In this document: positions 1 through 64,000 of the stretch, in pieces | Layout: each line of letters opens with the position of its first letter | Numbering within the stretch: position 1 is the stretch's first letter | Source of the DNA: Haliotis rufescens | Lineage: Eukaryota | Reading direction: 5' to 3' | Length of the DNA: 64,000 nt | Assembly (NCBI RefSeq): GCF_023055435.1 | Contig: NW_025963846.1 | Span: forward strand, 22,320,001 to 22,384,000 | Translations under genes and position numbers: made by a program | The notes under the pieces: generated by a model | What the model was told of the DNA's origin: nothing | Database searches by the model: none | Seen by the model: only the letters and a program-made list of their open reading frames with translations

Positions 1-1428
1 GTCTAACTCGCAGACCCTAGGGAATAAATGATAAAGGAATCCAACTCAAGTCAAGAATTACTTGGCAAGTCTAGATTGACTCAGCTCAAGGGGCTGACAT
101 TTAGCATTGTTCTTGTTTGTAATTTTTTAGATACATGTATTAAACATAAATATATTAACTTTTTTCTGTTCACAAAACTAAGGCTGGAGAGTATTGTACA
201 GCGCGGGGGGTCACTGAACTAGTTGACGTCAGTTTGTTTTCATGCACAAAACATAACGTGCTCCAAAGAGTATTGTTATCTCTGACATTGTATGCTGAAG
301 ACATAACTGGAAATTCATAATATTCATATATCGGTGTGCATCTCCCAGGTCTTAGTCATGTTGCGTGTATTTGTATTCCACAATATAACTTCTAACAACC
401 TTATCTTATATTGCTAACTATGAACTGTCGGGAGAGGTAACAAGCCTATATTTAATAAGTATATAAATGACCCATGAGATGTGTTTCTTAGTTCGCAGAC
501 GACGGTTACATCAATATGCTGGCGTCCTTTGAGGGGAATCCTTCTCTCCAGAACCCCACCTGCAAACTTCACACTTTCATTAATCACGCCGTGGCAGTTA
601 AGACCTTGTACAAACACACTCAACCCACCATAAGATCCAGAAAGCATGTTCAAGGGTAGAAAATGGTAGGTGGGCCTTGGGGTAGCCAAGAACAGCTCTA
701 TTTATCCTTGATTCTTCACCACAAAATTCCGTGACTAGGGTGGACACATGTGATAAAGCATGTCGTCTGCTACCCCGCCGGTTGATAACACCTTGCATAT
801 CTTACCTACGGCACGCTCAGGGGAATATTTTCAGGTCGAGGGATTAACTTCATTCAATTCAGAGTCGTACGACCCTACTTGCGCAGAAATAACCCACTCG
901 ATGTCGTCTGCTCACCAGGTCCGAGATAGTTTCCCGCCATTAATTTTGATCCGTGTCTGAGATATCAAGCGACCTCTGCCACCAAAATTATACTTGGGGA
1001 ATGAATCACAGAGACATTTTAACCCTACAGGTTTTTCGGATTAGGAGTTGTACACGTAACTTATAACAATGTCGGATATCACGTGGCGAATTTTGAAATA
1101 TAGTTACTTAGAAAATGTCAGTGAAGGATTTTTGCATTATCCTCGCCTTTGTTTAAACTCGGGGACATTGGTGACTGGTTAATTCGTTGTCAAGGCAACG
1201 TATCAGATAGAGCAAACAACACGAGTGTGTTCAAGTATGGGTCAATTTTTTTGTTGTAATTCCCGTGTGAGACCCAGAGAGTACAGTCTGTGGGATACAG
1301 AGATACACTGTATTCAGTAAAAAGACAACAGGCCAAAATAATGGAATACGGGAAAGAGGAAACTTTGCAGCAAATTCGGTGTTTAGAAACAAATTGATAT
1401 AAATTTAGTAAATATCGTTCTACTCTAC

Positions 1429-1463
<35 letters not shown>

Positions 1464-4400
1464 TGTGATTAATTTACATGAGAGGGGTGAATACTGTGTA
1501 GATAACTAGACAAATATCTACTGAACAGCACTTATTTCCTCAAGTGTACTTTATTTGCACGACCATGCTATTTTTTCTACAAACAAGTAATATGTAATGT
1601 TAGTTGGTTGGTTTGGTTTGTTGTTCAACGCCGCACTCAGCAATATTCCAGCCATATGACGCGGTCTGTAAATAATCGAGTCTAGACCAGACTGATATTA
1701 TGAGCATCGATCCACGCAATCACGGGATACCATGACATGCATCAACCAAGTCAGCGAGCCTGACCACCCGATCCCGTTAGTCGCCTTTTACGGCAGGAAT
1801 AGGTTGCTGAAGACCTCTCTTCCCCGGATCTTCACGGGTCACTCCACCATAGTGACGTTCATCGTCGATCCCCGCGAAAACCTGAAAGATAACTGCAGAT
1901 GCGGCACAACGAAACACTCACTCACTCAATAGTATCTTACATCTAGGACCTATTCTTATCGTACATTTTTTAGATAGTTTTGTTAACTAGAGTGATTTTT
2001 TGTTGTTTAACGTCGCAATCAGCAATATTCCAGCTATATGACGGCGGTCTGTAAATAATCGAGTCTGGACCAGACAATCCAGTGATTGACATTGTGAACC
2101 ACGATCCATGTCGTTGGGGTACGAGCACACCAAGCCTGACCCTGATCCATATGGTCGCGGGGCGGTCGGGTAGCCTAGTAGTTAAAGCGTTCGCTCGTCA
2201 CGTCGAAGACCCGGGTTCAATTCCCGACATAGGTACAATGTGTGAAGCAAATCTCTGGTGTCCCCCGCCGTGATATTACTGGAATATTGCTAAAAGCGGC
2301 GTAAAACCATACTCACTCCATTTGGTCGCAACTGTGACCGGCACAGGTTGCTGTGAACTGTTCCAACACCCATGAGGTGTGGAGTGTACATACAGTTTGG
2401 TAAAGTCAGCTTTACCAATGCAAGACATAAACTTTTGAAAAAGCCGTGTAGTATGATCTGTTGAAACCATCGCTCAACCGCCGTCATAAAGCTGGAATAT
2501 TGCTGAGTGAGTGCAAAAACCATCGCTCGTGTGCTCAGCTATATTTACGGGGCGCTTCATTCAACATAGCAACTTCCTTTCAAATCGCCTGAAAACAACG
2601 GTCTTTTACGATTGTTACCCCTAAGTTCAACAACAGGAATCCTAGTTTTTTGGATACATTGTGTGTAGTGGGTGCATGTCTGGCACTGGTGATAACAATA
2701 GATCTAGAAAACTACAGCAACGACACATGGGCCTGATTCCCCGTTTCTTGCATGTCTTCATCACCCTTCAAAACGAGTTGCAGTCTGCAGCTGGGGTCCA
2801 AGCTTTGTTTGGTGTTTTGTGTAATGCCGCACTCTGCAACATTCCAGCTATATAATGGCGGTATGAAATACTCGAGTCAGGACCAGAAAATCCAGTGATT
2901 GACATCACGAGTATTGACCTACGCCATTGGGATATGATGACATGCATCAACCAAGTCAGCGAATCTCGGCCTCATTGGTTGTACAGACATGGGTTATTGA
3001 CGACCAATTCTAACCCTCACCTTCAGGTGGCAGGTATCGAAGCGTGTTTGGTGTTTGGCCTGTACAGTACTCACCCTTAAGGAATAAAACTTGACAGAAC
3101 ATGTATCTATGGTGTTGGAAGTTTATGTTTTATAGCAGATTCAACTATTGTACGACCAGGAGTAACCAGATCCGTGTCGTCAGCCCATCCAACATGTGAT
3201 TCTGTTCAATTAGCCAACATTGTGAGCACCACCATTTTATTTCAAAAACCTGGATCGGCTTCTATGATTGTTTTTTGTTTAACGCCACACTGCAATATTC
3301 CAGCTATATGATGGCCGTATGGAAATAATCGAGTCTGGATCAAACGATCAGGTGATTGACATTATGAGCATCGATCCACACAACTGGGACAGGATGACAT
3401 GCATCAACCAAGTCAGCGAGTCTGACCGCTCGATCCCGTTGGTCGCCCTCTGACGGCAAGCATGGGTTGCTGAAGACCTATTCTACCCCGGATATTCACG
3501 GGTATGTTTCTAAGAGAATATGGATAATGATCCAAATCATTTGTATTGCCATGACATACAATGAGCCGCCAGTTCACTGAGGATGGATGACCACACGATC
3601 CACACTTTAGTCGCCTCTTACAATGTGACGTGAAATGGGGTTTAACGTCGAGCTCAAGATTATTGCACTCATATAGCGACGTACATGCATCTGTGTGTGT
3701 TTGTACCTGCTTGTCCTTGTCCATGACTAATGCTGGTTTTATAGTGCTAGCCGACTGAAATACCATGCCGCAGTTGAACATGAAGACCCCACTAAGACAC
3801 AATATACTGACTCCGAGCCGACCAGTCCTTGTTTTAGCCTCTTGATGCCGAGCGCAAGGCATGGTAAGAACAAGTACCATCTTTTAACGTCTTTTGTCAT
3901 GACGCGGCTGGGCAACGAACCCTCGACCTTCCGCTCAGTTCAGACGCTCTTCCACTTGAATTGGTTGATGAGTCATCTTAAATGCAATGAAGCATTCTCA
4001 AAGACAATAGTGAATTTGAGTCTTAATTTTACTGGAGGCATATCAATGACTAATGTCTATAATTGTACAGATTCACTGAAACGATTATAATACATGAGTG
4101 TTTCCATCCTTTGGGATAAACAAAAACATCAGTAATAAGACAAGCTTGAGTAATTGTTTCATTTATTAATTATTCAAACAGTTACAAGACACCATACTGG
4201 AATCATGCCATATCCCCCCCCCCCCCCCCCAAAAAAAAAAAAAAAAGAAAAGAAAAAAAAGAAGAGCATTTATACCACAATATTTGTTGAAGTTTCAAAT
4301 TCCACAGATATTTCTCTTCACACTGACCAAAAACATAGAAAATAAGGCCAAGTCGTGAAATACATTTAGAGCTGTGATCCCATTTTTCTCTTTCCCAATG

Positions 4401-7400
4401 AAGTTAATTGAGTGACTGAGTATGGTTTGACGCCGTTTTTAAAAGCAATATTCCACCATTATAACGGCGGGGGACACCAGACATGGGCATCACACATTGT
4501 ACCCATGTGGGGAATCGAACCCGGGCCTTCGGCATGAAGAGCGAACGCTTTAACCACCTTGCTACCCTACCCCTACTAAGGTTAAACCGTTAAATACTGT
4601 TGATAACATATGTTTATCAAATATAGGGGAGGGAGAGTGAATATGGTTTTACGCCGCTTTTAGCAATATTCCAGCAATGTCACGGCGGGGGACACCAGAA
4701 ATGGGCTTCACACATTGTACCCATGTCGGGAATCGAACCAAGGTCTTCGGCGTGAGGAGCGAACGCTTTAACCACTAGGCTACCCGGCCCCCCAAATATA
4801 GGATACCAGAAGGTTTAGTCGATGCGATAAACCAATCCGACAAACGTGGCATCATGATCCGACATTTATGCAAATGAGGTCACCAAGCACGAAGTACTAT
4901 AAGTTAGGTCTATACATCGATGCGATACTTACTTGCTAAAACAAATGTTGCCTAAATGTTTAAATAGAGGTTTCCAGATGAGCGAGTGCTTTGTAAACAA
5001 AAATGGCAGTTCGTCATTTGGCACTATACAATGAATGGGGCGGTTCACTTTGGCAATGTATTTCTACGCGGTTTTCAAAGTTACTTCAATGACCAAATAG
5101 CGAACATCCATTATCTTAAGAAAGACATGATTACACGACAAAGATTATTAGAGAGTTTTCATGTGGAAAATATATTAGGTAAAAGGCTTTTGGCCAATTA
5201 AAATACATCTTTTATTCCTGATATATATTTACCCTACGAAAACACACTTGCAAAAATATCTCTACAAGAAAACGATGATGCATCAACAGAGCGGCATATT
5301 TAAACAATATCGGTTCATTCCGTTTCACACCCGACACTGTTTTTGACTACTATGCGAATGCATACTGAATTTGGTGAACGCGGGAAGTTAGTGCACTTTA
5401 TATTCAGGCCACATGGTCGCCGAGCTAATTGTGATGAATCGAGACGGTGAAACTGTTTCCTCCCATTATTGCGATAAACTTGCTTCAACAAATGCAATGC
5501 ATTTCTGGGTTTAAATAACAAGAACTGAACAACACCTCGGAAATTTCAAGATAAACTTGACCAAACACGTTACAAACAATTGTTTTTAAAAAAAAGAAAT
5601 GCATGCAATACCCCAAAGACTTTTCATAAAACTATTACAAAAAGAACAATGCCGCCTTGAAATGCCACAGGAGCACACTTGCTACACATTTGGCTTCATC
5701 ACAATATCACTATACATGGACAGGGTGAAAGTTGTTGAGTATAATGTCTGGAAACATTCAGTTATATCAGCGGGCTGCAGCTATTTAAATCTTGACCAGG
5801 CAAACCAGTGATAGAAATCATGAGCATCGATTCATGCCCACTCACAGAGCCTGACCCCCGATCTCCTTTTCAGTTGGCTCTAAGTACAAGTATGTGCACT
5901 GCGGACCTATTCTTGAAAATATTCTGCCCGTAACCCCCGCGTCCTATTTTGCCTGGGTTAGGGCAACCTAATCTTTATGCTACAAAAATTATGTTTTAGT
6001 ACTTCTAGTCAAGAGTTCTGATTTTTAAACAAGATTTTTAAAAAAGAAGATCGACGCAGGGGTTATGGACGGAAGTTTTACCCCATTCTAACCCAGAATC
6101 CCCACAAGGGACGCATTAATCAAGAATCATAGCCCAATATGAAATTCTTTCTATAGCATTCCCGTGAAAATAAAACAAACTTTTGCAGTGAAACGTTTTG
6201 ACAATGGGAACACTTTGATGAATGTTCCAGTTGAATCGATTTTTGTTTCTTGAGAATCTCACCAAACAGAACCTTGTGGTCTGAATACTAAGTTAAGTTT
6301 GATTTTATTTCCATATACAAAATACAACAACTAACTCCTTGAACACACTTGGTCCTCTAGTGCAAGAAACATCAACCCAAAATACTAGCACAATTAATCG
6401 AAGGTGCAAACGATAAAATCTTTTCATTAATTACGAAGGTGTGAAATTAACACTTCTCATGGAGAAGACATCACAAATGCCATCAATACAACTTGACATC
6501 ACATGTCATGAACCACTTACACCAGAAACATTCTCACATCTGTCGTAAGCATCACGGTCGCATAATATAACATATAATTCAACAAAAAAACAAATAACCA
6601 TGGTAAAATACTCTAACGGTCATAAAAGACGTCACTAGAAGCTACCATAATTATGGCAGCTCACATTCAATGGAATATTCCTGCCATGTTATACTGTACT
6701 TGTTTAAGAGATGGAGTATAAATGACAGATTATTTATAATGTAATGGTCGCATTCTGCATCAATGTCGCGGTCATGTCCGTCCCGTTCAACAAAGCGATC
6801 TTACCCTAACCACCCTTGTAAGTCAACGTTAACATTTGATGATGATGATGATCGTTAACTGAGTGAGTGAGTGAGTGAGTGAGTGAGTTTAACGCCGCTT
6901 TAAACAGTAGTCCAGTCATATCACGTCGTGTCACGTCGTGTCAGCTTAATGTGGGGGGAAAACCTGAAGTGATGCAAGTCTCAGATGTTTACCACTTCGA
7001 TGAAACCCACGAGCACGGGTATGGTGCTGACAAACCTAGAAACATTATCTGGGCGAACCGGGATTCGAACTCTCAATCATAGGTTTCCGATCCCCCGATC
7101 TTCATTGAAAAAGGTCCAGGTACTTTCAATTTCATATCTTCAATATCATACATATAGATTTGGTTTCTCACTTTTCATTTCTGAAAGCTGAGTAGTAGGA
7201 TTTAGAAAAGCTGGTGCCCGCTGTCATCCCATGGTGGCACGATTCACTCAAATTTACAATTCATTGATACCTGAACGACTTTCACAGAACGAGAGATCAG
7301 AGCTCCAGATAAAATAAATCGCCATTATCTAATTAATTTTGAGTTGCTTCCGTACTAATACACATGAAAAATGTCAAAACCCCAACGGTATAACAACAAT

Positions 7401-8724
7401 GTGCGCATTTACCCTTCAAAGTTTGAGTGCCTATATTTCTTAAGGGTCTGTATTTGCCAATCTGCTGCAGAGAATAATGCTTAAATTGCCATCTGTAACA
7501 GCAGTTTAATTAATATAAGTTTAATTGTGTTATGTTATTGGTTTATAAATTCCAACAGAACACCAAAAGGAAACTGTAAATACCGAATGTGAAAATAAAA
7601 TATTAGTAATAGCCAAGAAAGTTATCTGGGGCCCTGATTTATTGAAAGGTTTGAATGAATTCTCCACAAAATATGGTATCCTCACATGCAAGTCAATACT
7701 GACAGAACAACCCAAAACCGACCTGCTTCTCTTCTTGCTCTTCCGGGAGTTTAGGAGGAAACACTGGAAACCACCAACTTCAAACTACACAAATTCTGGA
7801 CATCAATCTCTTCATGGGCACAATACCGATTCTCCATTAAAATTCACCAGTCGAATCTTCTGTACATCAAACTTCTCTCCAATTCTTATGTTAAAATTAG
7901 CGTTGTATTCAGGACCACTCAACCATCTTGAAAAGTGTGGCATTTGTGACATGAGTGTTTCCGAAGTAGACACTGGAGCAACTTCCACAATACCAAGAAT
8001 TCTAAAATAACTGTCATTGTATGTGACAAGTAGGCGAGTGAGTGATTTAGGTTTAATGCAGCTTTGAACAGGCTTTCAGTTATATCAGTGTGACAGCTCA
8101 ATGAAATGGCAGCCCCAAGTGGCGCAGATGACATGTGTGGAGGGCAGATGCAAACATACGAATGATCCCCATTGGATCCTGGCAGAGCTATGGGACCCAA
8201 CCTGAATCTTGGTTCTTGATATACCTGGGATACTTGTGTCCCAAGAAGAACAAGGAAGGTCAAACTTTAAAATACAATAATCGATGCAGTTACATGGAGT
8301 GTTTTATTACAAGGCAATAATGTTCACGTGTGGTAAATATACTGGGCAAGTGAGTGAATATGGTTTTACGCCGCTTTTAGCAATATTCCAGCAATATCAC
8401 CACAGGGGACACCGGCAAATGGGCTTCACGCATTGTACCCATGTGGGGAATTGAACACGGGTCTTTGGTGTGACGAGCCAATGCTTCAACAACTAGGCTA
8501 CCCCACCACCCCGGTAAGTATACTGGTGTTGCTAAGGATTGAGATTGTAATTGTAAAACTGAGTTTCATAAACTTAGTCATAAAGTCTACTTGTGTCACA
8601 ATAGGACAGCTTACAAACACAACCATGTAACCATGTCCGGTCATCTGAATGGTGGATCTCGGAAAACATTATGTAATGAAGGTATAGTAGATCTAAACAG
8701 ATTACACACGAACAGCGTCACAAA

Positions 8725-9110
8725 TCGAAGATCCAAGAACCTTTAAAGAGTGACATACACAACGATGCTCCAAGAATCTTCAGAGATTGACATACTTGAC
8801 GAGGATCCAAGAATCTTTACAGACCAACAAACATGATGAGGCTCCAAGAATCTTCAAAGATTGACATACACGATGAGATTCCAAGAATCTTCAAAGATTG
8901 ACATACTCGACAAAGGTCCATACTCGACGAGGATCCAAGAATCTTCAAAGATTTACATACTCGACGAGGATCCAAGAATCTTTACAGACCAACAAACATG
9001 ATGAGGCTCCAAGAAGCTTCAAAGATTGACATACACGACAAGGGTCCAAGAATCTTCAAAGATTGACATACACGTCAAGGCTCCAAGAATCTTCAAAGAG
9101 TGACATACAC
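8725..9110. repeat. ~35-bp minisatellite
   Basis: gatccaagaatcttcaaagattgacatacacgacga variants, about 10 copies. Confidence 0.85.
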
Positions 9111-10337
9111 AGACAAAGCAGCACAGGGCTGCTGGATCTCAACGAAAGAAAGACCCGAATCTCACACTTATAGACATGCACTTTCTGGATGTTGGTATGA
9201 CTTGAATGATCAACCTTCATGTGAACATGTGGCATCTACATCTTCCAACACTCAGGCCTGGCACCATCTTGCATGAGCGAGCGAGCGACCAGCCACTAGG
9301 ATTACACTGTAGGTCTACCAGCCACTTGATGCCTCCCCACTTTGATCTCTGAGTTCGCAATCTTCATACTGTGCATGACATGACAGCTTCAAAACTTCCC
9401 CTATATTTCCTGACGAAACCTATCATATACTTCACTGCAGTGTCCCTGTGCTACGACATTAATATTCAGCTCAATTATGTCTGGATACAAGTACACTTAC
9501 CAAACATTAACACTGATGTCAAATGTTCTACAGTTACCATTATTTCTCAAAAACAGAGTGTCCTTTTCAGCTCTTCTGGTCATCTTTGGTTGACAAAGAA
9601 AGGTTCAACACACTATGTTCACTATCATCATCCAACAGTTGTCCAAACACATGTCTTCTCCTCAGTCTTGTCCACCTTCTCCAAATAAGTTTCAAAAGAA
9701 ACTATGTTACTTCAAACATGTGTAATGTCCTGGAGAATGCTTCATGATATTCCTGCAGAACATGATGTTGCTTATTTCATCTTGACTATAAGAATCTGCA
9801 AAGGAAGTAAATGTAGACATGTTCCGATGGGAGGGAGTGACGATTTACATATTATTATTAAACAGCTCTCTGAAGAGATGATGTGATGTGGTCAGTGGGA
9901 TCACCTCTTTCTAATCTTTAGCATGGCTCTGTTTTGAGAGTTGATCTTCGTCCATGTTTATTCATGATCATCTGTCAAGGATGTCCATCAATCCAAATGA
10001 ATGATATCCTACATTTACCTGATCAAAATGTTGATCCGAACTTCAAAAACTCATGTCACACAGGATCAACCCACTACAGCTCTGTATTGCATCCTGTCCC
10101 CAACCCGGGCATCATTTACCTTCCTCTGGCCTCTCTTTCAACAGTATGGACAAAGAACAAGAAGTTCCCACCGTTCACATACTGGAAATGTCAGTCAATA
10201 ATATAACCAACACAGTCATCTTTCTTCAGCTGAGTTCTCACACATTTGCATAACTACTCATTCACAATAGCAGTCCCTACCCATAAATTCTCCTTGGTTC
10301 CAAATTATAAGGCACAATCAAACATAATATTCCAACA

Positions 10338-11783
10338 TTATTTCTTCCCATTAGCTTCTTTCGTTCTACTGCTCTTCTTCTCAACATCCTTCGGTTTGCC
10401 CCTCTTCTCAACCTCTTTCAACTTTCTCTTCTTCTCATCAACCTCCTTCAACTTGCTCTTCTTCTCCTCAAGCTCCTGCAACTTCTTCCGAGCTTCATGA
10501 TGAGACTCCTCTAGCTTTTCCATCAGGCTGTCTGTCCATGCCAGGAACTTCTTGATGCTATCCACTTTCTGCGCATCGTACTTCATCATCAAAAAGTCTG
10601 GAGGCTTATCGATAAATGATGCAGCTTGCTTGGTGTTTTTGGATGAACTAGCTGACTCAGTTCTCTTGTCTTGAGCTCTTCCATCACTAGATTTTGACTT
10701 TGGTTTTGACTTTTCGTCAGTCTTGATTGAAGAGGTGGTCTTCTTACTAGACTCTTTCTCTCTTGATGTTCCAGCAACACTTTTTGACCTAGAAGGTTGT
10801 TTCTGGTCAGAATCTAGAACAGGTTTTCGGGCAAGTTGAATTTCAATCTTTGCTTCACGCTCAACATTACCTGGGTCCAAGAAATCGGGATTATGTCTTT
10901 CTCTGATGAAAGTCCTAGTTAAAGCATCATCCAGAATGGGGTCATAATCCTTCACTTTGTGTTCAGTGATCATGTGGTATCGAATCTCGGGCTGATCCTT
11001 ACATCCAATGCTACAGTATGGGCAGCAAAAATAATTTTCCATCAATACATGTTTTTCTTGCCAGTGACGATGGAAAGCCGATTTCGGACCCTGGAAATAA
11101 CAAGCCATCACTTTGCACATGAATTTGGCAGATGGGGTTCTGAATTCCTCCTCATCTTCATCAGAACTAATCCTCTCAGCACCAGCAACTGTATGTCCAC
11201 TCATACCACCATGAGTACGAATTCCATGGCCTATTCTGAAATGTTCAATCAGCTTAATCTTCCGGACAAAATGGATTGAGCACACAGGGCATGACAGGAC
11301 ATTGGTCGACTCGAGATGCTTCGAATTCCAATGTTGCAAGAAAGAAGCCGATGAGGCAGCAAATGAACATTCTTTTTCTGGACACTTGTACACCTTGAAG
11401 GGATTGTAACTTTCTGGTGCAGTGGGATCACTCTTTCCAAAAATCTCCACCATAGCTTCTTTTTCATCACAACAAGGGTCTACATAATAAGGATTGTGTC
11501 TCGACTCCACCTTGACATTCCCAAGGATATTATCCATGGTTCCTCCTTCATCGGTGACACCATGGCCATATATCAAGTGGGTTCTCATCCCCCTGCGGTC
11601 TGCACATCCTGTGTCACACACCGCGCAGATGAGGAAGTTGCAAAAACTCAAATGGATTTCCTTCCAGTGGCGACGGAATTGCTGCTGTGTTCCCTGGAAG
11701 CCACAGCGATCCACACTACAGAGGAACATTGGCCCAGGGTCCTCCTCCTCAGAGCTGATGTCATCATAAAGGGTCGATAATTT
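10338..11783 (-). CDS. Terminal zinc-finger exon of the downstream gene
   Basis: ttacag|KLSTLYDD...; three C-x4-C..HW-x3-H plus C-x2-C..H-x4-H units; KFLAWTD helix; Lys/Glu tail; ORF 10338..11849. Confidence 0.85.
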   Translation of the reverse strand, partial: KLSTLYDDISSEEEDPGPMFLCSVDRCGFQGTQQQFRRHWKEIHLSFCNFLICAVCDTGCADRRGMRTHLIYGHGVTDEGGTMDNILGNVKVESRHNPYYVDPCCDEKEAMVEIFGKSDPTAPESYNPFKVYKCPEKECSFAASSASFLQHWNSKHLESTNVLSCPVCSIHFVRKIKLIEHFRIGHGIRTHGGMSGHTVAGAERISSDEDEEEFRTPSAKFMCKVMACYFQGPKSAFHRHWQEKHVLMENYFCCPYCSIGCKDQPEIRYHMITEHKVKDYDPILDDALTRTFIRERHNPDFLDPGNVEREAKIEIQLARKPVLDSDQKQPSRSKSVAGTSREKESSKKTTSSIKTDEKSKPKSKSSDGRAQDKRTESASSSKNTKQAASFIDKPPDFLMMKYDAQKVDSIKKFLAWTDSLMEKLEESHHEARKKLQELEEKKSKLKEVDEKKRKLKEVEKRGKPKDVEKKSSRTKEANGKK

Positions 11784-14700
11784 CTGTAAGTACATTACAC
11801 ATTGCACTGCAATGATCCAAAGGTGGCTTGAACCATATCTGCAACTCATGTAAAATCATAACAGGACGACGAGAATCAAAAACTTACCAACCACATTCTA
11901 ATTTCATAATCTGTTTTGAGTGACAATCAGTTGTCCAAACTGTACTGCAATATTACAAAGTAGAGTTAGTGAGTATGGTTTTATGCTGCTTTTAGTAATA
12001 TTCAAGCAATATCACAGTGGGGGACATCAGAAATGGGCTTCACGTATTTGTATCTGGTTATAAAAGTGTTCATTGTGTTCCGGACTTAAGTTTGTAATCC
12101 ATTATAGTACTTTTCTCCAAGATTTCATTTAATTTTGTTTACATTAATTTCGGCGAAATCGTGCATGACCTGATCGGCAAATCAAATCAACCCACCATGA
12201 ATTCACCTTGAAATGAGGATTTGTCGTTAGAGGTAGCAAGTCTTCCTATCACTGCATTGTAATTTCTTTTCATTTATGATATTGGCCATGGATGGATGGA
12301 TGGATGGATGGATGGATAGATAGATAGATAGATGAAAATGTGTGAACAGCTGATTGTTATTTCCGGCTTTTTACACAAGACAAATAAACATGTAATCTTA
12401 ATCTTTGCAACTCAAACATTGTCCGGCATACAGTACACAAATACCATTGAATTTGTATATCATCATGTCATGTTTTATAGGCAAAAACAAGCACACAACT
12501 GCTATTGCTGCCTTGATCATAACAGTTGATGCGCAGTAAACCAGTGCACATGTCATGATGTAGACGGAAGTAACATTGGATCACATTGTTTTTAAATATT
12601 GTAGCATTTCACTGGTGTCGTGTTCAAGATTTTTAAAAATAAATTGGAAATAAAAACTAAACATCCGCCAAATTTTATTGTGATACAGGTGGTGCCGGAG
12701 AACAAAGACTATTATTTTTTTCCGGCTACATGCATACACACAACCACTCATGTCACAAATCAGGTGAAGTTGAGCAAAATTTGGTCGCAGGGTGTCCTTG
12801 GATGGGTGACCATGTTTTGGCAACTTGGCTTCTGAGAGTTTCTAGAGCTTTGGTCCTGCCCCACACTGAAGCACGTGTACCACATGTGGCGTCTCCTTGG
12901 ACAAGTGACTTTGTTCAAAATGTGCCTCTGTTTACCCAGCAGTGAATGGGTACCTGGTAGGATGATATGGCAAAGTGGTTGTTAATCTCCTAGCGCCTAA
13001 CAGGCAGCTTGGGTTGTGTACTCCCCAGGGAGCTGAGAATGATTCTAGAGTGCACATTGATCCTGTGACCGAGGTAGTAATATCTTTGAGCATGTCCCTT
13101 TGTGGTGTGGAAATATGTGCAATATAAATAGCCTATTATAAATGCCGCTTTGAACAAGAGTTCAGTAATGTGGGCATGGTGAAATGGGGTTTAACCTCAA
13201 GTTCAAGATTTATTGCACTTACAGAGTGACCTGCATGCACATGTGCGGCTGCTTGTACTAGTCAGAACTAGAACACAGTTGTGTGGAAGGAACACCAGAG
13301 TGAAGCAGGTATTAGACGTGTACTACTTTGGTGATATCCATGATCACTGGTATTGTGCTGACAATCCTACAAACATCATCTGGTCAAACTGGGGTTTGGA
13401 CCTATGAACATAGGTCATAGGACTCAAGTCTGTTCTAGCCATTCGGCAAGTTGGATGAAGCGCAGCCAATCAAGTTACGTTTTGGTGTCACGTGTTTTTT
13501 GTTTACATATAAGCTTGAAACATGGCTTCTTCTGCTGCATTCCCACATATTAGTGCCCGGCTTGCAAATCTTTGGCTGGACTTTCAATAAATAATCGTCA
13601 AAAGTTTCCCTTCCGATGCAAAAGAAAATTGTAAAAACACTGTTAATCCTCAATCAGCAAAACTTTCAAACAAAAATATATGATTTTCAAAAACCAATCA
13701 TCCAATCATACTGATCAAAAGAACTTAGGGAAAACTCAATTTTTTTCAAATGACTACAGTTAATCTATCATTCTTATAACTGCTGGACAAAACAGTCCTG
13801 TCTCTTATACAATAGCACACACATCAAACGTCTTCAGAAGCAAGGTGATAACTTTCTTCAGAAAAAGCCATGTCCTCCTTCGTTCCCAACTCTTCACTAT
13901 TGCTGTCATGTCTCCAATACAGTAACGCACTCATCAAGCGTCTTCAGCAGCGAGGTGATATTAATCTTGAGATAAGGCCATGTCCTCCTTGGTCCCAAAC
14001 ACTTCACCATTGCTGGACAAAAACAGTCATTTTTCCAATACAATAATGCACACATCAAACGTCTTCAGCACCAAGGTGATATCAATCTTCAGAAAATGCC
14101 ATATCCTCCTTTGTCCCCAACTCTACAACTGCTGGAAAAAACAGTACTGTTTCCAATACAATATTGCACACATCAAACGTCTTCAGTTAGCAAGGAAATA
14201 TCAATCTTCAGATAAAGCCATGTACTCCTTTGTCCCAAAATCTTCACCATTGCTGTCATGTCTCCAACTCAGTAACACACACATCAAAAGACTTCAGAAG
14301 CAAGGTGATATCTATCTTCAGATAAATATTTAACGTCAACGCCAAAGAATATGTAGTCTTGATTAGTGGTGAAAATTATATGACAAGTATCACAGAAAAT
14401 CAGTGATGCCACCAAGTTTTCGCAAGCCATGTCCTTCTTTGTCCTCTTCAACATTGCTTGACAAAAACAGTCCTGTCTCCAATCAATAATGCACACATCA
14501 AATGTCTTCAGCACCAAGGTGATATCAATCTTCAGAAAAAGCCAAATCCTCCTTCACCCCCAACTCTACCATTGCTGGACAAAAATAGTCCTGTCTCCAA
14601 CCGATAATGCACAAATCATACATCTTCAGCACCAAGGTGATATCAATCTTCAGAAAAAGCCAAATCCTCCTTCGTCCCCAACTCTACCATTGCTGGACAA

Positions 14701-17700
14701 AAACAGTCATGTCTCTAATACAATCATGCACAAATCATACGTCTTCAGCACCAAGGTGATATCAATCTTCAGAAAAAGCCAAGTCCTCCTTCGTCCCCAA
14801 CTCTACCATTGCTGGACAAAAATAGTCATGTCTCCAATCAATAATGCACACATCATATGTCTTCAGCACCAAGGTGATATCTATCTTCAGAAAAAGCCAA
14901 ATCCTCCTTCGTCCCCAACTCTACCATTGCTGGACAAAAATAGTCATGTCTCCAATACAATAATGCACACATCAAACGTCTTCAGCATCAAGGTGATATC
15001 AATCTTCAGAAAAAGCCAAGTCCTCCTTCGTCCCCAACTCTACCATTGCTGGGCAAAAAATAGTCATGTCTCCAATACAATAATGCACACATCAAACGTC
15101 TTCAGCACCAAGGTGATATCTATCTTCAGAAAAAGCCAAATCCTCCTTCGTCCCCAACTCTACCATTGCTGGACAAAAATAGTCATGTCTCCAATACAAT
15201 AATGCACACATCAAACGTCTTCAGCATCAAGGTGATATCAATCTTCAGAAAAAGCCAAGTCCTCCTTTGTCCCCAAGTCTACCATTGCTGGACAAAAATA
15301 GTCATGTCTCCAATACAATAATGCACAAATCTAACGTCTTCAGCACCAAGATGATATCAATCTTCAGAAAAAGCCAAGTCCTCCTTCGTCCACAACTCTA
15401 CCATTGCTGGACAAAAACAGTCATGTCTCCAATCAATAATGCACACATCAAACATCTTCAGCACCAAGGTGATATCAATCTTCAGAAAAAGCCAAATCCT
15501 CCTTTGTCCACAACTCTACCATTGCTGGACAAAAACAGTCATGTCTCCAATACAATAATGCACAAAGCAAACGTCTTCATTGAGCAAGGAGATATCAATC
15601 TTCAGAAAAAGCCAAGACCTCCTTCGTCCACAACTCTACCATTGCTATACAAAAACAGTCATGTCTCCAATCAATAATGCACACATCAAACGTCTTCAGC
15701 ACCAAGGTGATATCAATCTTCAGAAAAAGCCAAATCCTCCTTCGTCCCCAACTCTACCATTGCTGGACAAAAAAAGTCATGTCTCCAATCAATAATGCAC
15801 ACATCATACGTCTTCAGCACCAAGGTGATATCAATCTTCAGAAAAAGGCAAATCCTCCTTCGTCCCCAACTCTACCATTGCTGGACAAAAATAGTCATGT
15901 CTCCAATACAATCATGCACACATCAAATGTCTTCATTTAGCAAGGAGATATCAGTGCTTCTTCAATGATTTTCAAGGCAAACATGAACTGTCTGAACAAG
16001 CCAGAAGAGGCTTACTTCAGGGAAATACAGATTGTAAATCTACTTCCTGTGTGCGAAGCCTGAGTGAACATTTCCTTCATGGCTAAACCATTCCTATCTT
16101 CAACACGACTCATTGTCATGTAAAAGTTTCCCAAAATCCTTGTCATGGTTCTTCAAGAAATCAGATACGATGCACAGTAAACCAGTCCAGACTTCACAGT
16201 TAAATCAACCTTCAAACATCACGGCCAGGTCTGCTTTGGGAACAAATGATTGTTCCCCGGTTCCTACGACGTCTCTTCAAATTCCGTGGGTTAACTGGCA
16301 CAGCTGACATGGTAAAAGTTTGGAACATCCATCTATTGTTTCTTCCATCAATCCTATATAACGTGCAGCAAACCCCCGGGTTTGCTGTCAAAGATTAATG
16401 CACCTGCAGATAACAGGGTCTCTGATCTTTTGTAAGAGGATCAAGGATTTATCTAAACTTGCTCAGAGCCTGTTATTCGGCCCCAAGTCTGCAGCAAGTG
16501 TCAGTTAAAATAGTACTAGGGCTGTGTATTGCCCCAAATTTCGTATTGCGATATATTGCGATACATTCCTCTGTATTGCAATATGTACTGCAATATATTG
16601 TGGAAGAAAACTTATTGAGTTCTGTCCACTGTTTAAGATTCTTTTTCCTCCACATTGAATCACAGTACAATCATACAAAGTTTAGCTTTATTCAAAGTAA
16701 AAAAAAGGGAAAAACCAGAACCATCAGACAAAACAGACAATTGTATATTGTGTCTGACTGGCTGTGCTATTCGACTCAAGAATAGCTGTTTAAGGCACCA
16801 TAATGGTAAAGTCCAACATGCAGTAAATATTAGTGGTATCAATTCTCCAGACTCAGTGACATCATGGGTGCGTTTAGCTCATAGGTTCAGGAAGAAATGT
16901 TAGAGGTATTTATGTATAATATGGGTCCAGTGTTTGTGGTAACGTAAGTTTGTAATTGTTTATCAAAGAGCTGTTCGTGCAGTTTCATCACAATGACATC
17001 GCAGGTAAAAAGATGGACAATATTAGTTGTTTTAACTCTTTCAACACCAGTCAACCAGAAGCGTTTACTGCTGTGACACCCAGTAACCAGAGATTCCTGT
17101 GTGATAGATGAAACCAACATTTATCAAAGAAAATATCTGCTTGTAAAACATCTTTGCAACTCTATATTATACACCATTTGAAAGGTCTGATCCTATTGTT
17201 TATAAATATGAAAGTATTGTTTATCACATTATTTAAATAATGCATTTACAACTTAATTATGTTCAGTCACAACGTCCAGATTAAGGACCAAGGAAGCGAA
17301 AATTTGACGATTTTCGGCAAATATACGATTTCATAAAATGCACTTACCTATTTCCTTTTTTATTTTTATTGTTTACGTTATTGAAAAAGCTTTTGAAAAA
17401 GAATTATCAATAGTATCTGTCATCACCCATTTCCCGATAACAGCGCCTGTCCGCTCAGTAACATGAAGAAATACCACTGTTTTCGAGGCTTCGTATGAAT
17501 AACACGTTCGTCGAAGACTGGCATATGACACATCGCTAGAAAGCTTATTCTTTCATCTTCACGCTCGTAACATCGCCTGGAGTTTTTCGTAGTTATAACA
17601 ATCGATTTTATTGGATAACAATTGGTTTCTAATGACGCTTTCGCGCCAAAATCTGCTACAAGGTTTGTGATTGGTCAAATTTGAGCACGTGATCTAAGGC

Positions 17701-20700
17701 AGTCAATCAAATTACAGTTGTGTTATGAATTTTAGATTTTGACGAAATCTTTTTGTTTATCCTGCCATTCTGAACATCTTAAGCAGGAAATCGCAATTTA
17801 TATTAAAAATATGGTGCTTTGTTGATGTATCATGCTAGGTTACGAGCTGTGACAAAGTTTTTTCATGCATAATTTTGGCATTAAACATCGTGTCCGAGCC
17901 GAGAATTTAGGCGACGAAAGCCGATGTCATTTGATTTACATTACAAGCGATCGCACGAAAAGATGGAAATAATAACTTGGCAGTAAGTTTAACAACTTTT
18001 AGATATATTTTTGTTGATTGTATCTATAACTTTGTATACTATATTCAAAGCTTTGCTTGAAACGTCTTTATTATGCTCTTTGACATGTTCGATGTGGACC
18101 CGTTTTCGAAGTGCGTGTCTGAGATTTTTATTTTAAATAACATTACGGGAAATAGTGAATAATTTCTTAATCTATTGATAAAAAATGATCAATTGAAATT
18201 GAATACGTATTTCAGACATTGTGAAATGTGATAGATTTAGTAAATGAAAGATATGACTGGTAGGTTTAAAAAATTATATACTATTTTGACGTGACTACGG
18301 CTTGGCCGGTAGGGCCTATACCGGCCTACGGTGTCTGGGAATGCTTCTTGGCCGGTATTACGGGCCTACGGTGTTGAATGAGTAATAATGATTAATCATA
18401 AGCAAGTTCAATTTGATTATGAGTTTTCATTGTGTGTCAGTACATATCTGTCAAATGTGGTGGTGGTTGGTGGTTAGTTGTTTAACGCCGCACTCAGCAA
18501 TATTCCAGCTATATGACGGCGGTCTGTAAATAATCGAGTCTGGACCAGACAATCCAGTGATTGACATCATGATTGACCACCCAATTGGGATCGATGACAT
18601 GCATCAACCAAGTCAGCGAGCCTGACCACTCGATCCCGTTAGTCGCCTTTTACGACAAGCAAAGTCACCTTTTACGGCAAGCATGGGTTGCTTAAGAACT
18701 ATTCTACCCCGGATCTTCACGGGTCTCTATCAAATGTGGATTGTTTGAACCATGCTGGGTGTATTTGCCACACAGGAGGCAACGGTTACTCACCTCCGTA
18801 AACTTAACAGGATTAGAAAAAATACGATTTCCCCTGATTCGGAAATGCTTGGTGACAGCATTTGCTGCCTCGCTGGCCTTGTTGAAGGACACAAATCCAT
18901 ACCCCTTCGACCTGATTCAACAGAAGAAAGTGATTGGTGTCAGTCAGCTCTCAGAAAGGTGGTGAGGTGAAGTTGGGTTTAACGCCGCATACAAGATTAT
19001 TGCACTTTTATAGCGATGTGCAGGCACGTGTGGGGGGGGTGGGGGGGCTTGATTGTACTAGTCCGGACTGAGATACCATACCGCAGTTTAACATGAATAC
19101 CCCACTCAGACACAGTATACTGACTCCGAGCCGACCAGTCCTTGTTTTAGCCCCTTAATGCCGAGCGCCAGACAGGGTAAAAACAAGTACCATCGTTTAA
19201 CGTCTTTTGGTATGACGCGACCAGGGATCCAACCCAGGACCTTCTGCTCTCCGGGCAGACACTCTACCACTAGACCATGGAGGCAGTCACTCTCAGAAAG
19301 TATCATGCATTTAATATGAACACTTAATTGACACACTTCTCATGAAGCCATACAAAAAACAACAACATGGCAGCCTTAAATGACATTGTGTGAATGGGGC
19401 ACAAAATGAATTAGGTCTTAGATAAATGAGAGTGCATTGGGCGTAAAGCTGTTTTGAACAGTATTCCAGTTATATCACAGCGTGTCAGCTTGATGTGGGA
19501 GGAAAGCCCGAAGAGATACAGGTTTTGAGATGTTTACCACTTTGGTAAAACCCACTAGCATGGGTGTGGTGCTGACAAACCTAGAAACATTATAAGGGCA
19601 AACAGTATTCGAAGCCACGATCAGAGGTCTCTGGTGTGCGCAAGGGACACAATTCTGCACATTAAAGCACCTTACACGAAATTATCATTCATTTAATATC
19701 AACACTTAACCGACACACTTCCAAATCAAATCATACAAAAGAAAACACTAACTTAACACACTTGGCAGACAGTGTTCAACATGAAGCACGAGAGTCATGG
19801 GGTCCTTGCTATTGCACCAATGTTAAAAGGTTTACAGTCCATTAGGAATTGCATTGGACCCGGACATTTCTCAAAGTACATGTTAAAGTATATTTTTTTG
19901 CTTTTGTTCTTGTCTGTATCTTCATTTCTCAAAAAACCTACTATGGTTTAGTACACTTAAAATTCTTATTTTATCATTTAGACAATGTCGGACATCTTGA
20001 ATTCAATATGTCCACCATAATAGAGGCTGAGGCAAATGGCGTTTAGCTTTCATGACGTCAGTTTGACCCTGGGTCCTCAGAATGAATACCATTGGAGCAA
20101 ACCTCAAGGACCCCAGGACCCATGGACCCTCCTTAGTTTAAAAAAGTACGGGCAGCGCACATTTGAGCTGAATGTTTGTTGAACACCACACTCAAGCTTT
20201 ATTCAAGCTGTATGATGGTGGTCTGTAAATGATGGAGTCTGGATCCAACAATCCAGCGATTCTTAGCATAATGAGTGAGTTTGGTTTAAAACTGCTTTGG
20301 ACAGTTTTTCAGTTCAATCACTGCATCTCATCTCAATGTGGGGGGAATGCACCCAGTGATGCAGGTGGTAGATTGTTTGGTTGGTTGGTTTGTTGTTTAA
20401 CGCCGCACTCAGCAATATTCCAGCTATATGACGGGGGTCTGTAAATAATCGAGTCTGGACCAGACAATACAGTGATTAATATCATGAGTATCGATCCACG
20501 CAATTGGGATCGATGACATGCATCAACCAAGTCAGCGAGCCTGACCACCCGATCCATGCCTTAAGACATCCACAGATTTACCTTTTACTCCCTCGCTTGA
20601 CAACGATGTTGGCAAACATAACCTTTCCACATTCTGAGAAGGTGTTGTACAGATCTTCAGCTGACGTGTCCATAGCTAAGTTAGACACATGGATCCTCTT

Positions 20701-23700
20701 CTTACATTCATCTGGGGTCTTCCTTGGATTGGCAGCCTAAAGTTAACATATTATATGAATATTAGAGTAAATGTATTCAGAAAATTTTAAAGACTACAAC
20801 ATAACTGATTCACATATTCTGAATACATTTGCCCAAATATTAATATACAGACATAAATTAGAATATCAAAATATTTTCTCTATGTAATACTTAGCCTTCT
20901 TTACATTATGCTTTTTGTTGCTTTCTGGTCGAAGTATCTATGGAATGAAGACTTACGAAGATTGTATTCTTGATATAAATAAAGTTCTTAAACAAGAAGT
21001 ATCCCAATGACTGCTCCCTGGAGTTACCTGGAGTTACCTCCCATGCCCCTCTGTGATCAGAGTTTCTTGAGCCCACCTGAAATACTGGTTGCTGGGATCT
21101 ATATTCTCACCCATTTACTCATACTTACCCCTGGAGGATAAGACGTGGTATCATCCGTGGTTTCTTCTAAAGTCTTCACTGAAAGAAATGAACAGAAGTA
21201 TAGTATATTATCTGATATTTGGTTTCTATGAACATGCAACATACGAGAGCCAGATCCACTTTGCCTTTTATGATAAGATACCACACATTCAATACAGGTA
21301 AACAAATGAATTTGGGACGGACAAACAAGTGGTTGATGTTATGAACACAGTCTGGGTACTTGACACACATTCAACGAGGTCAACACGGTCACCGAGGCTG
21401 ACTGCACAATCCAAGCAGTTGCTTCTTACAAAAACATAGAATCAAGTCAGAATCCACAGGCCAGAGCGAGTGAGTATGTTTTTACGCCACTTTTTGCAAT
21501 ATACTAGCAATATCACGACGGGGGACACGAGAAATGGGCTTCACACATTGTACTCCACTATTTCCCTCCTCCCTCGGCTTACATTCCCCGTCAAGACCGA
21601 GGGGGAAGTTTATATCCATAACGTAATAACCTCTTGTGAGGTTTTACTTTTTCCAGGTAGGACCTCATCCTGGATGTGAGGTTTTACTTTTTCCAGGTAG
21701 GACCTCATCCTGGATGTGAGGTTTTACTTTTTCCAGGTAGGACCTCATCCCGGATGTGAGGTTTTACTTTTTCCAGGTAGGACCTCATCCTGGATGTGAG
21801 GTTTTACTTTTTCCAGGTAGGACCTCATCCCGGATGTGAGGTGTTACTTTTCTCCTGGTAAGACCTGGTATGAGGGGTTACTTTTTGCAAGTAAGACCTG
21901 ATAATTTGAGGAGCAGATGGAATTTGGACTTAGTGTTTCAAATGTCCACTGTTCTAAAATCAAAGACAAGAAATAAAACTTTTTCATTGTGGATGGCGGG
22001 AATCGAACCTGCAACCTCACATATTGTGTTAAGTTTTGTAACCCACTGTTTTTCAACTGAGCCACCGGTGCATGATGCTAGAATGTTCAATTTTAGATGT
22101 CATGACTTAGTTTTGTCTATGCTGCACGTTTCTTCTCTCGCACGCTTTGATTGCATTCCCTTTATACCGCGACACACACTGTAAGATATCTCCTGTAAGA
22201 TGTTTCCTTATTTTTTTTCTGTTATTTAGGCGGTACATAAGTGAGATAACACACTCCTCCTCGGTCTCACACTGCCGATACCCTCTTGCCTCGTTCCTAC
22301 TTCCTCAACCATAACCTTGGAGTCGTGATTTATCCTTCACAAACGAACCTCAATTATACATTGACAGGGAAGGATTATTGTTGACAAAAGCGGAATGCCT
22401 ACAATCTACTACAGTGTGTTGATATAGGAGATATCGAAAGACTGGTGAGATAATCTGTGTACCGTATTTGACATAATAAGCACCCAGGGTGCTCTTAAAA
22501 TTAGAAATAGGGGGCTCTTATTAGAATAAATTTTTGGTGAAAAAAATGCCTGTTGAAATATCGTTAATTTTGTGGTTTATGCTGACAGCCTGAAATGATA
22601 CAAAAGAAAAGTCTGTGCGTATTATAACGATAGATATATTTTTTCAGTATTTACTTGCCCATAATTAAGGGTGCATATAACACATAAGTGCGTATTATAT
22701 ACAAATAAATAAGTCTTGTGTACATTGATCAATCGGAAGTGGTGCTAATTGGGACTGTTCACTAGCCGTGGGCGCTTATTAGAGCAGGGGGCTTATTAAG
22801 TCAAATACGGTATTATGGCTTCTAATTAATCAAATCTGTACCAGCAAGCCTGGCCAGTGAATCCCATTGGTAACCTCATACATTAAGCTTGAGTTGCTGA
22901 AGACTAATTCTAACCTGAATCTTCAAGGGTGGAATAAGAATAGCAACTTACCTCTAAATTTTTTACATTTGTAACACTTGAGCCGAGAAATAAAGTTGTT
23001 TAATCCACACTGAAAATATACAATGAATTAAACAATGAATACAAAATCTATAATCTGATTGATTATTTCAGTTAACTCAAAACATTTCCTGTCTCATGTT
23101 AAAACCATAAAATCAGTTCGGCTTAAACTAAAATGGAGCTTTGAACATGTTGAATGGTATTTTCAAAGATATCAAAGCATAGCAGCTAAATATATCAGGG
23201 AAGCAAAAAGTGATGCAGGTCTTTGATGAAACCCAGGAGACACGATATTGGTCCGACAAACCAACTATCACAATCAGTGCAAATCTGTCGTTCAGACAAA
23301 GTCACAGGATCCTTGCACACATAAGGGACACAACTCTGCAAAGACTCCTTAAACCAATGGGCAATCTGTGCCTTCTGACATGATTCCAGCTATATAACAG
23401 CGGTCTGTAAATAATTCGAGTCTGGACCAGACAATCCAGTGATTAATATCATGAGCATCGATCCACGCAATTGAGATCGATGACATGCATCAACCAAGTC
23501 AGCGAGCCTGACCACCCAATCCCGTTAGTCGCCTTTTACAACAAGCATAGTCGCCTTTTACGGCAAGCATGGGTTGCTGAAGACCTATTCTACCCCGGAA
23601 TCTTCACGGGTCCCTTCTGACATGAGTGAGTGAGTGAGTGAGTGAGTATGGTTTTACGCCGCTTTTAGCAATATTCCAGCAATATCACGGCGGGGCACAC

Positions 23701-26700
23701 CAGAAATGGGCTTCACACATTGTACCCATGTCGGGAATCGAACCCGGGTCTTCGGCGTGACGAGCCAACGCTTTAACCACTAGGCTACCCGACCGCCCCC
23801 CTTCTGACATGAGGAAAAACTTGACTCTGCACTAAAATTATGATTAAATTACAACATACCCCAAAATCATGAATAAATTTTGACATACCCCAACACATTT
23901 CCATGTCTTATCACCACCTTTGTCGTCTGAGCGATGGTCTTGACCATGATCTTTGTGAAGTAGAGATAACCCTTCTCCAGCATCTACTGCTCCAACGTAT
24001 CTGTCTGAACTACCAAACCGACCTCTCCTGGATTGGGAACCGCCCCTATCATCGCTTCTATGTCTGTATGAGGAGCTGTAGGGGCTTGAATCCTTCCTAA
24101 CATTTCGGTCTAATGATCCTCTTCTTCGAGAAGATCGGCTGTCATCTTTCAAACTTCTGTCAGTTGACAGTCTTTCATCCCTGTTGCTGCTGATCGGAGA
24201 ATATCCGTCACGTGGGTAGCTTCTATCAGGCGAGTGTCTGTCATCCCAAAAGACTCTATCTGGTGAGAGACTTAAATCATCTCTAAAACGTCTGTTTGGG
24301 GAATCTCTTCGTTCAAGAGAATGCCTGTCATCTCTAAAATGTCTATTAGGAGACTGCTGTCTTAAATCTCTATCTAGTCTTGAATCTCTATCTAGTCTTG
24401 AATCTCTATCTTGTCTTGAATCTCTATCTAGTCTTGAATCTCTATCTAGTCTTGAATCTCTATCTTGTCTTGAATCTCTATCTAGTCTTGAATCTCTATC
24501 TAGTCTTGAATCTCTATCTTGTCTTGAATCTCTATCTAGTCTTGAATCTCTATCTTGTCTTGAATCTCTATCTTGTCTTGAATCTCTATCTTGTCTTGAA
24601 TCTCTATCTAGTCTTGAATCTCTATCTAGTCTTGAATCTCTATCTCGTGATCGTCGTTCATCCCTGAAGCTCCGATTGGGTGATTGTCTCAGTTCTCTTC
24701 TACCAGGTGAATTTCTTTCACTTCTAAAATTTCTACCAGAAAAATGGCCCATATTTCGTTTCTCAGGCCTGTCATCTCTATCATCGTATTGACTTCTGTC
24801 TGGAGAGTGCATGTATGAATCTCTCGGATTGTTACTCATTGTCAAATCATCTTCTCTATGAAAAGAAGAATGTAGATCAGGTGACCTCCTAGATGACAAT
24901 CTCCCCTCTAAGGACCTCGATGGGGATCTTCTTTCCGGAGACCGCAGTGACCTCCTAAGCCTATACTCCTCTTCTGAGGTGGAAGTGGGACCATGTCTTG
25001 CTGCATCTCTTGGCGTGTTCTTGGTCGGATGCTTATTCCCCTGATGCGAGGAGCCAAACACTTCTGCTGCATGTTTCATAAGCGCATCATCGTGTCCATC
25101 GTCTTCCCTACTCCTGTCTGCTTTTCCCCTGTCTTTTCTTCCCCTGTCTCCTCTTCCCCTGTCTTTCCTTCCCCGGTCTTCTTTCCCCCTCTCTTCTTTT
25201 CCTCTGTCTTCTCTTTTACTCTTCTGGTCTTGTTTCAGGATGGATTTTATCACACCACCACTCCCATCGATTGGAGGTGCCCCACCAAGAAACCTGAAGA
25301 AACCATATTTTTAAGAATATCCCATGAGGGCAACTTGACAGAATTATTCAGTGACTGCAAACCGGATAAATATAAAACAGATACAATGTCATTAAAACCA
25401 GATCTGATACTCCAGTACAACNNNNNNNNNNNNNNNNNNNNNNNNNNNNNNNNNNNNNNNNNNNNNNNNNNNNNNNNNNNNNNNNNNNNNNNNNNNNNNN
25501 NNNNNNNNNNNNNNNNNNNNNNNNNNNNNNNNNNNNNNNNNNNNNNNNNNNNNNNNNNNNNNNNNNNNNNNNNNNNNNNNNNACCTTTAGCAACATTCCA
25601 GCATATCACATTGGTCTTCACACATTGTACCCATGTGGTGAATGAAACCCGGCGTGACGAGCCAACGCTGTAACCACTAGGCTACCCTACCGCCCCTGGT
25701 CATGCAGGTTAGCCCTAGGCAAATTTAGGCCACCAAATCTAAGTGAAATATGTAAGTGTGCGATGGGGAAGCCTAGTGGATAAAGCGTTTGCTCGTCACA
25801 GCGAAAGGCCTGGGTTCGATACCCCACATTGGTACAATGGACAATTTAGGAACTGGCCATTTATTATAGTGAGTGAGTGAGTATGGTTTTACGCCGCTTT
25901 TAGCAATATTCCAACAATGTCACAGCGGGGGACACCAGAAATGGGCTTCACACATTGTATCCATGTTGGGAATGAAACCCGTGACGAGTGAACGTTTTAA
26001 CCAGTAGGCTNNNNNNNNNNNNNNNNNNNNNNNNNNNNNNNNNNNNNNNNNNNNNNNNNNNNNNNNNNNNNNNNNNNNNNNNNNNNNNNNNNNNNNNNNN
26101 NNNNNNNNNNNNNNNNNNNNNNNNNNNNNNNNNNNNNNNNNNNNNNNNNNNNNNNNNNCAAATGATGAAAACACGCTGATGTGTTTGGGGGAGAGGGGTC
26201 ACCAAAAAATGTTACATATATATAGGGGGGGTCATCAAAATATGACACAATCCCAAGACCAATCTCCACCCCCTACCTTCTCCATAATCAATTACCAGTC
26301 CCAAACAATTCTTCAGCCATCAAACATCATCTTTTCACAAAAGTTCCCCTTTATTTGTTTATCACCTCGATTCGCAAATTTCGATTTGTACACTACAAAA
26401 CCTTAACAGAACACAAAGATACTTGGATGGTACTTGTTCCTATTGGTGAGTAGTCAGATCTTCACGCAGAGGTGTTGTATCAGAGTTTAAGACCTGAAAC
26501 TAGTTTTGTTTGTCATATTACTCCACACTCGGCAATATTCCAGCCACATGTCATCTTCCCTAGGCAAGGGAGTTAACTGACTAACTCACCTCGAGAAGTG
26601 CATCAAATCACGCGAGCATCTTCTTTAAAAACATGAAAAGATTTGCAAAATATCTGCTGATGCCCAGTTGATGGTAAACGTCCTTTGCAAATCAACCCAA

Positions 26701-29700
26701 ATCTGCACATTGAAATCGAAGAATATTTCGTTATGCTATTTTGATTGGACTTGTTAGTCCAGCCAAAATATAACTCCATAATTTCAGTCTAATTTCGGCT
26801 AGGTTGGAAACTGGACTTTTAGAGTCATTTAACTCTCTTGCCTTGGGAAGATGCAGTGTTCGCGTTAACGCAGAAACCTGCATTTTTCACGCATTAAAAT
26901 CATATAAACACGCAAAAATATTTTGCATGCGTCTTTTGCACGCACAGATTGTGTTATACTTAATTCTGTATTAATACCATAAAAACAAAAAACTATTCAA
27001 AGCTGATAGCCTGCTTACAATGTTCAGACGAAAATAAATCAAAACCTGGAAATTCCCATTGCTAAAAATAGAATGTGACCAGATGGCGCTTTGAATCGCG
27101 TGCTTTATATTTCAAAAAATTTTCTTTGGGCAACAGAATAACTAATCTCAGACACAGGACGTCATTCGTTACTATCGATGGAATTCCCCAGAAGTCGTTC
27201 GTTTCATCCAATCAGAGCCCAGCTTACAAGTAATAGTCGGTAATACGAACGATCATAAACAGAGCGACGGAAGAAAACTTCCACACATGGGCATGTGCTA
27301 ACAACAGTCATATTTATTCTATTAATGATAGAGCGTTCATTATATCAAAACTGGACCGTAAGTTAAAGCTTGGTCATAATTATTAGCTGTACTAGTACTG
27401 ATTTTATTGAAATAAAAACTTCACACGTGAAATATTTGAATTGAAAATTTATTATTTCATTTCTGCACGCACTGTACAAAAACCTACCGCGAACACTGAA
27501 GATGGCTACACGTATATGACAGCTGTCTGTAAATAATCGAGTCTGCACCAGACAATCCATCCAGGACATGCATTTGCCAAGTCACAGAGCCTAACCTCCC
27601 GATCCAGTTAGATCCTCTTATGACAAGCATAAGATGCTGAACACCAATTCTAACCCGAGACTTCACGAGGCTCGTGCTAAGAAATGGATGGCAGGAACCA
27701 ATGGACTAGTGATTTTTGGATAGCAGCACAAAAGACTAACATACACGCCATGATAAGCTTACGTGAAGCTTTGGTCCAGATGAGCAAAAATGATAACGCT
27801 TAGTTTTACAACACCATGTCTGATTTTGTTTTCATACCTGTCTGGTACGTTTCTTGCCCTTCCAAATGCAGCTTGCCCAACATCTTCACTGTAGCACATC
27901 TTTTTACTAGGCTCTCCATCTCCTTCGTCTCGCATACTGCGTGGACTATACCGGTTTTCTTCTCTCTCAACAATCTCCTCGTCAGAATCTCTTGCTTTGT
28001 GATGGTAATCAAATACCGCCATCTGTTGGGCTGGCAGGTTCTCAAGATCACCCCCTCTCTCTGAGATATAAAGAAAATAATGTACCATGATGTACAGCAT
28101 GCTCTAAATCTTTTCTTTGGAAAATTCATAATACCAGTGATCAGGAGTGGGGGTGGGGGGTGGGGGAAAAGAAAGGGATTGGTCAAAGGACTTAGGACAA
28201 CAATAACAATAACAATAACAACAACAACAACAACAACATCAACAACAGGCAAATTATATTGCGCATATTGCTGCACCACACAGGGGATTGCTCAAAACGC
28301 TATTATTACACCGGTCACTGGATCAGTGTGCTCTCAACAATCATTCTCAGCTCCCTGGGGAGTATACAACCCAAGCTGACTGTTAGGTGCTAGAAGCTTA
28401 ACAACCACATTGCAATCACATCCTACCGGGTACCCATTCACTGCTGGATGAACACAGGCACAAGGAGACACCACATGTGGAACATGTGCTTAAGTGTGGG
28501 GCAGGACCGAAGCCCTAATAACTCTTGAGGAGCCAAGCTGCCGAACACGGTCCCCATCCAAGGACTCACCGCGTACGCCGTTGCTTAACTTCACCTGCTT
28601 TGTGACCTGTGAGCTGTGCATAGGACCACGTGCCGCCACGTATCATTTTGTTTCTGCCACCTCCTACCCCTCATACATGTACATGAACACTTGTCAATGA
28701 CACGCACGGACAATGGTTCCAGTTCCTAAATAATGTTTCAAATTTCTAACTTTATTGTTTGTGCCACCTCCCCTGCACACCCAAGGTGTGAAAATGTTTG
28801 CTGTGTTTTCCCTCCTCATCACACCGACAAGCCCTCCCTAATAATAATAAATTACCAGTCCCTGAGGTGGTCTTGATATACTCCAGGTTTTCTGTTATAT
28901 TGACAGACTTAAATATAGTGCGCTGCAGACTGTGCCAAAAACATTTGAGTTTATTTGATTATAATTGTATCTTGGCAGTATTTGCAGTAGACTTAGTTCT
29001 TTGCATGTGGACTTGCATCAGCTGATCTTGTTTGTTTGTTTGTTTGTTTGCTGTTTAAAGCAATATTCCAGCTACATGATGGTGGTCTGGACCGGACACT
29101 CCAGTGACTGACATCATGAGCATCGATCCACGCAGATGGGATACGATGACATGCATCAACTAAGTCAGCAAACCTGACCACCCGATCCCGTTAGTCGCCT
29201 CTCACGACAAGCATTGTCGCCTTCTACGGCAAGCATGGGTTGCTGAAGACCTATTCTACCCCGGATCTTCACTGGGTACACTGTTACATATCTGTCTTAG
29301 CCTGGTCTGTTCTGAGTATTTACTTCCATGTTATCAATCACACTGGGTATGTGTAGGTTTCTTTGGATAGTCAAAATGTTCGAGTCTGTTGGGTATTTAT
29401 GAACCAATGATACCCATTTAATATAATTTTGCTTAAAATGCTGTCTTCAATTTGTGTAGTATTCACTGCAGCAGAATTCATGTATGTGTGATGCCTGCTT
29501 CTTATCGTATTACAGTATTTAAATAAACAACAAGTGGGAGTTGTTTATCGTACAATAAAACACTGCAGATACTTTTACACCAGACTGTAACTCTCCACGA
29601 AAGAGAAAGAGTAAGCTAGGGTGAGTGAGTGAGTGAGTTGGGTTTAACGCGCTTTTAACAGTATTCCAGTTATATCACAGCGTGTCAGCTTAATGTGGGA

Positions 29701-30454
29701 GGAAAGCCCGAAGTGATGCAGGTCTCAGACGTTTATCACTTCGGTGAAACCCACGAGCACGGGTATGGTGCTGACAAACCTAGAAACATAATCGGGGCGA
29801 ACCGGGATTTGAACCCACAATCATAGGTTTCAGGCGTGCCCAAGGGACGCAACTCTGCACAGCGAATCACGGCGCCTTAGACGACTGGGCCACACGTGCC
29901 CCCAGTAAGCTAGGGACATCATGTGATTAAGTTGCGCAGGTATCAAGCAATGCACAGACCATTGTTAGTGATAGTAGCCATGGTAACAGCTGGGGTGTGT
30001 TTGTGCTAGGTGTTTTTTGATGCTGGAAAAGCCATTTGGGGGATCATATCCACACAAGGATCGAGAAAAAAGAAGATATGCACATTGTTAGATAGGAAAC
30101 GTCTTAAAAAATATAGTTTTCAGCATGCTAATCACCGGTTAAACTAAACATATTCTACTGGCACTCACCAAGTCTCCTCTTACGAGGCATTCTGTCCAAG
30201 TGAGGATTTCTATCCGGAGACTCCCTGTCCATGTCATCCCCCTTCCAGTACCCAGTGTCTCTCTCACTGCTATTGTTAAGGTTCATATGATCTCGTCTCA
30301 TCATAAAGTGCTTCCCTTGCCGAGCTTGATCTGGAGGTCCAGCCATTACTGGGAACATACTGCCCCTGGGCACTGGTATGGTGGCTGTGTTAGGAGATGG
30401 ACCCATCATAAAGTTTACACCAGGCCTGGGACCTGGAAACCGGTTAAAGGCCAT
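10338..30454 (-). CDS. Uncharacterised RNA-binding/zinc-finger protein (RD repeats, RanBP2 finger, RRM, 3 paired-C2H2 modules, C-terminal FLxWTD coiled coil), ~1246 aa
   Basis: Exons (minus): 30454-30169, 28060-27838, 25293-23889, 23009-22952, 21178-21129, 20736-20582, 18911-18794, 11783-10338. GT-AG, intron phases 1,2,0,1,0,2,0; total 3741 nt open to TAA. The junction 18794->11783 is inferred from phase only. Confidence 0.78.
13760..15950. repeat. Intronic ~119-120-bp satellite, about 12 well-conserved units (14450-15950) plus degenerate units
   Basis: Unit gcacacatcaaacgtcttcagcaccaaggtgatatcaatcttcagaaaaagccaa...ccaatacaataat. Confidence 0.92.
18470..18725 (-). mobile_element. SINE-like family B (~240 bp, no tRNA head, (CAAA/CAAC)n tail), representative copy
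   Basis: Begins gacccgtgaagatccggggtagaat; flanked by tcaaatgtgg duplication. Other copies near 1605, 2000, 2805, 3275, 20380, 23385, 27500, 29030, 31290, 42180, 59215 (-) and 37480, 38645 (+). Confidence 0.85.
18794..20736 (-). CDS. RRM of the downstream gene (two exons: 20736-20582 and 18911-18794)
   Basis: RNP2 RIHVSNL ... EDLYNTFSECGKV; RNP1 SKGYGFVSF; phase-2 junction is consistent. Confidence 0.85.
21636..21870. repeat. 40-bp tandem repeat, 5 copies plus a degenerate one
   Basis: gtgaggttttactttttccaggtaggacctcatcc(t/c)ggat. Confidence 0.92.
22462..22810. mobile_element. Tc1/mariner-type MITE (TA TSD)
   Basis: ta|ccgtatttgacataataag...cttattaagtcaaatacgg|ta. Confidence 0.78.
22952..23009 (-). 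CDS. RanBP2-type finger micro-exon of the downstream gene
   Basis: ttttcag|CGLNNFISRLKCYKCKKFR|gtaagt completes W-x-C-x2-C-x3-N-x6-C-x2-C. Confidence 0.85.
23889..25293 (-). CDS. Large Arg/Asp/Ser-rich exon ending in the first half of a RanBP2 finger (WKCVG)
   Basis: 1405-nt open exon, ttcag acceptor and GGG|gtatgt donor; corresponds to ORF 23844..25253. Confidence 0.85.
24362..24645 (-). repeat. Coding 18-bp tandem repeat, (RDSR[L/Q]D)n, about 16 copies
   Basis: tcttgaatctctatct(a/t)g repeated. Confidence 0.95.
25422..25582. other. Assembly gap (N run)
   Basis: N run adjacent to a SINE A copy. Confidence 1.
26011..26158. other. Assembly gap (N run)
   Basis: N run adjacent to a SINE A copy. 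Confidence 1.
26532..26853. mobile_element. MITE-like element with ~30-bp imperfect TIRs
   Basis: catcttccctaggcaagggagttaactgact vs agtcatttaactctcttgccttgggaagatg. Confidence 0.65.
28250..28640 (-). mobile_element. SINE-like family E with a 5S-like promoter segment and a Deu/Nin-like core
   Basis: gaagttaagcaa...ccttggatggggacc followed by ccagcagtgaatgggtacc core. Other copies near 12760-13130(+), 39610(-), 40700(-), 42680(-). Confidence 0.6.
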
Positions 30455-31526
30455 ATTGTCTGAAAATAATAATAGGTGAGGTGAGGTGAAATTGGGTTTA
30501 ACGTCGCGTCCAAGATTATTGCACTTATATAGCGACGTGCTTGCACGTGTATGTGTGTGTGTGGCTGCTTGTACTAGTCCGGACTGATGCAGATTTATAG
30601 TGCTAGCTCACTGAGATACCATGCCGCAGTTTAACATGAATACCCCACTCAGACACAGTATACTGACTCCGAGCCGACCAGTCCTTGTTTTAGCCCCTTA
30701 ATGCCGAGTGCCAGACAGGGTAACAACTAGTACAATCTTTTAACGTCTTTACGTATGTCGCGGCCGGGGAACAAACCCCGGACCCTCCGCACTCCGGGCG
30801 GACGCTCTACCACTAGACCACGGAGGCGGTCGAAAATAATATGTGGTTTATGTTCTCACTATTACTGATCATGTTAAAGTTGACTGGGTGTGTACTAATA
30901 TCATTCAGAAGCAGATCTTTTTCTCCTCTCCCATACGATACCTCCCTGCATCATTTGCTGAGGACATTTCATGGACGGTCGCATAAGATGAGCCCTGATT
31001 TGGCTGCCCAATCGCGATGCAGACTGAGTCGGTTCTTGACCCAATCATAGTTGGCTTCATATCTTTACATCAATTTCAAATCACTATTTTAATAAATGAA
31101 AACCCAAACCTAACACAAATATTTCATCAATCTGACCTTCTTTTGGATCTCAGTGCCATGTCGCAAAAAAAACAACAGCGAAAATAAATCCACCACAAAA
31201 TAATGGCACTGCTATAATTTTGGGCAGTCTCAAGACCCTGATTATATATCTGTTTTTGAAATACACAAATCAGATGCTTGTCTGAACACATTTTTGTTTG
31301 TTTGTTTGTTGTTTAACGCCGCACTCAGCAATATTCCAGCTACATGACGGCAGTCTGTAAATAATCGAGTCGGGACCAGCGACTGACATCATGAGCATCG
31401 ATTCATGCAATTGGGATAACAACCAATTAAAAAGTCATTCAAATTTAAATGAGTTTTCATTTAAATAAAACCACACTTAAAAAATATTTAGTTCCACTGC
31501 ACAACACGGCTACGTTACCCTAATAA

Positions 31527-31712
31527 TCGTAAAGGGGTGACGGATCGTAAAGGGGTGACGGATCGTAAAGGGGGTGACGGATCGTAAAAGGGTGACAGAT
31601 CGTAAAGGGGTGACAGATCGTAAAGGGGTGACGGATCTAAAGGGGTGACGGGTCGTAAAGGGGTGACGGATCTAAAGGGGTGACGGGTCGTAAAGGGGTG
31701 ACGGATCGTAAA
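31527..31712. repeat. ~18-bp tandem repeat, about 10 copies
   Basis: gatcgtaaaggggtgacg. Confidence 0.92.
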
Positions 31713-34304
31713 GAGGTATACAAGGGCTAAAGATAGAGTTCAGGGTAACCTATCCGAACACAATAAACTAACCCTAAGCAAAGACAATCAGTGAAGCCAT
31801 TGCCACAAAAACTGGGTACCACAAAGTGGGTACCTAACCCTAATGATCATTACGTGTGGAGATAAGAGATCACTGAGAGCAGCTTATGCACACTCAAATG
31901 CTCGGCTGACGTCACAGGGCATAGTTTTGCCGGTGTGTTTTGTCACAAATTTTCACAAATTACAGACGTGTTTGTAAACTTTTGTGGTGCTGAATTCTAA
32001 AGGTAGGCCATACAAATTGTATGGACTTTCTTCCCATTAAATTGGATTAAATTGTTAATACGGGTACCTTACCCAGGGTGCAGGCTAAAACGGCACCTCA
32101 GCAAAATGGCACCAATTTCTTGGGCCAAAAACGGCACCTCATTTGGAAAAAATGGCTACTAATTGTCGTGTGAAAACGACACCTTTAATTTTAATAACGA
32201 TAAGAATGATTTATGTAGTAGTATATATGCTATATTTACATGCTTTATAATGTTCATATCTTGTAGTATATATGTTTTCCTTGGGCAATCTTGAAACATG
32301 TCGGCTGCCAGCAGAAAGGGGAGATATCTATGAAATAGCAATAAAATTACTATTTATTTCCTACTTACTAAAATAAATATTAAATATATAGTATTCCTGT
32401 AGTCCAATTTCTTGACATTTCTGCCAGATTCTGAGTTAATTGACATTGAGTAAATTTGGGTAAAGGTACTTAAAACTTCAAAGCATGTGATGCACATTTT
32501 TCCCACACTGTGGCCAGAATCTATTAGATCATAATGGCCATAATGCCATACTTAAAAATATGTTTTTCATTAGTACTAGTAGCCAAATGAAAGTTTACTT
32601 GAGTAACTGTGGGTTATATCATTGACCATTGATAGATGTGGGGGGGTAGGGCAATATCAAAAAAGATGCCTGAGGTAAAATCCCGCAATACGATGAATGC
32701 CGCAGTACCACAAGGTCCGAAGGTACTTTTAGCATACTAGGAGTGCTTTTTATATATTTATTGTTAACTTTTTTCAACTTTTTCGGACACATTATTTTCA
32801 TCCAATTTTTTATAACAAATATTTTAAAATATGTTTTCTGATATTTCGTTGTTGATTTTTTACAAATATTTTGTTCTTACTTTTCGGTAAATATGCATTC
32901 AATACATATTACTAATTACACATTTAGAATTTTACTTGTGCCGTCTTTGCAATTATCTGGACAAATCACTGAAGCCTGGTATCATCCTACTCAGTGGTTG
33001 GTAGAATTATGTCCTCTTTTGGTCCATCGGACCTCCTGTACCGCGATACGATGGAGTTCTCTCCCTTGTCAAACAGAGCGCGAGGCCCGGCTTTTACTCG
33101 GGGCTACTAATGTAAATAATGAACTTGTATCTGTAAAATATGCATTGTTAGATAAAATAAATGACATCTGATATAGAGAACACGAATAATCATAAAGGTT
33201 AGTGAGTGCATTTTGTCCCGTTTAGCGTACATAACAAGTACCGCGATACCCCGAGGTATCTGGACAATCGTGTATTAGCCATGCCGACGACCCCTTCAGC
33301 CCTAATGCTCGGAGCTTGTGCCACGGTTGTCATTCATGACAGTTTCCAAACAAACGGCAAGAAATACTTTTATATCTATCAAGTTCGAAAATATATACCT
33401 TCTACTGGCTTCTACATCACACCGTTCTATGTGTTGATGTCAGACTTGACGGATGATCTTGTCCTATTTCCGTTGACACCGGAAATGTCAAATACATGGA
33501 ACTCTCAATAATACATTTTAACCGGACCACTTTGCAATATACCATACACAAACCCTTACAACACTGATTGGTTGACGTTATGCACACTCGTAGATAGCGT
33601 TTCTCAGCAGAAGTCAAAAGACAAGATGTATTTAAAATTATATCGATTCTAAATTCAGTTTCGCAGCAATTATTCCAGAAAGCTGTATGATATTGGAAGG
33701 GTTGAGCAAAATTCTCCTTGTGGGATTTTGTTGATAAAAGGGCCTGTTATGACAAGTGGGGTCACTTATTTCAGTCGCATTTTTACCAATTTATGATACT
33801 TACACAAAAGATCCCTTTTAATTAATGTAAGATGGATCAAGAGCGTTTCCAAAAGACAAGTTGGCTTATATTTTACTGGTGACCAGACTATAGAATATAA
33901 TCAACTCTTGGTTGACATAATTACATGTGGCACGCATTGTAGGAAAAGAAATAATGTGCCCTTTTATCCGGGCAAATGTCCAAAGAACACAGTTCGTTAC
34001 TTTTATTTACTTTAAATCTAATTATTTAATACATATAAATATTTATTTAAAAATAAATGAGCACCCGTTTTTGTTTGGAAAACAAAATTGAGCTCCTAAC
34101 AATAAAAATAATGCTCTTCTCAAACCACAGCAGCTGCCATGAAGTGGAACAAACTTCAAGACAATCTCAGGACAGTGCCAACAAATATTTTTCAACTTGA
34201 TACTTATCTATGTATAATCTGACTTTTAACTAACATTGTATGCGCCATGACATATTATCGATGTAGGGTTTGGAGCCATATACAGACATTTATTGTTGTC
34301 ACAG

Positions 34305-34470
34305 GGGCAGTCGGGTAGCCTAGTGGTTAAAGAGTTCGCTCGTCACGCCGAAGACCCGGGTTCGATTCCCGACATGGGTACAATGTGTGAAGCCCATTTC
34401 TGGTGTCCCCCGCAGTGATATTGCTGGAATATTGCTAAAAGCGGCGTAAAACCATACTCACTCACTCACT
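34305..34470 (+). mobile_element. tRNA-derived SINE family A (~165 bp, (ACTC)n tail), representative copy
   Basis: Box A tagcctagtgg and box B ggttcgattcc. Other copies near 2159(+), 4410(-), 4635(-), 8350(-), 11970(-), 21465(-), 23620(-), 25585(-), 25870(-), 37072(+), 39070(+), 45455(-), 52375(-), 53363(-), 61695(-), 63826(-); several have 10-14 bp TSDs. Confidence 0.9.
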
Positions 34471-36369
34471 ATTGTTGTTACGGGTATGGTGCTGACAAAC
34501 CTGGAAACATAATCGGGGCGAACCGGGAATCGAACCCACAATCATAGGTTTCTGGCGTGCCCAAGGGACGCAATTCTGCGCAGCGAATCGCGGCGCCTTA
34601 AACGGCTGGGCCACCCGTGCCCAAACTATCTCAGGACAGTGCCAACAAATATTTTTCAACTTGATACTTATCTATTTCATCTGACTTTTTACTAACATTG
34701 TATGCGCCATGACATATTATCGATGTAGGGTTTGTAGCCATATACAGACATTTATTGTTGTCATAAAATCCCGACCCCCTCTCTCAAAATCAAATAGTTG
34801 TTCCATTAGTACCATACGGTGGTGGATGGTCCAAGGGTATTTATCATTATATAGAATGGAGATATAATTCATAGGATGGTCGATTTTGATGTTAAATATA
34901 GACAGACAGACCGTCTATCTGTCTGATGTCAAATATAGTAATGTACGTGTTATACTGACATAGGCTGAGTGAGCAAAACTCCAGAATTGAAAACCGAAAA
35001 AGGAGGGTGCCAACCGCTTCCTCCACTGAATCCTGAATACCATCTAATAATTAACTATGAAACTGTAGCGTGAGTCCTACTTACACTCATCCCCAAAGCA
35101 CATCACAAATTTCCACTCTACACAGGCAGAATGTTGATCACGGACAAAAACCTATAGAGCACGTTCATAGATCATACATTTTGTATGGGCGTTTGTTACA
35201 ATAAGGGCGTTCAAGGCTTCTACATTTCAAATTGCCGTTAGGAAGCCATCTTTGATTAAAAACCAGAAACATTACAAAATATGAAAGTTGGGGGGCAAGA
35301 TGTTCACATTCTGTAATACTAAGTTTGCTCAAGACATCTTAATCGGAAAACAAATATTGCTGTCAGTGGCCACATTTGAAAATACACAAAATCATGAGTC
35401 ATCCGTCATAAACTTAGTCTTATCAGAAGCCATTTGACGAATGAAGCTGACACACCCCTTTGTCTAAGGGGTTCGAATCTGATTTTCAATATGGCAACCA
35501 CACAATTATCTGTTAGTAGAGGGGCCCAAACATCTTGACCTTGGTTTGACCTTTGTACTTTGGACCATGCCCAAACATTCTCTCAAAATGCATCCTCGCA
35601 CTGAAAACATCTCCGCAGAAACCACAGAACCAATCTGAACATGTTCAAGGGGTTTGAATCTGATATTTAATATGACCGCCACATCAGTCGTACTTAAATA
35701 GCTACTTCAAGACCGCCGATTAGCCATTTCTTCTCAGCATGTTCTGTAACGATCTTAAATTCGCTCAAAATGCAGTTTCGAGTCTGTAAACATCTCAGAA
35801 ATTGCCTGCTTGAGGATACTCAAATCTATGTATGGTTCCCCTTATGTTCGAATCATAAGGAATTTATCGCTTATATTTCGAGAAACAATTACAAAAAAAT
35901 GAATGGCACCAACAAACCCTTTCTCATTATTAGGTTTTTGAGTCTCAGTTGAAATTTTGTGTAAAGTAGTAAAGTACCTTCAACTGTTGTGTATTCCATT
36001 TATGTTCTTTACATTCATTCTTGCAAATTTAGAAACATTGGGGATAGTTTCTGGTTTCATATTTGTTACTACTTTTGTCCTAGGTATTTAAGCAGAGGAC
36101 TACCAATTCTGACAGTTTTAAACTGTTTTTACGTGGCTGTCTTTGCTCACAATTTAAACTGTTGACACATATTCAGGTATAATGTATGGTCCAACATTAT
36201 TGCCAATATAAACGCATTACCTATTTCAGAAATTAAGGCAATACTTCTATTCCCAACATAAACATGTAACCTCCATGTCAAATAGAGTATTGTAACCTCT
36301 GTCAACATCAATAATCGTGTAGATTCTGTATCAAATATACTAACGGAAAAAGTAGCGGTGTTTTATATC

Positions 36370-37450
36370 AAGTGGTGTAAATGTTATGTTGTTGAAAATA
36401 GGGGTGGTGAAACAACCGAATGGAGAATGTCAACCATTTGCGTTGATAAAGGCGAGGCAGCGGCGGTGCATTGAAGGCACAAGATGATTGAAAAAGCTTG
36501 GGGGATGTTGTTCCAAATGTCAACCAGAGATTACCGTCTGGTTCCGGTCCTGTCGTTGGCGTTGTTCTATCCCATCCCAGACATGTTCTGTTGGGGAGAG
36601 GTCTGGAGAAAATGCCGGCCATGGCAGTACAGCAATGCAATGCTGCCTCAAAATGTATGTCACAACACGTGCAACATGTGGGCGGGCATTGCCCTATACT
36701 CTTAAGTGAAGTTACGGTAGAACAGGGCCTCAAACGATGACGTCCCGGTAGTGTCCGCCATTCAAATTGCAATTAACAATGAATTGTGTTCTCCCATGAG
36801 TTGTGATGCCATCCCCTACCATCACACTTCGCCCCAAACTGTCGACGTTGAGTAACACAAGCGTCGCTGAAGAGTTCTCTTGGACGCCCTTGCACGACCA
36901 TCAGAGCTGTCCAGATGACACCTGGACTCATCTGTGTACATGATACTGTCCAAGTCTTGTATTGAACCTCGGACGGTGTCTACACCAAGCAAGGCGTGCC
37001 TGAAGGTGACATTGAAGCAAAATTGGGCCTATCATTGGACGTTGGGGCTGGATGTTGTGCTCCTATCAACGGGGGGCGGTCGGGTAGCCTGGTGGTTAAA
37101 GCGTTCGCTCGTCACGCCGAAGACCCGGGTTCGATTCCCGACATGGGTACAATGTGTGAAGCCCATTTCTGGTGTCCCCCGCCGTGATGTTGCTGGAATA
37201 TTGCTAAAAGCGGCGTAAAACCATACTCACTCACTCCTATCAACGGGTGTGTAAGGCCACTAACTGGCTTCAACACGGGAATTGTCCGAGCTGTTAATGT
37301 GGCAGTTTGGTATCGATTCCGTAGATGCACAAACCGAATATGGTTGTCTTGTTGACGTGACGTCATACGTGGACGTTGCAAGTTATGAGAGTTACCCTGA
37401 TGTAGATAACGTCTCCAAAGAGATGATATTTGTTTCGATGAACATGGAAA
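36370..37450 (-). mobile_element. Tc1-family transposase relic
   Basis: RPRMTSRQQDNHIRFVHLRNRYQTAT (DNA-binding region), YTDESR, WPAFSPDLSPTEHVWD (DDE signature); frameshifted and interrupted by a SINE. Confidence 0.82.
37072..37235 (+). mobile_element. SINE family A inserted in the Tc1 relic
   Basis: TSD ctcctatcaac on both sides. Confidence 0.9.
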
Positions 37451-40400
37451 TGTCTGGCAATTTCGTGTGTGTTATTCCTGTTTGTGGCATATCCCGGGGT
37501 AGAATGCTTGCCGAAAAGGTGACTATGCCTGTAATAGGCGACTAACAGGATCGGGTGGTCAGGCTTGCTGACTTGGTTGATGCATGTCATCGTATCTCAG
37601 ATCGATGCTCATGATGTTAATCACTGGATTGTCTGGTCCCAACTCGCTTATTTACAGGCCACTGTAATTTAGCAGGAATATTGCTTGTTAGACAACCAAC
37701 AAACATAAGCTGACATTGATTTTAAGCATGCCGAGACATTGCGTAAGAGTTATTTACGGTAAACAAACGTGTTTTGATGAGAATCCGATAGCTAAACAAT
37801 CACTGGAAGTAGTTTACATTTAAAAAACAACAACATGTGCATGAGTGAACATACACTTGCAAATTGTGAATCATGACCTTAAAGTCGAGATATCTACATT
37901 AATATGTATTGAAACATACATGATTTAGTTTCAGAATATATTTATTGAGCTTTTTAAGTGAGTTCGGTTTTTAACACCGCTTTTAACAGTATTCCAGTTA
38001 TATGGCTGAGCGGAGTGTCAGCTTAATGGGGAAAGCCTGAAGTGATGAGGGTCTCAGACGTTTATCACTTCGGTGAAACCCACGAGCACCGGTATGGTGC
38101 TGACAAACCAAGAAACATAATCAGGGCGAACAGGGATTCGAACCAACAATCATAGGATTCTGACGTGCCCAAGGGACGCAACTCTGTACAACGAATCGCG
38201 ACGCCTAAGACAACTGAGCCACCTGTGCCCCCTTGAACTTTATAAGATACTTTTTTAGTTAGTACATACATCACATCACCACCCATAACTTACTCCATTT
38301 TACAAGTTAGCCACGATCGTGCGTCATTGTGCCGAAAAGGTATGGATGCTTTCAGTCACTGGTTTGCCTGGTCCAGACTTGATTATCTTAGGGTCGCCAT
38401 GACGCAGCTGGAACAGTGTGTTGAAGCTTTACCAGGTTGGGAACACAGCTCGTTGTGACCAATAATCCAAATAATTGTATGTTGTAGCAAGTGAACTTCT
38501 TTTGACAACAGCTATCCTTAATAATAATTGCCATCACAAATTGTTTTAATTTCTCTGGCAACCACAATAAAAAATATGTTGTTTGTTACTAACCCTTCTG
38601 GGACATGTTTTGTTAAGATAATTTAATGTGTTGATACATAACTGACCCGTGAAGATGCTTGCCATAAAAAAACCACTATGCTTGTCAGAGGCGACTGACT
38701 GAGTGGTCAGGCTCGCTGACTTGGTTGATGCATGTCATCGTATCCCAATTCCGTGAATCAATGCTTATGATGTCAATCACTGGATTGTATGGTCCAGACT
38801 CGATTATTTTCAGACCACCATCATATACCAGCGAACAAACAAACGATACATAACTAAAGTGCGGCTGGGCTACTAGACAATACATAACTTCTCTTATTTC
38901 TGTGTGCATTGTAGTTTTGTACCCACTATTTCATTGATGCCCAGTGGAGACTGCGGGTAGATTGTGTCCGCAGCACTCACAATTTCTTGTCCTGAAAGTC
39001 GACTAAGGTGGGAATCAGTGTGGACTCCAGGTTCGAATGTCCCAAGCACCCTGTAGCCTGTTCTTGACAGTCGGTCGGGTAGCCTAGTGGTTAAAGCGTT
39101 CGCTCGTCACGCCGAAGACCCGGGTTCCATTCCCGACATGGGTACAATGTGTGAAGCCCATTTCTGGTGTCCCCCCGCCGTGATATTGTTGGAATATTGC
39201 TAAAAGCGCCGTAAAACCATACTCACTCACTGTTCTTGACAGGTGACCTCATGGTTCGCATGGTCATGCAGGCTCGGTCACTAGGTTGATGGTGTCTACC
39301 TACAGACAGCGTGAATCATTGCTCAAATCTACCACTGGAATATTGCAAAGAGCCGCCTTATACACACTCACTTCATTGTTGAATCAGTCTAAAGGCAAAA
39401 ATCTCTGGGACCCTTGTTCCTATTTTTCATGTAATTTTTTAGAAGCATAGCTCATCTTTACATGGTGCAGTGTTGTATGCAGGTGTTGGGTATATAAAGC
39501 AGGTCATATTTACATGACTTCTGTATTGAGGCAAATAATTAATAACAAAGTAAAATACCATTCATAATGGGTCAGATTCCATTCACCAAGTGAATACTCA
39601 TGCAACTTGATCTTTGGTGCCATGTGCACTCAAATTTCCTTCTCAGCCCCATGGGGAGTATACAAACCAAGCTGCTGTACGAGGTGCTGGAGTCATACTA
39701 CCATCTCATCCTGTCCAGTCATTGTTAGATGTCCACAGGCAGGGTTAGAACTCAACTCAAAAGCTTTACTAGGCTGGGTAAAGATAAAATGCTGGGGAAA
39801 TTTGAACTAGGCCTAAGAATTTGTACTAGCCCTAGACTAGCAGGCTAGTGTTTGTGTTGGCAAGTTCTAACCCATCTTCCCTATTTAAGCATGTCCACTA
39901 GCCTATATATCAAAGCCTAGTTTCTAGCTTTGCCACATCAAGGCCACTTTTCTTGGCTTGACGCCTGGTGCCCTTTCATGTAGATCACGAGTTGTGCCCC
40001 TTGTTATGAAAACGCAATATCCAATCAGATCGCTGTTCATATTTAGTCGATCAGAAAACTAAAACATTCGCGATTTCATCCCTGACACAAAAACATAGGC
40101 AATCGTTGGGGGAAAAAGGCGTGTCAACAAAGTAAATCACTTTCATACGAAGGTGTATCAGTCGTGGATATTAATTTTGTGAAATGTTCTCTGATTGGAC
40201 TATTGATATGTGTGATAGTCCAATCATATTTAGCACAGGAAATTGGGCTTGATGTGGCAAGGGCGGAAACAAAACTTTGATAAAAAGGCTTGTGGACGCT
40301 CTTGCCTTCGGGAAGACGGTTCTAGGTGAGGTGAAATGGGGTTCAACGTCGCGTCCAAGATTATTGCAGTAATAAAGCAACGTGCATGCACGTGTGTGCA

Positions 40401-40964
40401 TGGCTGCTTGTACTAGTCCGGACTGATGCCGATTTATAGTGCTAGCTCACTGAGATACCATGCCGCAGTTTAACATGAATACCCCACTAAGACACAGTAT
40501 ACTGACTCCGAGCCAATCACTCTTTGTTTTAGCCCCTAGCCAGGCAGGGTAGCAACAAGTACCATCTTTTAATGTCTTTTGATATGACACGGTCGGGGAT
40601 CAAATCCCGGACCTTCCGCTCTCCGGGCGGACGCTCTACCACTAGACCATGGAGGCGGTCGGAAGATGGTTCTAACCCTGAGAGGCATAGTTTGAAGAAA
40701 GTCACTTGCCTAAGGAGACACGACATGGTTTACTTGTGCTTCAGAGTGGGTCAGGACCGAAGCCCTAGAAACTCTCAGGAGTCAAGCTGCTAAAATTGAG
40801 TAGCCTTGAACCATCTACAAGTTTCATTGACAAAAACAAAAGTTTAAAAGGTTCATATTTTATACCATGATAAGTACATTGTGATGAATTGTGTAGACAT
40901 GACTGAATCGGGAACATATGTACACTGTACAAGATTTACAAAAAATACAATTGGGTTTCCAAGG

Positions 40965-43900
40965 TTAATCTTGTTCATTGTATCGAGCGAAGAAGGTTTT
41001 CTTGACGGCATCTTTGTACGAGTCTCCAACTTCTGAGATAACATTGGAACCACTCAGTCCTAGACCTGTGTTCTGAACCCGACGTTTTGCCTGAAGAAAG
41101 AAACTTGTCGTGTATGATCAAATATCGCCTTCATGAACACGCAACATGACGCTATATGTAACTACAGTCCTCACCAGTTTTGGGGTTGTCAACCTGGTTA
41201 CTTTAGTAAATACAATAGTCTTCTCCTTAATAGAACTATTTCTCCAGAATTACCAGGAAGTTCTGATTTAATTTCCACTTCACGGAGGAAGAGTTACACC
41301 AAAGCTTCAAATCACTTACATTATACATTTGATTTGATGAACTGTTTCTTAATCAGCAGTTGATGCATTTGACTTTAGGAGTTAAACATCAAACAACAAA
41401 CATCATCCACATAACATCTTTAAAAATTGACTGAAATCTTAACAAAAATAACCAAGGTAGTCCTTATGACAAAGGTTCTAGATGTCCTTTAATGACAAGC
41501 AACAGAGGCAGACAAGGAACAAGAAGAAACGTGTCAATCCCACCAGTTACACACACAGTCTGACCTGAATGGGGTCGACAATGCCCTGGGATTTCTTGCC
41601 AAGCCCCATGCCCTCTGACCATCCCATCTTCTGCATGAGTTTATTGCCGATGTTTTCACCGCCAAGCCCTGCCTTGGTTGGCTCTTCATAACTGTAACAA
41701 CCAACACCACCTTTGACTGCAGGACTGGCAGAGATTCCATCACCAACAAACATTTCACCCATAGCTTACTCTCCGACATCGTCACCCATCAACATGAGAG
41801 GACTCCGATGCTCCATCGTATAGCAATGGAGTAAAGTTTTGGATACATATTAAATCTTGCCTCCTGGACAATTCTGGTGTGATGAACTTACACTGCAGGT
41901 GCCTGATAACGGTTTCTCGGTTCAGGTGGTTGAGGAGCACCGTATTTCTGACGTCTCTCCTTTGCTCTGTCTCGATACTGAAACAAGTAAAGGAGTTCGA
42001 TTAGCAGAAGGGCACATCTGGTCAAAACAAGTGTTTACCACAACAATGGCTAAGACCCACGCCGTAAACAGGACAGAATAATTTGTGACAATGGATAGTA
42101 TTTCACCTGTATTGGTATTATTATTCTCATTTGGAAGGCCTATTCAAAATTAGTGGTACTGGTATTTATCTTAAGATTTGTTTGTTTAATTCTTGTTCAA
42201 CGCCGCACTCAGCAATATCCGAGCTATATGACGGAGGTCTGTAAATAATGGAGTCTGGACCTGACAATCCAGTGATTGACGTCATGAGCATCAATCCATT
42301 CAATTGGGATGAGATTACATGCATCAACCAAGTCAGCGAGCCTGACCACCAAATCCCGTTAGTCGCCTCCTCAGATAAGCATGGACACCAGAGCAACACA
42401 ATCATTATTAGGTATAAAGAACAAGCTCCATTTATTTTCATTTATGGTGCCAAATCCATGCAGATATTTAGGACATATTTTTCTAACAAACAGTAAATTT
42501 GTCAAATCCTTATCATGATATTTGAAATAAGGTCTGCAAACACCCCCAAAACACATTGGCACATAATCCATACTGCAGTTGTGGAGATAATTCACAAACA
42601 ACATGTGGGGGTGAGGGTAACAAGCAAATAATCAAAATATTCCTGGAGACATGTCTGATTGTTGTTTGTTTTTGGGAAGAGACCAAAGCTCTAGAAACAC
42701 TCAGGAGTCAAGCTGCCGAATGCAGCCCTCCTCCAACTACTCTCTAAGACCAACATTGCTTTAGTTCACCTTACTTGTGACCTGTGGGCTACACACAGGA
42801 CCACATGCCACGTAGAGTGTTTAGCCTATAACACTAGTTTCTTACCTCTTTCTTTTCTTCACTTCCTACTTTACTTCTTTGTAGAGATTCTAGATTTTGC
42901 TGCAACAAAAAATGTATAAAGCACATAATTTAGTTGTATGACGTTTAGGGTACAACATCTTATTTGATCTTCAGTGAAATAGTGTTAACTCGATAACGAC
43001 ATAATCCTGACTTTTGTTTAAGATGATGTGAAGTGATCCTGGCAGGCTTCTAAGCTGCACTGTCTTATCTTGCCACTGTGTCAAACTACAAGTAATTCAA
43101 CACACACCTAATGACCCCAAAGAATGTTTATCTAACAAGATATCCAATATTGCATTTGACATGAATAATCTATCACTGTATTCAGCATTTTATCATTTAG
43201 CATGTATTTCAAACATATATTCTTTACAAATACTTCAAATTCCTACATTTATAACAAAATATATTTCTAATAAATACTTCATATATGTAAATCTACAACA
43301 AAATATATTCCTAAAAATACTTTTGATATTCCTACAGTCACAACAATGAAGTTGATTCCTCAAACATATTCCAAAAGAGTCCAACTCTCACCTTGTGTAA
43401 GTCTGAGAACTGCATGTGTTTTGTCAGGATCTCCTTTGACTGGAACTGTCTCTTGCACAACAAACAGGCCAGTTTGCCCCAGTCCACCAACTTTGTCTCG
43501 TCTAGACGTCCTGAAGACATTGCAGCACCCTGACTGTCGTCATCCTCCTCCTCGTCACTGTCTCCGCCGTAGGATGCCACCAGCCCGGGCTTGCTCCCTG
43601 GGGGAGGTATAGCCACTTTCACACCACCACCCAGCTGTGGAGGAGGGAATCAGGGTAGTGTTAGAAATTATGACTTACAGACATGGGGTTTTAATTACAA
43701 GGTAAAAAGTGAGCAGGACTCATTAATACCCCCGACTTTGACTCCAACATTACATGAAAAAGCAATATTTTCACAACATCTTATTTGATCTACAGTGAAA
43801 TAGTGTCAACTCGTTAACGACATAATCCAGACTTTTGTTTAAGATGACGTCAGGTGATCGGATCTTCACGGGTCACATGCTGTTATAATAAGACAAGTTC

Positions 43901-46900
43901 TACATAAAATGTGTTGATGTCTTACCAAAGGTGGCGGTGGCATCAACTTCTTGTCCTCCCCCTTCTGCAAAGATGGAGAAGTATTAGCAAAATGCAAATT
44001 ACAATGAGTAGATGCACTAAAATGTCTTGATTACTGAAACCTTTTGTCTTGTCCTCAAAATGTTTTCTCCATACAAGGCTCACATGCAAATATTTATACT
44101 TCAACACGATGATACACCTGTTTCACCAGATACACAACATAAAGAATATTATGGGATCTTCAAGAACGTACAGTTTTCTCCAGGATGGCAAATCCTGCAT
44201 CTGCTGTGGCAGACTCTCGCTCTTCCTTCCTCATGCCGCCGATGCCTCCAGTGTTGATGGTGATCTTCCTCGTGCCCTCCTTCATCATCTCCTTCTGGGC
44301 ATTTAGAGACTTGGCCCATTTCTCCATGTCCTGAACAGCCAGAGACACAAAGCATCAAATCTATACCCACACATAAAAGTACTTGCCACATATAAGTGCC
44401 ATTTTTACATTTAAGGGGGGTTTGCTGCTGTGGTATTTGGTTCTAGGGACCCCCTAAATCTGAAACTTTTAACTTTAGGATAATGCCAAGCTCAATTTCA
44501 AAACATGGAGTGTATGAGTTTTTTCCTGTTCTTAGTATATTTATCGCCCTCACTTATAATGTAAACGTCAGTTATTTCTCAACTCTTGACTTTTGTCAAT
44601 AGTCTTCCCTAGCTACTGGCAATTTCTACACAGTGCCCTCACCAGTCTAGCGACACAAGAACATTACAGTATATTCTGCATGAGGTAAACCGGAAGTTTA
44701 CATATCATATTAGCATCTAAATATAGTAACTTCCTGATGACTGCTTACATTAAATAGTACCACATTCCTGATGACTAATCACTGCCAAAATACAATGCAA
44801 TGAGTGTCTAGAGAATCTCAACAGAAACAATGTAAAACAGTCACAATCATTGTTCAACAATAAAATACACTGCCATATAACAATATACAAAATGCAGTCA
44901 AATCGGGAAAGTAAATCATAACTAATGGAAATTTACATATTTACATATCTTCTAGCACCAATAGTGATATGATATAACGAGACCCCTAGAAAGCCTGAAA
45001 TTCTACTGGCCATAAGGATACCTGTAACACTAGACGAACTGTCTCCTGTTAGTGGGCTTGTGTCAAGTTGCAACCTGAAATCCCAGACATGTTTCCAAGC
45101 TGCCACAATGTCCATCCCAGCAAGTAAATGGGGTACTTCTTGCTTACCTTTGCTATTTTCTTGGCTATCTTGACCTTCTCCTTCTTGTCTTTCTTATCCT
45201 TCTTGTCTTCAACTCCATCAAAACTGAGCTCTGTTTGTGAGGGTGCAGGAAGATATGTGGACTTCTCCGCGTCCCAGTACATGAACTGTTGGGTTTGAGG
45301 GTTGTAGAAATACTGCAATGGAGAGACATCATCAAGTGTGAGTTAGTCCGTCAGTACTCAGACAAAACAAAATTATACTATGCTTGGGTAGCTGAAGACT
45401 CAAGCTGAAAACCAAACCAAACCCCAACTTGTCAAGTGCTACAACTATCCAAGTGAGTGAGTATGGTTTTACGCCGCTTTGTGCAATATTCCAGCAATAT
45501 CACGGCGGGGGACACCAGAAATGGGCTTCACACACTATACACATGTCGGGAATCGAACCCGGATCGTCAGCGTGACGAGCGAATGCTTTAACCACTAGGC
45601 TACCCAACCGCCCCGGATATATGGAAGGTTTTGGGGCTATAGAAGAGGATGAAGGTGTGACAAGATAATCTCTCACACATTTCATCCCACAGTTTCATCT
45701 GAGAGTACATCAAGACCAGCTTTCGCATGAAGATCACCCTGGATGCCAAGCCTAGGCCCATCTCGGAAGCTTGACCACCGTCTCCGCTTGGTGAATATGT
45801 ATTATTATCACTGACTTTTGCTATCACCAGTGTATTTTTGTATTTAATACTGACCACTGCCATCATATTATATACTGCCACTGAATATTGTACTACCACT
45901 CTATTGTGTACTGTCATTGTAATTTGTAAACCTAATGAATTTTGTAGTATATTTGTTGAATGTATACCATTTGTTGGTTGTTGGTTGGTTATACACCAAG
46001 TTCTTTTAGGTACAGATTTCTGGGTTAACATATTGTTTAATTTGGAAATTGACACGTAACACCATATCTGAAACCAATACGGTAGCTGTGTATACCAAAT
46101 ATGCAGCAACTATCATCATGGACTTGCCCACAAAACCACTAATCTCTGCGTCAAATATGTGGATTCTGATGTACTGTGAGCCCTGTATGAGTACATATCG
46201 GTTGGTTTTCCATGTATCATGAGTCAAATCAAAACACCCTCCATCTAGCCAATAAAGCTTAAAATCGACTTTGTACACTGGGGCATAAATCATATTGTCA
46301 CACATCCCCAGCATGGAAACCTCGACAAGCCATTCAAAAAGACTTTATGATAAAGCATCTCCAAGCACCTGTGAGGCAAAGTTTCGGAAACAAAAGATTT
46401 CCAAATGGTTATAACATTATCAGGTGCTGAATCACGGGAACCATGATGATTGAAGCAGGTCAATAGAATGTTTGTAGTCAAGCAAAAGCCTTTTTCATAA
46501 AAGTATTTAATAATCCTTTTCAGTAACAACTTGTTGTAACATCCAGTCATATCAACTTTGACCCTTTCAACACACAATCATCTCGATCACAGTTATAATA
46601 AATGTTTCATACATTTTCTTTCACTGCTTGGCAGATATCATTCTTAAAAAAAATAGCATCAAATAGCACTCTATATTGAGACAACTAATCAAGTCATATA
46701 AATCAGAACTGTCATTTCAACAAGTGCAAATGTTACAGGTTCAAATCTAGTCATTGCAGTCACATCCACGTCATGTCACTAATGTTCATGACCAAAACTA
46801 AACATGTGAACTCAACAACCAGTGATCTACGGACTGATCTGATGATCAGAAACAGTGTCTGGTTTCTTAATCCATGCACCTCTGAATTCACAAGTTTGAC

Positions 46901-49900
46901 ATCTCTGCTATAAGCTAGTATTCCTTATAAGTCAGTTTGATATGTTAATGGTGATACCATGGCATCTGTCAGTTATCTACTCCTTTTTTTCTAGTTCCAT
47001 GAGCTGTCTTGATGCCTTTTCATTTGCCTGCTCAAGAAGAATTAGGTATTCATCCGTCCAGGACAAAAAACATGTCAGTTCTTTCTCTGTCCTCCCCATT
47101 CTTGGAAGCCGTATTGATGGATGAGCAACCTCAATGATCCGTGGACGTTTAGGTGCCCGGCTTTTTCTGCTACCTTTTGGCTCACCACTGGAGTAATCAT
47201 CTTCAGTGGCTGCTAGCGCTTTCCCAGCTTCCTTCACCTTACTGCTTCGTCTTGACTGCCTGGATGTCTGTCCACTCAAAACAGTCCTTTTCTTAGTCCC
47301 CTTCTCCTTGGGACCAATGCTTCGTTGACTGCTAGATTTAGTGACATCCTTTGTTATTACTGCTGTTTTCTGATTTGCCTTGGGACCAATGCTTGGTTGG
47401 GTGCTAGGCGGAGTGACAATCTTAGTTAATACACCTGTTTTCAGCTTCTTCTTTCCCTGTGAATCAACACTTGGCTTCCTGCATGGCTGCCGACCAACTA
47501 ACACAGATGTTTTCCGACTTTGTGTTGGCTGCCTGTATGACTGTTGACCAACTAAAACAGACATTTCCTGATTTCCTGTTATCTTCGGATCAATGATTAA
47601 TGCACTATTATCTTCCTTCTCCAAGGAACTCGTGACAACACAAGCACCCTTTGTGACAGACAAAACACTTGATCTGTTCGCTGACTTTGTGGCACTGCTT
47701 GAGGAACATGCCTCACTTTTAGTCAAATCGCTTTCAGCTTCTTTAACATGAGCAGAAATGACGTCTGTAATATCAGTCTTTTCAAACTTGTCCAAACCTA
47801 AGATTTCTTGCGTGAAAGGACCTGGATCTATGAACTGTTTGTTTGGAATACTTTGAGTTTCTAAACACATACCATCAATAATATATTGTGTGTAATTGTG
47901 CTCTTTTTTCATATGTAGTTTGAGAACATTTTGATCAAGTACAATCTCCATGCAATCAGGGCAATTATACATTAATTTTTTAAAGGTGTGTATATTATTC
48001 CAATGATCCCTATAAGCCTTCTGTGTAGTGACAACATAGTTGCAGTTTGGTATTGGGCACTTTTCCATTTCCAATATTGACTGTTTCCGTAGGTGAATAG
48101 AAGACTCATTAGAAACTGCTTCAGTCTCCGGAAAACTTTTCCCTGTCATCTCCGAAGTTCCAGCAACAGTGCTACTCTGGGCAGTCTTAAATTGCCTAGC
48201 ATCAGTAACTACATTTTCAGACACACTTGCTTTTGAAGCATCCTCGTCACGGTTTGAGGGAAGCTTGTCAATGACACTTGAACTTTTCTCAGTTGCAGCC
48301 GTCTCTCTCCAAGATTCTAAACCCAACATCTCCAGAGTATAAGAACCTGGATTCATGAATATATTGTTTGGAACTTGGTGCATTGTGAGGTCCATGGTTT
48401 CTAGTTGTTTTATTTTATACTCGTGCTGCTCTGTCATGTGTTGCTTGATAACAAGTAGATTATTATAAGTACTGCTGCACTGTGAACACTTGTACACTTG
48501 ATGCATTTCCTGATGTTTCTCAACCCAGTGTCTCCTGAAGGCATCCTGACTTGTGATAGCATAGACACATTTTTGTACTGGGCAAATTCCCCGTTTTCTA
48601 AAGGAATGCCACACAGCATTAGATGAGGGTTGAGTTCCTTGTTGAGTTCCTTGTTGAATTGCTGGTGGAGTTGCTGGTGGAGTTGCTTCTTGAGTTTCTG
48701 GTGGAGTTTCTGGTTGAGTTGCTGGCTGAGTTGCTGGCTGAGTTGCTGCTTGAGGTGGTGATTGAGGTTTTGCTTGAGGTGTTCGTTGAGTTGCTGGTCG
48801 AGTTGGTTGTTGAGTTGCTGGTCGAGTTGGTTGTTGAGTTGCTGGTCGAATTGGTTGTTGAGTTGCTGGTCGAGTTGGTTGTTGAGTTGCTGGTCGAGTT
48901 GGTTGTTGAGTTGCTGGTCGAATTGGTTGTTGAGTTGCTGGTCGAGTTGTTGGTCGAGTTGCTTGTTGAGTTGCTGGTCGATTTGCTGACTTGGTTGTTG
49001 AAACCTTAGGTTTGTTTCCCATTACATGTTTGACTGGTTGTGGTGGAATATAAACAGTGTTGACTTGGATTAAATTGGGGTTGCTGTGCTTCTTCCGCTT
49101 TGTTTGTCCTGAAAATACTGGTGTGCTTTCAACCATGGCTGGTGGTTTTCCTTTTACCCCAGCATCGCCTTTCACTTGGGTCTCAGGAGCTTGTACCTGC
49201 AACACAAAGAGAAGACACTTTAGTGAGCTGGAAAATGAGTGTGTGTGCTCATTAAGTGAAGGATTGTAATGACATTGACCATACAACTCACTGAAGTTCA
49301 CCTACAGGCACGAATCCTATATCAATGCAGAGGATCAAAGAGAACATTTGTAGAAATATTTGCACACGAGATAAGTTAGGTAGGTAAGTAAATTATGCAA
49401 GAAAGGTACAGCCACACACATTTGGAATTTAGGGCAACAACGAAAATGTTCAGTCCTGAGTGGGTGAACATTGAGTGAGTTGGGTTTAACGCCGCTTTTA
49501 ACAGTATTCCAGTTATATCACGGCGTGTCAGCTTAATGTGGGAGGAAAGCCCGAAGTGAAGCAGGTCTCTGACGTTTACCACTTCGGTGAAACCCACAAG
49601 CACGGGTATGGTTGCTGACAAACCTAGAAACATAATCAGGGCGAACCGGGATTCGAACCCACAATCATAGGTTTCTGGCGTGCCCAAGGGACGCAACTCT
49701 GCACAGCGAATCGCGGCGCCTTAGACAACTGGGCCACCCGTGCCCCCAGGGTGAACATTGCTTATAGTCAGTCAGCAGTATTCCAGGAATTATATAAATC
49801 TGGGTGAGGAAGACCAGCGACTGTAGCAACAAGAAACAATCAATGTTAACAATAATAAGCCAATAGCCAAGACACCTCACAGCACATACTGGGGTCGATT

Positions 49901-52900
49901 TGACTGCTGGCCCATTGGCCTGTGGCCAGTTAAAATTACAAAGGGCTTGCTGAAATGTAAAGTAAATGGCCCGTCTGGCTAGTCAAAATTTCATCCCTAC
50001 TCGTGTATGTTTAATGTTATTAATTGGATCGTCTCAGTAGGATGACAACTGGCTGACATTTTGTAATGTTGTGTACAACGACTACTTCATCTGCTTATAT
50101 AGTGCCATGAAATGAGGCAAATGGAAGCCAAAAGTTAATCTTAGAGTGCAGAGAAAAACGTTTTAGGCATGAGGAATTCTAAAATTTTCAAAGCCCTGCT
50201 AGCTGGCTACGTGACCTCAGGTACGGCCATTTCGTGGCCTCTACCATGTAGTTGTAGGCCAGTTTGGAGAAGGGCCAGTAACATTTGAAAGGAGCAAGCC
50301 CTGCTGGCTACACACAAATTTGTTGTTAAATCTACCCCTGCACATAGGTTGAGCGAGTTAAAATTTAACGTCCCATCGCCAATATTTTAACTATAAAGCA
50401 ATCCTGCACATAGGAACTGTGCCACATGTGAGGTGAGGTGAAATTGGGTTTAACGTCGCATCCAAGATTATTGCATTTATATAGCGACGTGCATGCACGT
50501 GTATGTGTGTGTGTGGCTGCTTGTACTAGTCCGGACTGATGCCGATTTATAGTGCTAGCTCACTGAGATACCATGCCGCAGTTTAACATGAATACCCCAC
50601 TCAGACACAGTATACTGACTCCGAGCCGACCAGTCCTTGTTTTAGCCCCTTAATGCCGAGCGCCAGACAGGGTAACAACAAGTACAATCTTTTAACGTCT
50701 TTTTGTATGACGCGGCCCGGGATCGAACCCTGGACCTTCCGCTCTCCGGGCGGACGCTCTACCACAAGACCACGGAGGCGGTCTGTGCCACATGTACCAA
50801 ACATGCATATGTCCCTATTACTGCTTCACATACCTTCACTGGCTGAGGACACACTGTATTTCCAGGATCTACATAGGCCTTGTTCTCCCTAGTCTCAGAT
50901 TTCGACAGTTTCAGCAGCAGATCATGTTGCTCCCCCTTGATCCCGTGGACTTTACAGATGTGTGCTGTGAAAGCATGTTTGGAAGGGTAGGCCTTTTTGG
51001 ATCGCTGAAACTGACACTTGGGGTGAGGACAGCTGTATGTAGTGATGGTGGGCTTGTGGACGCTTGACCAATGGTCCCTCAGTTCTACCCATACAAGTTC
51101 AACACTGCAGCTGCTTACTGGGCAGGGTACCTGCAAGAAACAAAGCTGTTCATTGTACTTCCTCATCAAATATTAAACACCGATCAAGGCCTCAAAGTTT
51201 AATTTTTTTTACAAAGAAGCCGTATGGCTACAAATATTTTTTTCCAGGTAGCCAGTGGTAAAATCAAGAAGTCAAGCCAATATTGTAGGTAGCCAAAGGC
51301 ATTTGAAATTATCTTTTATCAAATAACTATTATAACATGCATAACACTAAGTCATAACACCAGTCTATCCAATGAGCTAAAATACTAATCAACGTACATT
51401 AATATATATGTATATCTGTTCATTGTCGACTATAGGAGGTATTATACGCGAGTACAATTATCAGCAGATATTTTTTCCACAATCAGCTGTTATTTATTTT
51501 TGTGTCTTCAAATGCAAAGCAATAGAATTTAGTCGCCACAAGATATTTTTCATAGTAGTCATTTGGCTACCTCTGAATTTTAGACAGTAGACATATTGAA
51601 ATTTAGGTCGAATTGGCGAACGTTTTAGTCTCAACTTTGAGGCCTGTGATCTTTGATGATGCTAATACTTCCTTGTCTGTTACGAGGTACCACAAAAGCA
51701 ATAGGGCAAATGGAATAGAATAACATCTGTCTTTAATAGAGTTGTAAAAGATTTAACCATCACCGAAAATAAACAAATTCTCATAGGAATCTGAATAATT
51801 TCATTACACTCTCTTGAGCTAATAAAATATTTCAGTTCTATCTACTTCTAGTTCCAATGGCTTTGTTATGAAACATCAAGACGCAAGTCATTGTACATAC
51901 CTGCCATGTTCTTTCTTCAATCATTATCTTCCACACTTCCGCTTCTGAACCCGCGCATAAAAGTCACAAAATGACATCGTATTTCGTCTGTTTCTGACAG
52001 AATACCTCATCCCATCGAAACAAAGTAGTAAAAGACTGACACTTTCAACAATTCTACTGGTAGGGTACACTAGGGGTTTTATATCTGCAAGTTCCAGTTT
52101 TGACCTGGAAACATCTTTATAAACAAAGGTTCAACGTCTAAAGCTTCTAAGTATGTACAATGACAAGCTTAGTAAAATCTGAATACTTTTTACATTTGGA
52201 TACTTTTTCTACATTACTACCTTAATGCTAGTACTGCTGTTTTTTTACTTCGGAGACGGAGCTGTAAGAGGTGCTGGCTACAGAAGTTGTTGTACCCACT
52301 AGTTGTGTGGCTTCCTTCCTCCCGGGGATATGCTGGACAATGAACCTCATGTGTAGTCGATCCACTAATTGGAAGTGAGTGAGTGAGTGAGTATGGTTTT
52401 ACGCCGCTTTTAGCAATATTCCAGCAATATCACGGCAGGGGAAACCAGAAATGGGCTTCACAAATTGTACCAATGTCAGGAATCGAACCCGGGTCTTCGG
52501 CGTGACGAGCTAACGCTTTAACCACTAGGCTACCCGACCGCCCCACTACTAGAAGTACTGGAAGATCTGAGATAGCAGGGATGATGAGTGAGGAGTTCAC
52601 AGGTTGCACAGACACCAGGCAACTGGGATGTGTCTGTGGAAATGGCAAGTATTTGGTGCTGATGCCGGGACTACCAATGAGACAGTGATGAGTTCTAATT
52701 CTAGATTGTTTATGTGCCATCAGAGTCGAATGTTTGACCACAGCCTGGAGGCAGTCCTTCAGATGAGCCCACCAGCCGTCATGATGCGTCAACCAACAGG
52801 TGGAGGGAAGGCTTGAGCACTGTCAAGGAGACATCATCACAGAAATCTTACTGTCCACCAATGAATAAACAGGGCCAGAAACATCTGTAGTGGACGTAGT

Positions 52901-55900
52901 CTGCCTCTGGCTGTCTGATCCTGAGCTGATGTGAGAAGACCCATTAATACCTGCCATTGATGCAGAGTGTGAGCTTAGTGAAGGGCAGGAAACAGATGGT
53001 GCTGCATTTTGTGCCCTACCTGGTGTCTCGTACCAGGACTGCAGAACAGGACGCCTATGAACTGGAGCTTGAATGACTGAGTGAGGTACGATTTAAGCTT
53101 GTTGACAATCCATCCCAGTTGTGCAGGTAGATGGGTGAAATCCCTGTGAAGTAGAAGGGTCTCTGTGTTCTGATGAGTCAGTAGGCAGTCGATGATGTAA
53201 GACTCAAACTGAACATTCCTCAGGTATGCGGAAATTGGCCTTGTAATCCGGGTAAATAAGCATGGGGCCGTGGAAATACCAAATGGGAGGACCGCCCACT
53301 GGTAGTGTATACCCTGGAAAAAGAACCTAAGGAACTTTCTGCAACTGGGTTGGATGGGCACATGAGTGAGTGAGTGAGTATTGTTTTACGCCGCTTTTTG
53401 CAATATTCCAGCAATATCACGGCGGGGGACACCAGGAATGGGCTTCACACATTGTACCCATGTCGGGAATCGAACCCGGGTCTTCGGCGTGACGAGCGAT
53501 CGCTTTAACCACTAGGCTACCCGACCGCCCCCGATGGGCACATGAAGATGAGCGTCCTGGAGGTCGAGACTGATCAGGGAATCGCTGGCATTGATTCTGG
53601 TCAACGTAAGTGAAAAAAGTAGGGAGGACGTTCCAGGTAGAGCTTGTAGAAGATGGCAAGATTGTGTATCATCTAAAACTTGGATGAGTCCTTCTTGGGC
53701 ATAAAAGCACCTCAGTGTCAACGTGATCAGCTATCTCCGAAGTCTGAGAAGTGTCCCTGTGGTCGGCCATCTGGGGATGTCTGCAGTTGTGTTGTTTTCT
53801 CAAAACCCTGACATATACAGCGAAATCACTGGGGGAGAGAACTCGCTTTAACCACTAGGCTACCCGACCGCCCCCGATGGGCACATGAAGATGAGCGTCC
53901 TGGAGGTCGAGACTGATCAGGGAATCGCTGGCATTGATTCTGGTCAACGTAAGTGAAAAAAGTAGGGAGGACGTTCCAGGTAGAGCTTGTAGAAGATGGC
54001 AAGATTGTGTATCATCTAAAACTTGGATGAGTCCTTCTTGGGCATAAAAGCACCTCAGTGTCAACGTGATCAGCTATCTCCGAAGTCTGAGAAGTGTCCC
54101 TGTGGTCGGCCATCTGGGGATGTCTGCAGTTGTGTTGTTTTCTCAAAACCCTGACATATACAGCGAAATCACTGGGGGAGAGAACTCACACCGCGGCGGG
54201 ATGTGGATCCTTGGCTGATTTATTGCCCAGGCAACGTGACATTTAATTATAACGAAATAGACAAGTGTTTCAAGCAGAATAGACACACATGTTGTCAACA
54301 AAGATAGATGGGCACGTAATTGAAACTTATGAGAAATTACGATAAAAGAGTATAACTATACACTTGGAAGACCCAGAAAAGAAAAGTATTTAGAATTTAA
54401 ACAAGAGCTAAAATAGACATATTGAATTACCAAAGCACAAGACATGTAAACATGACAACTTGGCAAAACAAGATGGTGGCAGGCACAACAAACTTGTGAA
54501 GTAAGCGCGGGAAAGAGCCAAAGTCAGGCAATAATTACACTAACATGTGCCTGAAAAGACCACCCTAGTAAACGAGACTATAATCTAAATAACTGAGAAC
54601 ATATTAATTATCAAAGGATAAACAAAGGGACAGGCAGAGGATGCTATCTGGTTCTTCAAGCTGGGGAGCTTTATTCTCAAGCATCTGCTCCTTCCAATGT
54701 CTAGCAGTGATGTGATTATACGTGACCTTGCCACTTCCGGTCACAACAACTTCTGTAGCCAGGACCTCTCACAGCTCCGTCTCCGAAGTAAAAAAACAAA
54801 CAGCAGTAGAAGCATTAAACTAGTAATGCAGGATAAGATAAAAAATTTATGTCATAATCAGAAACAAAGCCAGTGGCTCTGTGCAGATTTAGACACAGCC
54901 TGAGTTGGCCTTTCCTTTGTATCATTAATTAGAACTTGAAAGTTGCATCAAACATGTCGAAAGAATCATAAGAACTGTCTGTTATGTTGCAGTCACAGCC
55001 TGAAAACATGGGACAAGGCAAACTACTTTCTGTCCAAGACCTTTCTTTATCATGTTTATGCTGTAGGATCTGACAGCATAAAAGTTAGGTATGTCATGAT
55101 ACAGGTGTCACACAATACGACAAATATCTCAATACAGAAGCAATGATTTGACAAATATCTCAAAACACAAGTCATGATTCAACCAATCTGTCCTCAGATC
55201 TTTGTTTAGTGGTAGCAAGAACTAAGGTCTGATTTTAATGAGATTGTGATTCAACAAATATCTCAATACAGAAGCCATGATTCGACAAATATCTCAATAC
55301 AGAAGCCATGATTTGTTAAATATCTCAGTACAGAAGCCATGATTCGATACAGATCTTAATAATGCAAATTTGACATGTTGCGTAGAAATATCCAGTCATT
55401 AGACTGAGATTAGAGTCCATAGACTATAAAAAAGGTAAAGAAGAACAACTGACTGATACCCATCAACATGACACTGAGTCAAGTTAAGTATTCTGTTTGA
55501 GACAAAGAAACAAAGTTTATGTGCTGTATCATAACAGGAAGCAAGGAAACCCCAGTCAGTCTGATACATTTATATACTTCTATCTCACACTATGCATTTC
55601 TCTTTCTACTTTCGATAAGTGGATAATAAAACCATGCCACCCTAACACATCAAGCATCACCATGGTCACCTCCCAACAATCTGGGTCACTGTGTTTACCT
55701 ACATGCACTGAACATGTGATTTCCTGTCCACAAAGGTGGCCTGTAGATAAACCTGTCTACAAGAGAGGCATGCGTTGAAAAATGCCCCCAAAAGAAGCCT
55801 TGAAGTCTTCAAGAGGGAAAATTGGAAAAAAGAGAAAAGCCAAATGGATTCTTTTGTGAGGACATGTCACAACACTGGCGATTTGAAAGAGAATAAGTTG

Positions 55901-58900
55901 GCTGGGGAAATCCCATGTTCAGTGTGTGTAACTTGTAGGTCGACCGGCATGAAGTGTGCAAGACCCAGATTGTTGGGAGGTGACCATGGTGACGCTAGAT
56001 GTGTTTGGGTGGATTGTTTTTGTCAGAGGCTGGAAAACTTTGTTTAGGCATGTTTCCATTAAGAATCAAAAGAAGAATGAGAAATGCATATTGTGAGTTA
56101 GGAAAAGTACAAAATATAGTTTGTACTTGCTTATCGATATCAATGCGAGATTAATATGGGGTTAAATGCGAATTGATGCCTAATTTAGTGTATCAGGTAT
56201 CGTATCACGCAAAGTTTGCTAACGATGCACCGGTGTACCATCGCAACATCAATGATAAAAGTTGTGCTTCACAGGCGTATGATTAATGTTTGTGATGATG
56301 GTGATGAATACCTGTGAATTGGCATCATAGTAGAGCCCTGTTGATGGATCATAGTAGTATCCTGAGGACTTATCGAACTGGTAAGTTGATACATCGGGAG
56401 CTGCTGCAATAGAATGTAGCTTTCAGGAAATATTGGTAAATTATGGATGTACAAGAAATTCTTCACCCTTGTCAATCCATGACATCAACAGTTCAACTTA
56501 CTTCCGATTACCATAGCAAATAATTTTTTCAGATAAAAACTGAAAACAAATCATGTTAACCTTATTTTTCAAACAGGAAATCACTTCAGCTATCAATCAC
56601 AATAAAATAGATAATTATGAGATACACTTCTGTGAGCAATGCGAGGAATACTTACGATATGCAAGTACTTCTTTGTTCCCAGCAGGCTGGGCAGCGGCCT
56701 GTTCAACTACTGGCTCGGCCTTCTTAGCACCTGGTGTCTGGAAGAAATTCACCAAGAACAATTTTTATGTTCTAGAAATACCATATAAAAGTTCATTATG
56801 TATTATGTAAACATGGAAGGGGCGTTTATCAAATTAATCTTGATCAGTTGATGGCCTTATTCTACCATGAAGATGTTTGATTCAAAGAAAGACTTTGTTT
56901 AGATCTTGTATAAGCAACCTACATGCCGATGCATAGCTGCCAACTTTCCCAAATTACAATGAGTATTTTGTCTTATCTTCTGGTTGGGACACCAAAGTCT
57001 GACGAAATGAATCATCTGCTGGACAATAAAGCCATGTGATTCCGAAACTCAGAAGATAACTTTATTTCCTAGTTTCTATTTCAACTACAGCAACTTCCAA
57101 TAATACGATTGGAGTGACTCCATTGGACAGATGCAATACAATAGACTTCATACCAGTCGAGAAACACAACGAAATCGTATGTGTATGGCTAACTGGCGAC
57201 CCTCTTTTCACAATGCCTTTTTTAGTCCTTGTCATTTTTTTTCATAGAATGGCCAGCATAAGAAATTGGCATGAGTCCTGTAGTCCTTGTCAAACTGCCC
57301 AATAGTTAAGGTATCATAAGGACACCATTTTGCCATTTTAAAGGGTTTTGCTATATGTTATCATTATAGTCATTAGGACTAGTGGTCTAAAAATGTTTGT
57401 TTGAATGAAGGAAATAATCCTTCCTTGTTTGACAAGTACCTGCTTGTTGTAGTTCTTGGCAGCATTGGCTTGGGCAATAGCAGCCTGAGCAACAGCAGCT
57501 GCAGCATTGGTAGAATCCGCTGGAAATGTACAATCACATTATATGCAATTATTCACATGCAAAACCAAAAGGACATTACAAAGAAGAAGTAGATAAGTCT
57601 TGATCATATCAACATATGGAGAACACAGAAACTTATGCTATCTTCTGACTTACTTCAAATGTCGGGCATACAAATCAATTGTAAAGATTTGTGTATTGGT
57701 GAATATTGCCTCATGAACATTTGCCTGAGAAGTTAAAGCAGGTCTGTAGTTCCTTTTCACAAACAGTGATGAATGGATGGTCATGCTACAACTGCTGTAC
57801 CCAGACCTGTTTACTCCTAACTTGCCATACCAGTAGTTCACTAAGAACAGAGCTCCAGATAAGCTGCGTATCTGCGTAAAATATGAATAAAAAATGCAGA
57901 AATATGCAGTAAAATAAAATCCAAGTGTATCAAATACGCAACGAACATTACAGATTTGTTACAAAAATAAAACTTGTCCGTATCATCAAAATATTGTGAA
58001 GTAACCCAGCTTATTCGATTAGCAAATCAGCAACTTATTTTGAAATTATAAACAGACATTCCGTCAACCTTGCCAAACTCCACGATGACAGTTACATCAT
58101 GATTATTTGCCATCACACTTTCTTGTGGAAGTATCGTGGTATTTTTGAGTCCTATAAAGCTCTCGAACCCACACGACACCAGTTTGCAGGGACTAGATGA
58201 ATAGTGTTCTTAAATATTTAACTTAAATACCTACATGTGTAAAAACTAGTGGGTAACAGAAATTTGAATACCAAGATAGAATTAATGATACACAATGATT
58301 TTAAAATACCCACAACACCAAAAGCTTATCTGGAGCTCTGTAAGAATCTGTCTGTAGTTCTATTTGTCAGTAGTCATTGTTATCAGTGTGAGAGCAGGTG
58401 AAGTCGAACTCATCAAGGGACATCGTCCAAACAAATGTGTTGTTTTCTTACCAATTTTGAATGGAGGTAGGGGGAATTCTTCTTCAAAAAGATTCCAGAA
58501 ACTATCATAAAAAAGTTGACGTGCATACTTACTAGTAGCCGTGACATATCACAACGAGTGCTGTAATCGTGCGATGAATATCGTACTTAGATTTGGGTGT
58601 GTGGATTACGAGATTTACTGATACTGCAATAACACAGTCATACTATAATTCATCAGTTAAGAACTTAATTTATATGATATTCTTAAAATCTGTCAATTTC
58701 TCACCAGGACTTGAAGTCAGTGTACTTAATGAAAAATCTGTAGGAACTATGAGAAACTGTAGGAGTAAACAGGTCTGTGTATCTCTCATAATGGTCTAAC
58801 AGAAGAATGCTCGCTCTATGCAAAGGGACCCTGGAGCAGGCAAACGAGTGACTGAACCAACAGAAGAGAGCTCAGTATCATTCCACCTCCAACATACCAA

Positions 58901-61900
58901 AGTTCTGGAATCACTTATCAACAGGAATCTAACAATCCTGTACTCACTCTGCAATGGATGCGAGCCAGACTGTCCATACTGACTGTAATAATGGGAGTAC
59001 TCATAGCTCTGGCTGTCATAGTACTGTCCTGTTGCCTGGTCGTAGTAGGTTTGATCATACTCCCCGGGGGTTCCTGAAGTGAGGGCTGTGGTTGTGGGGG
59101 ATGTGGTGGTTGTGACTCCGGCCTGGTACAGCTGGTTGTAGTACTCGCTCCCTGGTTGCCCGGCTCCTGCTACTTGCTGACTGCTGTAGTCCCAGGCCTA
59201 CAACATCATAGACAGTTTGTTGTTTAACGCAGCACTCACCATTATTCCAGCTACATGAAGACGGCCTGTAGATGACAGAGTCTGGACTAGACAATCCTGT
59301 GATTGATATTATGAGCATTGATCCACGCAATTGGGATACGATGACATCACCCAATCCTGTAGGTCGATCCGGTGAGCCAGAATGGGCTGCTGGGGACCAA
59401 TCTTAATCCAGAATCCCAATGGGACATATTGGTCAGTGAACTAAAAAGCTGTCACACTATGCATGATACAAACCACTGGGTTAGACCTCATCCCAAAACA
59501 TGCAGTGTTGAATCTAGTATTACCTTGCCCAATCTCATTAAAATCAGACCTTAGTTCTCGTTATGACTAAACAAAGATCTGAGGACATCCTATTACGGGT
59601 CATGTCAGAACGACCTCTCTTCCGACCAATCAAAGCGTCGCTTACCAGATCGTGAAAGTGACAGTCGGAATGTGTTTTCTGATCATGCCACCTCGAAAAC
59701 GTTAACACAGGGTATTCCGAACGACAGTAACGGCCCGTACGACTGATTCTGTCAAAATTATCGTCTATCTCTCGCTTACGTTGGGATAAACAGTTGAACG
59801 GAGGAGGCGTTGCACAGTACGTGGGAAGCACTGCAATACAATCTTAACCATATATTAGACATTCAGGACTGTTCGTTTGCTCAGTTTTAAAAATCTTAAT
59901 CGAGAGCGGTGTCAACATATTTTTCAAGCGTAGTCTGAAATGGAAGTCGCCAGGTTGAAATGAGTGCCGTGAAGCTCGAGAAAGCTGCTTTTTAATTGGT
60001 TGATGTTGACTTCTTGTTAGCCATTTCAGTGGTCGGTCAGAGTTCGCGAAAGGTCGTCCTGACATGACCCGTAACGGGATGTCCTCAGATCTTTGTTTAG
60101 CGGCATCGAAAACTAAGATCTGATTTGAATGAGATTGCACCTTGCCCTACAAAATTAGGGTCTTCAGGACCCCCAATAATTATTCTAAGGGTCCTTGCAG
60201 GCAATATGAGGGTCCTGTGAAGTAATGGTGTAGTGTACTGTATGTTTATATAACAAGTATTTGTCACAGAGTGACGAAATATCCCCCGCCTGTACACCAT
60301 AGTACCAAATATGAAGAAAATCCAGCGATTAGTTCTTGAGATATTGTGGCAACACCGTTTTCCAACTCCAAAAGCAGATTTGCCTGCTGTGACCTTTAAA
60401 ATAGGATCAAGGTCACCAAAACCGACTGGTGTCTGCGGAGTCTGTATATACACCATAGTTCCAAATATGAAGACAATCCAGTGTTTAGTTCTTGAGATAT
60501 CGCGGCAACACCGTTTTCCAACTCTAAAAGCAGATTTGTCTGCTGTGACCTTGAAAATGGGATCAAGGTCACCAAAACCGACTGGTGTCTGCGGAGTCTG
60601 TATATACACCATAGTTCCAAATATGAAGACAATCCAGTGTTTAGTTCTTGAGATATCGCGGCAACAAACAGGTGGGACGTACAGACGGACGTACGGACGG
60701 TCGTGAATACTATATCCCCCGCTTCGCGCTTTCGCGCGGCGGGGGATAATTACTTAAAGCATGTTAAGAGCCTGGAATGACTCAGTATCATGAAAACAGT
60801 GATCATGATTGATGGATGAAATACCAGACACCCAAAATTGCTCTTGATGCGCTGTAGCCTGTAGGTACAATGAATAATATTGTGCACCACTTGGGACGCA
60901 GTATATTCTCTACATTTATGCATCGCATAAAACCCTGTTGTACAGTACATAGTTGAATGAAAGTACTCAATATAAAAATTGTGATTTACCTCATTTGAAA
61001 AGCATCATGAAATACATAATGTTACCTGAATGATACAGAAAAGTCAGTTTGCTAATAAGTTTCTACTTACTGGATTTTGAGAGGTACTGTTTAATGTTGC
61101 CATTCTGAAAGAGAGAGTACTATTTTTAACTCTGCATTAACAATAACATAAAAACATGCGCAAACAATAAACAAGAAATCTTCCAAACACAAAATATGTC
61201 GATTCAAACAGTATTTTTGTCTTATGAAAGACACTTGGCTGATTTACCACTATATACATGTTATACACAGTACAATATGACTTGTCTATTACGTCTTCAA
61301 AGTGGCAAGATGTATTGCTATATACATAATACGTGTAATATACAGTTCATATGCACGGTGGGATGCGTGCGTGTGTGCTGGTCCAGACTAGACATTTTAT
61401 AGATACCATGTCACAGTTTAACATGAATACCCAACTTAGACACAGTATACTGACTGAGCCGACCAGTTCTTGTTTTAGACCCTTAATGCTAAGTGCCAGG
61501 CAGGGTAACAACAAGTACCATCTTTTAATGGCTTTTGGTATTACCCCTGACCTTCCACTCTCTGATAAGACACTCTACCACAATACCACAGATGTGGTTA
61601 GTGTCAAAAGAAGGTGAGACAGGTCTTAAAAATGTCAAAAGTTCACTGCCTCAGTGAATCTACAAGCACAAATTTGGTGCTGATAAACCTAGAGTGAGTG
61701 AGTGAGCGAGCGAGCATGGTTTACACCACTTTTAGCAATACTCCAGCAATATCACAATGGGGAACACCAGAAACGGGCTTCACACATTGTACCGGACCGC
61801 ACAGATAAACCTCGAAATATATTCAGGGTGAACCAAGATTTGATCCCATGATCATCTGTTTCTAACACTTGTATTTCAATTACATTCCACTCAAACTAAA

Positions 61901-63641
61901 TATACTCACACTGTGGAGAAAGTGTTCTTTGCATAGGATGTGAGAACTTGTTTGCCATCTACTTCCAATGGAACGTTGTTCCGTGTAAGGAAGTCTATAA
62001 CTTGAGTGGATTCCTGAATGGAATTCATCTCACAGAACCCATACCCCCTGGATGTGTTTGTGACTGGGTCTCGAATGATCCGCACATTCTTAGACTGGAG
62101 AGTTGTTTGCAATCGTAATGCTACATCGAGGGACTCTTCTGTTGTAAGTGCATCAAGACCTCGAAATATAAGAGCTGTGGAAAAATATGGTCGTGATTAT
62201 TATAAAAAGAGTCAAATGAAATACTAACACTAATATTACGATATTGGACAAATACTACTTAATGTCAACGAACACACTACACAATCTTATTCTTGGTGAA
62301 AGGCTAAAATACCCCATAAACAAAAAATATTTTTTTCAGAATTGTTCTGGGTACTCCGCTTCTGACCAATGGTAGTCCTTCAGCATTATAAAATTCTATC
62401 ATCCTTGCATTTACAATATGATATATAGACACACATTTGAATCTGTCTTGTCTATACTGGGAACTTAATTTGTCCAGGTTTGAGAGCTATGAGTCTGAGT
62501 TATGTCCCTTGGTATCTCCTAAAAGGCATAAGTGAGTGAGTGCGTTAAAATTTAAAGTCACATAGGCAGTATTTCAGCCGTTTCGTGACTATAAAATATT
62601 ACACATAATAAATACAATTAGAGTATTAAAAATCATCAGAGGACAGTAAAATAACTACATTCATCACAGATCTATATTTAAAACTAGTATGTTACCATAA
62701 AAAGATACCGTTGTACACTACAAGACTTTATAACAAGAGTAATCAGAAGATTACAAATCCCCCCGGCCCCCACAAATTCCAAAGAACAAGTCATCTGACT
62801 GTTACTTGTAAGTCCAACTTGATGAGAGAATTTCTATCTGATCTGTCTGTCAGTATACAAGAGCAGTTATTGAGCTATCAAAACAACACCATGGAACTGG
62901 GATTAGGGACTTCGTATTTCTATGTCAGGTACACACCACTATGAACAAACTTCAAAGTCAAACTTGTTGCCATGGAAACGGAAAAAAATAAATTCTAAAC
63001 ACCCATAAGTAGCAAATGGCACCATTTGGCAACCTGCTCTTTGAGAGTGCACAAGAAAGAATACATATTAGTTTAGAGATATGGTCAGGACAAATATGCC
63101 ACTATGAACAGTCAGCGTCAATTTTTAACCCTGTCACATCTCTGCAACTTTAACACAGTGTGACATTGAATTGTTGTTTCCAATATCTGAAACACCCCTA
63201 CATTTTTGAGAGCACAATTCCATCCTTGGACCTAACATAGGTATAGTCGTAAAGTAACAGTTATGTACTATGTTCATGATGTCATTATGTTTGACTTTCA
63301 GTGAGATGCATTTTGTAAATGTTAACAAAACTTACTATTGCATGGATTAGTTCCTACTTGGTCAAAGCCATCTCCATCTTTTGTTTTGTCAGATTCTGAA
63401 AAAAAGATAGGTAAACAAATATACATACGGGTGAATTTAATTCAGATATTTGCATGCATTTGTAAACAATGACTTCTCCATTGCTTTCTAACTGTTAAAT
63501 TATATGTGCAAATAGATTTTTTGGTCTTTATGTTCTAAAAATGCTGAAAACATTTAAAGAAAGATTCGAAAACACCTTACCATCTCTGGAAATATTGCAC
63601 TTGAAACAGTAATCTCTTCTCTTGAAATTATGAACACCACA
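40965..63641 (-). CDS. RBM5: RNA-binding protein 5/10 homologue (splicing regulator), 5'-partial, 16 coding exons in window (~640 aa)
   Basis: Exons (minus): 63641-63581, 63395-63336, 62174-61910, 61104-61071, 59197-58948, 57519-57440, 56737-56656, 56403-56312, 45312-45148, 44330-44172, 43964-43926, 43634-43392, 42899-42846, 41977-41892, 41691-41565, 41090-40965. All GT-AG, phases chain, total 1923 nt ending in TAA. The domain order RanBP2-RRM-OCRE-C2H2-G-patch and the C-terminus [18 protein letters not shown] are diagnostic of RBM5/RBM10; RBM5 and RBM10 cannot be separated in an invertebrate. Confidence 0.93.
41565..41691 (-). CDS. RBM5: RBM5/10 exon: G-patch domain
   Basis: [30 protein letters not shown], a canonical G-patch. 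Confidence 0.93.
43392..43634 (-). CDS. RBM5: RBM5/10 exon: C2H2 zinc finger
   Basis: [33 protein letters not shown] matches the RBM5/10 C2H2 finger. Confidence 0.92.
45148..45312 (-). CDS. RBM5: RBM5/10 exon: OCRE domain C-half and Lys-rich segment
   Basis: ttgcag|[24 protein letters not shown]...[10 protein letters not shown]|gtaagc, phase 0->0. Confidence 0.92.
46977..51924 (-). CDS. Nested, same-strand uncharacterised zinc-finger protein (3 paired-C2H2 modules, Pro/Thr/Gln repeat, C-terminal FLxWTD helix), ~846 aa
   Basis: Exons 51924-51901 (MIEERTWQ|gtatgt), 51130-50834 (ttgcag|VPCPVSSC...CPQPVK|gtatgt), 49196-46977 (ttgcag|VQAPETQ...ELEKKE*). All phase 0, 2541 nt with no stops. The first micro-exon is less certain than exons 2-3. 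Confidence 0.8.
48625..48985 (-). repeat. Coding 24/12-bp tandem repeat (PATQQPTR / PATQ)
   Basis: gagttgctggtcgagttggttgtt repeated within the nested gene. Confidence 0.9.
49472..49747 (-). mobile_element. tRNA-derived SINE family D (~275 bp, possibly V-domain type), representative copy
   Basis: Head ggggcacgggtggcccagttgtctaagg...ggttcgaatcc with long box A-B spacing; TSD ggtgaacattg. Other copies near 6860, 13140, 19435, 29620, 34480, 37960 (all -). Confidence 0.82.
49889..50340. mobile_element. MITE with imperfect 16-bp TIR and 6-bp TSD
   Basis: cacata|ctggggtcgatttgac...gttaaatctacccctg|cacata. Confidence 0.65.
50430..50783 (-). mobile_element. tRNA-derived SINE family C (~350 bp, MetaSINE-like central domain), representative copy
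   Basis: Box A/B head; central gtcatac-aaaagacgttaaaa...ggcgctcggcattaagggg domain (Meta assignment from recall); TSD tgtgccacatgt. Other copies near 3627, 18960, 30475, 40325, 61370 (all -). Confidence 0.82.
51188..51646. mobile_element. MITE-like element in intron 1 of the nested gene
   Basis: aggcctcaaagtt ... aactttgaggcct inverted termini. Confidence 0.55.
51925..51960 (-). promoter_or_regulatory. Possible promoter/5' UTR of the nested gene with an ETS-type motif
   Basis: GCGGAAGTG (minus strand) about 10-20 nt upstream of the candidate ATG at 51924; motif evidence only. Confidence 0.3.
52222..54818 (-). mobile_element. Decayed DIRS-type (tyrosine-recombinase class) retrotransposon with inverted terminal repeats
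   Basis: RT remnants [13 protein letters not shown] / [24 protein letters not shown]; RNase H remnants ([13 protein letters not shown]); 52222-52293 is the near-perfect reverse complement of 54743-54818; frameshifts and SINE insertions present. Confidence 0.8.
53363..53532 (-). mobile_element. SINE family A inserted in the DIRS RT
   Basis: TSD gatgggcacatga splits the HVPI motif. Confidence 0.9.
55118..55350. repeat. ~31-bp tandem repeat interrupted by a MITE-end fragment
   Basis: gacaaatatctcaatacagaagccatgatt; 55190-55247 matches the terminus of the 59530-60137 element. Confidence 0.75.
56312..56403 (-). CDS. RBM5: RBM5/10 exon: OCRE domain N-half
   Basis: [31 protein letters not shown]|gtattc, phase-0 donor; NAGNAG acceptor. 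Confidence 0.92.
57848..58340. mobile_element. MITE with 18-bp TIR and 6-bp TSD
   Basis: taagaa|cagagctccagataagct...agcttatctggagctctg|taagaa; related copy at about 7298-7636. Confidence 0.8.
59530..60137. mobile_element. MITE with ~85-bp TIRs and a 9-bp TSD (Mutator-like)
   Basis: caatctcattaaaatcagaccttag...ctaagatctgatttgaatgagattg; flanks taccttgcc / caccttgcc. Confidence 0.8.
60253..60750 (+). mobile_element. Helentron/HINE-like element carrying ~132-bp internal tandem units
   Basis: About 2.8 tandem units (tacaccatagt.ccaaatatgaag...gtgacctt) and a terminal GC hairpin atcccccgc...gcgggggat. Confidence 0.6.
61910..62174 (-). CDS. RBM5: RBM5/10 exon: RRM (second RRM of the family)
   Basis: [15 protein letters not shown]...[20 protein letters not shown]; RNP2/RNP1 motifs; cag acceptor, gtgagt donor. 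Confidence 0.92.
63581..63641 (-). CDS. RBM5: RBM5/10 exon: second half of RanBP2-type zinc finger
   Basis: ttccag|[20 protein letters not shown]|gtaagg, 61 nt, phase 0->1. Confidence 0.9.
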
Positions 63642-64000
63642 CTGGAAAGAAGTAAAAAAAACCAGTAGACTGCAGTTAACGGACATCAGCATACAAGGCA
63701 TAGCAGACAAACTGCCAATCAATTCAGGACCATAACGCTTGTGTGAATGCAAAGTTCAATTCTACTTTTTACTTTTACTTTAGCTTCCCAGATATATGTT
63801 ACAGCAGCCTCTATTCCTAACCCAGAGTGAGTGAGTGCGTATGGTTTTACGCCGCTTTTAGCAATATTCAAGCAATATCATGGCGGGGGACACCAGAAAT
63901 GGGCTTCAAACATTGTACCCATGTCTGAATCAAACCCGGGTCGTCGGCGTAACGATTGAATGCTTTAACCACTAGGCTACCCGACCGCCCTCCTAACCCA

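What the first reader, a model, noticed from the sequence alone, without database searches (positions are those of the whole stretch)
10338..63641. Candidate system: RBM5/10, an in-frame nested zinc-finger cassette, and an adjacent gene that hard-wires the chimera
Seen in sequence: the RBM5/10 OCRE exon ends in phase 0 (56312), and both coding acceptors of the nested gene (51130, 49196) are phase 0. One alternative splice would give RanBP2-RRM-half OCRE-[3 paired C2H2]-FLxWTD and drop the OCRE C-half, C2H2 and G-patch. The next gene downstream (30454->10338, same strand) already has nearly that architecture: RD repeats-RanBP2-RRM-[3 paired C2H2]-FLxWTD. Established: OCRE and G-patch link RBM5/10 to Sm proteins and the helicase DHX15. 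Inference: a lineage-specific family swapped those spliceosome contacts for a new zinc-finger/helical module, and the downstream gene arose by tandem duplication of the RBM5/10 5' part plus the nested cassette.
Basis: partly seen in the sequence, partly recalled or inferred. Interest (0 to 1): 0.9.

Follow-up and report, generated by a model that had tools for sequence, protein, structure and literature searches.

The report
RBM5 gene with in-frame zinc-finger cassette
In the red abalone, an intron in the middle of the splicing regulator RBM5 holds two in-frame exons for a mollusc-specific zinc-finger module; gene models in two other abalones join RBM5-type exons to this module at exactly the predicted splice point, but no RNA data could be checked for this species.

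Summary

**What is there**
- The window is Haliotis rufescens. Gene A is its 'RNA-binding protein 5-like' gene.
- A phase-0 intron splits the OCRE domain. It holds two same-strand phase-0 exons encoding three paired C2H2 units and an FLSWTD helix.
- The downstream gene B can be assembled, with all phases consistent, as RD repeats, RanBP2 finger, RRM, three paired C2H2 units and an FLAWTD helix. Both assembly gaps fall in one of its introns.

**New evidence**
- RefSeq models in H. rubra ('proteoglycan 4-like' X1-X3) and H. asinina join the OCRE N-half directly to the cassette at the homologous boundary.
- In those species the RBM5-type exons are a diverged second copy, so the chimera is a separate gene there.
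- H. rufescens has only one copy of these exons genome-wide, so its cassette most likely borrows RBM5's own exons.

- Gene B is not a copy of RBM5's 5' part plus the nested cassette.
- It belongs to an abalone family with the layout split RanBP2 finger, one to seven RRMs, paired C2H2 units, FLxW helix. At least four further loci of it lie about 4.5 Mb away.
- Its RRM is generic, and its zinc-finger units group with those paralogues.

**Limits**
The scan's earlier notes on this stretch come from this same window, not from other DNA.

The parts
63581..63641 (-). Gene A (RBM5-like): second half of the RanBP2 finger. The exon is 61 nt, starts in phase 0 and ends in phase 1. The first half of the finger and the 5' exons lie beyond the window, in L003.
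   Evidence: Sequence read. P0040 (XP_046336205.2) matches the exons at about 100%. The finger's first half ends ...WTCSK| in L003.
61909..62172 (-). Gene A: RRM2 exon. Boundaries are approximate, taken from tblastn.
   Evidence: The best solved relatives are RBM5 (E 2.3e-14, residues 227-315) and RBM10 RRM2. P0040 residues 338-425 match at 100%.
56312..56403 (-). Gene A: OCRE N-half exon. The donor after 56312 is phase 0.
50834..51130 (-). Nested exon 1: one paired C2H2 unit, 297 nt, phase 0 at both ends, no Met.
   Evidence: It is 75-78% identical to the corresponding part of P0041 and P0038.
46977..49196 (-). Nested exon 2: an octapeptide repeat region (24 bp x 15 at 48628-48988), two paired C2H2 units, a low-complexity region, the FLSWTD helix and the stop codon.
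   Evidence: BLASTP against the gene B cassette gives E 7e-12. ATTAAA signals lie at 46511, 46041 and 45848, before the next RBM5 exon.
45148..45312 (-). Gene A: OCRE C-half exon, the canonical partner of the 56312 donor.
43392..43646 (-). Gene A: exon holding the second (C2H2) zinc finger. Boundaries are approximate.
40968..41765 (-). Gene A: the G-patch exon and the last coding exon. Boundaries are approximate.
   Evidence: Pfam G-patch E 5e-17. P0040 residues 853-935 match here.
30169..30454 (-). Gene B exon 1: ATG at 30454, ends in phase 1.
   Evidence: It matches the N-terminus of P0001.
27838..28060 (-). Gene B exon 2: starts in phase 1, ends in phase 2.
25422..26158 (.). Two assembly gaps (25422-25582 and 26011-26158). 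Both are intronic in the gene B model.
   Evidence: The gaps were not filled or looked up.
23889..25293 (-). Gene B exon 3: RD/RS-rich region with an 18 bp x 16 repeat at 24359-24645. It ends ...WKCVG|, the first half of the RanBP2 finger.
22952..23009 (-). Gene B exon 4: second half of the RanBP2 finger. The exon is 58 nt, starts in phase 0 and ends in phase 1.
   Evidence: The split and phases are the same as in gene A and in paralogue P0005.
20582..20711 (-). Gene B exon 5: first half of the RRM. The acceptor at 20711 is inferred from phase.
   Evidence: Pfam RRM_1 E 1.4e-5. Sequence. The phase argument is made in the full report.
18794..18911 (-). Gene B exon 6: second half of the RRM, ending in phase 0.
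10338..11783 (-). Gene B exon 7: three paired C2H2 units, a Lys/Ser-rich linker, the FLAWTD helix and the stop codon.
   Evidence: Pfam zf-Di19 E 9e-9 on unit 2. The orthologue P0001 is 57% identical here.

Best explanation
Nested cassette:
- The window holds the Haliotis rufescens RBM5-like gene. The ancient phase-0 intron in the middle of its OCRE domain carries two extra coding exons on the same strand.
- Most likely these are alternative 3'-terminal exons of RBM5. Splicing 56312 to 51130 (or to 49196) would keep RBM5's RNA-binding front: RRM1, RanBP2 finger, RRM2.
- The same splice would replace the OCRE C-half, the second zinc finger with the SF3B1-binding region, and the DHX15-activating G-patch. 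In their place come three Di19-like double zinc fingers and an FLxW helix.
- Such a protein would still find RBM5-type RNA targets but could not engage U2/SF3B1 or DHX15. This functional step is inferred.

Other abalones:
- In the H. rubra / H. asinina lineage the same chimera sits on a partly duplicated, diverged set of RBM5 exons, so it has become a gene of its own there.

Gene B:
- The neighbouring gene B is not a copy of this arrangement.
- It belongs to an abalone family built as split RanBP2 finger, one to seven RRMs, paired C2H2 units and FLxW helix.
- The nested cassette is the one family-type module that lacks its own RanBP2 finger and RRM. It would obtain them from its host gene.
For: Shown:
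- Identity of the locus.
- All splice phases.
- Nested exon 1 has a strong acceptor and no Met. Yet it is the best conserved part of the cassette (75-78% identity, against 40-57% for the rest), so it must be translated from upstream coding exons.
- Three H. rubra isoforms and one H. asinina model all enter nested exon 1 from an OCRE N-half exon at the homologous boundary.
- Their RBM5-type part groups inside the Haliotis RBM5 clade, next to H. rubra RBM5 (supports 95/93 and 86/87). The duplication is therefore young and the single-copy state is ancestral.
- H. rufescens has no second copy of these exons.
- In the models retrieved, nearly every family member with an FLxW tail carries RRMs N-terminal to the units.
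- A Patella vulgata isoform, P0086, leaves RBM5 at the same donor for a different tail.

From the literature:
- The G-patch binds and activates DHX15, and the region between the second zinc finger and the G-patch binds SF3B1 (PMC13041897).
Against:
- No H. rufescens or H. cracherodii protein containing the cassette was found in the protein collection, in length ranges covering about 393-1636 aa. The cassette is therefore unannotated there or absent from that collection.
- The supporting models from other species are RefSeq predictions whose RNA support I could not see. The H. asinina model is odd: it skips the second finger half and RRM2.
- An in-frame ATG at 51166, 12 codons upstream of the acceptor, would allow an independent start.
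Confidence: 0.6

Rival explanations
1. The cassette is an independent nested gene with its own promoter inside the RBM5 intron. It would start at the ATG at 51166 or at an unseen small first exon. The chimeras of H. rubra and H. asinina would then have arisen only when a duplicated RBM5 segment landed upstream of it.
For: - An in-frame ATG lies 12 codons upstream of 51130 within the open frame.
- No chimeric H. rufescens protein is in the collection.
- Same-strand nested genes are noted elsewhere in this genome by first readers (unchecked).
Against: - The ATG has a poor context, with T at position -3.
- The acceptor at 51130 has a strong pyrimidine tract and is the very position used in the other species.
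- Every available model translates unit 1 from an OCRE N-half exon.
Confidence: 0.25
2. Gene B arose by tandem duplication of the RBM5 5' part together with the nested cassette.
For: - Gene B is adjacent to RBM5 and on the same strand.
- Both have an RD-rich N-terminus.
- The RanBP2 finger is split at the same place and in the same phases as in RBM5, whereas at least 19 other RanBP2 fingers in this genome are unsplit.
- Such a duplication demonstrably happened in H. rubra and H. asinina.
Against: - Gene B's RRM is not RBM5-like.
- Gene B's cassette is closer to the paralogues at 17.7-17.9 Mb (31-36% identity, E 1e-17 to 1e-22) than to the nested cassette (23%, below the genome search threshold).
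- Paralogue P0005 has the same split finger.
- Gene B has no OCRE remnant.
Confidence: 0.12
3. The nested exons are a decaying, unexpressed relic in H. rufescens.
For: - There is no annotated protein for them.
- Units 2 and 3 are missing from the H. rubra and H. asinina models.
Against: - 838 codons are open.
- All 24 zinc ligands, the HW pairs and the caps are intact.
- The splice sites are intact.
Confidence: 0.05

Closest known systems
Haliotis rubra 'proteoglycan 4-like' isoforms X1-X3 (XP_046577146-8) and an uncharacterized 714-aa Haliotis asinina protein
   Same: They have the same cassette and the same junction from the OCRE N-half into paired C2H2 unit 1. They end in the same FMSWT helix. 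The H. rubra models also carry a RanBP2 finger and RRM2 in front.
   Different: - Their RBM5-type exons are a diverged second copy (87-90% identical to the RBM5 proteins over 255 residues), so they form a separate gene.
- Units 2 and 3 are missing from these models.
- The names are automatic, and no function is known.
Human RBM6-RBM5 transcription-induced chimeras (PMC2174484)
   Same: These are RNA-level joins between an RBM5-family gene and a same-strand neighbour.
   Different: - There the join is read-through between two complete tandem genes.
- Here the extra exons lie inside an RBM5 intron and replace the 3' half of the protein.
- Only the abstract was read for this comparison.
RBM5 lacking the G-patch (experimental deletion, PMC13041897)
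   Same: The predicted chimera also lacks the G-patch, so it could not tether DHX15.
   Different: - The chimera additionally loses the second zinc finger, the SF3B1-binding region and half of the OCRE domain.
- It gains a new zinc-finger and helix module.
Abalone multi-RRM proteins LOC124121356 and LOC124121362 (P0005, P0007) and relatives
   Same: They share gene B's layout: split RanBP2 finger, RRM, paired C2H2 units u1 and u2, FLxW helix.
   Different: - They have five to seven RRMs and no RD repeat exon.
- Their tail reads FLLWSH rather than FLAWTD.
Pfam zf-Di19 (PF05605), a double C2H2 zinc-binding domain
   Same: Gene B unit 2 passes the curated cut-off (35.8 bits against 27.5). It is two C2H2 fingers in one module.
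   Different: - The other units fall below the cut-off.
- The units carry an invariant HW pair and an N-x2-F-x-D-P cap that are not part of Di19.
- The AlphaFold model (pLDDT 83) finds only generic C2H2 arrays in the PDB (E at least 0.08, best Z 5.2).

Membership tests
RBM5/RBM10 family (gene A) | Domain order RRM1, RanBP2 finger, RRM2, OCRE, C2H2 finger, G-patch | tested here: met
   Pfam finds RRM, OCRE (both halves), weak sub-threshold C2H2-type matches over the second-finger exon, and G-patch. RRM1 and the first half of the finger lie in L003. The best solved relative is RBM5. The exons match RefSeq 'RNA-binding protein 5-like' P0040 at about 100%.
Alternative 3'-terminal exons / chimeric isoform of RBM5 (nested cassette) | Reading-frame compatibility of the host donor with the cassette acceptors | tested here: met
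   The donor at 56312 and the acceptors at 51130 and 49196 are all phase 0.
Alternative 3'-terminal exons / chimeric isoform of RBM5 (nested cassette) | Spliced RNA joining host exon and cassette in this species | not testable with these tools
Alternative 3'-terminal exons / chimeric isoform of RBM5 (nested cassette) | The same junction in related species | tested here: met
   P0038, P0039, P0041 and P0042 have it, but on duplicated RBM5-type exons and as predicted models.
Abalone RanBP2-RRM-paired C2H2-FLxW family (gene B) | RanBP2 finger split after W-x-C-x2, with the second exon starting in phase 0 and ending in phase 1 | tested here: met
   Gene B and P0005 both have it. At least 19 other fingers in the genome are unsplit.
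Abalone RanBP2-RRM-paired C2H2-FLxW family (gene B) | RRM(s) followed by paired C2H2 units and an FLxW helix | tested here: met
   Gene B units u1 and u3 group with the family's unit 1 (support 87/91).
   RBM5 RRM1 and RRM2 profiles score 6.0 and 12.9 bits, against 49 bits for generic Pfam RRM_1. No RBM5 or RBM10 chain is among the 60 best PDB matches.
zf-Di19 (PF05605) | Score above Pfam's gathering threshold | tested here: inconclusive
   Met by gene B unit 2 only (35.8 bits against 27.5). The nested units score 14.9 bits or give no hit.

The most novel reading that the evidence does not exclude
- One abalone gene makes two kinds of RNA-binding protein from a shared RNA-recognition front end. 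One is the canonical RBM5 that couples to U2/SF3B1 and DHX15. The other is a chimera whose back end is a mollusc-specific double zinc-finger and helix module.
- This isoform was later turned into a separate gene by partial duplication in the H. rubra / H. asinina lineage.
- The whole RanBP2-RRM-paired C2H2 family, gene B included, descends from an older event of the same kind, with the RBM5-type split finger exon as its trace.
Probability: 0.25. Interest if true: 0.75.

Novelty: new variant of a known kind. Interest (0 to 1): 0.55.

Why it matters
- RBM5 and RBM10 are conserved splicing regulators. Their back half (OCRE, second zinc finger, G-patch) is what connects them to the spliceosome.
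- Here there would be a natural case in which that back half is exchanged for an unrelated module, through an intron that is conserved across animals.
- In sister species the same exchange is fixed as a separate gene. That would be a clear example of an alternative isoform becoming a gene.
- It would also give a way into the function of an uncharacterized mollusc zinc-finger family that is, in nearly all abalone models seen, attached to RRMs.
- It also shows that the cassette is missing from the H. rufescens protein set that was searched.

Tried and rejected
**RNA and contig look-ups**

**Protein searches**
- No H. rufescens protein with the cassette turned up in three searches. These see only 0.55-1.75 times the query length, so a blank is weak evidence.
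- RefSeq isoforms X1-X3 of the H. rufescens RBM5-like gene were not in the collection.
Exons were searched one at a time.

**Structure**
- The fold of one unit gave only generic C2H2 matches. No function can be read from it.

**Ideas tested and dropped**
- A degenerate second OCRE exon just upstream of 51130, suggested by a long tblastn alignment: the extension has about 17% identity and a stop codon, so I rejected it.
- A second copy of the RBM5-type exons elsewhere in the genome: none was found.
- The shared finger split as proof of a gene A to gene B link: rejected, because paralogue P0005 has the same split.
- A transposon origin of the cassette: there is no support beyond one NUMOD-like hit in a bivalve protein.

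**Not used**

Full report
**Identity of the locus**

The window is G000 contig C68:22320001-22384000. That contig is 35,286,876 bp long. This is the same length as the contig that carries Haliotis rufescens XP_046336205.2, 'RNA-binding protein 5-like isoform X6' (P0040). P0040 matches minus-strand exons of the window and of the upstream flank L003 at about 100%. The window is therefore red abalone, and gene A is its RBM5/10 orthologue.

- Pfam finds RRM, both halves of OCRE, weak sub-threshold C2H2-type matches over the second finger, and a G-patch (E 5e-17).
- The RRM2 exon's best solved relatives are human RBM5 and RBM10.
- Exon 1, RRM1 and the first half of the RanBP2 finger lie beyond the window.

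Every coordinate checks out.

- The OCRE N-half exon ends at 56312 after a full codon, followed by gt.
- The canonical partner exon starts at 45312.
- Between them lie a 297-nt exon, 51130-50834, phase 0 at both ends, and a terminal exon from 49196 (phase 0) that is open for 739 codons to the stop at 46979-46977.
- Together these two exons encode three units, each with two C2H2 fingers, an invariant HW pair and an N-x2-[FY]-x-[DN]-P cap. After them come an FLSWTD motif and an amphipathic helix.
- ATTAAA signals follow the stop codon before the next RBM5 exon.

**Gene B and the assembly gaps**

I could assemble a fully phase-consistent model: 30454-30169, 28060-27838, 25293-23889, 23009-22952, 20711-20582, 18911-18794, 11783-10341.

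- One correction is needed. The finger exon ends in phase 1. The RRM exon therefore cannot start at 20736, which would give a stop after nine codons. An acceptor at 20711 (ccccag|AT) restores the frame. An extra small exon is the alternative.
- Both N runs lie in the intron 27837-25294, surrounded by SINE-like sequence. The exons on either side join in frame without them. A hidden exon cannot be excluded.

**How rare the cassette is**

A full HMMER scan of 1.84 billion representative proteins with the gene B cassette found only 28 hits at E up to 1e-3. The named ones come mostly from Haliotis species and from bivalves (Sinanodonta, Mytilus), and the remainder are unnamed contigs.

The best hit, H. 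rubra XP_046577129 (P0001), is the gene B orthologue. It reads ...VKFTE|KLST..., the exact counterpart of the junction 18794->11783. The middle of that model looks poor: it includes a repeat-derived stretch and lacks the RD exon.

**The chimera in other abalones**

Searching with nested exon 2 found one protein, H. asinina P0038, which carries an OCRE hit. Searching with its front part found H. rubra 'proteoglycan 4-like' X1-X3.

- All four models run from an OCRE N-half exon (...YYDA(S/T)SQ) straight into the unit-1 exon ((V/A)SCPV...), then into exon 2, and end in the FMSWT helix.
- The H. rubra models also carry a RanBP2 finger and RRM2.
- The RBM5-type residues in these models differ from the RBM5-like protein of the same species: 229 of 255 identical in H. 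rubra, and 56 of 82 in H. asinina.
- In a tree the two chimeric copies group together (95/93), inside the Haliotis RBM5 clade and next to H. rubra RBM5 (86/87).
- In that lineage, then, part of RBM5 was duplicated and the chimera is a gene of its own.
- In H. rufescens a six-frame search of the whole genome with P0041 hits only this window. The single-copy state is most simply the ancestral one.

**Why I favour splicing from RBM5 in H. rufescens**

- Nested exon 1 contains no Met, yet it is the most conserved part of the cassette.
- It has a strong acceptor at the very position used in the other species.
- The only upstream coding exons in a compatible phase are RBM5's.
- In the models retrieved, nearly every other abalone protein with an FLxW tail has RRMs in front of the units.
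- A Patella vulgata isoform (P0086) leaves RBM5 at the same donor for a different tail. This shows the intron is used this way elsewhere in gastropods.

Against this reading:
- No RNA data could be examined.
- No H. rufescens protein with the cassette is in the collection.
- An in-frame ATG at 51166 would allow an independent start.

**Likely consequence (inferred)**

The chimera would keep RRM1, the RanBP2 finger and RRM2. It would lose half of the OCRE domain, the second zinc finger with the SF3B1-binding region, and the G-patch that tethers and activates DHX15 (PMC13041897). It could therefore bind RBM5-type RNA sites without engaging U2 or DHX15.

What the new module does is unknown. One unit passes Pfam zf-Di19. 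An AlphaFold model of a unit (pLDDT 83) shows two ββα fingers plus a helix and hairpin, and it resembles only generic C2H2 arrays.

**Origin of gene B**

- The gene B RRM, scored through its orthologue P0001, is generic. It gets 49 bits from Pfam RRM_1. Its best PDB relatives are PABP, ELAV and hnRNP A2/B1. It gets 6 and 13 bits against RBM5 RRM1 and RRM2 profiles built from about 100 orthologues.
- At least four paralogous loci lie at C68:17.67-17.97 Mb. Their proteins (P0005, P0007 and others) have a RanBP2 finger, five to seven RRMs, two units and an FLLWSH helix.
- Gene B units u1 and u3 group with unit 1 of these paralogues (87/91). The nested units stay unresolved on long branches.
- The finger of P0005 is split after W-x-C-x2, and its second exon starts in phase 0 and ends in phase 1. 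This is exactly as in gene A and gene B.
- At least 19 other RanBP2 fingers in this genome lie unsplit in one open frame.
It does not link gene B to its neighbour in particular.

**Verdict**

- The chimeric-splice idea gains strong comparative support but has no direct RNA support.
- 'Hard-wiring' is real, but it occurs in other species and at the nested cassette itself.
- Gene B is a family member, not the hard-wired copy.

Noticed in passing
window 63826-63991, with further copies at about 23688-23831, 45503-45694, 52433-52560 and 53420-53515: A SINE-like element of about 170 bp. More than 40 copies at 89-94% identity are spread across many contigs, and it litters the introns of both genes.
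   Followed up: partly
window 13795-15935: A 118/119-bp satellite array, about 18 copies (12.5 of them at 93% identity), inside the last intron of gene B.
   Followed up: no
window 53500-54187 and 52975-53385: A 343-bp block repeated twice at 100% identity, which could be a recent duplication or an assembly artefact. Beside it is a reverse-transcriptase-like ORF fragment. Both lie in the RBM5 OCRE intron.
   Followed up: no
window about 36370-37100: Tc1/mariner-type transposase remnants in the spacer between gene A and gene B.
   Followed up: no
L003 5776-6918 (G000:C68:22389776-22390918): A 67-bp minisatellite of about 17 copies, just upstream of RBM5-like exon 1.
   Followed up: no
G000:C68:17672906-17967839: A cluster of at least four minus-strand paralogues with the layout RanBP2 finger, multiple RRMs, paired C2H2 units, FLLWSH helix. 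It includes LOC124121356 and LOC124121362.
   Followed up: partly
proteins P0086 (Patella vulgata), P0121 (the fish Sinocyclocheilus) and P0056: Other annotated RBM5/10 models leave the canonical sequence exactly after the OCRE N-half (...YYD-x3-Q|). They continue with a new tail, possible intron read-through, or skipping of the OCRE C-half exon.
   Followed up: partly
proteins P0082, P0113, P0115, P0116, P0119, P0123, P0125, P0126, P0131: Spider RBM5/10-like proteins are listed with RRM, RanBP2 and OCRE domains but no G-patch.
   Followed up: no
window 51130-50834: Nested exon 1 is symmetric: 297 nt, phase 0 at both ends, no stop codon. It could also be included as a cassette exon in full-length RBM5, which would insert a zinc-finger unit into the OCRE domain.
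   Followed up: no

What the first reader, a model, noticed from the sequence alone, without database searches (positions are those of the whole stretch)
10860..11730. Unrecognised repeated domain: paired C2H2 with invariant HW and an NxFxDPG cap
Six copies across two genes share C-x4-C-x11/12-HW-x3-H, a linker of about 8 aa, C-x2(4)-C-x12+-H-x4-H, then about 20 aa later N-x2-[FY]-x-[DN]-P-G ([47 protein letters not shown]; the middle copy in the downstream gene lacks the cap). There are no TGEKP linkers, so this is not a Kruppel DNA-binding array. The conserved cap suggests an ~85-aa single fold, perhaps binding RNA or protein (inference). I do not recognise a named family.
Basis: partly seen in the sequence, partly recalled or inferred. 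Interest (0 to 1): 0.75.

Follow-up and report, generated by a model that had tools for sequence, protein, structure and literature searches.

The report
Capped double zinc-finger module in abalone
Six copies of a conserved ~90-residue unit, made of two ordinary zinc fingers plus a fixed short "cap" motif, sit at the ends of two abalone RNA-binding-type genes, and the same uncatalogued unit recurs in giant mollusc proteins and in an extra gene of a jumping-gene (retrotransposon) family.

Summary
Six units lie on the minus strand (about 0.02 expected per shuffled window). Three are in the terminal exon of gene A (10338-11783). Three are in gene B (exons 50834-51130 and 46977-49196), which spliced RNA contigs join in 3 of 4 runs.

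The unit is two classical-type C2H2 fingers in fixed register, an invariant aromatic residue (usually Trp) after the first His, a variable tether of 10-29 residues, then N-x2-[YF]-[IV]-[DN]-P-G.

No family in the local Pfam copy covers it. None of 15 single capped units is shown reaching a cutoff, and a protein with 17 units matches nothing at E<=1e-5. One open caveat: accession PF26218, absent from the local copy, is recorded on one relative.

New here:
- The window ORFs are 3' exons of RRM proteins.
- The unit recurs up to 17 times in large proteins; all six named relatives are molluscan.
- It forms the core of an ORF3 inside Ty3/Gypsy LTR retrotransposons of this genome.

AlphaFold gives a confident ordered unit, only partly reproduced on ORF3. 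No solved or viral fold covers it.

The most likely role is an RNA/RNP-associated zinc module, but this is inferred, not shown. The scan's notes hold no earlier record of this unit on other DNA.

The parts
10338..11783 (-). Gene A terminal exon (KLSTLYDD... to the stop). It encodes three units plus the C-terminal FLAWTD helix and a Lys/Glu-rich tail.
   Evidence: Acceptor ...cttacag| lies before 11783. The junction VKFTE|KLST matches the H. rubra protein P0023.
11424..11735 (-). Gene A unit 1 (fingers plus cap NPYYVDPC, with Gly replaced by Cys)
11175..11399 (-). Gene A unit 2 (finger pair with HW, no cap). This is the stretch that gives the Pfam zf-Di19 match.
10830..11132 (-). Gene A unit 3 (fingers plus cap NPDFLDPG at 10869-10892). 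This is the sequence modelled by AlphaFold.
10413..10622 (-). Gene A C-terminal tail with the F-L-x-W-T-D amphipathic helix, shared with gene B and other host paralogs
   Evidence: F, W and two L columns invariant in 5 host tails
18794..18910 (-). Gene A exon piece encoding the second half of an RRM (ends ...NPVKFTE)
   Evidence: tblastn of P0023; Pfam RRM_1 positions 38-67, 18.7 bits
20584..20736 (-). Gene A exon piece encoding the first half of the RRM
   Evidence: tblastn of P0023; Pfam RRM_1 positions 2-33, 24.8 bits against cutoff 20.7
27792..30286 (-). Span holding the two 5' exons of gene A as mapped by P0023 (30176-30286 and 27792-28061)
   Evidence: tblastn, 65% and 47% identity. The exon ends were not refined.
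50834..51130 (-). Gene B unit exon (VPCPVSSC...CPQPVK). It encodes one complete unit with cap NKAYVDPG.
   Evidence: Acceptor ttgtttcttgcag|, donor GTGAAG|gtatgt, RNA contigs, unit
49197..50833 (-). GT-AG intron of gene B, removed in the RNA contigs
   Evidence: X1 record 3, X2 record 14 and X6 record 24 join 49193 to 50831. The boundary is ambiguous by the shared letters GTA; the GT-AG placement comes.
46977..49196 (-). Gene B terminal exon: a Pro/Thr/Gln-rich repeat, two units (48306-48599 and 47781-48074), then the FLSWTD tail (46980-47144) and the stop
56312..56403 (-). First-half OCRE exon of the surrounding RBM5/10-like gene. It is the candidate donor exon for gene B's unit exon.
   Evidence: Pfam OCRE, 44.3 bits against cutoff 24.7, positions 1-28 of 52. 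It ends ...TCA CAG|gt in phase 0, which fits the 'cag' overhang of the contig and the phase-0 start at 51130. The link itself is inferred, not seen.

Best explanation
What it is (well supported). The six repeats are copies of a conserved 85-95-residue zinc module. It has two classical-type C2H2 fingers in fixed register: C-x4-C-x11-14-H-[W]-x3-H, an 8-residue non-TGEKP linker, then C-x2-C-x12-H-x4-H. A tether of variable length follows, then the motif N-x2-[YF]-[IV]-[DN]-P-G. Each unit should bind two zinc ions.

Where it sits. In this abalone genome (Haliotis rufescens, from the one named hit), the window's two ORFs are the 3' terminal coding exons of RRM-type RNA-binding protein genes. Gene A has an RRM, three units and a C-terminal amphipathic helix. 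Gene B has three units and the same helix, and is most likely spliced onto the RBM5/10-like gene that surrounds it. The same module forms long arrays in large mollusc proteins. It is also the only confidently folded part of an ORF3 that lies between pol and the 3' LTR of a group of Ty3/Gypsy retrotransposons.

How it most likely works (inferred). The finger pair is a rigid zinc-held platform. The extension after finger 2 (a short helix, a strand and the cap) folds back on it, and the invariant aromatic residue and the cap act as fold-defining residues. Variable surface residues would give each unit its own target. In the RRM proteins and in ORF3 the module would add contacts to RNA or to a partner protein of an RNA-protein complex, and the C-terminal helices would bring copies together.

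My odds: a real conserved module distinct from catalogued families, 0.9; RNA/RNP-associated role, about 0.45.
For: Reality and definition: six window units against 0.02 expected. All eight ligands, W, N and P are invariant in 15 host and retrotransposon units. Over 184 complete units: C7, C12, H25, H30 and C39 in 184 of 184; W26 in 163 (F 19, Y 2); P88 in 182; N82 in 147; H-x4-H in 184; N-x5-P in 182.

Classical fingers: profile positions 5-65 match CTCF (E 5.7e-15), TFIIIA and Tramtrack.

Ordered extension: AlphaFold mean pLDDT 85.6, pTM 0.63, helix 65-72, strand 75-80, block 81-90 at 88. The same order of elements appears in the ORF3 model.

Not catalogued: no whole-unit Pfam match. No solved or viral fold at E<=0.001. 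Best Z is 5.8, over residues 31-79 only.

Gene context: P0023 maps exon by exon. RRM_1 is found on gene A's own exons. Spliced contigs occur in 3 of 4 runs, with canonical splice sites.

RNA link: RRM_1 in P0023 and P0054, in P0129 with 7 stretches at E 1.9e-82, and in one further protein. G-patch in P0028. OCRE half-exon upstream of gene B.

Retrotransposon ORF3: gag with CCHC, pol with PR-RT-RNaseH-integrase, then ORF3, with LTRs found for one lineage. There are tens of matches, both intact and decayed.
Against: Function is inferred from context only; nothing here shows binding.

Of 31 representative unit-bearing proteins scanned, only 4 carry an RRM and 1 a G-patch, and 26 carry no accessory Pfam domain. 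Three of the four RRM cases are named Haliotis proteins, and the fourth is a member of alignment A6 that one search does not name.

The window's own units are near neutral (net charge -1 to +3), the paralogs on the same contig are -6, and no alignment column is consistently basic. That is weak support for direct nucleic-acid contact.

The tether to the cap varies from 10 to 29 residues. Capless units keep the HW. In the second, weak model (mean pLDDT 56.3) the cap is below 50. So 'one rigid fold' is not secure.

The 184-unit frequencies are inflated, because units were selected for end-to-end matches to the profile.

The link of gene B to the OCRE exon rests on phase and a 3-letter overhang, not on a seen junction.

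X5 holds unspliced pieces across both acceptors (records 18 and 20).

PF26218 could not be examined.
Confidence: 0.55

Rival explanations
1. Protein-protein interaction module. The finger pair is only a scaffold, and the conserved N-x2-[YF]-[IV]-D-P-G is a tethered short peptide motif, or part of a protein-binding surface, recognised by a common partner. Arrays of units would then be multivalent adaptors.
For: The cap has fixed internal spacing (N-x5-P in 182 of 184) but sits on a tether of 10-29 residues, as short linear motifs often do. No basic column is conserved, and the window units are near neutral. In the second model the cap is not confidently placed. Double C2H2 modules of the Di19/KCMF1 kind give weak matches.
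Against: The most conserved cap residues are hydrophobic or turn-forming (Y/F, I/V, P, G), as expected for a buried turn. No partner is known.
Confidence: 0.25
2. Sequence-specific DNA-binding fingers. The units read DNA as tandem C2H2 fingers do. In ORF3 they would steer the retrotransposon to particular DNA or chromatin, and in the host proteins they would couple transcription and RNA processing.
For: The closest sequence and structure matches of the finger pair are DNA-bound tandem fingers: CTCF, Tramtrack, TFIIIA, Kaiso and ZBTB48, the last two with a C-terminal extension. Mean unit charge is +2.7, and 94 of 184 units are at +3 or more.
Against: The units are separated by long, low-complexity spacers instead of forming a contiguous array. 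There is no TGEKP linker. No column at the usual base-contacting helix positions is conserved or consistently basic. The domain partners that were found are RNA-related (RRM, G-patch, OCRE). The structural Z-scores are low (5.8 or less).
Confidence: 0.15
3. Nothing special: ordinary divergent C2H2 fingers in fast-evolving lineage-specific genes, with the 'cap' an accident of recent tandem duplication within these two genes.
For: Gene A and its H. rubra relative P0023 are only 57% identical, so the genes evolve fast. Generic C2H2 proteins fill most of the 46361 profile hits.
Against: The cap and HW are kept between units that are only 19-38% identical. They are also kept between gastropod and bivalve proteins and between host genes and retrotransposon ORF3 lineages that are themselves only about 30% identical.
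Confidence: 0.03

Closest known systems
Classical tandem C2H2 zinc fingers (for example CTCF fingers with H-x4-H and non-TGEKP linkers; Tramtrack; TFIIIA)
   Same: Same ligand spacing and beta-beta-alpha fingers, two in tandem. There is a significant profile match over positions 5-65 (CTCF E 5.7e-15), and the model superposes at 2.5-2.8 A over 57 residues.
   Different: The new unit has an invariant aromatic residue (W) right after the first His, an 8-residue linker without TGEKP, and a C-terminal helix, strand and N-x2-[YF]-[IV]-D-P-G cap. None of the 60 listed best stretches reaches the cap. Units are spaced by long linkers rather than packed in an array.
Pfam zf-Di19 (PF05605), the double C2H2 module of Di19/KCMF1-type proteins
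   Same: It is a 54-position model of two consecutive C2H2-like fingers. It passes its cutoff on the whole gene A ORF (35.9 vs 27.5 bits), on P0023 (28.6) and on P0020 (42.9). KCMF1 chains appear weakly in the solved-structure search (E about 1e-4).
   Different: It covers only the fingers, not the extension or cap. Single capped units do not reach its cutoff (3 of 15 at E<=0.01). Gene B (14.9 bits) and the ORF3s (14.8 or less) fail. The best match is the capless unit.
Zinc-finger domains with a structured C-terminal extension (Kaiso/ZBTB33, ZBTB48 ZF10-11-C) and the archaeal-virus finger AFV1p06
   Same: Fingers followed by an extra ordered element that adds to the fold. These are the only rows that reach beyond the two fingers: Kaiso over model 1-84 at Z 4.2, ZBTB48 over 3-86 at Z 3.5, and AFV1p06 over 31-79 at Z 5.8.
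   Different: All Z values are below the level the tool calls meaningful (below 8). There is no sequence similarity in the extension, and those proteins are DNA binders with different architectures.
Accessory ORFs of Ty3/Gypsy-type LTR retrotransposons (C. elegans Cer1 CERV; the varied ORF3s of bdelloid rotifer elements)
   Same: An extra protein beside gag and pol. CERV is needed for export of the element's genomic RNA and has a leucine zipper and a Cys-rich region (PMC10309623, passages read). Bdelloid elements capture assorted ORF3s that are shared with other gene contexts (PMC5408684, passages read).
   Different: No sequence relation. CERV comes from a spliced 5-exon mRNA, not a 3' ORF. 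The bdelloid ORF3 types named in the passages are env-like, GDSL, DEDDy, coiled-coil and transmembrane, and 'zinc' and 'C2H2' occur 0 times in that main text.
RBM5/RBM10-type splicing regulators (host gene context)
   Same: RRM exons lie upstream of gene A's units. An RRM exon and an OCRE half-exon lie upstream of gene B.
   Different: In gene A the units and a C-terminal helix stand where, from my recollection of RBM5/10 (checked by no call), OCRE, a single C2H2 finger and a G-patch would follow.

Membership tests
Classical C2H2 zinc finger (Pfam zf-C2H2 / zf-C2H2_4 kind) | Ligand pattern C-x2-4-C-x12-H-x3-5-H | tested here: met
   Finger 1: C-x4-C in 177 of 184 and H-x4-H in 184 of 184, with a spacer mostly of 11-14. 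Finger 2: C-x2-C in 160, x12 in 128, H-x4-H in 161.
Classical C2H2 zinc finger (Pfam zf-C2H2 / zf-C2H2_4 kind) | Significant sequence similarity to known C2H2 fingers | tested here: met
   The unit profile against solved chains gives CTCF E 5.7e-15, TFIIIA 1.4e-11 and Tramtrack 7.1e-8, over profile positions 5-65. Single units against the Pfam finger models stay below cutoffs (best E 1.7e-4; 6 of 15 at E<=0.01).
Classical C2H2 zinc finger (Pfam zf-C2H2 / zf-C2H2_4 kind) | Beta-beta-alpha fold around zinc | tested here: met
   Prediction only. The model has E4-5, E14-15, H17-27 and E43-44, H47-57, and superposes on Tramtrack and CTCF pairs. Zinc binding itself cannot be tested here.
Krueppel-type DNA-binding array | Consecutive fingers joined by TGEKP-like 7-residue linkers | tested here: not met
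   The linker is H-x8-C (135 of 184; x7-x9 in 175) with no TGEKP in any window unit. Units are tens to hundreds of residues apart.
Pfam zf-Di19 (PF05605) | Whole-protein score at or above the gathering cutoff of 27.5 bits | tested here: inconclusive
   Met for the gene A ORF (35.9), P0023 (28.6) and P0020 (42.9). Not met for gene B (14.9), P0054 (26.2), the ORF3s and other paralogs (16.4 or less), or single capped units (3 of 15 at E<=0.01).
Pfam zf-Di19 (PF05605) | The model accounts for the whole repeated unit | tested here: not met
   The model has 54 positions and aligns to the two fingers only (for example residues 154-209 of the gene A ORF). The extension and cap are outside it.
Pfam PF26218 (identity unknown to me) | Match of the unit to this model | not testable with these tools
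   It is listed as precomputed on P0022. It is absent from the local Pfam copy (error), is not shown in the Atlas rows, and occurs in 0 papers.
Ty3/Gypsy LTR retrotransposon (for the ~295-aa unit-bearing ORFs elsewhere in the genome) | gag with CCHC knuckle, and pol in the order protease, RT, RNase H, integrase | tested here: met
   Pfam on L034 and L040 ORFs: zf-CCHC; RVT_1 2.1e-32; RT_RNaseH 9.7e-29; Integrase_H2C2 9.1e-19; rve 1.6e-13; Integrase_p58_C 3.3e-10; Asp_protease_2 7.8e-5.
Ty3/Gypsy LTR retrotransposon (for the ~295-aa unit-bearing ORFs elsewhere in the genome) | Flanking long terminal repeats with the extra ORF inside them | tested here: met
   For one lineage: repeats at 3047-3256 and 11169-11376 (98.6%) of the joined C223 stretch. 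By comparison with the C46 copy, the 5' repeat extends to about 3997. ORF3 at 9611-10504 lies between the end of pol (9237) and the 3' repeat. No repeats were found within the 10 kb held for the second lineage.
Ty3/Gypsy LTR retrotransposon (are the window's genes A and B themselves element copies?) | Adjacent gag/pol and LTRs, with no host splicing | tested here: not met
   Genes A and B are spliced exons with canonical sites, joined to RRM-type exons. No gag/pol lies next to them among the listed ORFs.
RBM5/RBM10-like RNA-binding protein (host genes) | RRM domain(s) | tested here: met
   Gene A exons: RRM_1 at 24.8 and 18.7 bits. Upstream of gene B, the exon at 61930-62109 scores 23.2 bits.
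RBM5/RBM10-like RNA-binding protein (host genes) | OCRE domain | tested here: met
   Only for the gene around gene B: exon 56312-56401, OCRE at 44.3 bits, positions 1-28 of 52. It was not looked for in gene A.
RBM5/RBM10-like RNA-binding protein (host genes) | RanBP2-type finger and G-patch | not tested
   The RanBP2 finger is claimed by another first-reader note (s1-812887). Pfam on P0023 at E<=1e-4 listed only RRM_1 and zf-Di19.

The most novel reading that the evidence does not exclude
The capped double finger is a previously undescribed, mollusc-wide zinc domain that has moved between a retrotransposon and the host's splicing-factor-like genes. Either abalone RRM proteins domesticated the accessory ORF3 of a Gypsy element, or the element took a host RNA-handling module to manage its own genomic RNA, much as Rev or Cer1 CERV do. 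The shared layout (unit, spacer, terminal amphipathic helix) would then mark one functional cassette used on both sides of the host-element conflict.
Probability: 0.25. Interest if true: 0.75.

Novelty: new variant of a known kind. Interest (0 to 1): 0.55.

Why it matters
If it holds, this defines a new family-level domain within the C2H2 superfamily. The family has at least 30 representative protein clusters, and every named member is labelled 'uncharacterized', 'hypothetical' or given a misleading automatic name. That gives an immediate annotation gain for mollusc genomes, including farmed abalone.

The more interesting point is that host RRM proteins and a Gypsy retrotransposon ORF3 share the same module. 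Non-envelope accessory ORFs of animal LTR elements are poorly understood. A zinc module that also sits on splicing-factor-like proteins gives a concrete, testable idea: handling of unspliced element RNA, or competition for it.

It also corrects the local gene models. The two 'intronless ORFs' are terminal exons, and the 'nested gene' is probably an alternative 3' end of the RBM5/10-like gene.

Tried and rejected
Word-indexed homology searches found almost nothing. The gene A ORF found no hit. ORF3 found only its own annotated copy. P0022 found only itself. The tool's length limits and its need for shared words probably explain this, so the three blanks say little.

Homology between the host tails (FLxWT...) and the ORF3 tail looked plausible by eye, but profile-profile comparison gave probability 0.13 and E 0.45. 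I do not claim it.

The unit tree (184 rows, 102 columns, quick search) left 95 of 180 inner branches open. Types 1 and 3 of the retrotransposon units form a clade (99), but their attachment to host units has support 74-84, and type 2 is unplaced (support 2). So the direction of transfer is not resolved. I did not run the one-clade test.

The ESM Atlas look-ups returned only generic or unnamed finger clusters.

Structure searches gave no whole-unit match: Foldseek on PDB, VIA-align wide and BFVD.

Charge analysis did not discriminate RNA, DNA or protein binding.

Literature: five searches turned up no description of this unit or of a zinc-finger ORF3 in mollusc Gypsy elements. PMC6238403, PMC5408684 and PMC10309623 were read as passages only; the other papers were seen as search listings only. 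Supplementary files were not opened, and those of PMC6238403 may list element structures that bear on the ORF3 claim.

I considered and rejected the idea that genes A and B are themselves element copies (see membership test), and the idea that the motif is chance.
Full report
OBSERVATION. The window is AT-rich, intron-bearing animal DNA. A six-frame scan for C-x2-5-C-x10-13-HW-x3-4-H finds six matches on the minus strand. Three are in ORF 10338..11849 (503 aa), two in ORF 46977..49301 (774 aa) and one in ORF 50759..51169. A seventh, on the plus strand at 50786-50854, is antisense to that last exon and has no second finger or cap, so I take it as chance. Shuffled windows give 0.02 such matches. 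The cap N..[FY].[DN]PG follows four of the six units. The only correction is that the quoted coordinates hold three of the six units.

GENE MODELS. The 503-aa ORF is not an intronless gene. A Haliotis rubra protein found by the profile search (P0023, 'uncharacterized protein LOC124285035') maps onto the window exon by exon on the minus strand: 30286-30176, 28061-27792, 20736-20584, 18943-18794 and 11798-10347. The last exon begins after a canonical acceptor at 11783, reproducing P0023's VKFTE|KLST junction. The two exons just upstream match the two halves of Pfam RRM_1 when searched separately (24.8 and 18.7 bits). P0023 is only 57% identical in the last exon. So it may be a paralog's ortholog rather than the strict ortholog, but the architecture is the same.

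For gene B I laid contigs of four runs from two studies on 46900-52800. In 3 of the 4 runs one contig covers 48920/48939-49193 and continues at 50831 (X1 record 3, X2 record 14, X6 record 24). The fourth run (X5) holds separate pieces, including unspliced ones across both acceptors (records 18 and 20). The skipped stretch has GT..AG ends once the shared letters GTA are assigned, and the junction ...CPQPVK|VQAPETQ... is in frame. The runs are only guessed to be RNA by the tool, but the spliced contigs argue that they are.

X6 record 24 carries 27 more letters 5' of 51133 that do not lie on the stretch, and the unit exon has its own acceptor at 51130. So there is at least one further upstream exon. 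The nearest upstream exon of the surrounding gene (56403-56312) is the first half of an OCRE domain (44.3 bits). It ends ...CAG|gt in phase 0. That fits both the three extra matching letters of the contig and the phase-0 start of the unit exon. I therefore think gene B is an alternative 3' end of the RBM5/10-like gene rather than an independent nested gene, but the junction itself was not seen.

THE UNIT. Searching the window's own genome with the six-unit profile gave 53 matches. They include four long open frames elsewhere on the same contig, two exons on another contig, and a set of near-identical ~290-aa ORFs. A 15-unit alignment of window, paralog and ~290-aa-ORF units, which are 19-38% identical to the first, has as invariant columns all eight zinc ligands, the Trp after the first His, and the Asn and Pro of the cap, with the Gly conserved in at least 90% of rows.

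A profile search of 1.84 billion representative proteins returned 46361 hits at E<=0.001. Most are generic multi-finger proteins matching only positions ~5-66. A distinct set matches end to end (positions ~3-100) many times over.

Over 184 such units the pattern is C-P-V-x2-C ... These frequencies are inflated by the selection for end-to-end matches. Capless units keep the HW.

KNOWN FAMILIES. In the local Pfam copy, the whole gene A ORF passes zf-Di19 (35.9 vs 27.5 bits), with the best stretch on the capless middle unit. Gene B does not pass, and neither do the ORF3s. Scanned singly, none of the 15 capped units is shown reaching a cutoff; the best E-values are about 1e-4 (zf-C2H2_4 in 6, Zn_SUZ12 in 4, zf-Di19 in 3). 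P0002, with 17 units, matches nothing at E<=1e-5.

Against solved structures, profile positions 5-65 match ordinary tandem fingers (CTCF 5.7e-15), and none of the 60 listed best stretches reaches the cap. So the fingers are classical C2H2, and the register, the HW and the cap are what is new.

One caveat remains. The protein collection lists PF26218.1 on P0022. That accession is not in the local library, not among the Atlas rows shown and not in any paper searched. It may or may not describe this unit.

STRUCTURE. AlphaFold on gene A unit 3 with the 15-row alignment gives mean pLDDT 85.6 and pTM 0.63. After two beta-beta-alpha fingers (helices 17-27 and 47-57), with a long strand 31-36 leading into finger 2, come a third helix (65-72), a strand (75-80) and the cap. 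The 10-residue block 81-90 has mean pLDDT 88.

Foldseek against PDB and BFVD finds nothing at E<=0.001, and the best rows align about 60 columns of two fingers. The Foldseek-independent search gives Z 5.8 for an archaeal-virus finger over residues 31-79, and Z 4.2-4.8 for CTCF, Tramtrack and Kaiso. All are below the level the tool regards as meaningful.

A second model, of a whole retrotransposon ORF3 with a shallow 8-row alignment, is weak (mean pLDDT 56.3, pTM 0.29). It repeats the same order of elements in the unit but puts the cap below pLDDT 50. With the variable tether, this keeps open the possibility that the cap is a tethered motif rather than part of a rigid fold. I could not inspect coordinates or predicted errors.

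RETROTRANSPOSON LINK. The ~290-aa ORFs lie 300-400 bases downstream of an ORF that ends like an integrase. On two lineages the order is gag (CCHC knuckle), pol (protease, RT, RNase H, integrase; all Pfam-supported), then the unit-bearing ORF3. For one lineage LTRs flank the whole element, and ORF3 lies between pol and the 3' LTR; that 3' LTR is interrupted by another insertion in the copy examined.

Genome searches with two ORF3 lineages give 30 and 40 matches at E<=1e-10. Some are full-length without stops at 95-100% identity, and many are fragmentary or carry stops. The lineages are only about 30-42% identical to each other over nearly the full length. So ORF3 is an old component of this element group. 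ORF3 has an acidic N-terminus, one unit, a disordered basic spacer and two long C-terminal helices. The one database hit calls it an uncharacterized protein of Haliotis rufescens, which also names the organism.

CONTEXT AND FUNCTION. Of 30 representative proteins looked up, 6 have names, and all six are molluscan: Haliotis rubra, H. rufescens/H. cracherodii, Gigantopelta aegis and Sinanodonta woodiana.

Of 31 representative unit-bearing proteins scanned against Pfam, 4 carry RRM_1: P0023, P0054, P0129 with seven stretches, and one member of alignment A6 that one search does not name. One carries a G-patch (P0028), and 26 have no accessory domain. In this genome every host locus I could place in a gene model is RRM-linked. 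These are gene A, probably gene B, the locus on C235 whose units pair with P0054's in the tree (supports 99 and 96), and the 17.7-Mb loci that group with P0129 (support 98).

Charge gives no decision. The mean is +2.7 but the range is -9 to +15, the window units lie between -1 and +3, and no column is basic.

I therefore commit, at about 0.45, to an RNA/RNP-associated zinc module working beside RRMs, and in ORF3 on the element's RNA. A protein-interaction module follows at about 0.25 and DNA binding at about 0.15. The Cer1 CERV protein shows that Gypsy-type elements can carry an accessory protein for genomic-RNA export (PMC10309623, passages). That is an analogy only.

ORIGIN. The unit tree pairs gene A's units one-to-one with P0023's (support 99 for unit 3) and groups them with the seven-RRM family (94). 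It does not place the retrotransposon units with support. Tail homology between host proteins and ORF3 is not supported. Capture and domestication both remain possible.

VERDICT. Its function is unproven.

Noticed in passing
window 49461-49854, 50446-50839 and 52219-52612 (similar short ORFs at 8284-8454, 23638-23760, 52383-52505 and 53370-53492): A short interspersed repeat recurs through the window; its copies read [18 protein letters not shown]...GIEPGSSA in one frame. It collects enormous summed contig depth in all four runs (10^5-10^6 against about 10 on the exons) and produces most of the spurious joints and loose ends in the read-laying output.
   Followed up: no
window about 13870-16000, plus strand: A long tandem array gives overlapping ORFs that repeat ...HTSNVFSTKVISIFRKSQ(I/V)LLRPQLYHCWTK..., with strong negative GC skew (-0.37 for 14001-16000). 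It looks like a satellite rather than a gene.
   Followed up: no
window 52975-53361 and the duplicated blocks 53417-53803 / 53826-54146, minus strand: A reverse-transcriptase-like fragment (…[28 protein letters not shown]…) is followed by two near-identical copies of a short block. This is the debris of another retroelement inside the same intron as gene B. It is unrelated to the ORF3-bearing element.
   Followed up: no
window 3413-3880, minus strand: A 155-aa ORF ends ...RGRIGLQQPMLAVRGRPTG, which resembles P0023 residues about 128-140 (…RIGLQQPMLVIRN…). This may be a 5' exon of a third paralog lying downstream of gene A and running off the window. The resemblance is by eye only.
   Followed up: no
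window 23844-25253, minus strand, and the N run near 25.4 kb: A 469-aa open frame is rich in Arg, Asp and Ser, with many DRDSR(L/Q) repeats. It lies between gene A's mapped 5' exons and its RRM exons, next to an assembly gap (309 N in the window). P0023 has no counterpart, so it may be an extra exon of gene A.
   Followed up: no
P0004 (Sinanodonta woodiana, hypothetical protein), units at residues 685 and 978: Two units of this bivalve protein are the nearest neighbours of the abalone retrotransposon units of types 1 and 3 (support 84). The same protein gives an odd Pfam match to I-HmuI_NUMOD-like (6.6e-12).
   Followed up: no
L031 3404-7744 (genome contig C46): One ORF3-bearing Gypsy copy is split by a nested insertion that carries a 1447-aa open frame on the opposite strand, so another retroelement sits inside it.
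   Followed up: no
P0013, C-terminal end: This six-unit protein from an unnamed source ends with ...RGLPGVGKTRLSRYM, which looks like the start of a P-loop NTPase motif. No Pfam family was reported at E<=1e-4.
   Followed up: no

Follow-up and report, generated by a model that had tools for sequence, protein, structure and literature searches.

Host gene and the divided OCRE domain

The DNA analysed, here called the window, is a stretch of 64,000 nt from Haliotis rufescens (red abalone), and all coordinates are positions in it. The genes and exons described in it are all on the minus strand. The main gene (the host) is of the RBM5/10 type, and its predicted domain order follows that of RBM5 and RBM10: RanBP2 finger, RRM2, OCRE, C2H2 finger and G-patch, with RRM1 lying outside the window. 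Pfam scores were 22.8 bits for RRM_1, 44.3 and 22.3 bits for two OCRE matches (the second slightly below the cut-off of 24.7) and 62 bits for the G-patch; the RanBP (14.5 bits) and C2H2 matches were weak and under the cut-off. Immediately downstream, and in the same orientation, comes a second RBM-type gene (gene B), an arrangement resembling the RBM6-RBM5 tandem pair of vertebrates.

An 11-kb intron dividing the OCRE domain had been noted in the initial annotation, and it is present (56311-45313, 10,999 bp; donor CAG|GTATTC, acceptor TTGCAG|TAT), with the two Pfam OCRE halves in the exons on either side. Positions 1-28 of the domain (44.3 bits) are in the exon at 56312-56403, and positions 28-51 are in the exon at 45170-45312 (low end approximate; acceptor TTGCAG|TATTTC). 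The preceding host exon (56656-56740), located by tblastn with P0001/P0003, is found in all of the RefSeq chimeric orthologue isoforms described below, and the intron at 56404-56655 is removed by splicing in contigs of all four RNA runs. Host exons downstream of the large intron (OCRE C-terminal half, C2H2, G-patch) are intact. The other host introns had been given as 0.2-1.9 kb, which is roughly correct apart from one visible intron of ~2.6 kb.

The intron also contains a reverse transcriptase (RT) fragment of an unrelated retroelement (52975-53361; Pfam RVT_1, 35.1 bits; very high repeat depth), flanked by SINE-like copies at ~52375-52545 and ~53380-53530.

A coding block within the intron

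Two exons (51130-50834 and 49196-46977) lie wholly within the host intron and on the host strand. Together with a candidate ATG micro-exon they make up an 846-codon ORF model, which was reproduced and is stop-free until its terminal stop; so long an open frame is more than expected by chance. The micro-exon is counted as exon 1, and the two long exons are referred to as exons 2 and 3. Phase 0 is shared by the donor of the host and by exons 2 and 3.

Exon 2 (297 nt, 99 codons, phase 0/0) encodes one complete paired-C2H2 module with its cap. The AlphaFold model of this exon has a pLDDT of 91.5, and searches with the module model returned only generic tandem C2H2 fingers in Foldseek (E >= 0.3) and in the VIA fold search (Z <= 4.8), and only generic C2H2 clusters in the ESM Atlas. 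Exon 3 (739 codons plus a stop codon at 46979-46977) is the terminal coding exon. It contains, in this order, a basic stretch (KRKKH), a P/T/Q-rich tandem repeat of 24 nt x15 (48988-48628), module 2 (48596-48312), module 3 (48077-47772) and a C-terminal FLxWT helix (~47130-46980). The sequence from 46976 to 45313 is assigned from its letters alone to a 3' UTR and the remainder of the intron; it carries a SINE-like element at ~45470-45610 and candidate poly(A) signals that are ATTAAA variants only, near 46517, 46042 and 45848. An intronic poly(A) site would be expected somewhere in this stretch, downstream of exon 3.

The block is single-copy in the genome, low-complexity matches aside: with the exons searched separately rather than as a joined protein, exon 3 found only low-complexity P/T-rich matches in its own genome. 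Exon 2 shows 78% identity to H. rubra (tblastn) and keeps all eight zinc ligands across three species, and compared with a second species sampled by RNA (organism B) it has 5 synonymous and 6-7 non-synonymous changes (pN/pS ~0.33). The C-terminal helix is likewise conserved in three species. Exon 3 as a whole is only ~50% identical between species, and modules 2 and 3 do not occur in the models from H. rubra and H. asinina (alignment to P0004/P0002); much of the tail is therefore weakly constrained.

Orthologue models in other abalones

RefSeq holds orthologue models from H. rubra (XP_046577146/7/8, isoforms X1-X3) and H. asinina (XP_067685048/9, two accessions of one sequence). The presence of orthologues in two congeners points to more than a chance ORF. 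All five models run from the exon of the OCRE N-terminal half into exon 2 and then exon 3, in frame, with the chimeric junction YYDA(S/T)SQ|(V/A)SCPV (for example YYDASSQ|VSCPV). The host parts joined to exon 2 are the RanBP2 finger, RRM2 and the OCRE N-terminal half, and each model carries at least two host exons, although models of this kind are generated automatically and may fuse a nested gene with its host. RefSeq names such as 'proteoglycan 4-like' are misleading for these loci.

Isoform X3 of H. rubra and the H. asinina model begin inside the host gene, suggesting that an additional, internal promoter may exist. The initial annotation had gone further, describing an intact 3-exon nested gene. 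A real, intact, expressed, same-strand coding unit does exist, but the orthologue models speak against its autonomy. Same-strand nested genes likewise have their coding exons wholly in one host intron and on the host strand, but they use their own promoter and no host exons, whereas all available models of the abalone block share host exons.

Transcripts across the block

Exons 2 and 3 are expressed. Between 61 and 79% of exon 3 31-mers are present in eight RNA-type runs from two studies, and RNA contigs from two species (X5 record 15 and X9 record 22) are spliced at both ends of exon 2. Expression and splicing of the two exons are more than chance. As stated in the initial annotation, the host has to skip strong splice sites when making its canonical mRNA.

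The exon upstream of exon 2 was examined in the contig layout of four runs (X1, X3, X5 and X9; three from the same species plus organism B), in which k-1 = 30 nt. In X5 record 15 and X9 record 22, exon 2 occupies record positions 34-330, after 30 nt and an ambiguous GTA. An overhang of 30 nt equals the k-1 overlap, implying that the exon upstream of exon 2 is common to another splice path. The other continuation of this shared exon does not start with G, which fits the host exon, since the next host exon starts with T; a second continuation beside exon 2 does not fit a dedicated first exon. Host contigs end exactly at 56312 in runs X3, X5 and X9, where the 5' end of exon 2 assembles. In run X1, a host contig passes through 56312 and the 5' end of exon 2 is unassembled there; record 7 of this run continues 354 nt beyond the donor at 56312, and this extension does not map to the intron. 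Transcripts of the block therefore coexist with a canonical isoform in which it is skipped. From this pattern we infer that the upstream partner of exon 2 in H. rufescens is the host exon, and that its donor at 56312 (CAG|GTATTC) is common to the canonical and alternative endings.

The 56312 to 51130 junction of H. rufescens was absent from the best-supported contig joints listed, which are SINE artefacts. GTA comes directly after each of the two candidate upstream exons, and bin depths could not separate the two candidate partners. Word searches found no short RNA-derived protein fragments across the host-exon 2 junction and, when made with a 503-aa paralogue, nothing within its length range.

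Exon 2 might instead be a cassette exon of the canonical mRNA, inserting a single zinc-finger module in the middle of the OCRE domain; its length is a multiple of three, and phase 0/0 suits both host exons. This is scarcely credible. The exon 2 contigs of X5 and X9 extend 255 and 289 nt past the exon 2 donor and end at the onset of exon 3's 24-nt tandem repeat, which means that they do not join the host exon at 45312; a path into that exon would stop ~30 nt after the junction. The cassette form is also absent from public models.

The candidate micro-exon (51924-51901; MIEERTWQ; ATGATTGAAGAAAGAACATGGCAG|GTATGT) would be the first exon of an autonomous same-strand nested gene, with a promoter near 51930-52100 reading into exons 2 and 3, and with the host-exon 2 junctions of public models being minor read-in chimeras or annotation merges. 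It is well formed, combining an in-frame ATG with a CAG|GTATGT donor, and is one of only two in-frame ATG...G|GTRNG candidates in the 5,181 nt considered. Low contig depth (3.9-6.8) is seen in organism B at 51780-52179 around it, and the two public models that begin within the host gene, together with a related retrotransposon ORF that is free-standing (see below), are also in keeping with such a gene. Against this, the micro-exon is used by none of the five RefSeq isoforms of the orthologue, all of which carry at least two host exons, and contig depths over its bin in the four runs were 0, 0, 0.85 and 3.9, the zeros being X1 and X3, i.e., two of the three same-species runs. The start exon proposed in the initial annotation is accordingly unsupported, and the nearby ETS-like motif is at chance level (seven occurrences of the core CGGAAGT in the window, 3.7 expected). 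The 30-nt overhang, seen in two species, fits the host exon rather than a dedicated first exon, and all four Haliotis relatives examined have RRMs upstream of their modules. We regard an autonomous nested gene as unlikely.

A family of paired-C2H2 modules

The modules follow the pattern C-x4-C-x11-HW-x3-H ... C-x2-C-x12-H-x4-H, then an N-x-F-x-DPG cap. The three modules of the block align with 11 others, in which H, W, H, C, C, H and H are invariant, and matches to the module profile have E values of 1e-29 to 1e-36. A profile search of 1.84 billion representatives gave 42,710 matches, swamped by ordinary C2H2 arrays, and only those spanning the whole module were kept. They resemble Pfam zf-Di19 (PF05605), a pair of atypical C2H2 fingers, in having two successive C2H2-type fingers within ~55 residues. 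Only two sequences exceed the zf-Di19 cut-off of 27.5 bits, namely module 2 of gene B (35.9 bits) and P0019, the H. rubra orthologue of gene B (28.6 bits); within the block, the best score of exon 3 was 14.9 bits, and exon 2 had no match. Features absent from zf-Di19 are the HW that is invariant in the modules, their C-x4-C first knuckle and their N-x-F-x-DPG cap.

Gene B, the tandem neighbour of the host, carries the same modules. It has a RanBP2-type zinc finger (22962-23015; tblastn; P0019 vs P0003), an RRM (18794-20736, in exons 20736-20584 and 18910-18794; tblastn with P0019; Pfam RRM_1) ending in NPVKFTE immediately ahead of the module exon, and a terminal exon (10338-11783; acceptor cttacag|AAATTATCG) encoding three modules and a FLAWTD helix, with 57% identity to residues 280-741 of H. 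rubra XP_046577129. P0019 shows the same order (RanBP2 finger, RRM, three modules, FLAWTD helix), its exons map in the window, and it is colinear with the chimeric isoform of the host. The C-terminal (F/L)LxW(T/S) helix of the block aligns with KFLAWTDSLM of gene B (E 4e-05). P0004 and P0002 conserve this helix, and it also occurs in L023, P0124 and P0070.

Outside the window, further relatives are represented by RefSeq models: a single H. rufescens locus, also on this scaffold, and a single gene each in H. rubra and H. asinina. RRMs lie ahead of the modules in P0124, P0070 and P0061 (H. rufescens itself), so that the combination occurs in all four Haliotis relatives with a full-length model, P0019 included; at the host locus, this order is conditional on use of the host-to-exon-2 junction, as in P0001/P0003. 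The Haliotis family of RRM plus paired-C2H2 modules is undescribed.

A relative on a mobile element

A related module ORF of 280 aa lies 3' of the integrase of a Gypsy-type retrotransposon present in at least 20 copies, and the integrase adjoins the module ORF in all of five further copies. It is free-standing, has its own ATG, and matches module 2 of the block (E 1e-06) and P0070 (E 2e-07). By these matches the block domain is homologous to the mobile-element ORF, and transfer could have gone in either direction. No integrase, RT or LTR of the module-bearing Gypsy element was found beside the block. The RT fragment at 52975-53361 was considered as a remnant of this element and rejected, as there is no similarity between them.

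With a related ORF on a multi-copy element, a fast-evolving exon 3 that has lost two modules in congeners, and an intron full of SINE and RT debris, the block could be a decaying retroelement-derived or duplicated ORF, functionless and transcribed only as a by-product of the host. Such decay seems highly improbable for a single-copy sequence of 846 open codons with two precisely spliced introns, in which conservation across three species extends to exon 2 and the C-terminal helix, all zinc ligands are kept, pN/pS is ~0.33 and no integrase, RT or LTR of the Gypsy element adjoins.

Discussion

We consider that the block serves the RBM5/10-type gene of the abalone as a set of alternative 3'-terminal exons, with a probability of roughly two in three. 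Transcripts leaving the OCRE N-terminal-half exon at 56312 would then take one of two routes. Splicing to the distal acceptor (45312) would give canonical RBM5/10 with a complete OCRE domain, C2H2 finger and G-patch, while splicing to the strong proximal acceptor (51130) would lead through exon 3 to its stop codon and to a poly(A) site within the intron. The protein from this route would join a front of RanBP2 finger, RRM2 and half an OCRE domain to a tail in which three paired-C2H2 modules are combined with a P/T-rich linker and the FLxWT helix. The balance between the endings would be set by acceptor competition together with cleavage and polyadenylation within the intron. The tail is probably a zinc-dependent array binding nucleic acid or protein, and may retarget the RRM.

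Known alternative last exon (intronic polyadenylation) isoforms similarly have one donor, a proximal intronic terminal exon with a stop versus a distal canonical acceptor, and two proteins with a common N-terminus and differing C-termini. The abalone case differs in that the tail is 838 residues of unrelated, folded zinc-finger modules rather than a short truncation, that the ending halves a domain (OCRE), and that the poly(A) site is a candidate only. We know of no vertebrate RBM5/10 isoform in which a zinc-finger module array replaces the OCRE-C2H2-G-patch half.

Host-transposase fusion genes arise when alternative splicing captures a transposon ORF (Cosby et al., bioRxiv 10.1101/2020.05.07.082677). 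The likeness lies in an intronic domain of DNA/RNA-binding type related to a mobile element, spliced to upstream host exons while the canonical isoform coexists; in the abalone, however, the mobile relative is no DNA transposase, being an accessory ORF 3' of the integrase of a Gypsy-type LTR retrotransposon, and the block is not flanked by remains of the element. A speculative and distinctly doubtful scenario is that a Gypsy accessory zinc-finger ORF was captured in the OCRE intron, gave rise to the RRM-zinc-finger form, and was then copied into free-standing genes, namely gene B (with RanBP2 finger, RRM and modules, and with 'STLYDD' as a vestige of OCRE) and perhaps others, and that RBM5/10, a splicing regulator, might govern which of its own endings is used. 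If so, the locus would preserve a gene family at the moment of its birth. The autoregulation suggested in the initial annotation draws no support from the present data.

The proposed alternative ending is a lineage-specific elaboration of known mechanisms and involves no new principle. Should the chimeric isoform prove real, abalones would possess a conserved splicing regulator with one RNA-binding front and two entirely different effector tails, one of them from an undescribed family that occurs repeatedly behind RRMs in Haliotis and has a retrotransposon relative, and the locus would offer a testable case of domain shuffling via alternative last exons.

Coding Block in the OCRE Intron

The host gene lies on the minus strand, and its Pfam domains (a weak RanBP2 finger, RRM_1, OCRE, a weak C2H2 finger and a G-patch at 62 bits) correspond to the RBM5/10 architecture. 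The OCRE domain is divided between two exons, with positions 1-28 in the one at 56401-56312 and positions 28-51 in the one that begins at 45312. It is thus split by a 10,999-bp intron (56311-45313), which confirms the initial annotation on this point. A three-exon, 846-codon gene had been placed within the intron, also on the minus strand, and this model was reproduced by ORF listing and direct reading. It comprises a candidate ATG micro-exon at 51924-51901 (MIEERTWQ followed by GTATGT), exon 2 at 51130-50834 (99 codons; acceptor TTTCTTGCAG ahead of GTACCC, GTGAAG ahead of the donor GTATGT) and exon 3 at 49196-46977 (739 codons plus stop; acceptor TGTGTTGCAG ahead of GTACAA). The intronic block contains no N stretches. 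A 24-nt tandem repeat (15 copies, 48628-48988) inside exon 3 encodes (R/T)PATQQP(T/I) repeats.

Expression and Splicing

Between 61 and 79% of the exon 3 31-mers were present in eight runs from two studies, and about 40% in two related species. The runs carry only the label 'RNA?', and their cDNA nature was judged from their behaviour: the host intron at 56404-56655 is cleanly spliced out in all four runs aligned here (X1, X3, X5 and X9), and depth is zero in the majority of intronic bins. Two contigs, record 15 of X5 (585 nt) and record 22 of X9 (619 nt), match 50831-51127 with their positions 34-330, while the 33 letters before and the 255 and 289 letters after match no adjacent genomic sequence, although this was included in the comparison. 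Exon 2 is thus spliced at both its acceptor and its donor. The three letters absent at each contig end are GTA, the triplet with which exons 2 and 3 start and which also comes directly after the host exon as well as after the micro-exon. Use of exon 2 as a cassette exon was considered and rejected, since a path into the host exon at 45312 would stop about 30 nt past the junction. Instead, the contigs run on to the start of the exon 3 tandem repeat (48988), so exon 2 continues into exon 3. Separately, patchy RNA contigs of low depth (~1-18) were seen in 4/4 runs at 55580-56180, just downstream of the host donor, and may represent intron retention or an unannotated exon.

The exon 2 contigs of both species compared begin exactly 30 nt ahead of the junction (k-1, with Logan k = 31), which implies that two paths with different first letters lead on from the final k-mer of an upstream exon. 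After the host exon, the first letter is T for the canonical partner exon and G for exon 2, and the host exon thus fits as the shared upstream exon. Host contigs halt exactly at 56312 in X3, X5 and X9, the runs in which the 5' end of exon 2 was assembled, and extend 354 nt further in X1, the run lacking it. From this graph logic we infer that the host exon precedes exon 2 in H. rufescens, the junction being deduced rather than seen.

The intron and exons 2 and 3 of the proposed coding unit stand; its micro-exon and the nearby ETS-like motif are not supported. The motif occurs 7 times, where 3.7 occurrences are expected, and bin depths over the micro-exon in the four runs were 0, 0, 0.85 and 3.9. 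A dedicated first exon would give a contig assembled further upstream. That the block is an autonomous nested gene, or has an internal promoter in addition, is possible but less likely. The best reading, with a probability of roughly two in three, is that the block is an alternative last-exon set giving RBM5/10 a zinc-finger tail.

Orthologues and Constraint

A word search with exon 3 matched only H. rubra XP_046577147 ('proteoglycan 4-like isoform X2') and H. asinina XP_067685048/9; isoforms X1 and X3 also belong to the H. rubra cluster. All of these models, which are automatic RefSeq predictions from two species, lack the micro-exon and read …YYDA(S/T)SQ joined to (V/A)SCPV…, that is, the exon with the N-terminal half of OCRE in frame with exons 2 and 3. 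In H. rubra, the RanBP2 finger and RRM2 are present as well in isoforms X1 and X2; isoform X3 and the H. asinina model begin inside the host gene, yet hold two host exons. Misassembly had been named as a possible refutation, but the arrangement is not a misassembly, because the same layout occurs in the models of two species.

Identity to H. rubra declines along the locus, from ~97% in the RRM2 exon (88 residues, our own count on the tblastn alignment) to 80% in the OCRE N-half exon, 78% in exon 2 and ~50% in exon 3 as given by tblastn. Modules 2 and 3 (paired-C2H2 units, 47772-48596) are present in H. rufescens; the H. rubra and H. asinina models (P0004/P0002) lack their zinc-finger parts and keep the module 3 cap (IDPGP). 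Either these parts were lost in a lineage-specific manner, or the gene predictor left them out. At the site of the 24-nt repeat, the congeners carry another sequence, rich in P/T/E, which is probably the source of the RefSeq name 'proteoglycan 4-like'. Compared with organism B, the second species among the RNA contigs, exon 2 differs at 12 nucleotides, and 5 of the changes are synonymous and 6-7 non-synonymous; the resulting pN/pS of ~0.33 (65 synonymous and 232 non-synonymous sites) indicates modest constraint on this small sample.

The Module Family and the Tandem Neighbour

The module follows the pattern C-x4-C-x11-HW-x3-H, then C-x2-C-x12-H-x4-H, then a linker ending in N-x-F-x-DPG, and a conserved CF(L/M)SWT…L helix forms the C-terminus of the block protein. 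For exon 2, AlphaFold gives a confident model (pLDDT 91.5), which matches only generic tandem C2H2 fingers. Pfam holds no family specific to the module, with zf-Di19 above cut-off on a paralogue only. In the H. rufescens genome, the module profile found both window genes, four long ORFs elsewhere on the scaffold (17.67-17.92 Mb), one locus on C235 and a repeated ORF of ~280-330 aa. The four clustered ORFs (single-exon, 1110-1729 aa) each carry two modules, an FLLWSH helix and a long R/D/E-rich repeat tail. RefSeq models for two H. rufescens loci on this scaffold (LOC124121356 and LOC124121362) are 2,000-2,100 aa long; P0061, the model that was scanned, places seven RRM stretches ahead of two modules.

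RRMs likewise precede the modules in the other Haliotis relatives examined with full-length models: P0019 (H. rubra XP_046577129, on the same contig as the orthologue model P0001; RanBP2 finger, RRM, three modules, FLAWTD), P0124 (H. asinina; RRM, two modules, FLLWSH) and P0070 (H. rubra; RRM(s) by Pfam, two modules, EWTEQ). The 'nested gene' corresponds to the C-terminal half of this RRM-plus-module architecture. Outside Haliotis, full-length module matches occur in arrays of up to ~20 modules, one named source being the bivalve Sinanodonta woodiana, and no RRM was found in 4/4 scanned array proteins.

P0019 maps to gene B, the tandem downstream neighbour on the minus strand (9000-30500), with upstream exons at 30286-30176 and 28061-27792, the RanBP2 finger at 23015-22962, the RRM at 20736-20584 and 18910-18794, and a terminal exon with three modules and the FLAWTD helix at 11783-10338. 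P0019 and the chimeric RBM5/10 isoform, in which host exons are joined to exons 2 and 3, are colinear; the colinearity takes in 'KLST(L/N)YDD', aligned to the OCRE remnant 'STGLYYDA' but too short for significance. Inside gene B there is also a 469-aa R/D/S-rich ORF (23844-25253) that is absent from P0019 and may be an exon in H. rufescens, and N-masked stretches (~25350-26150) lie between this ORF and the upstream exons. On the plus strand, 13900-16000 holds a long, satellite-like tandem array of repeated ORFs (…HTSNVFSTKVISIFRKSQ…).

Mobile Elements

A Gypsy-type integrase (Integrase_H2C2, rve, Integrase_p58_C) precedes the repeated module ORF by ~400 nt on the same strand, an order found in the reference copy and five further copies. 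Env-like ORFs of Gypsy-type LTR retrotransposons occur 3' of the integrase, the site occupied here by the module ORF. There are at least 20 copies, of 100% to 28% identity and some with stops, and their module matches the cellular modules at E 1e-06 to 2e-07. The reference copy (L025:2707-3549; G000:C46:710706-711545) encodes 280 aa with one paired-C2H2 module and an NENFVDPG cap. A decayed copy lies on the scaffold of the block (C68:22426700-22427353), 42 kb past the window. Within the window, the block is not flanked by any integrase, RT or LTR of the module-bearing element; a mobile origin is possible, with transfer in either direction.

Other repeats near the block include tRNA-derived SINE-like copies (…GGTTCGATCCC… cores) at 52375-52545 and 53380-53530, which flank an RT fragment (52975-53361), and at ~50740-50790, 49650-49740 and 45470-45610. 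RNA contig depth over these copies is 3-7 x 10^5, and the artefactual joints that they attract number in the hundreds.

A literature search found no paper on Haliotis RBM5. In the nearest described mechanism, outlined by Cosby et al. (bioRxiv 10.1101/2020.05.07.082677), host genes capture transposon ORFs via alternative splicing. The block represents a lineage-specific variant of known mechanisms, with an undescribed domain family.
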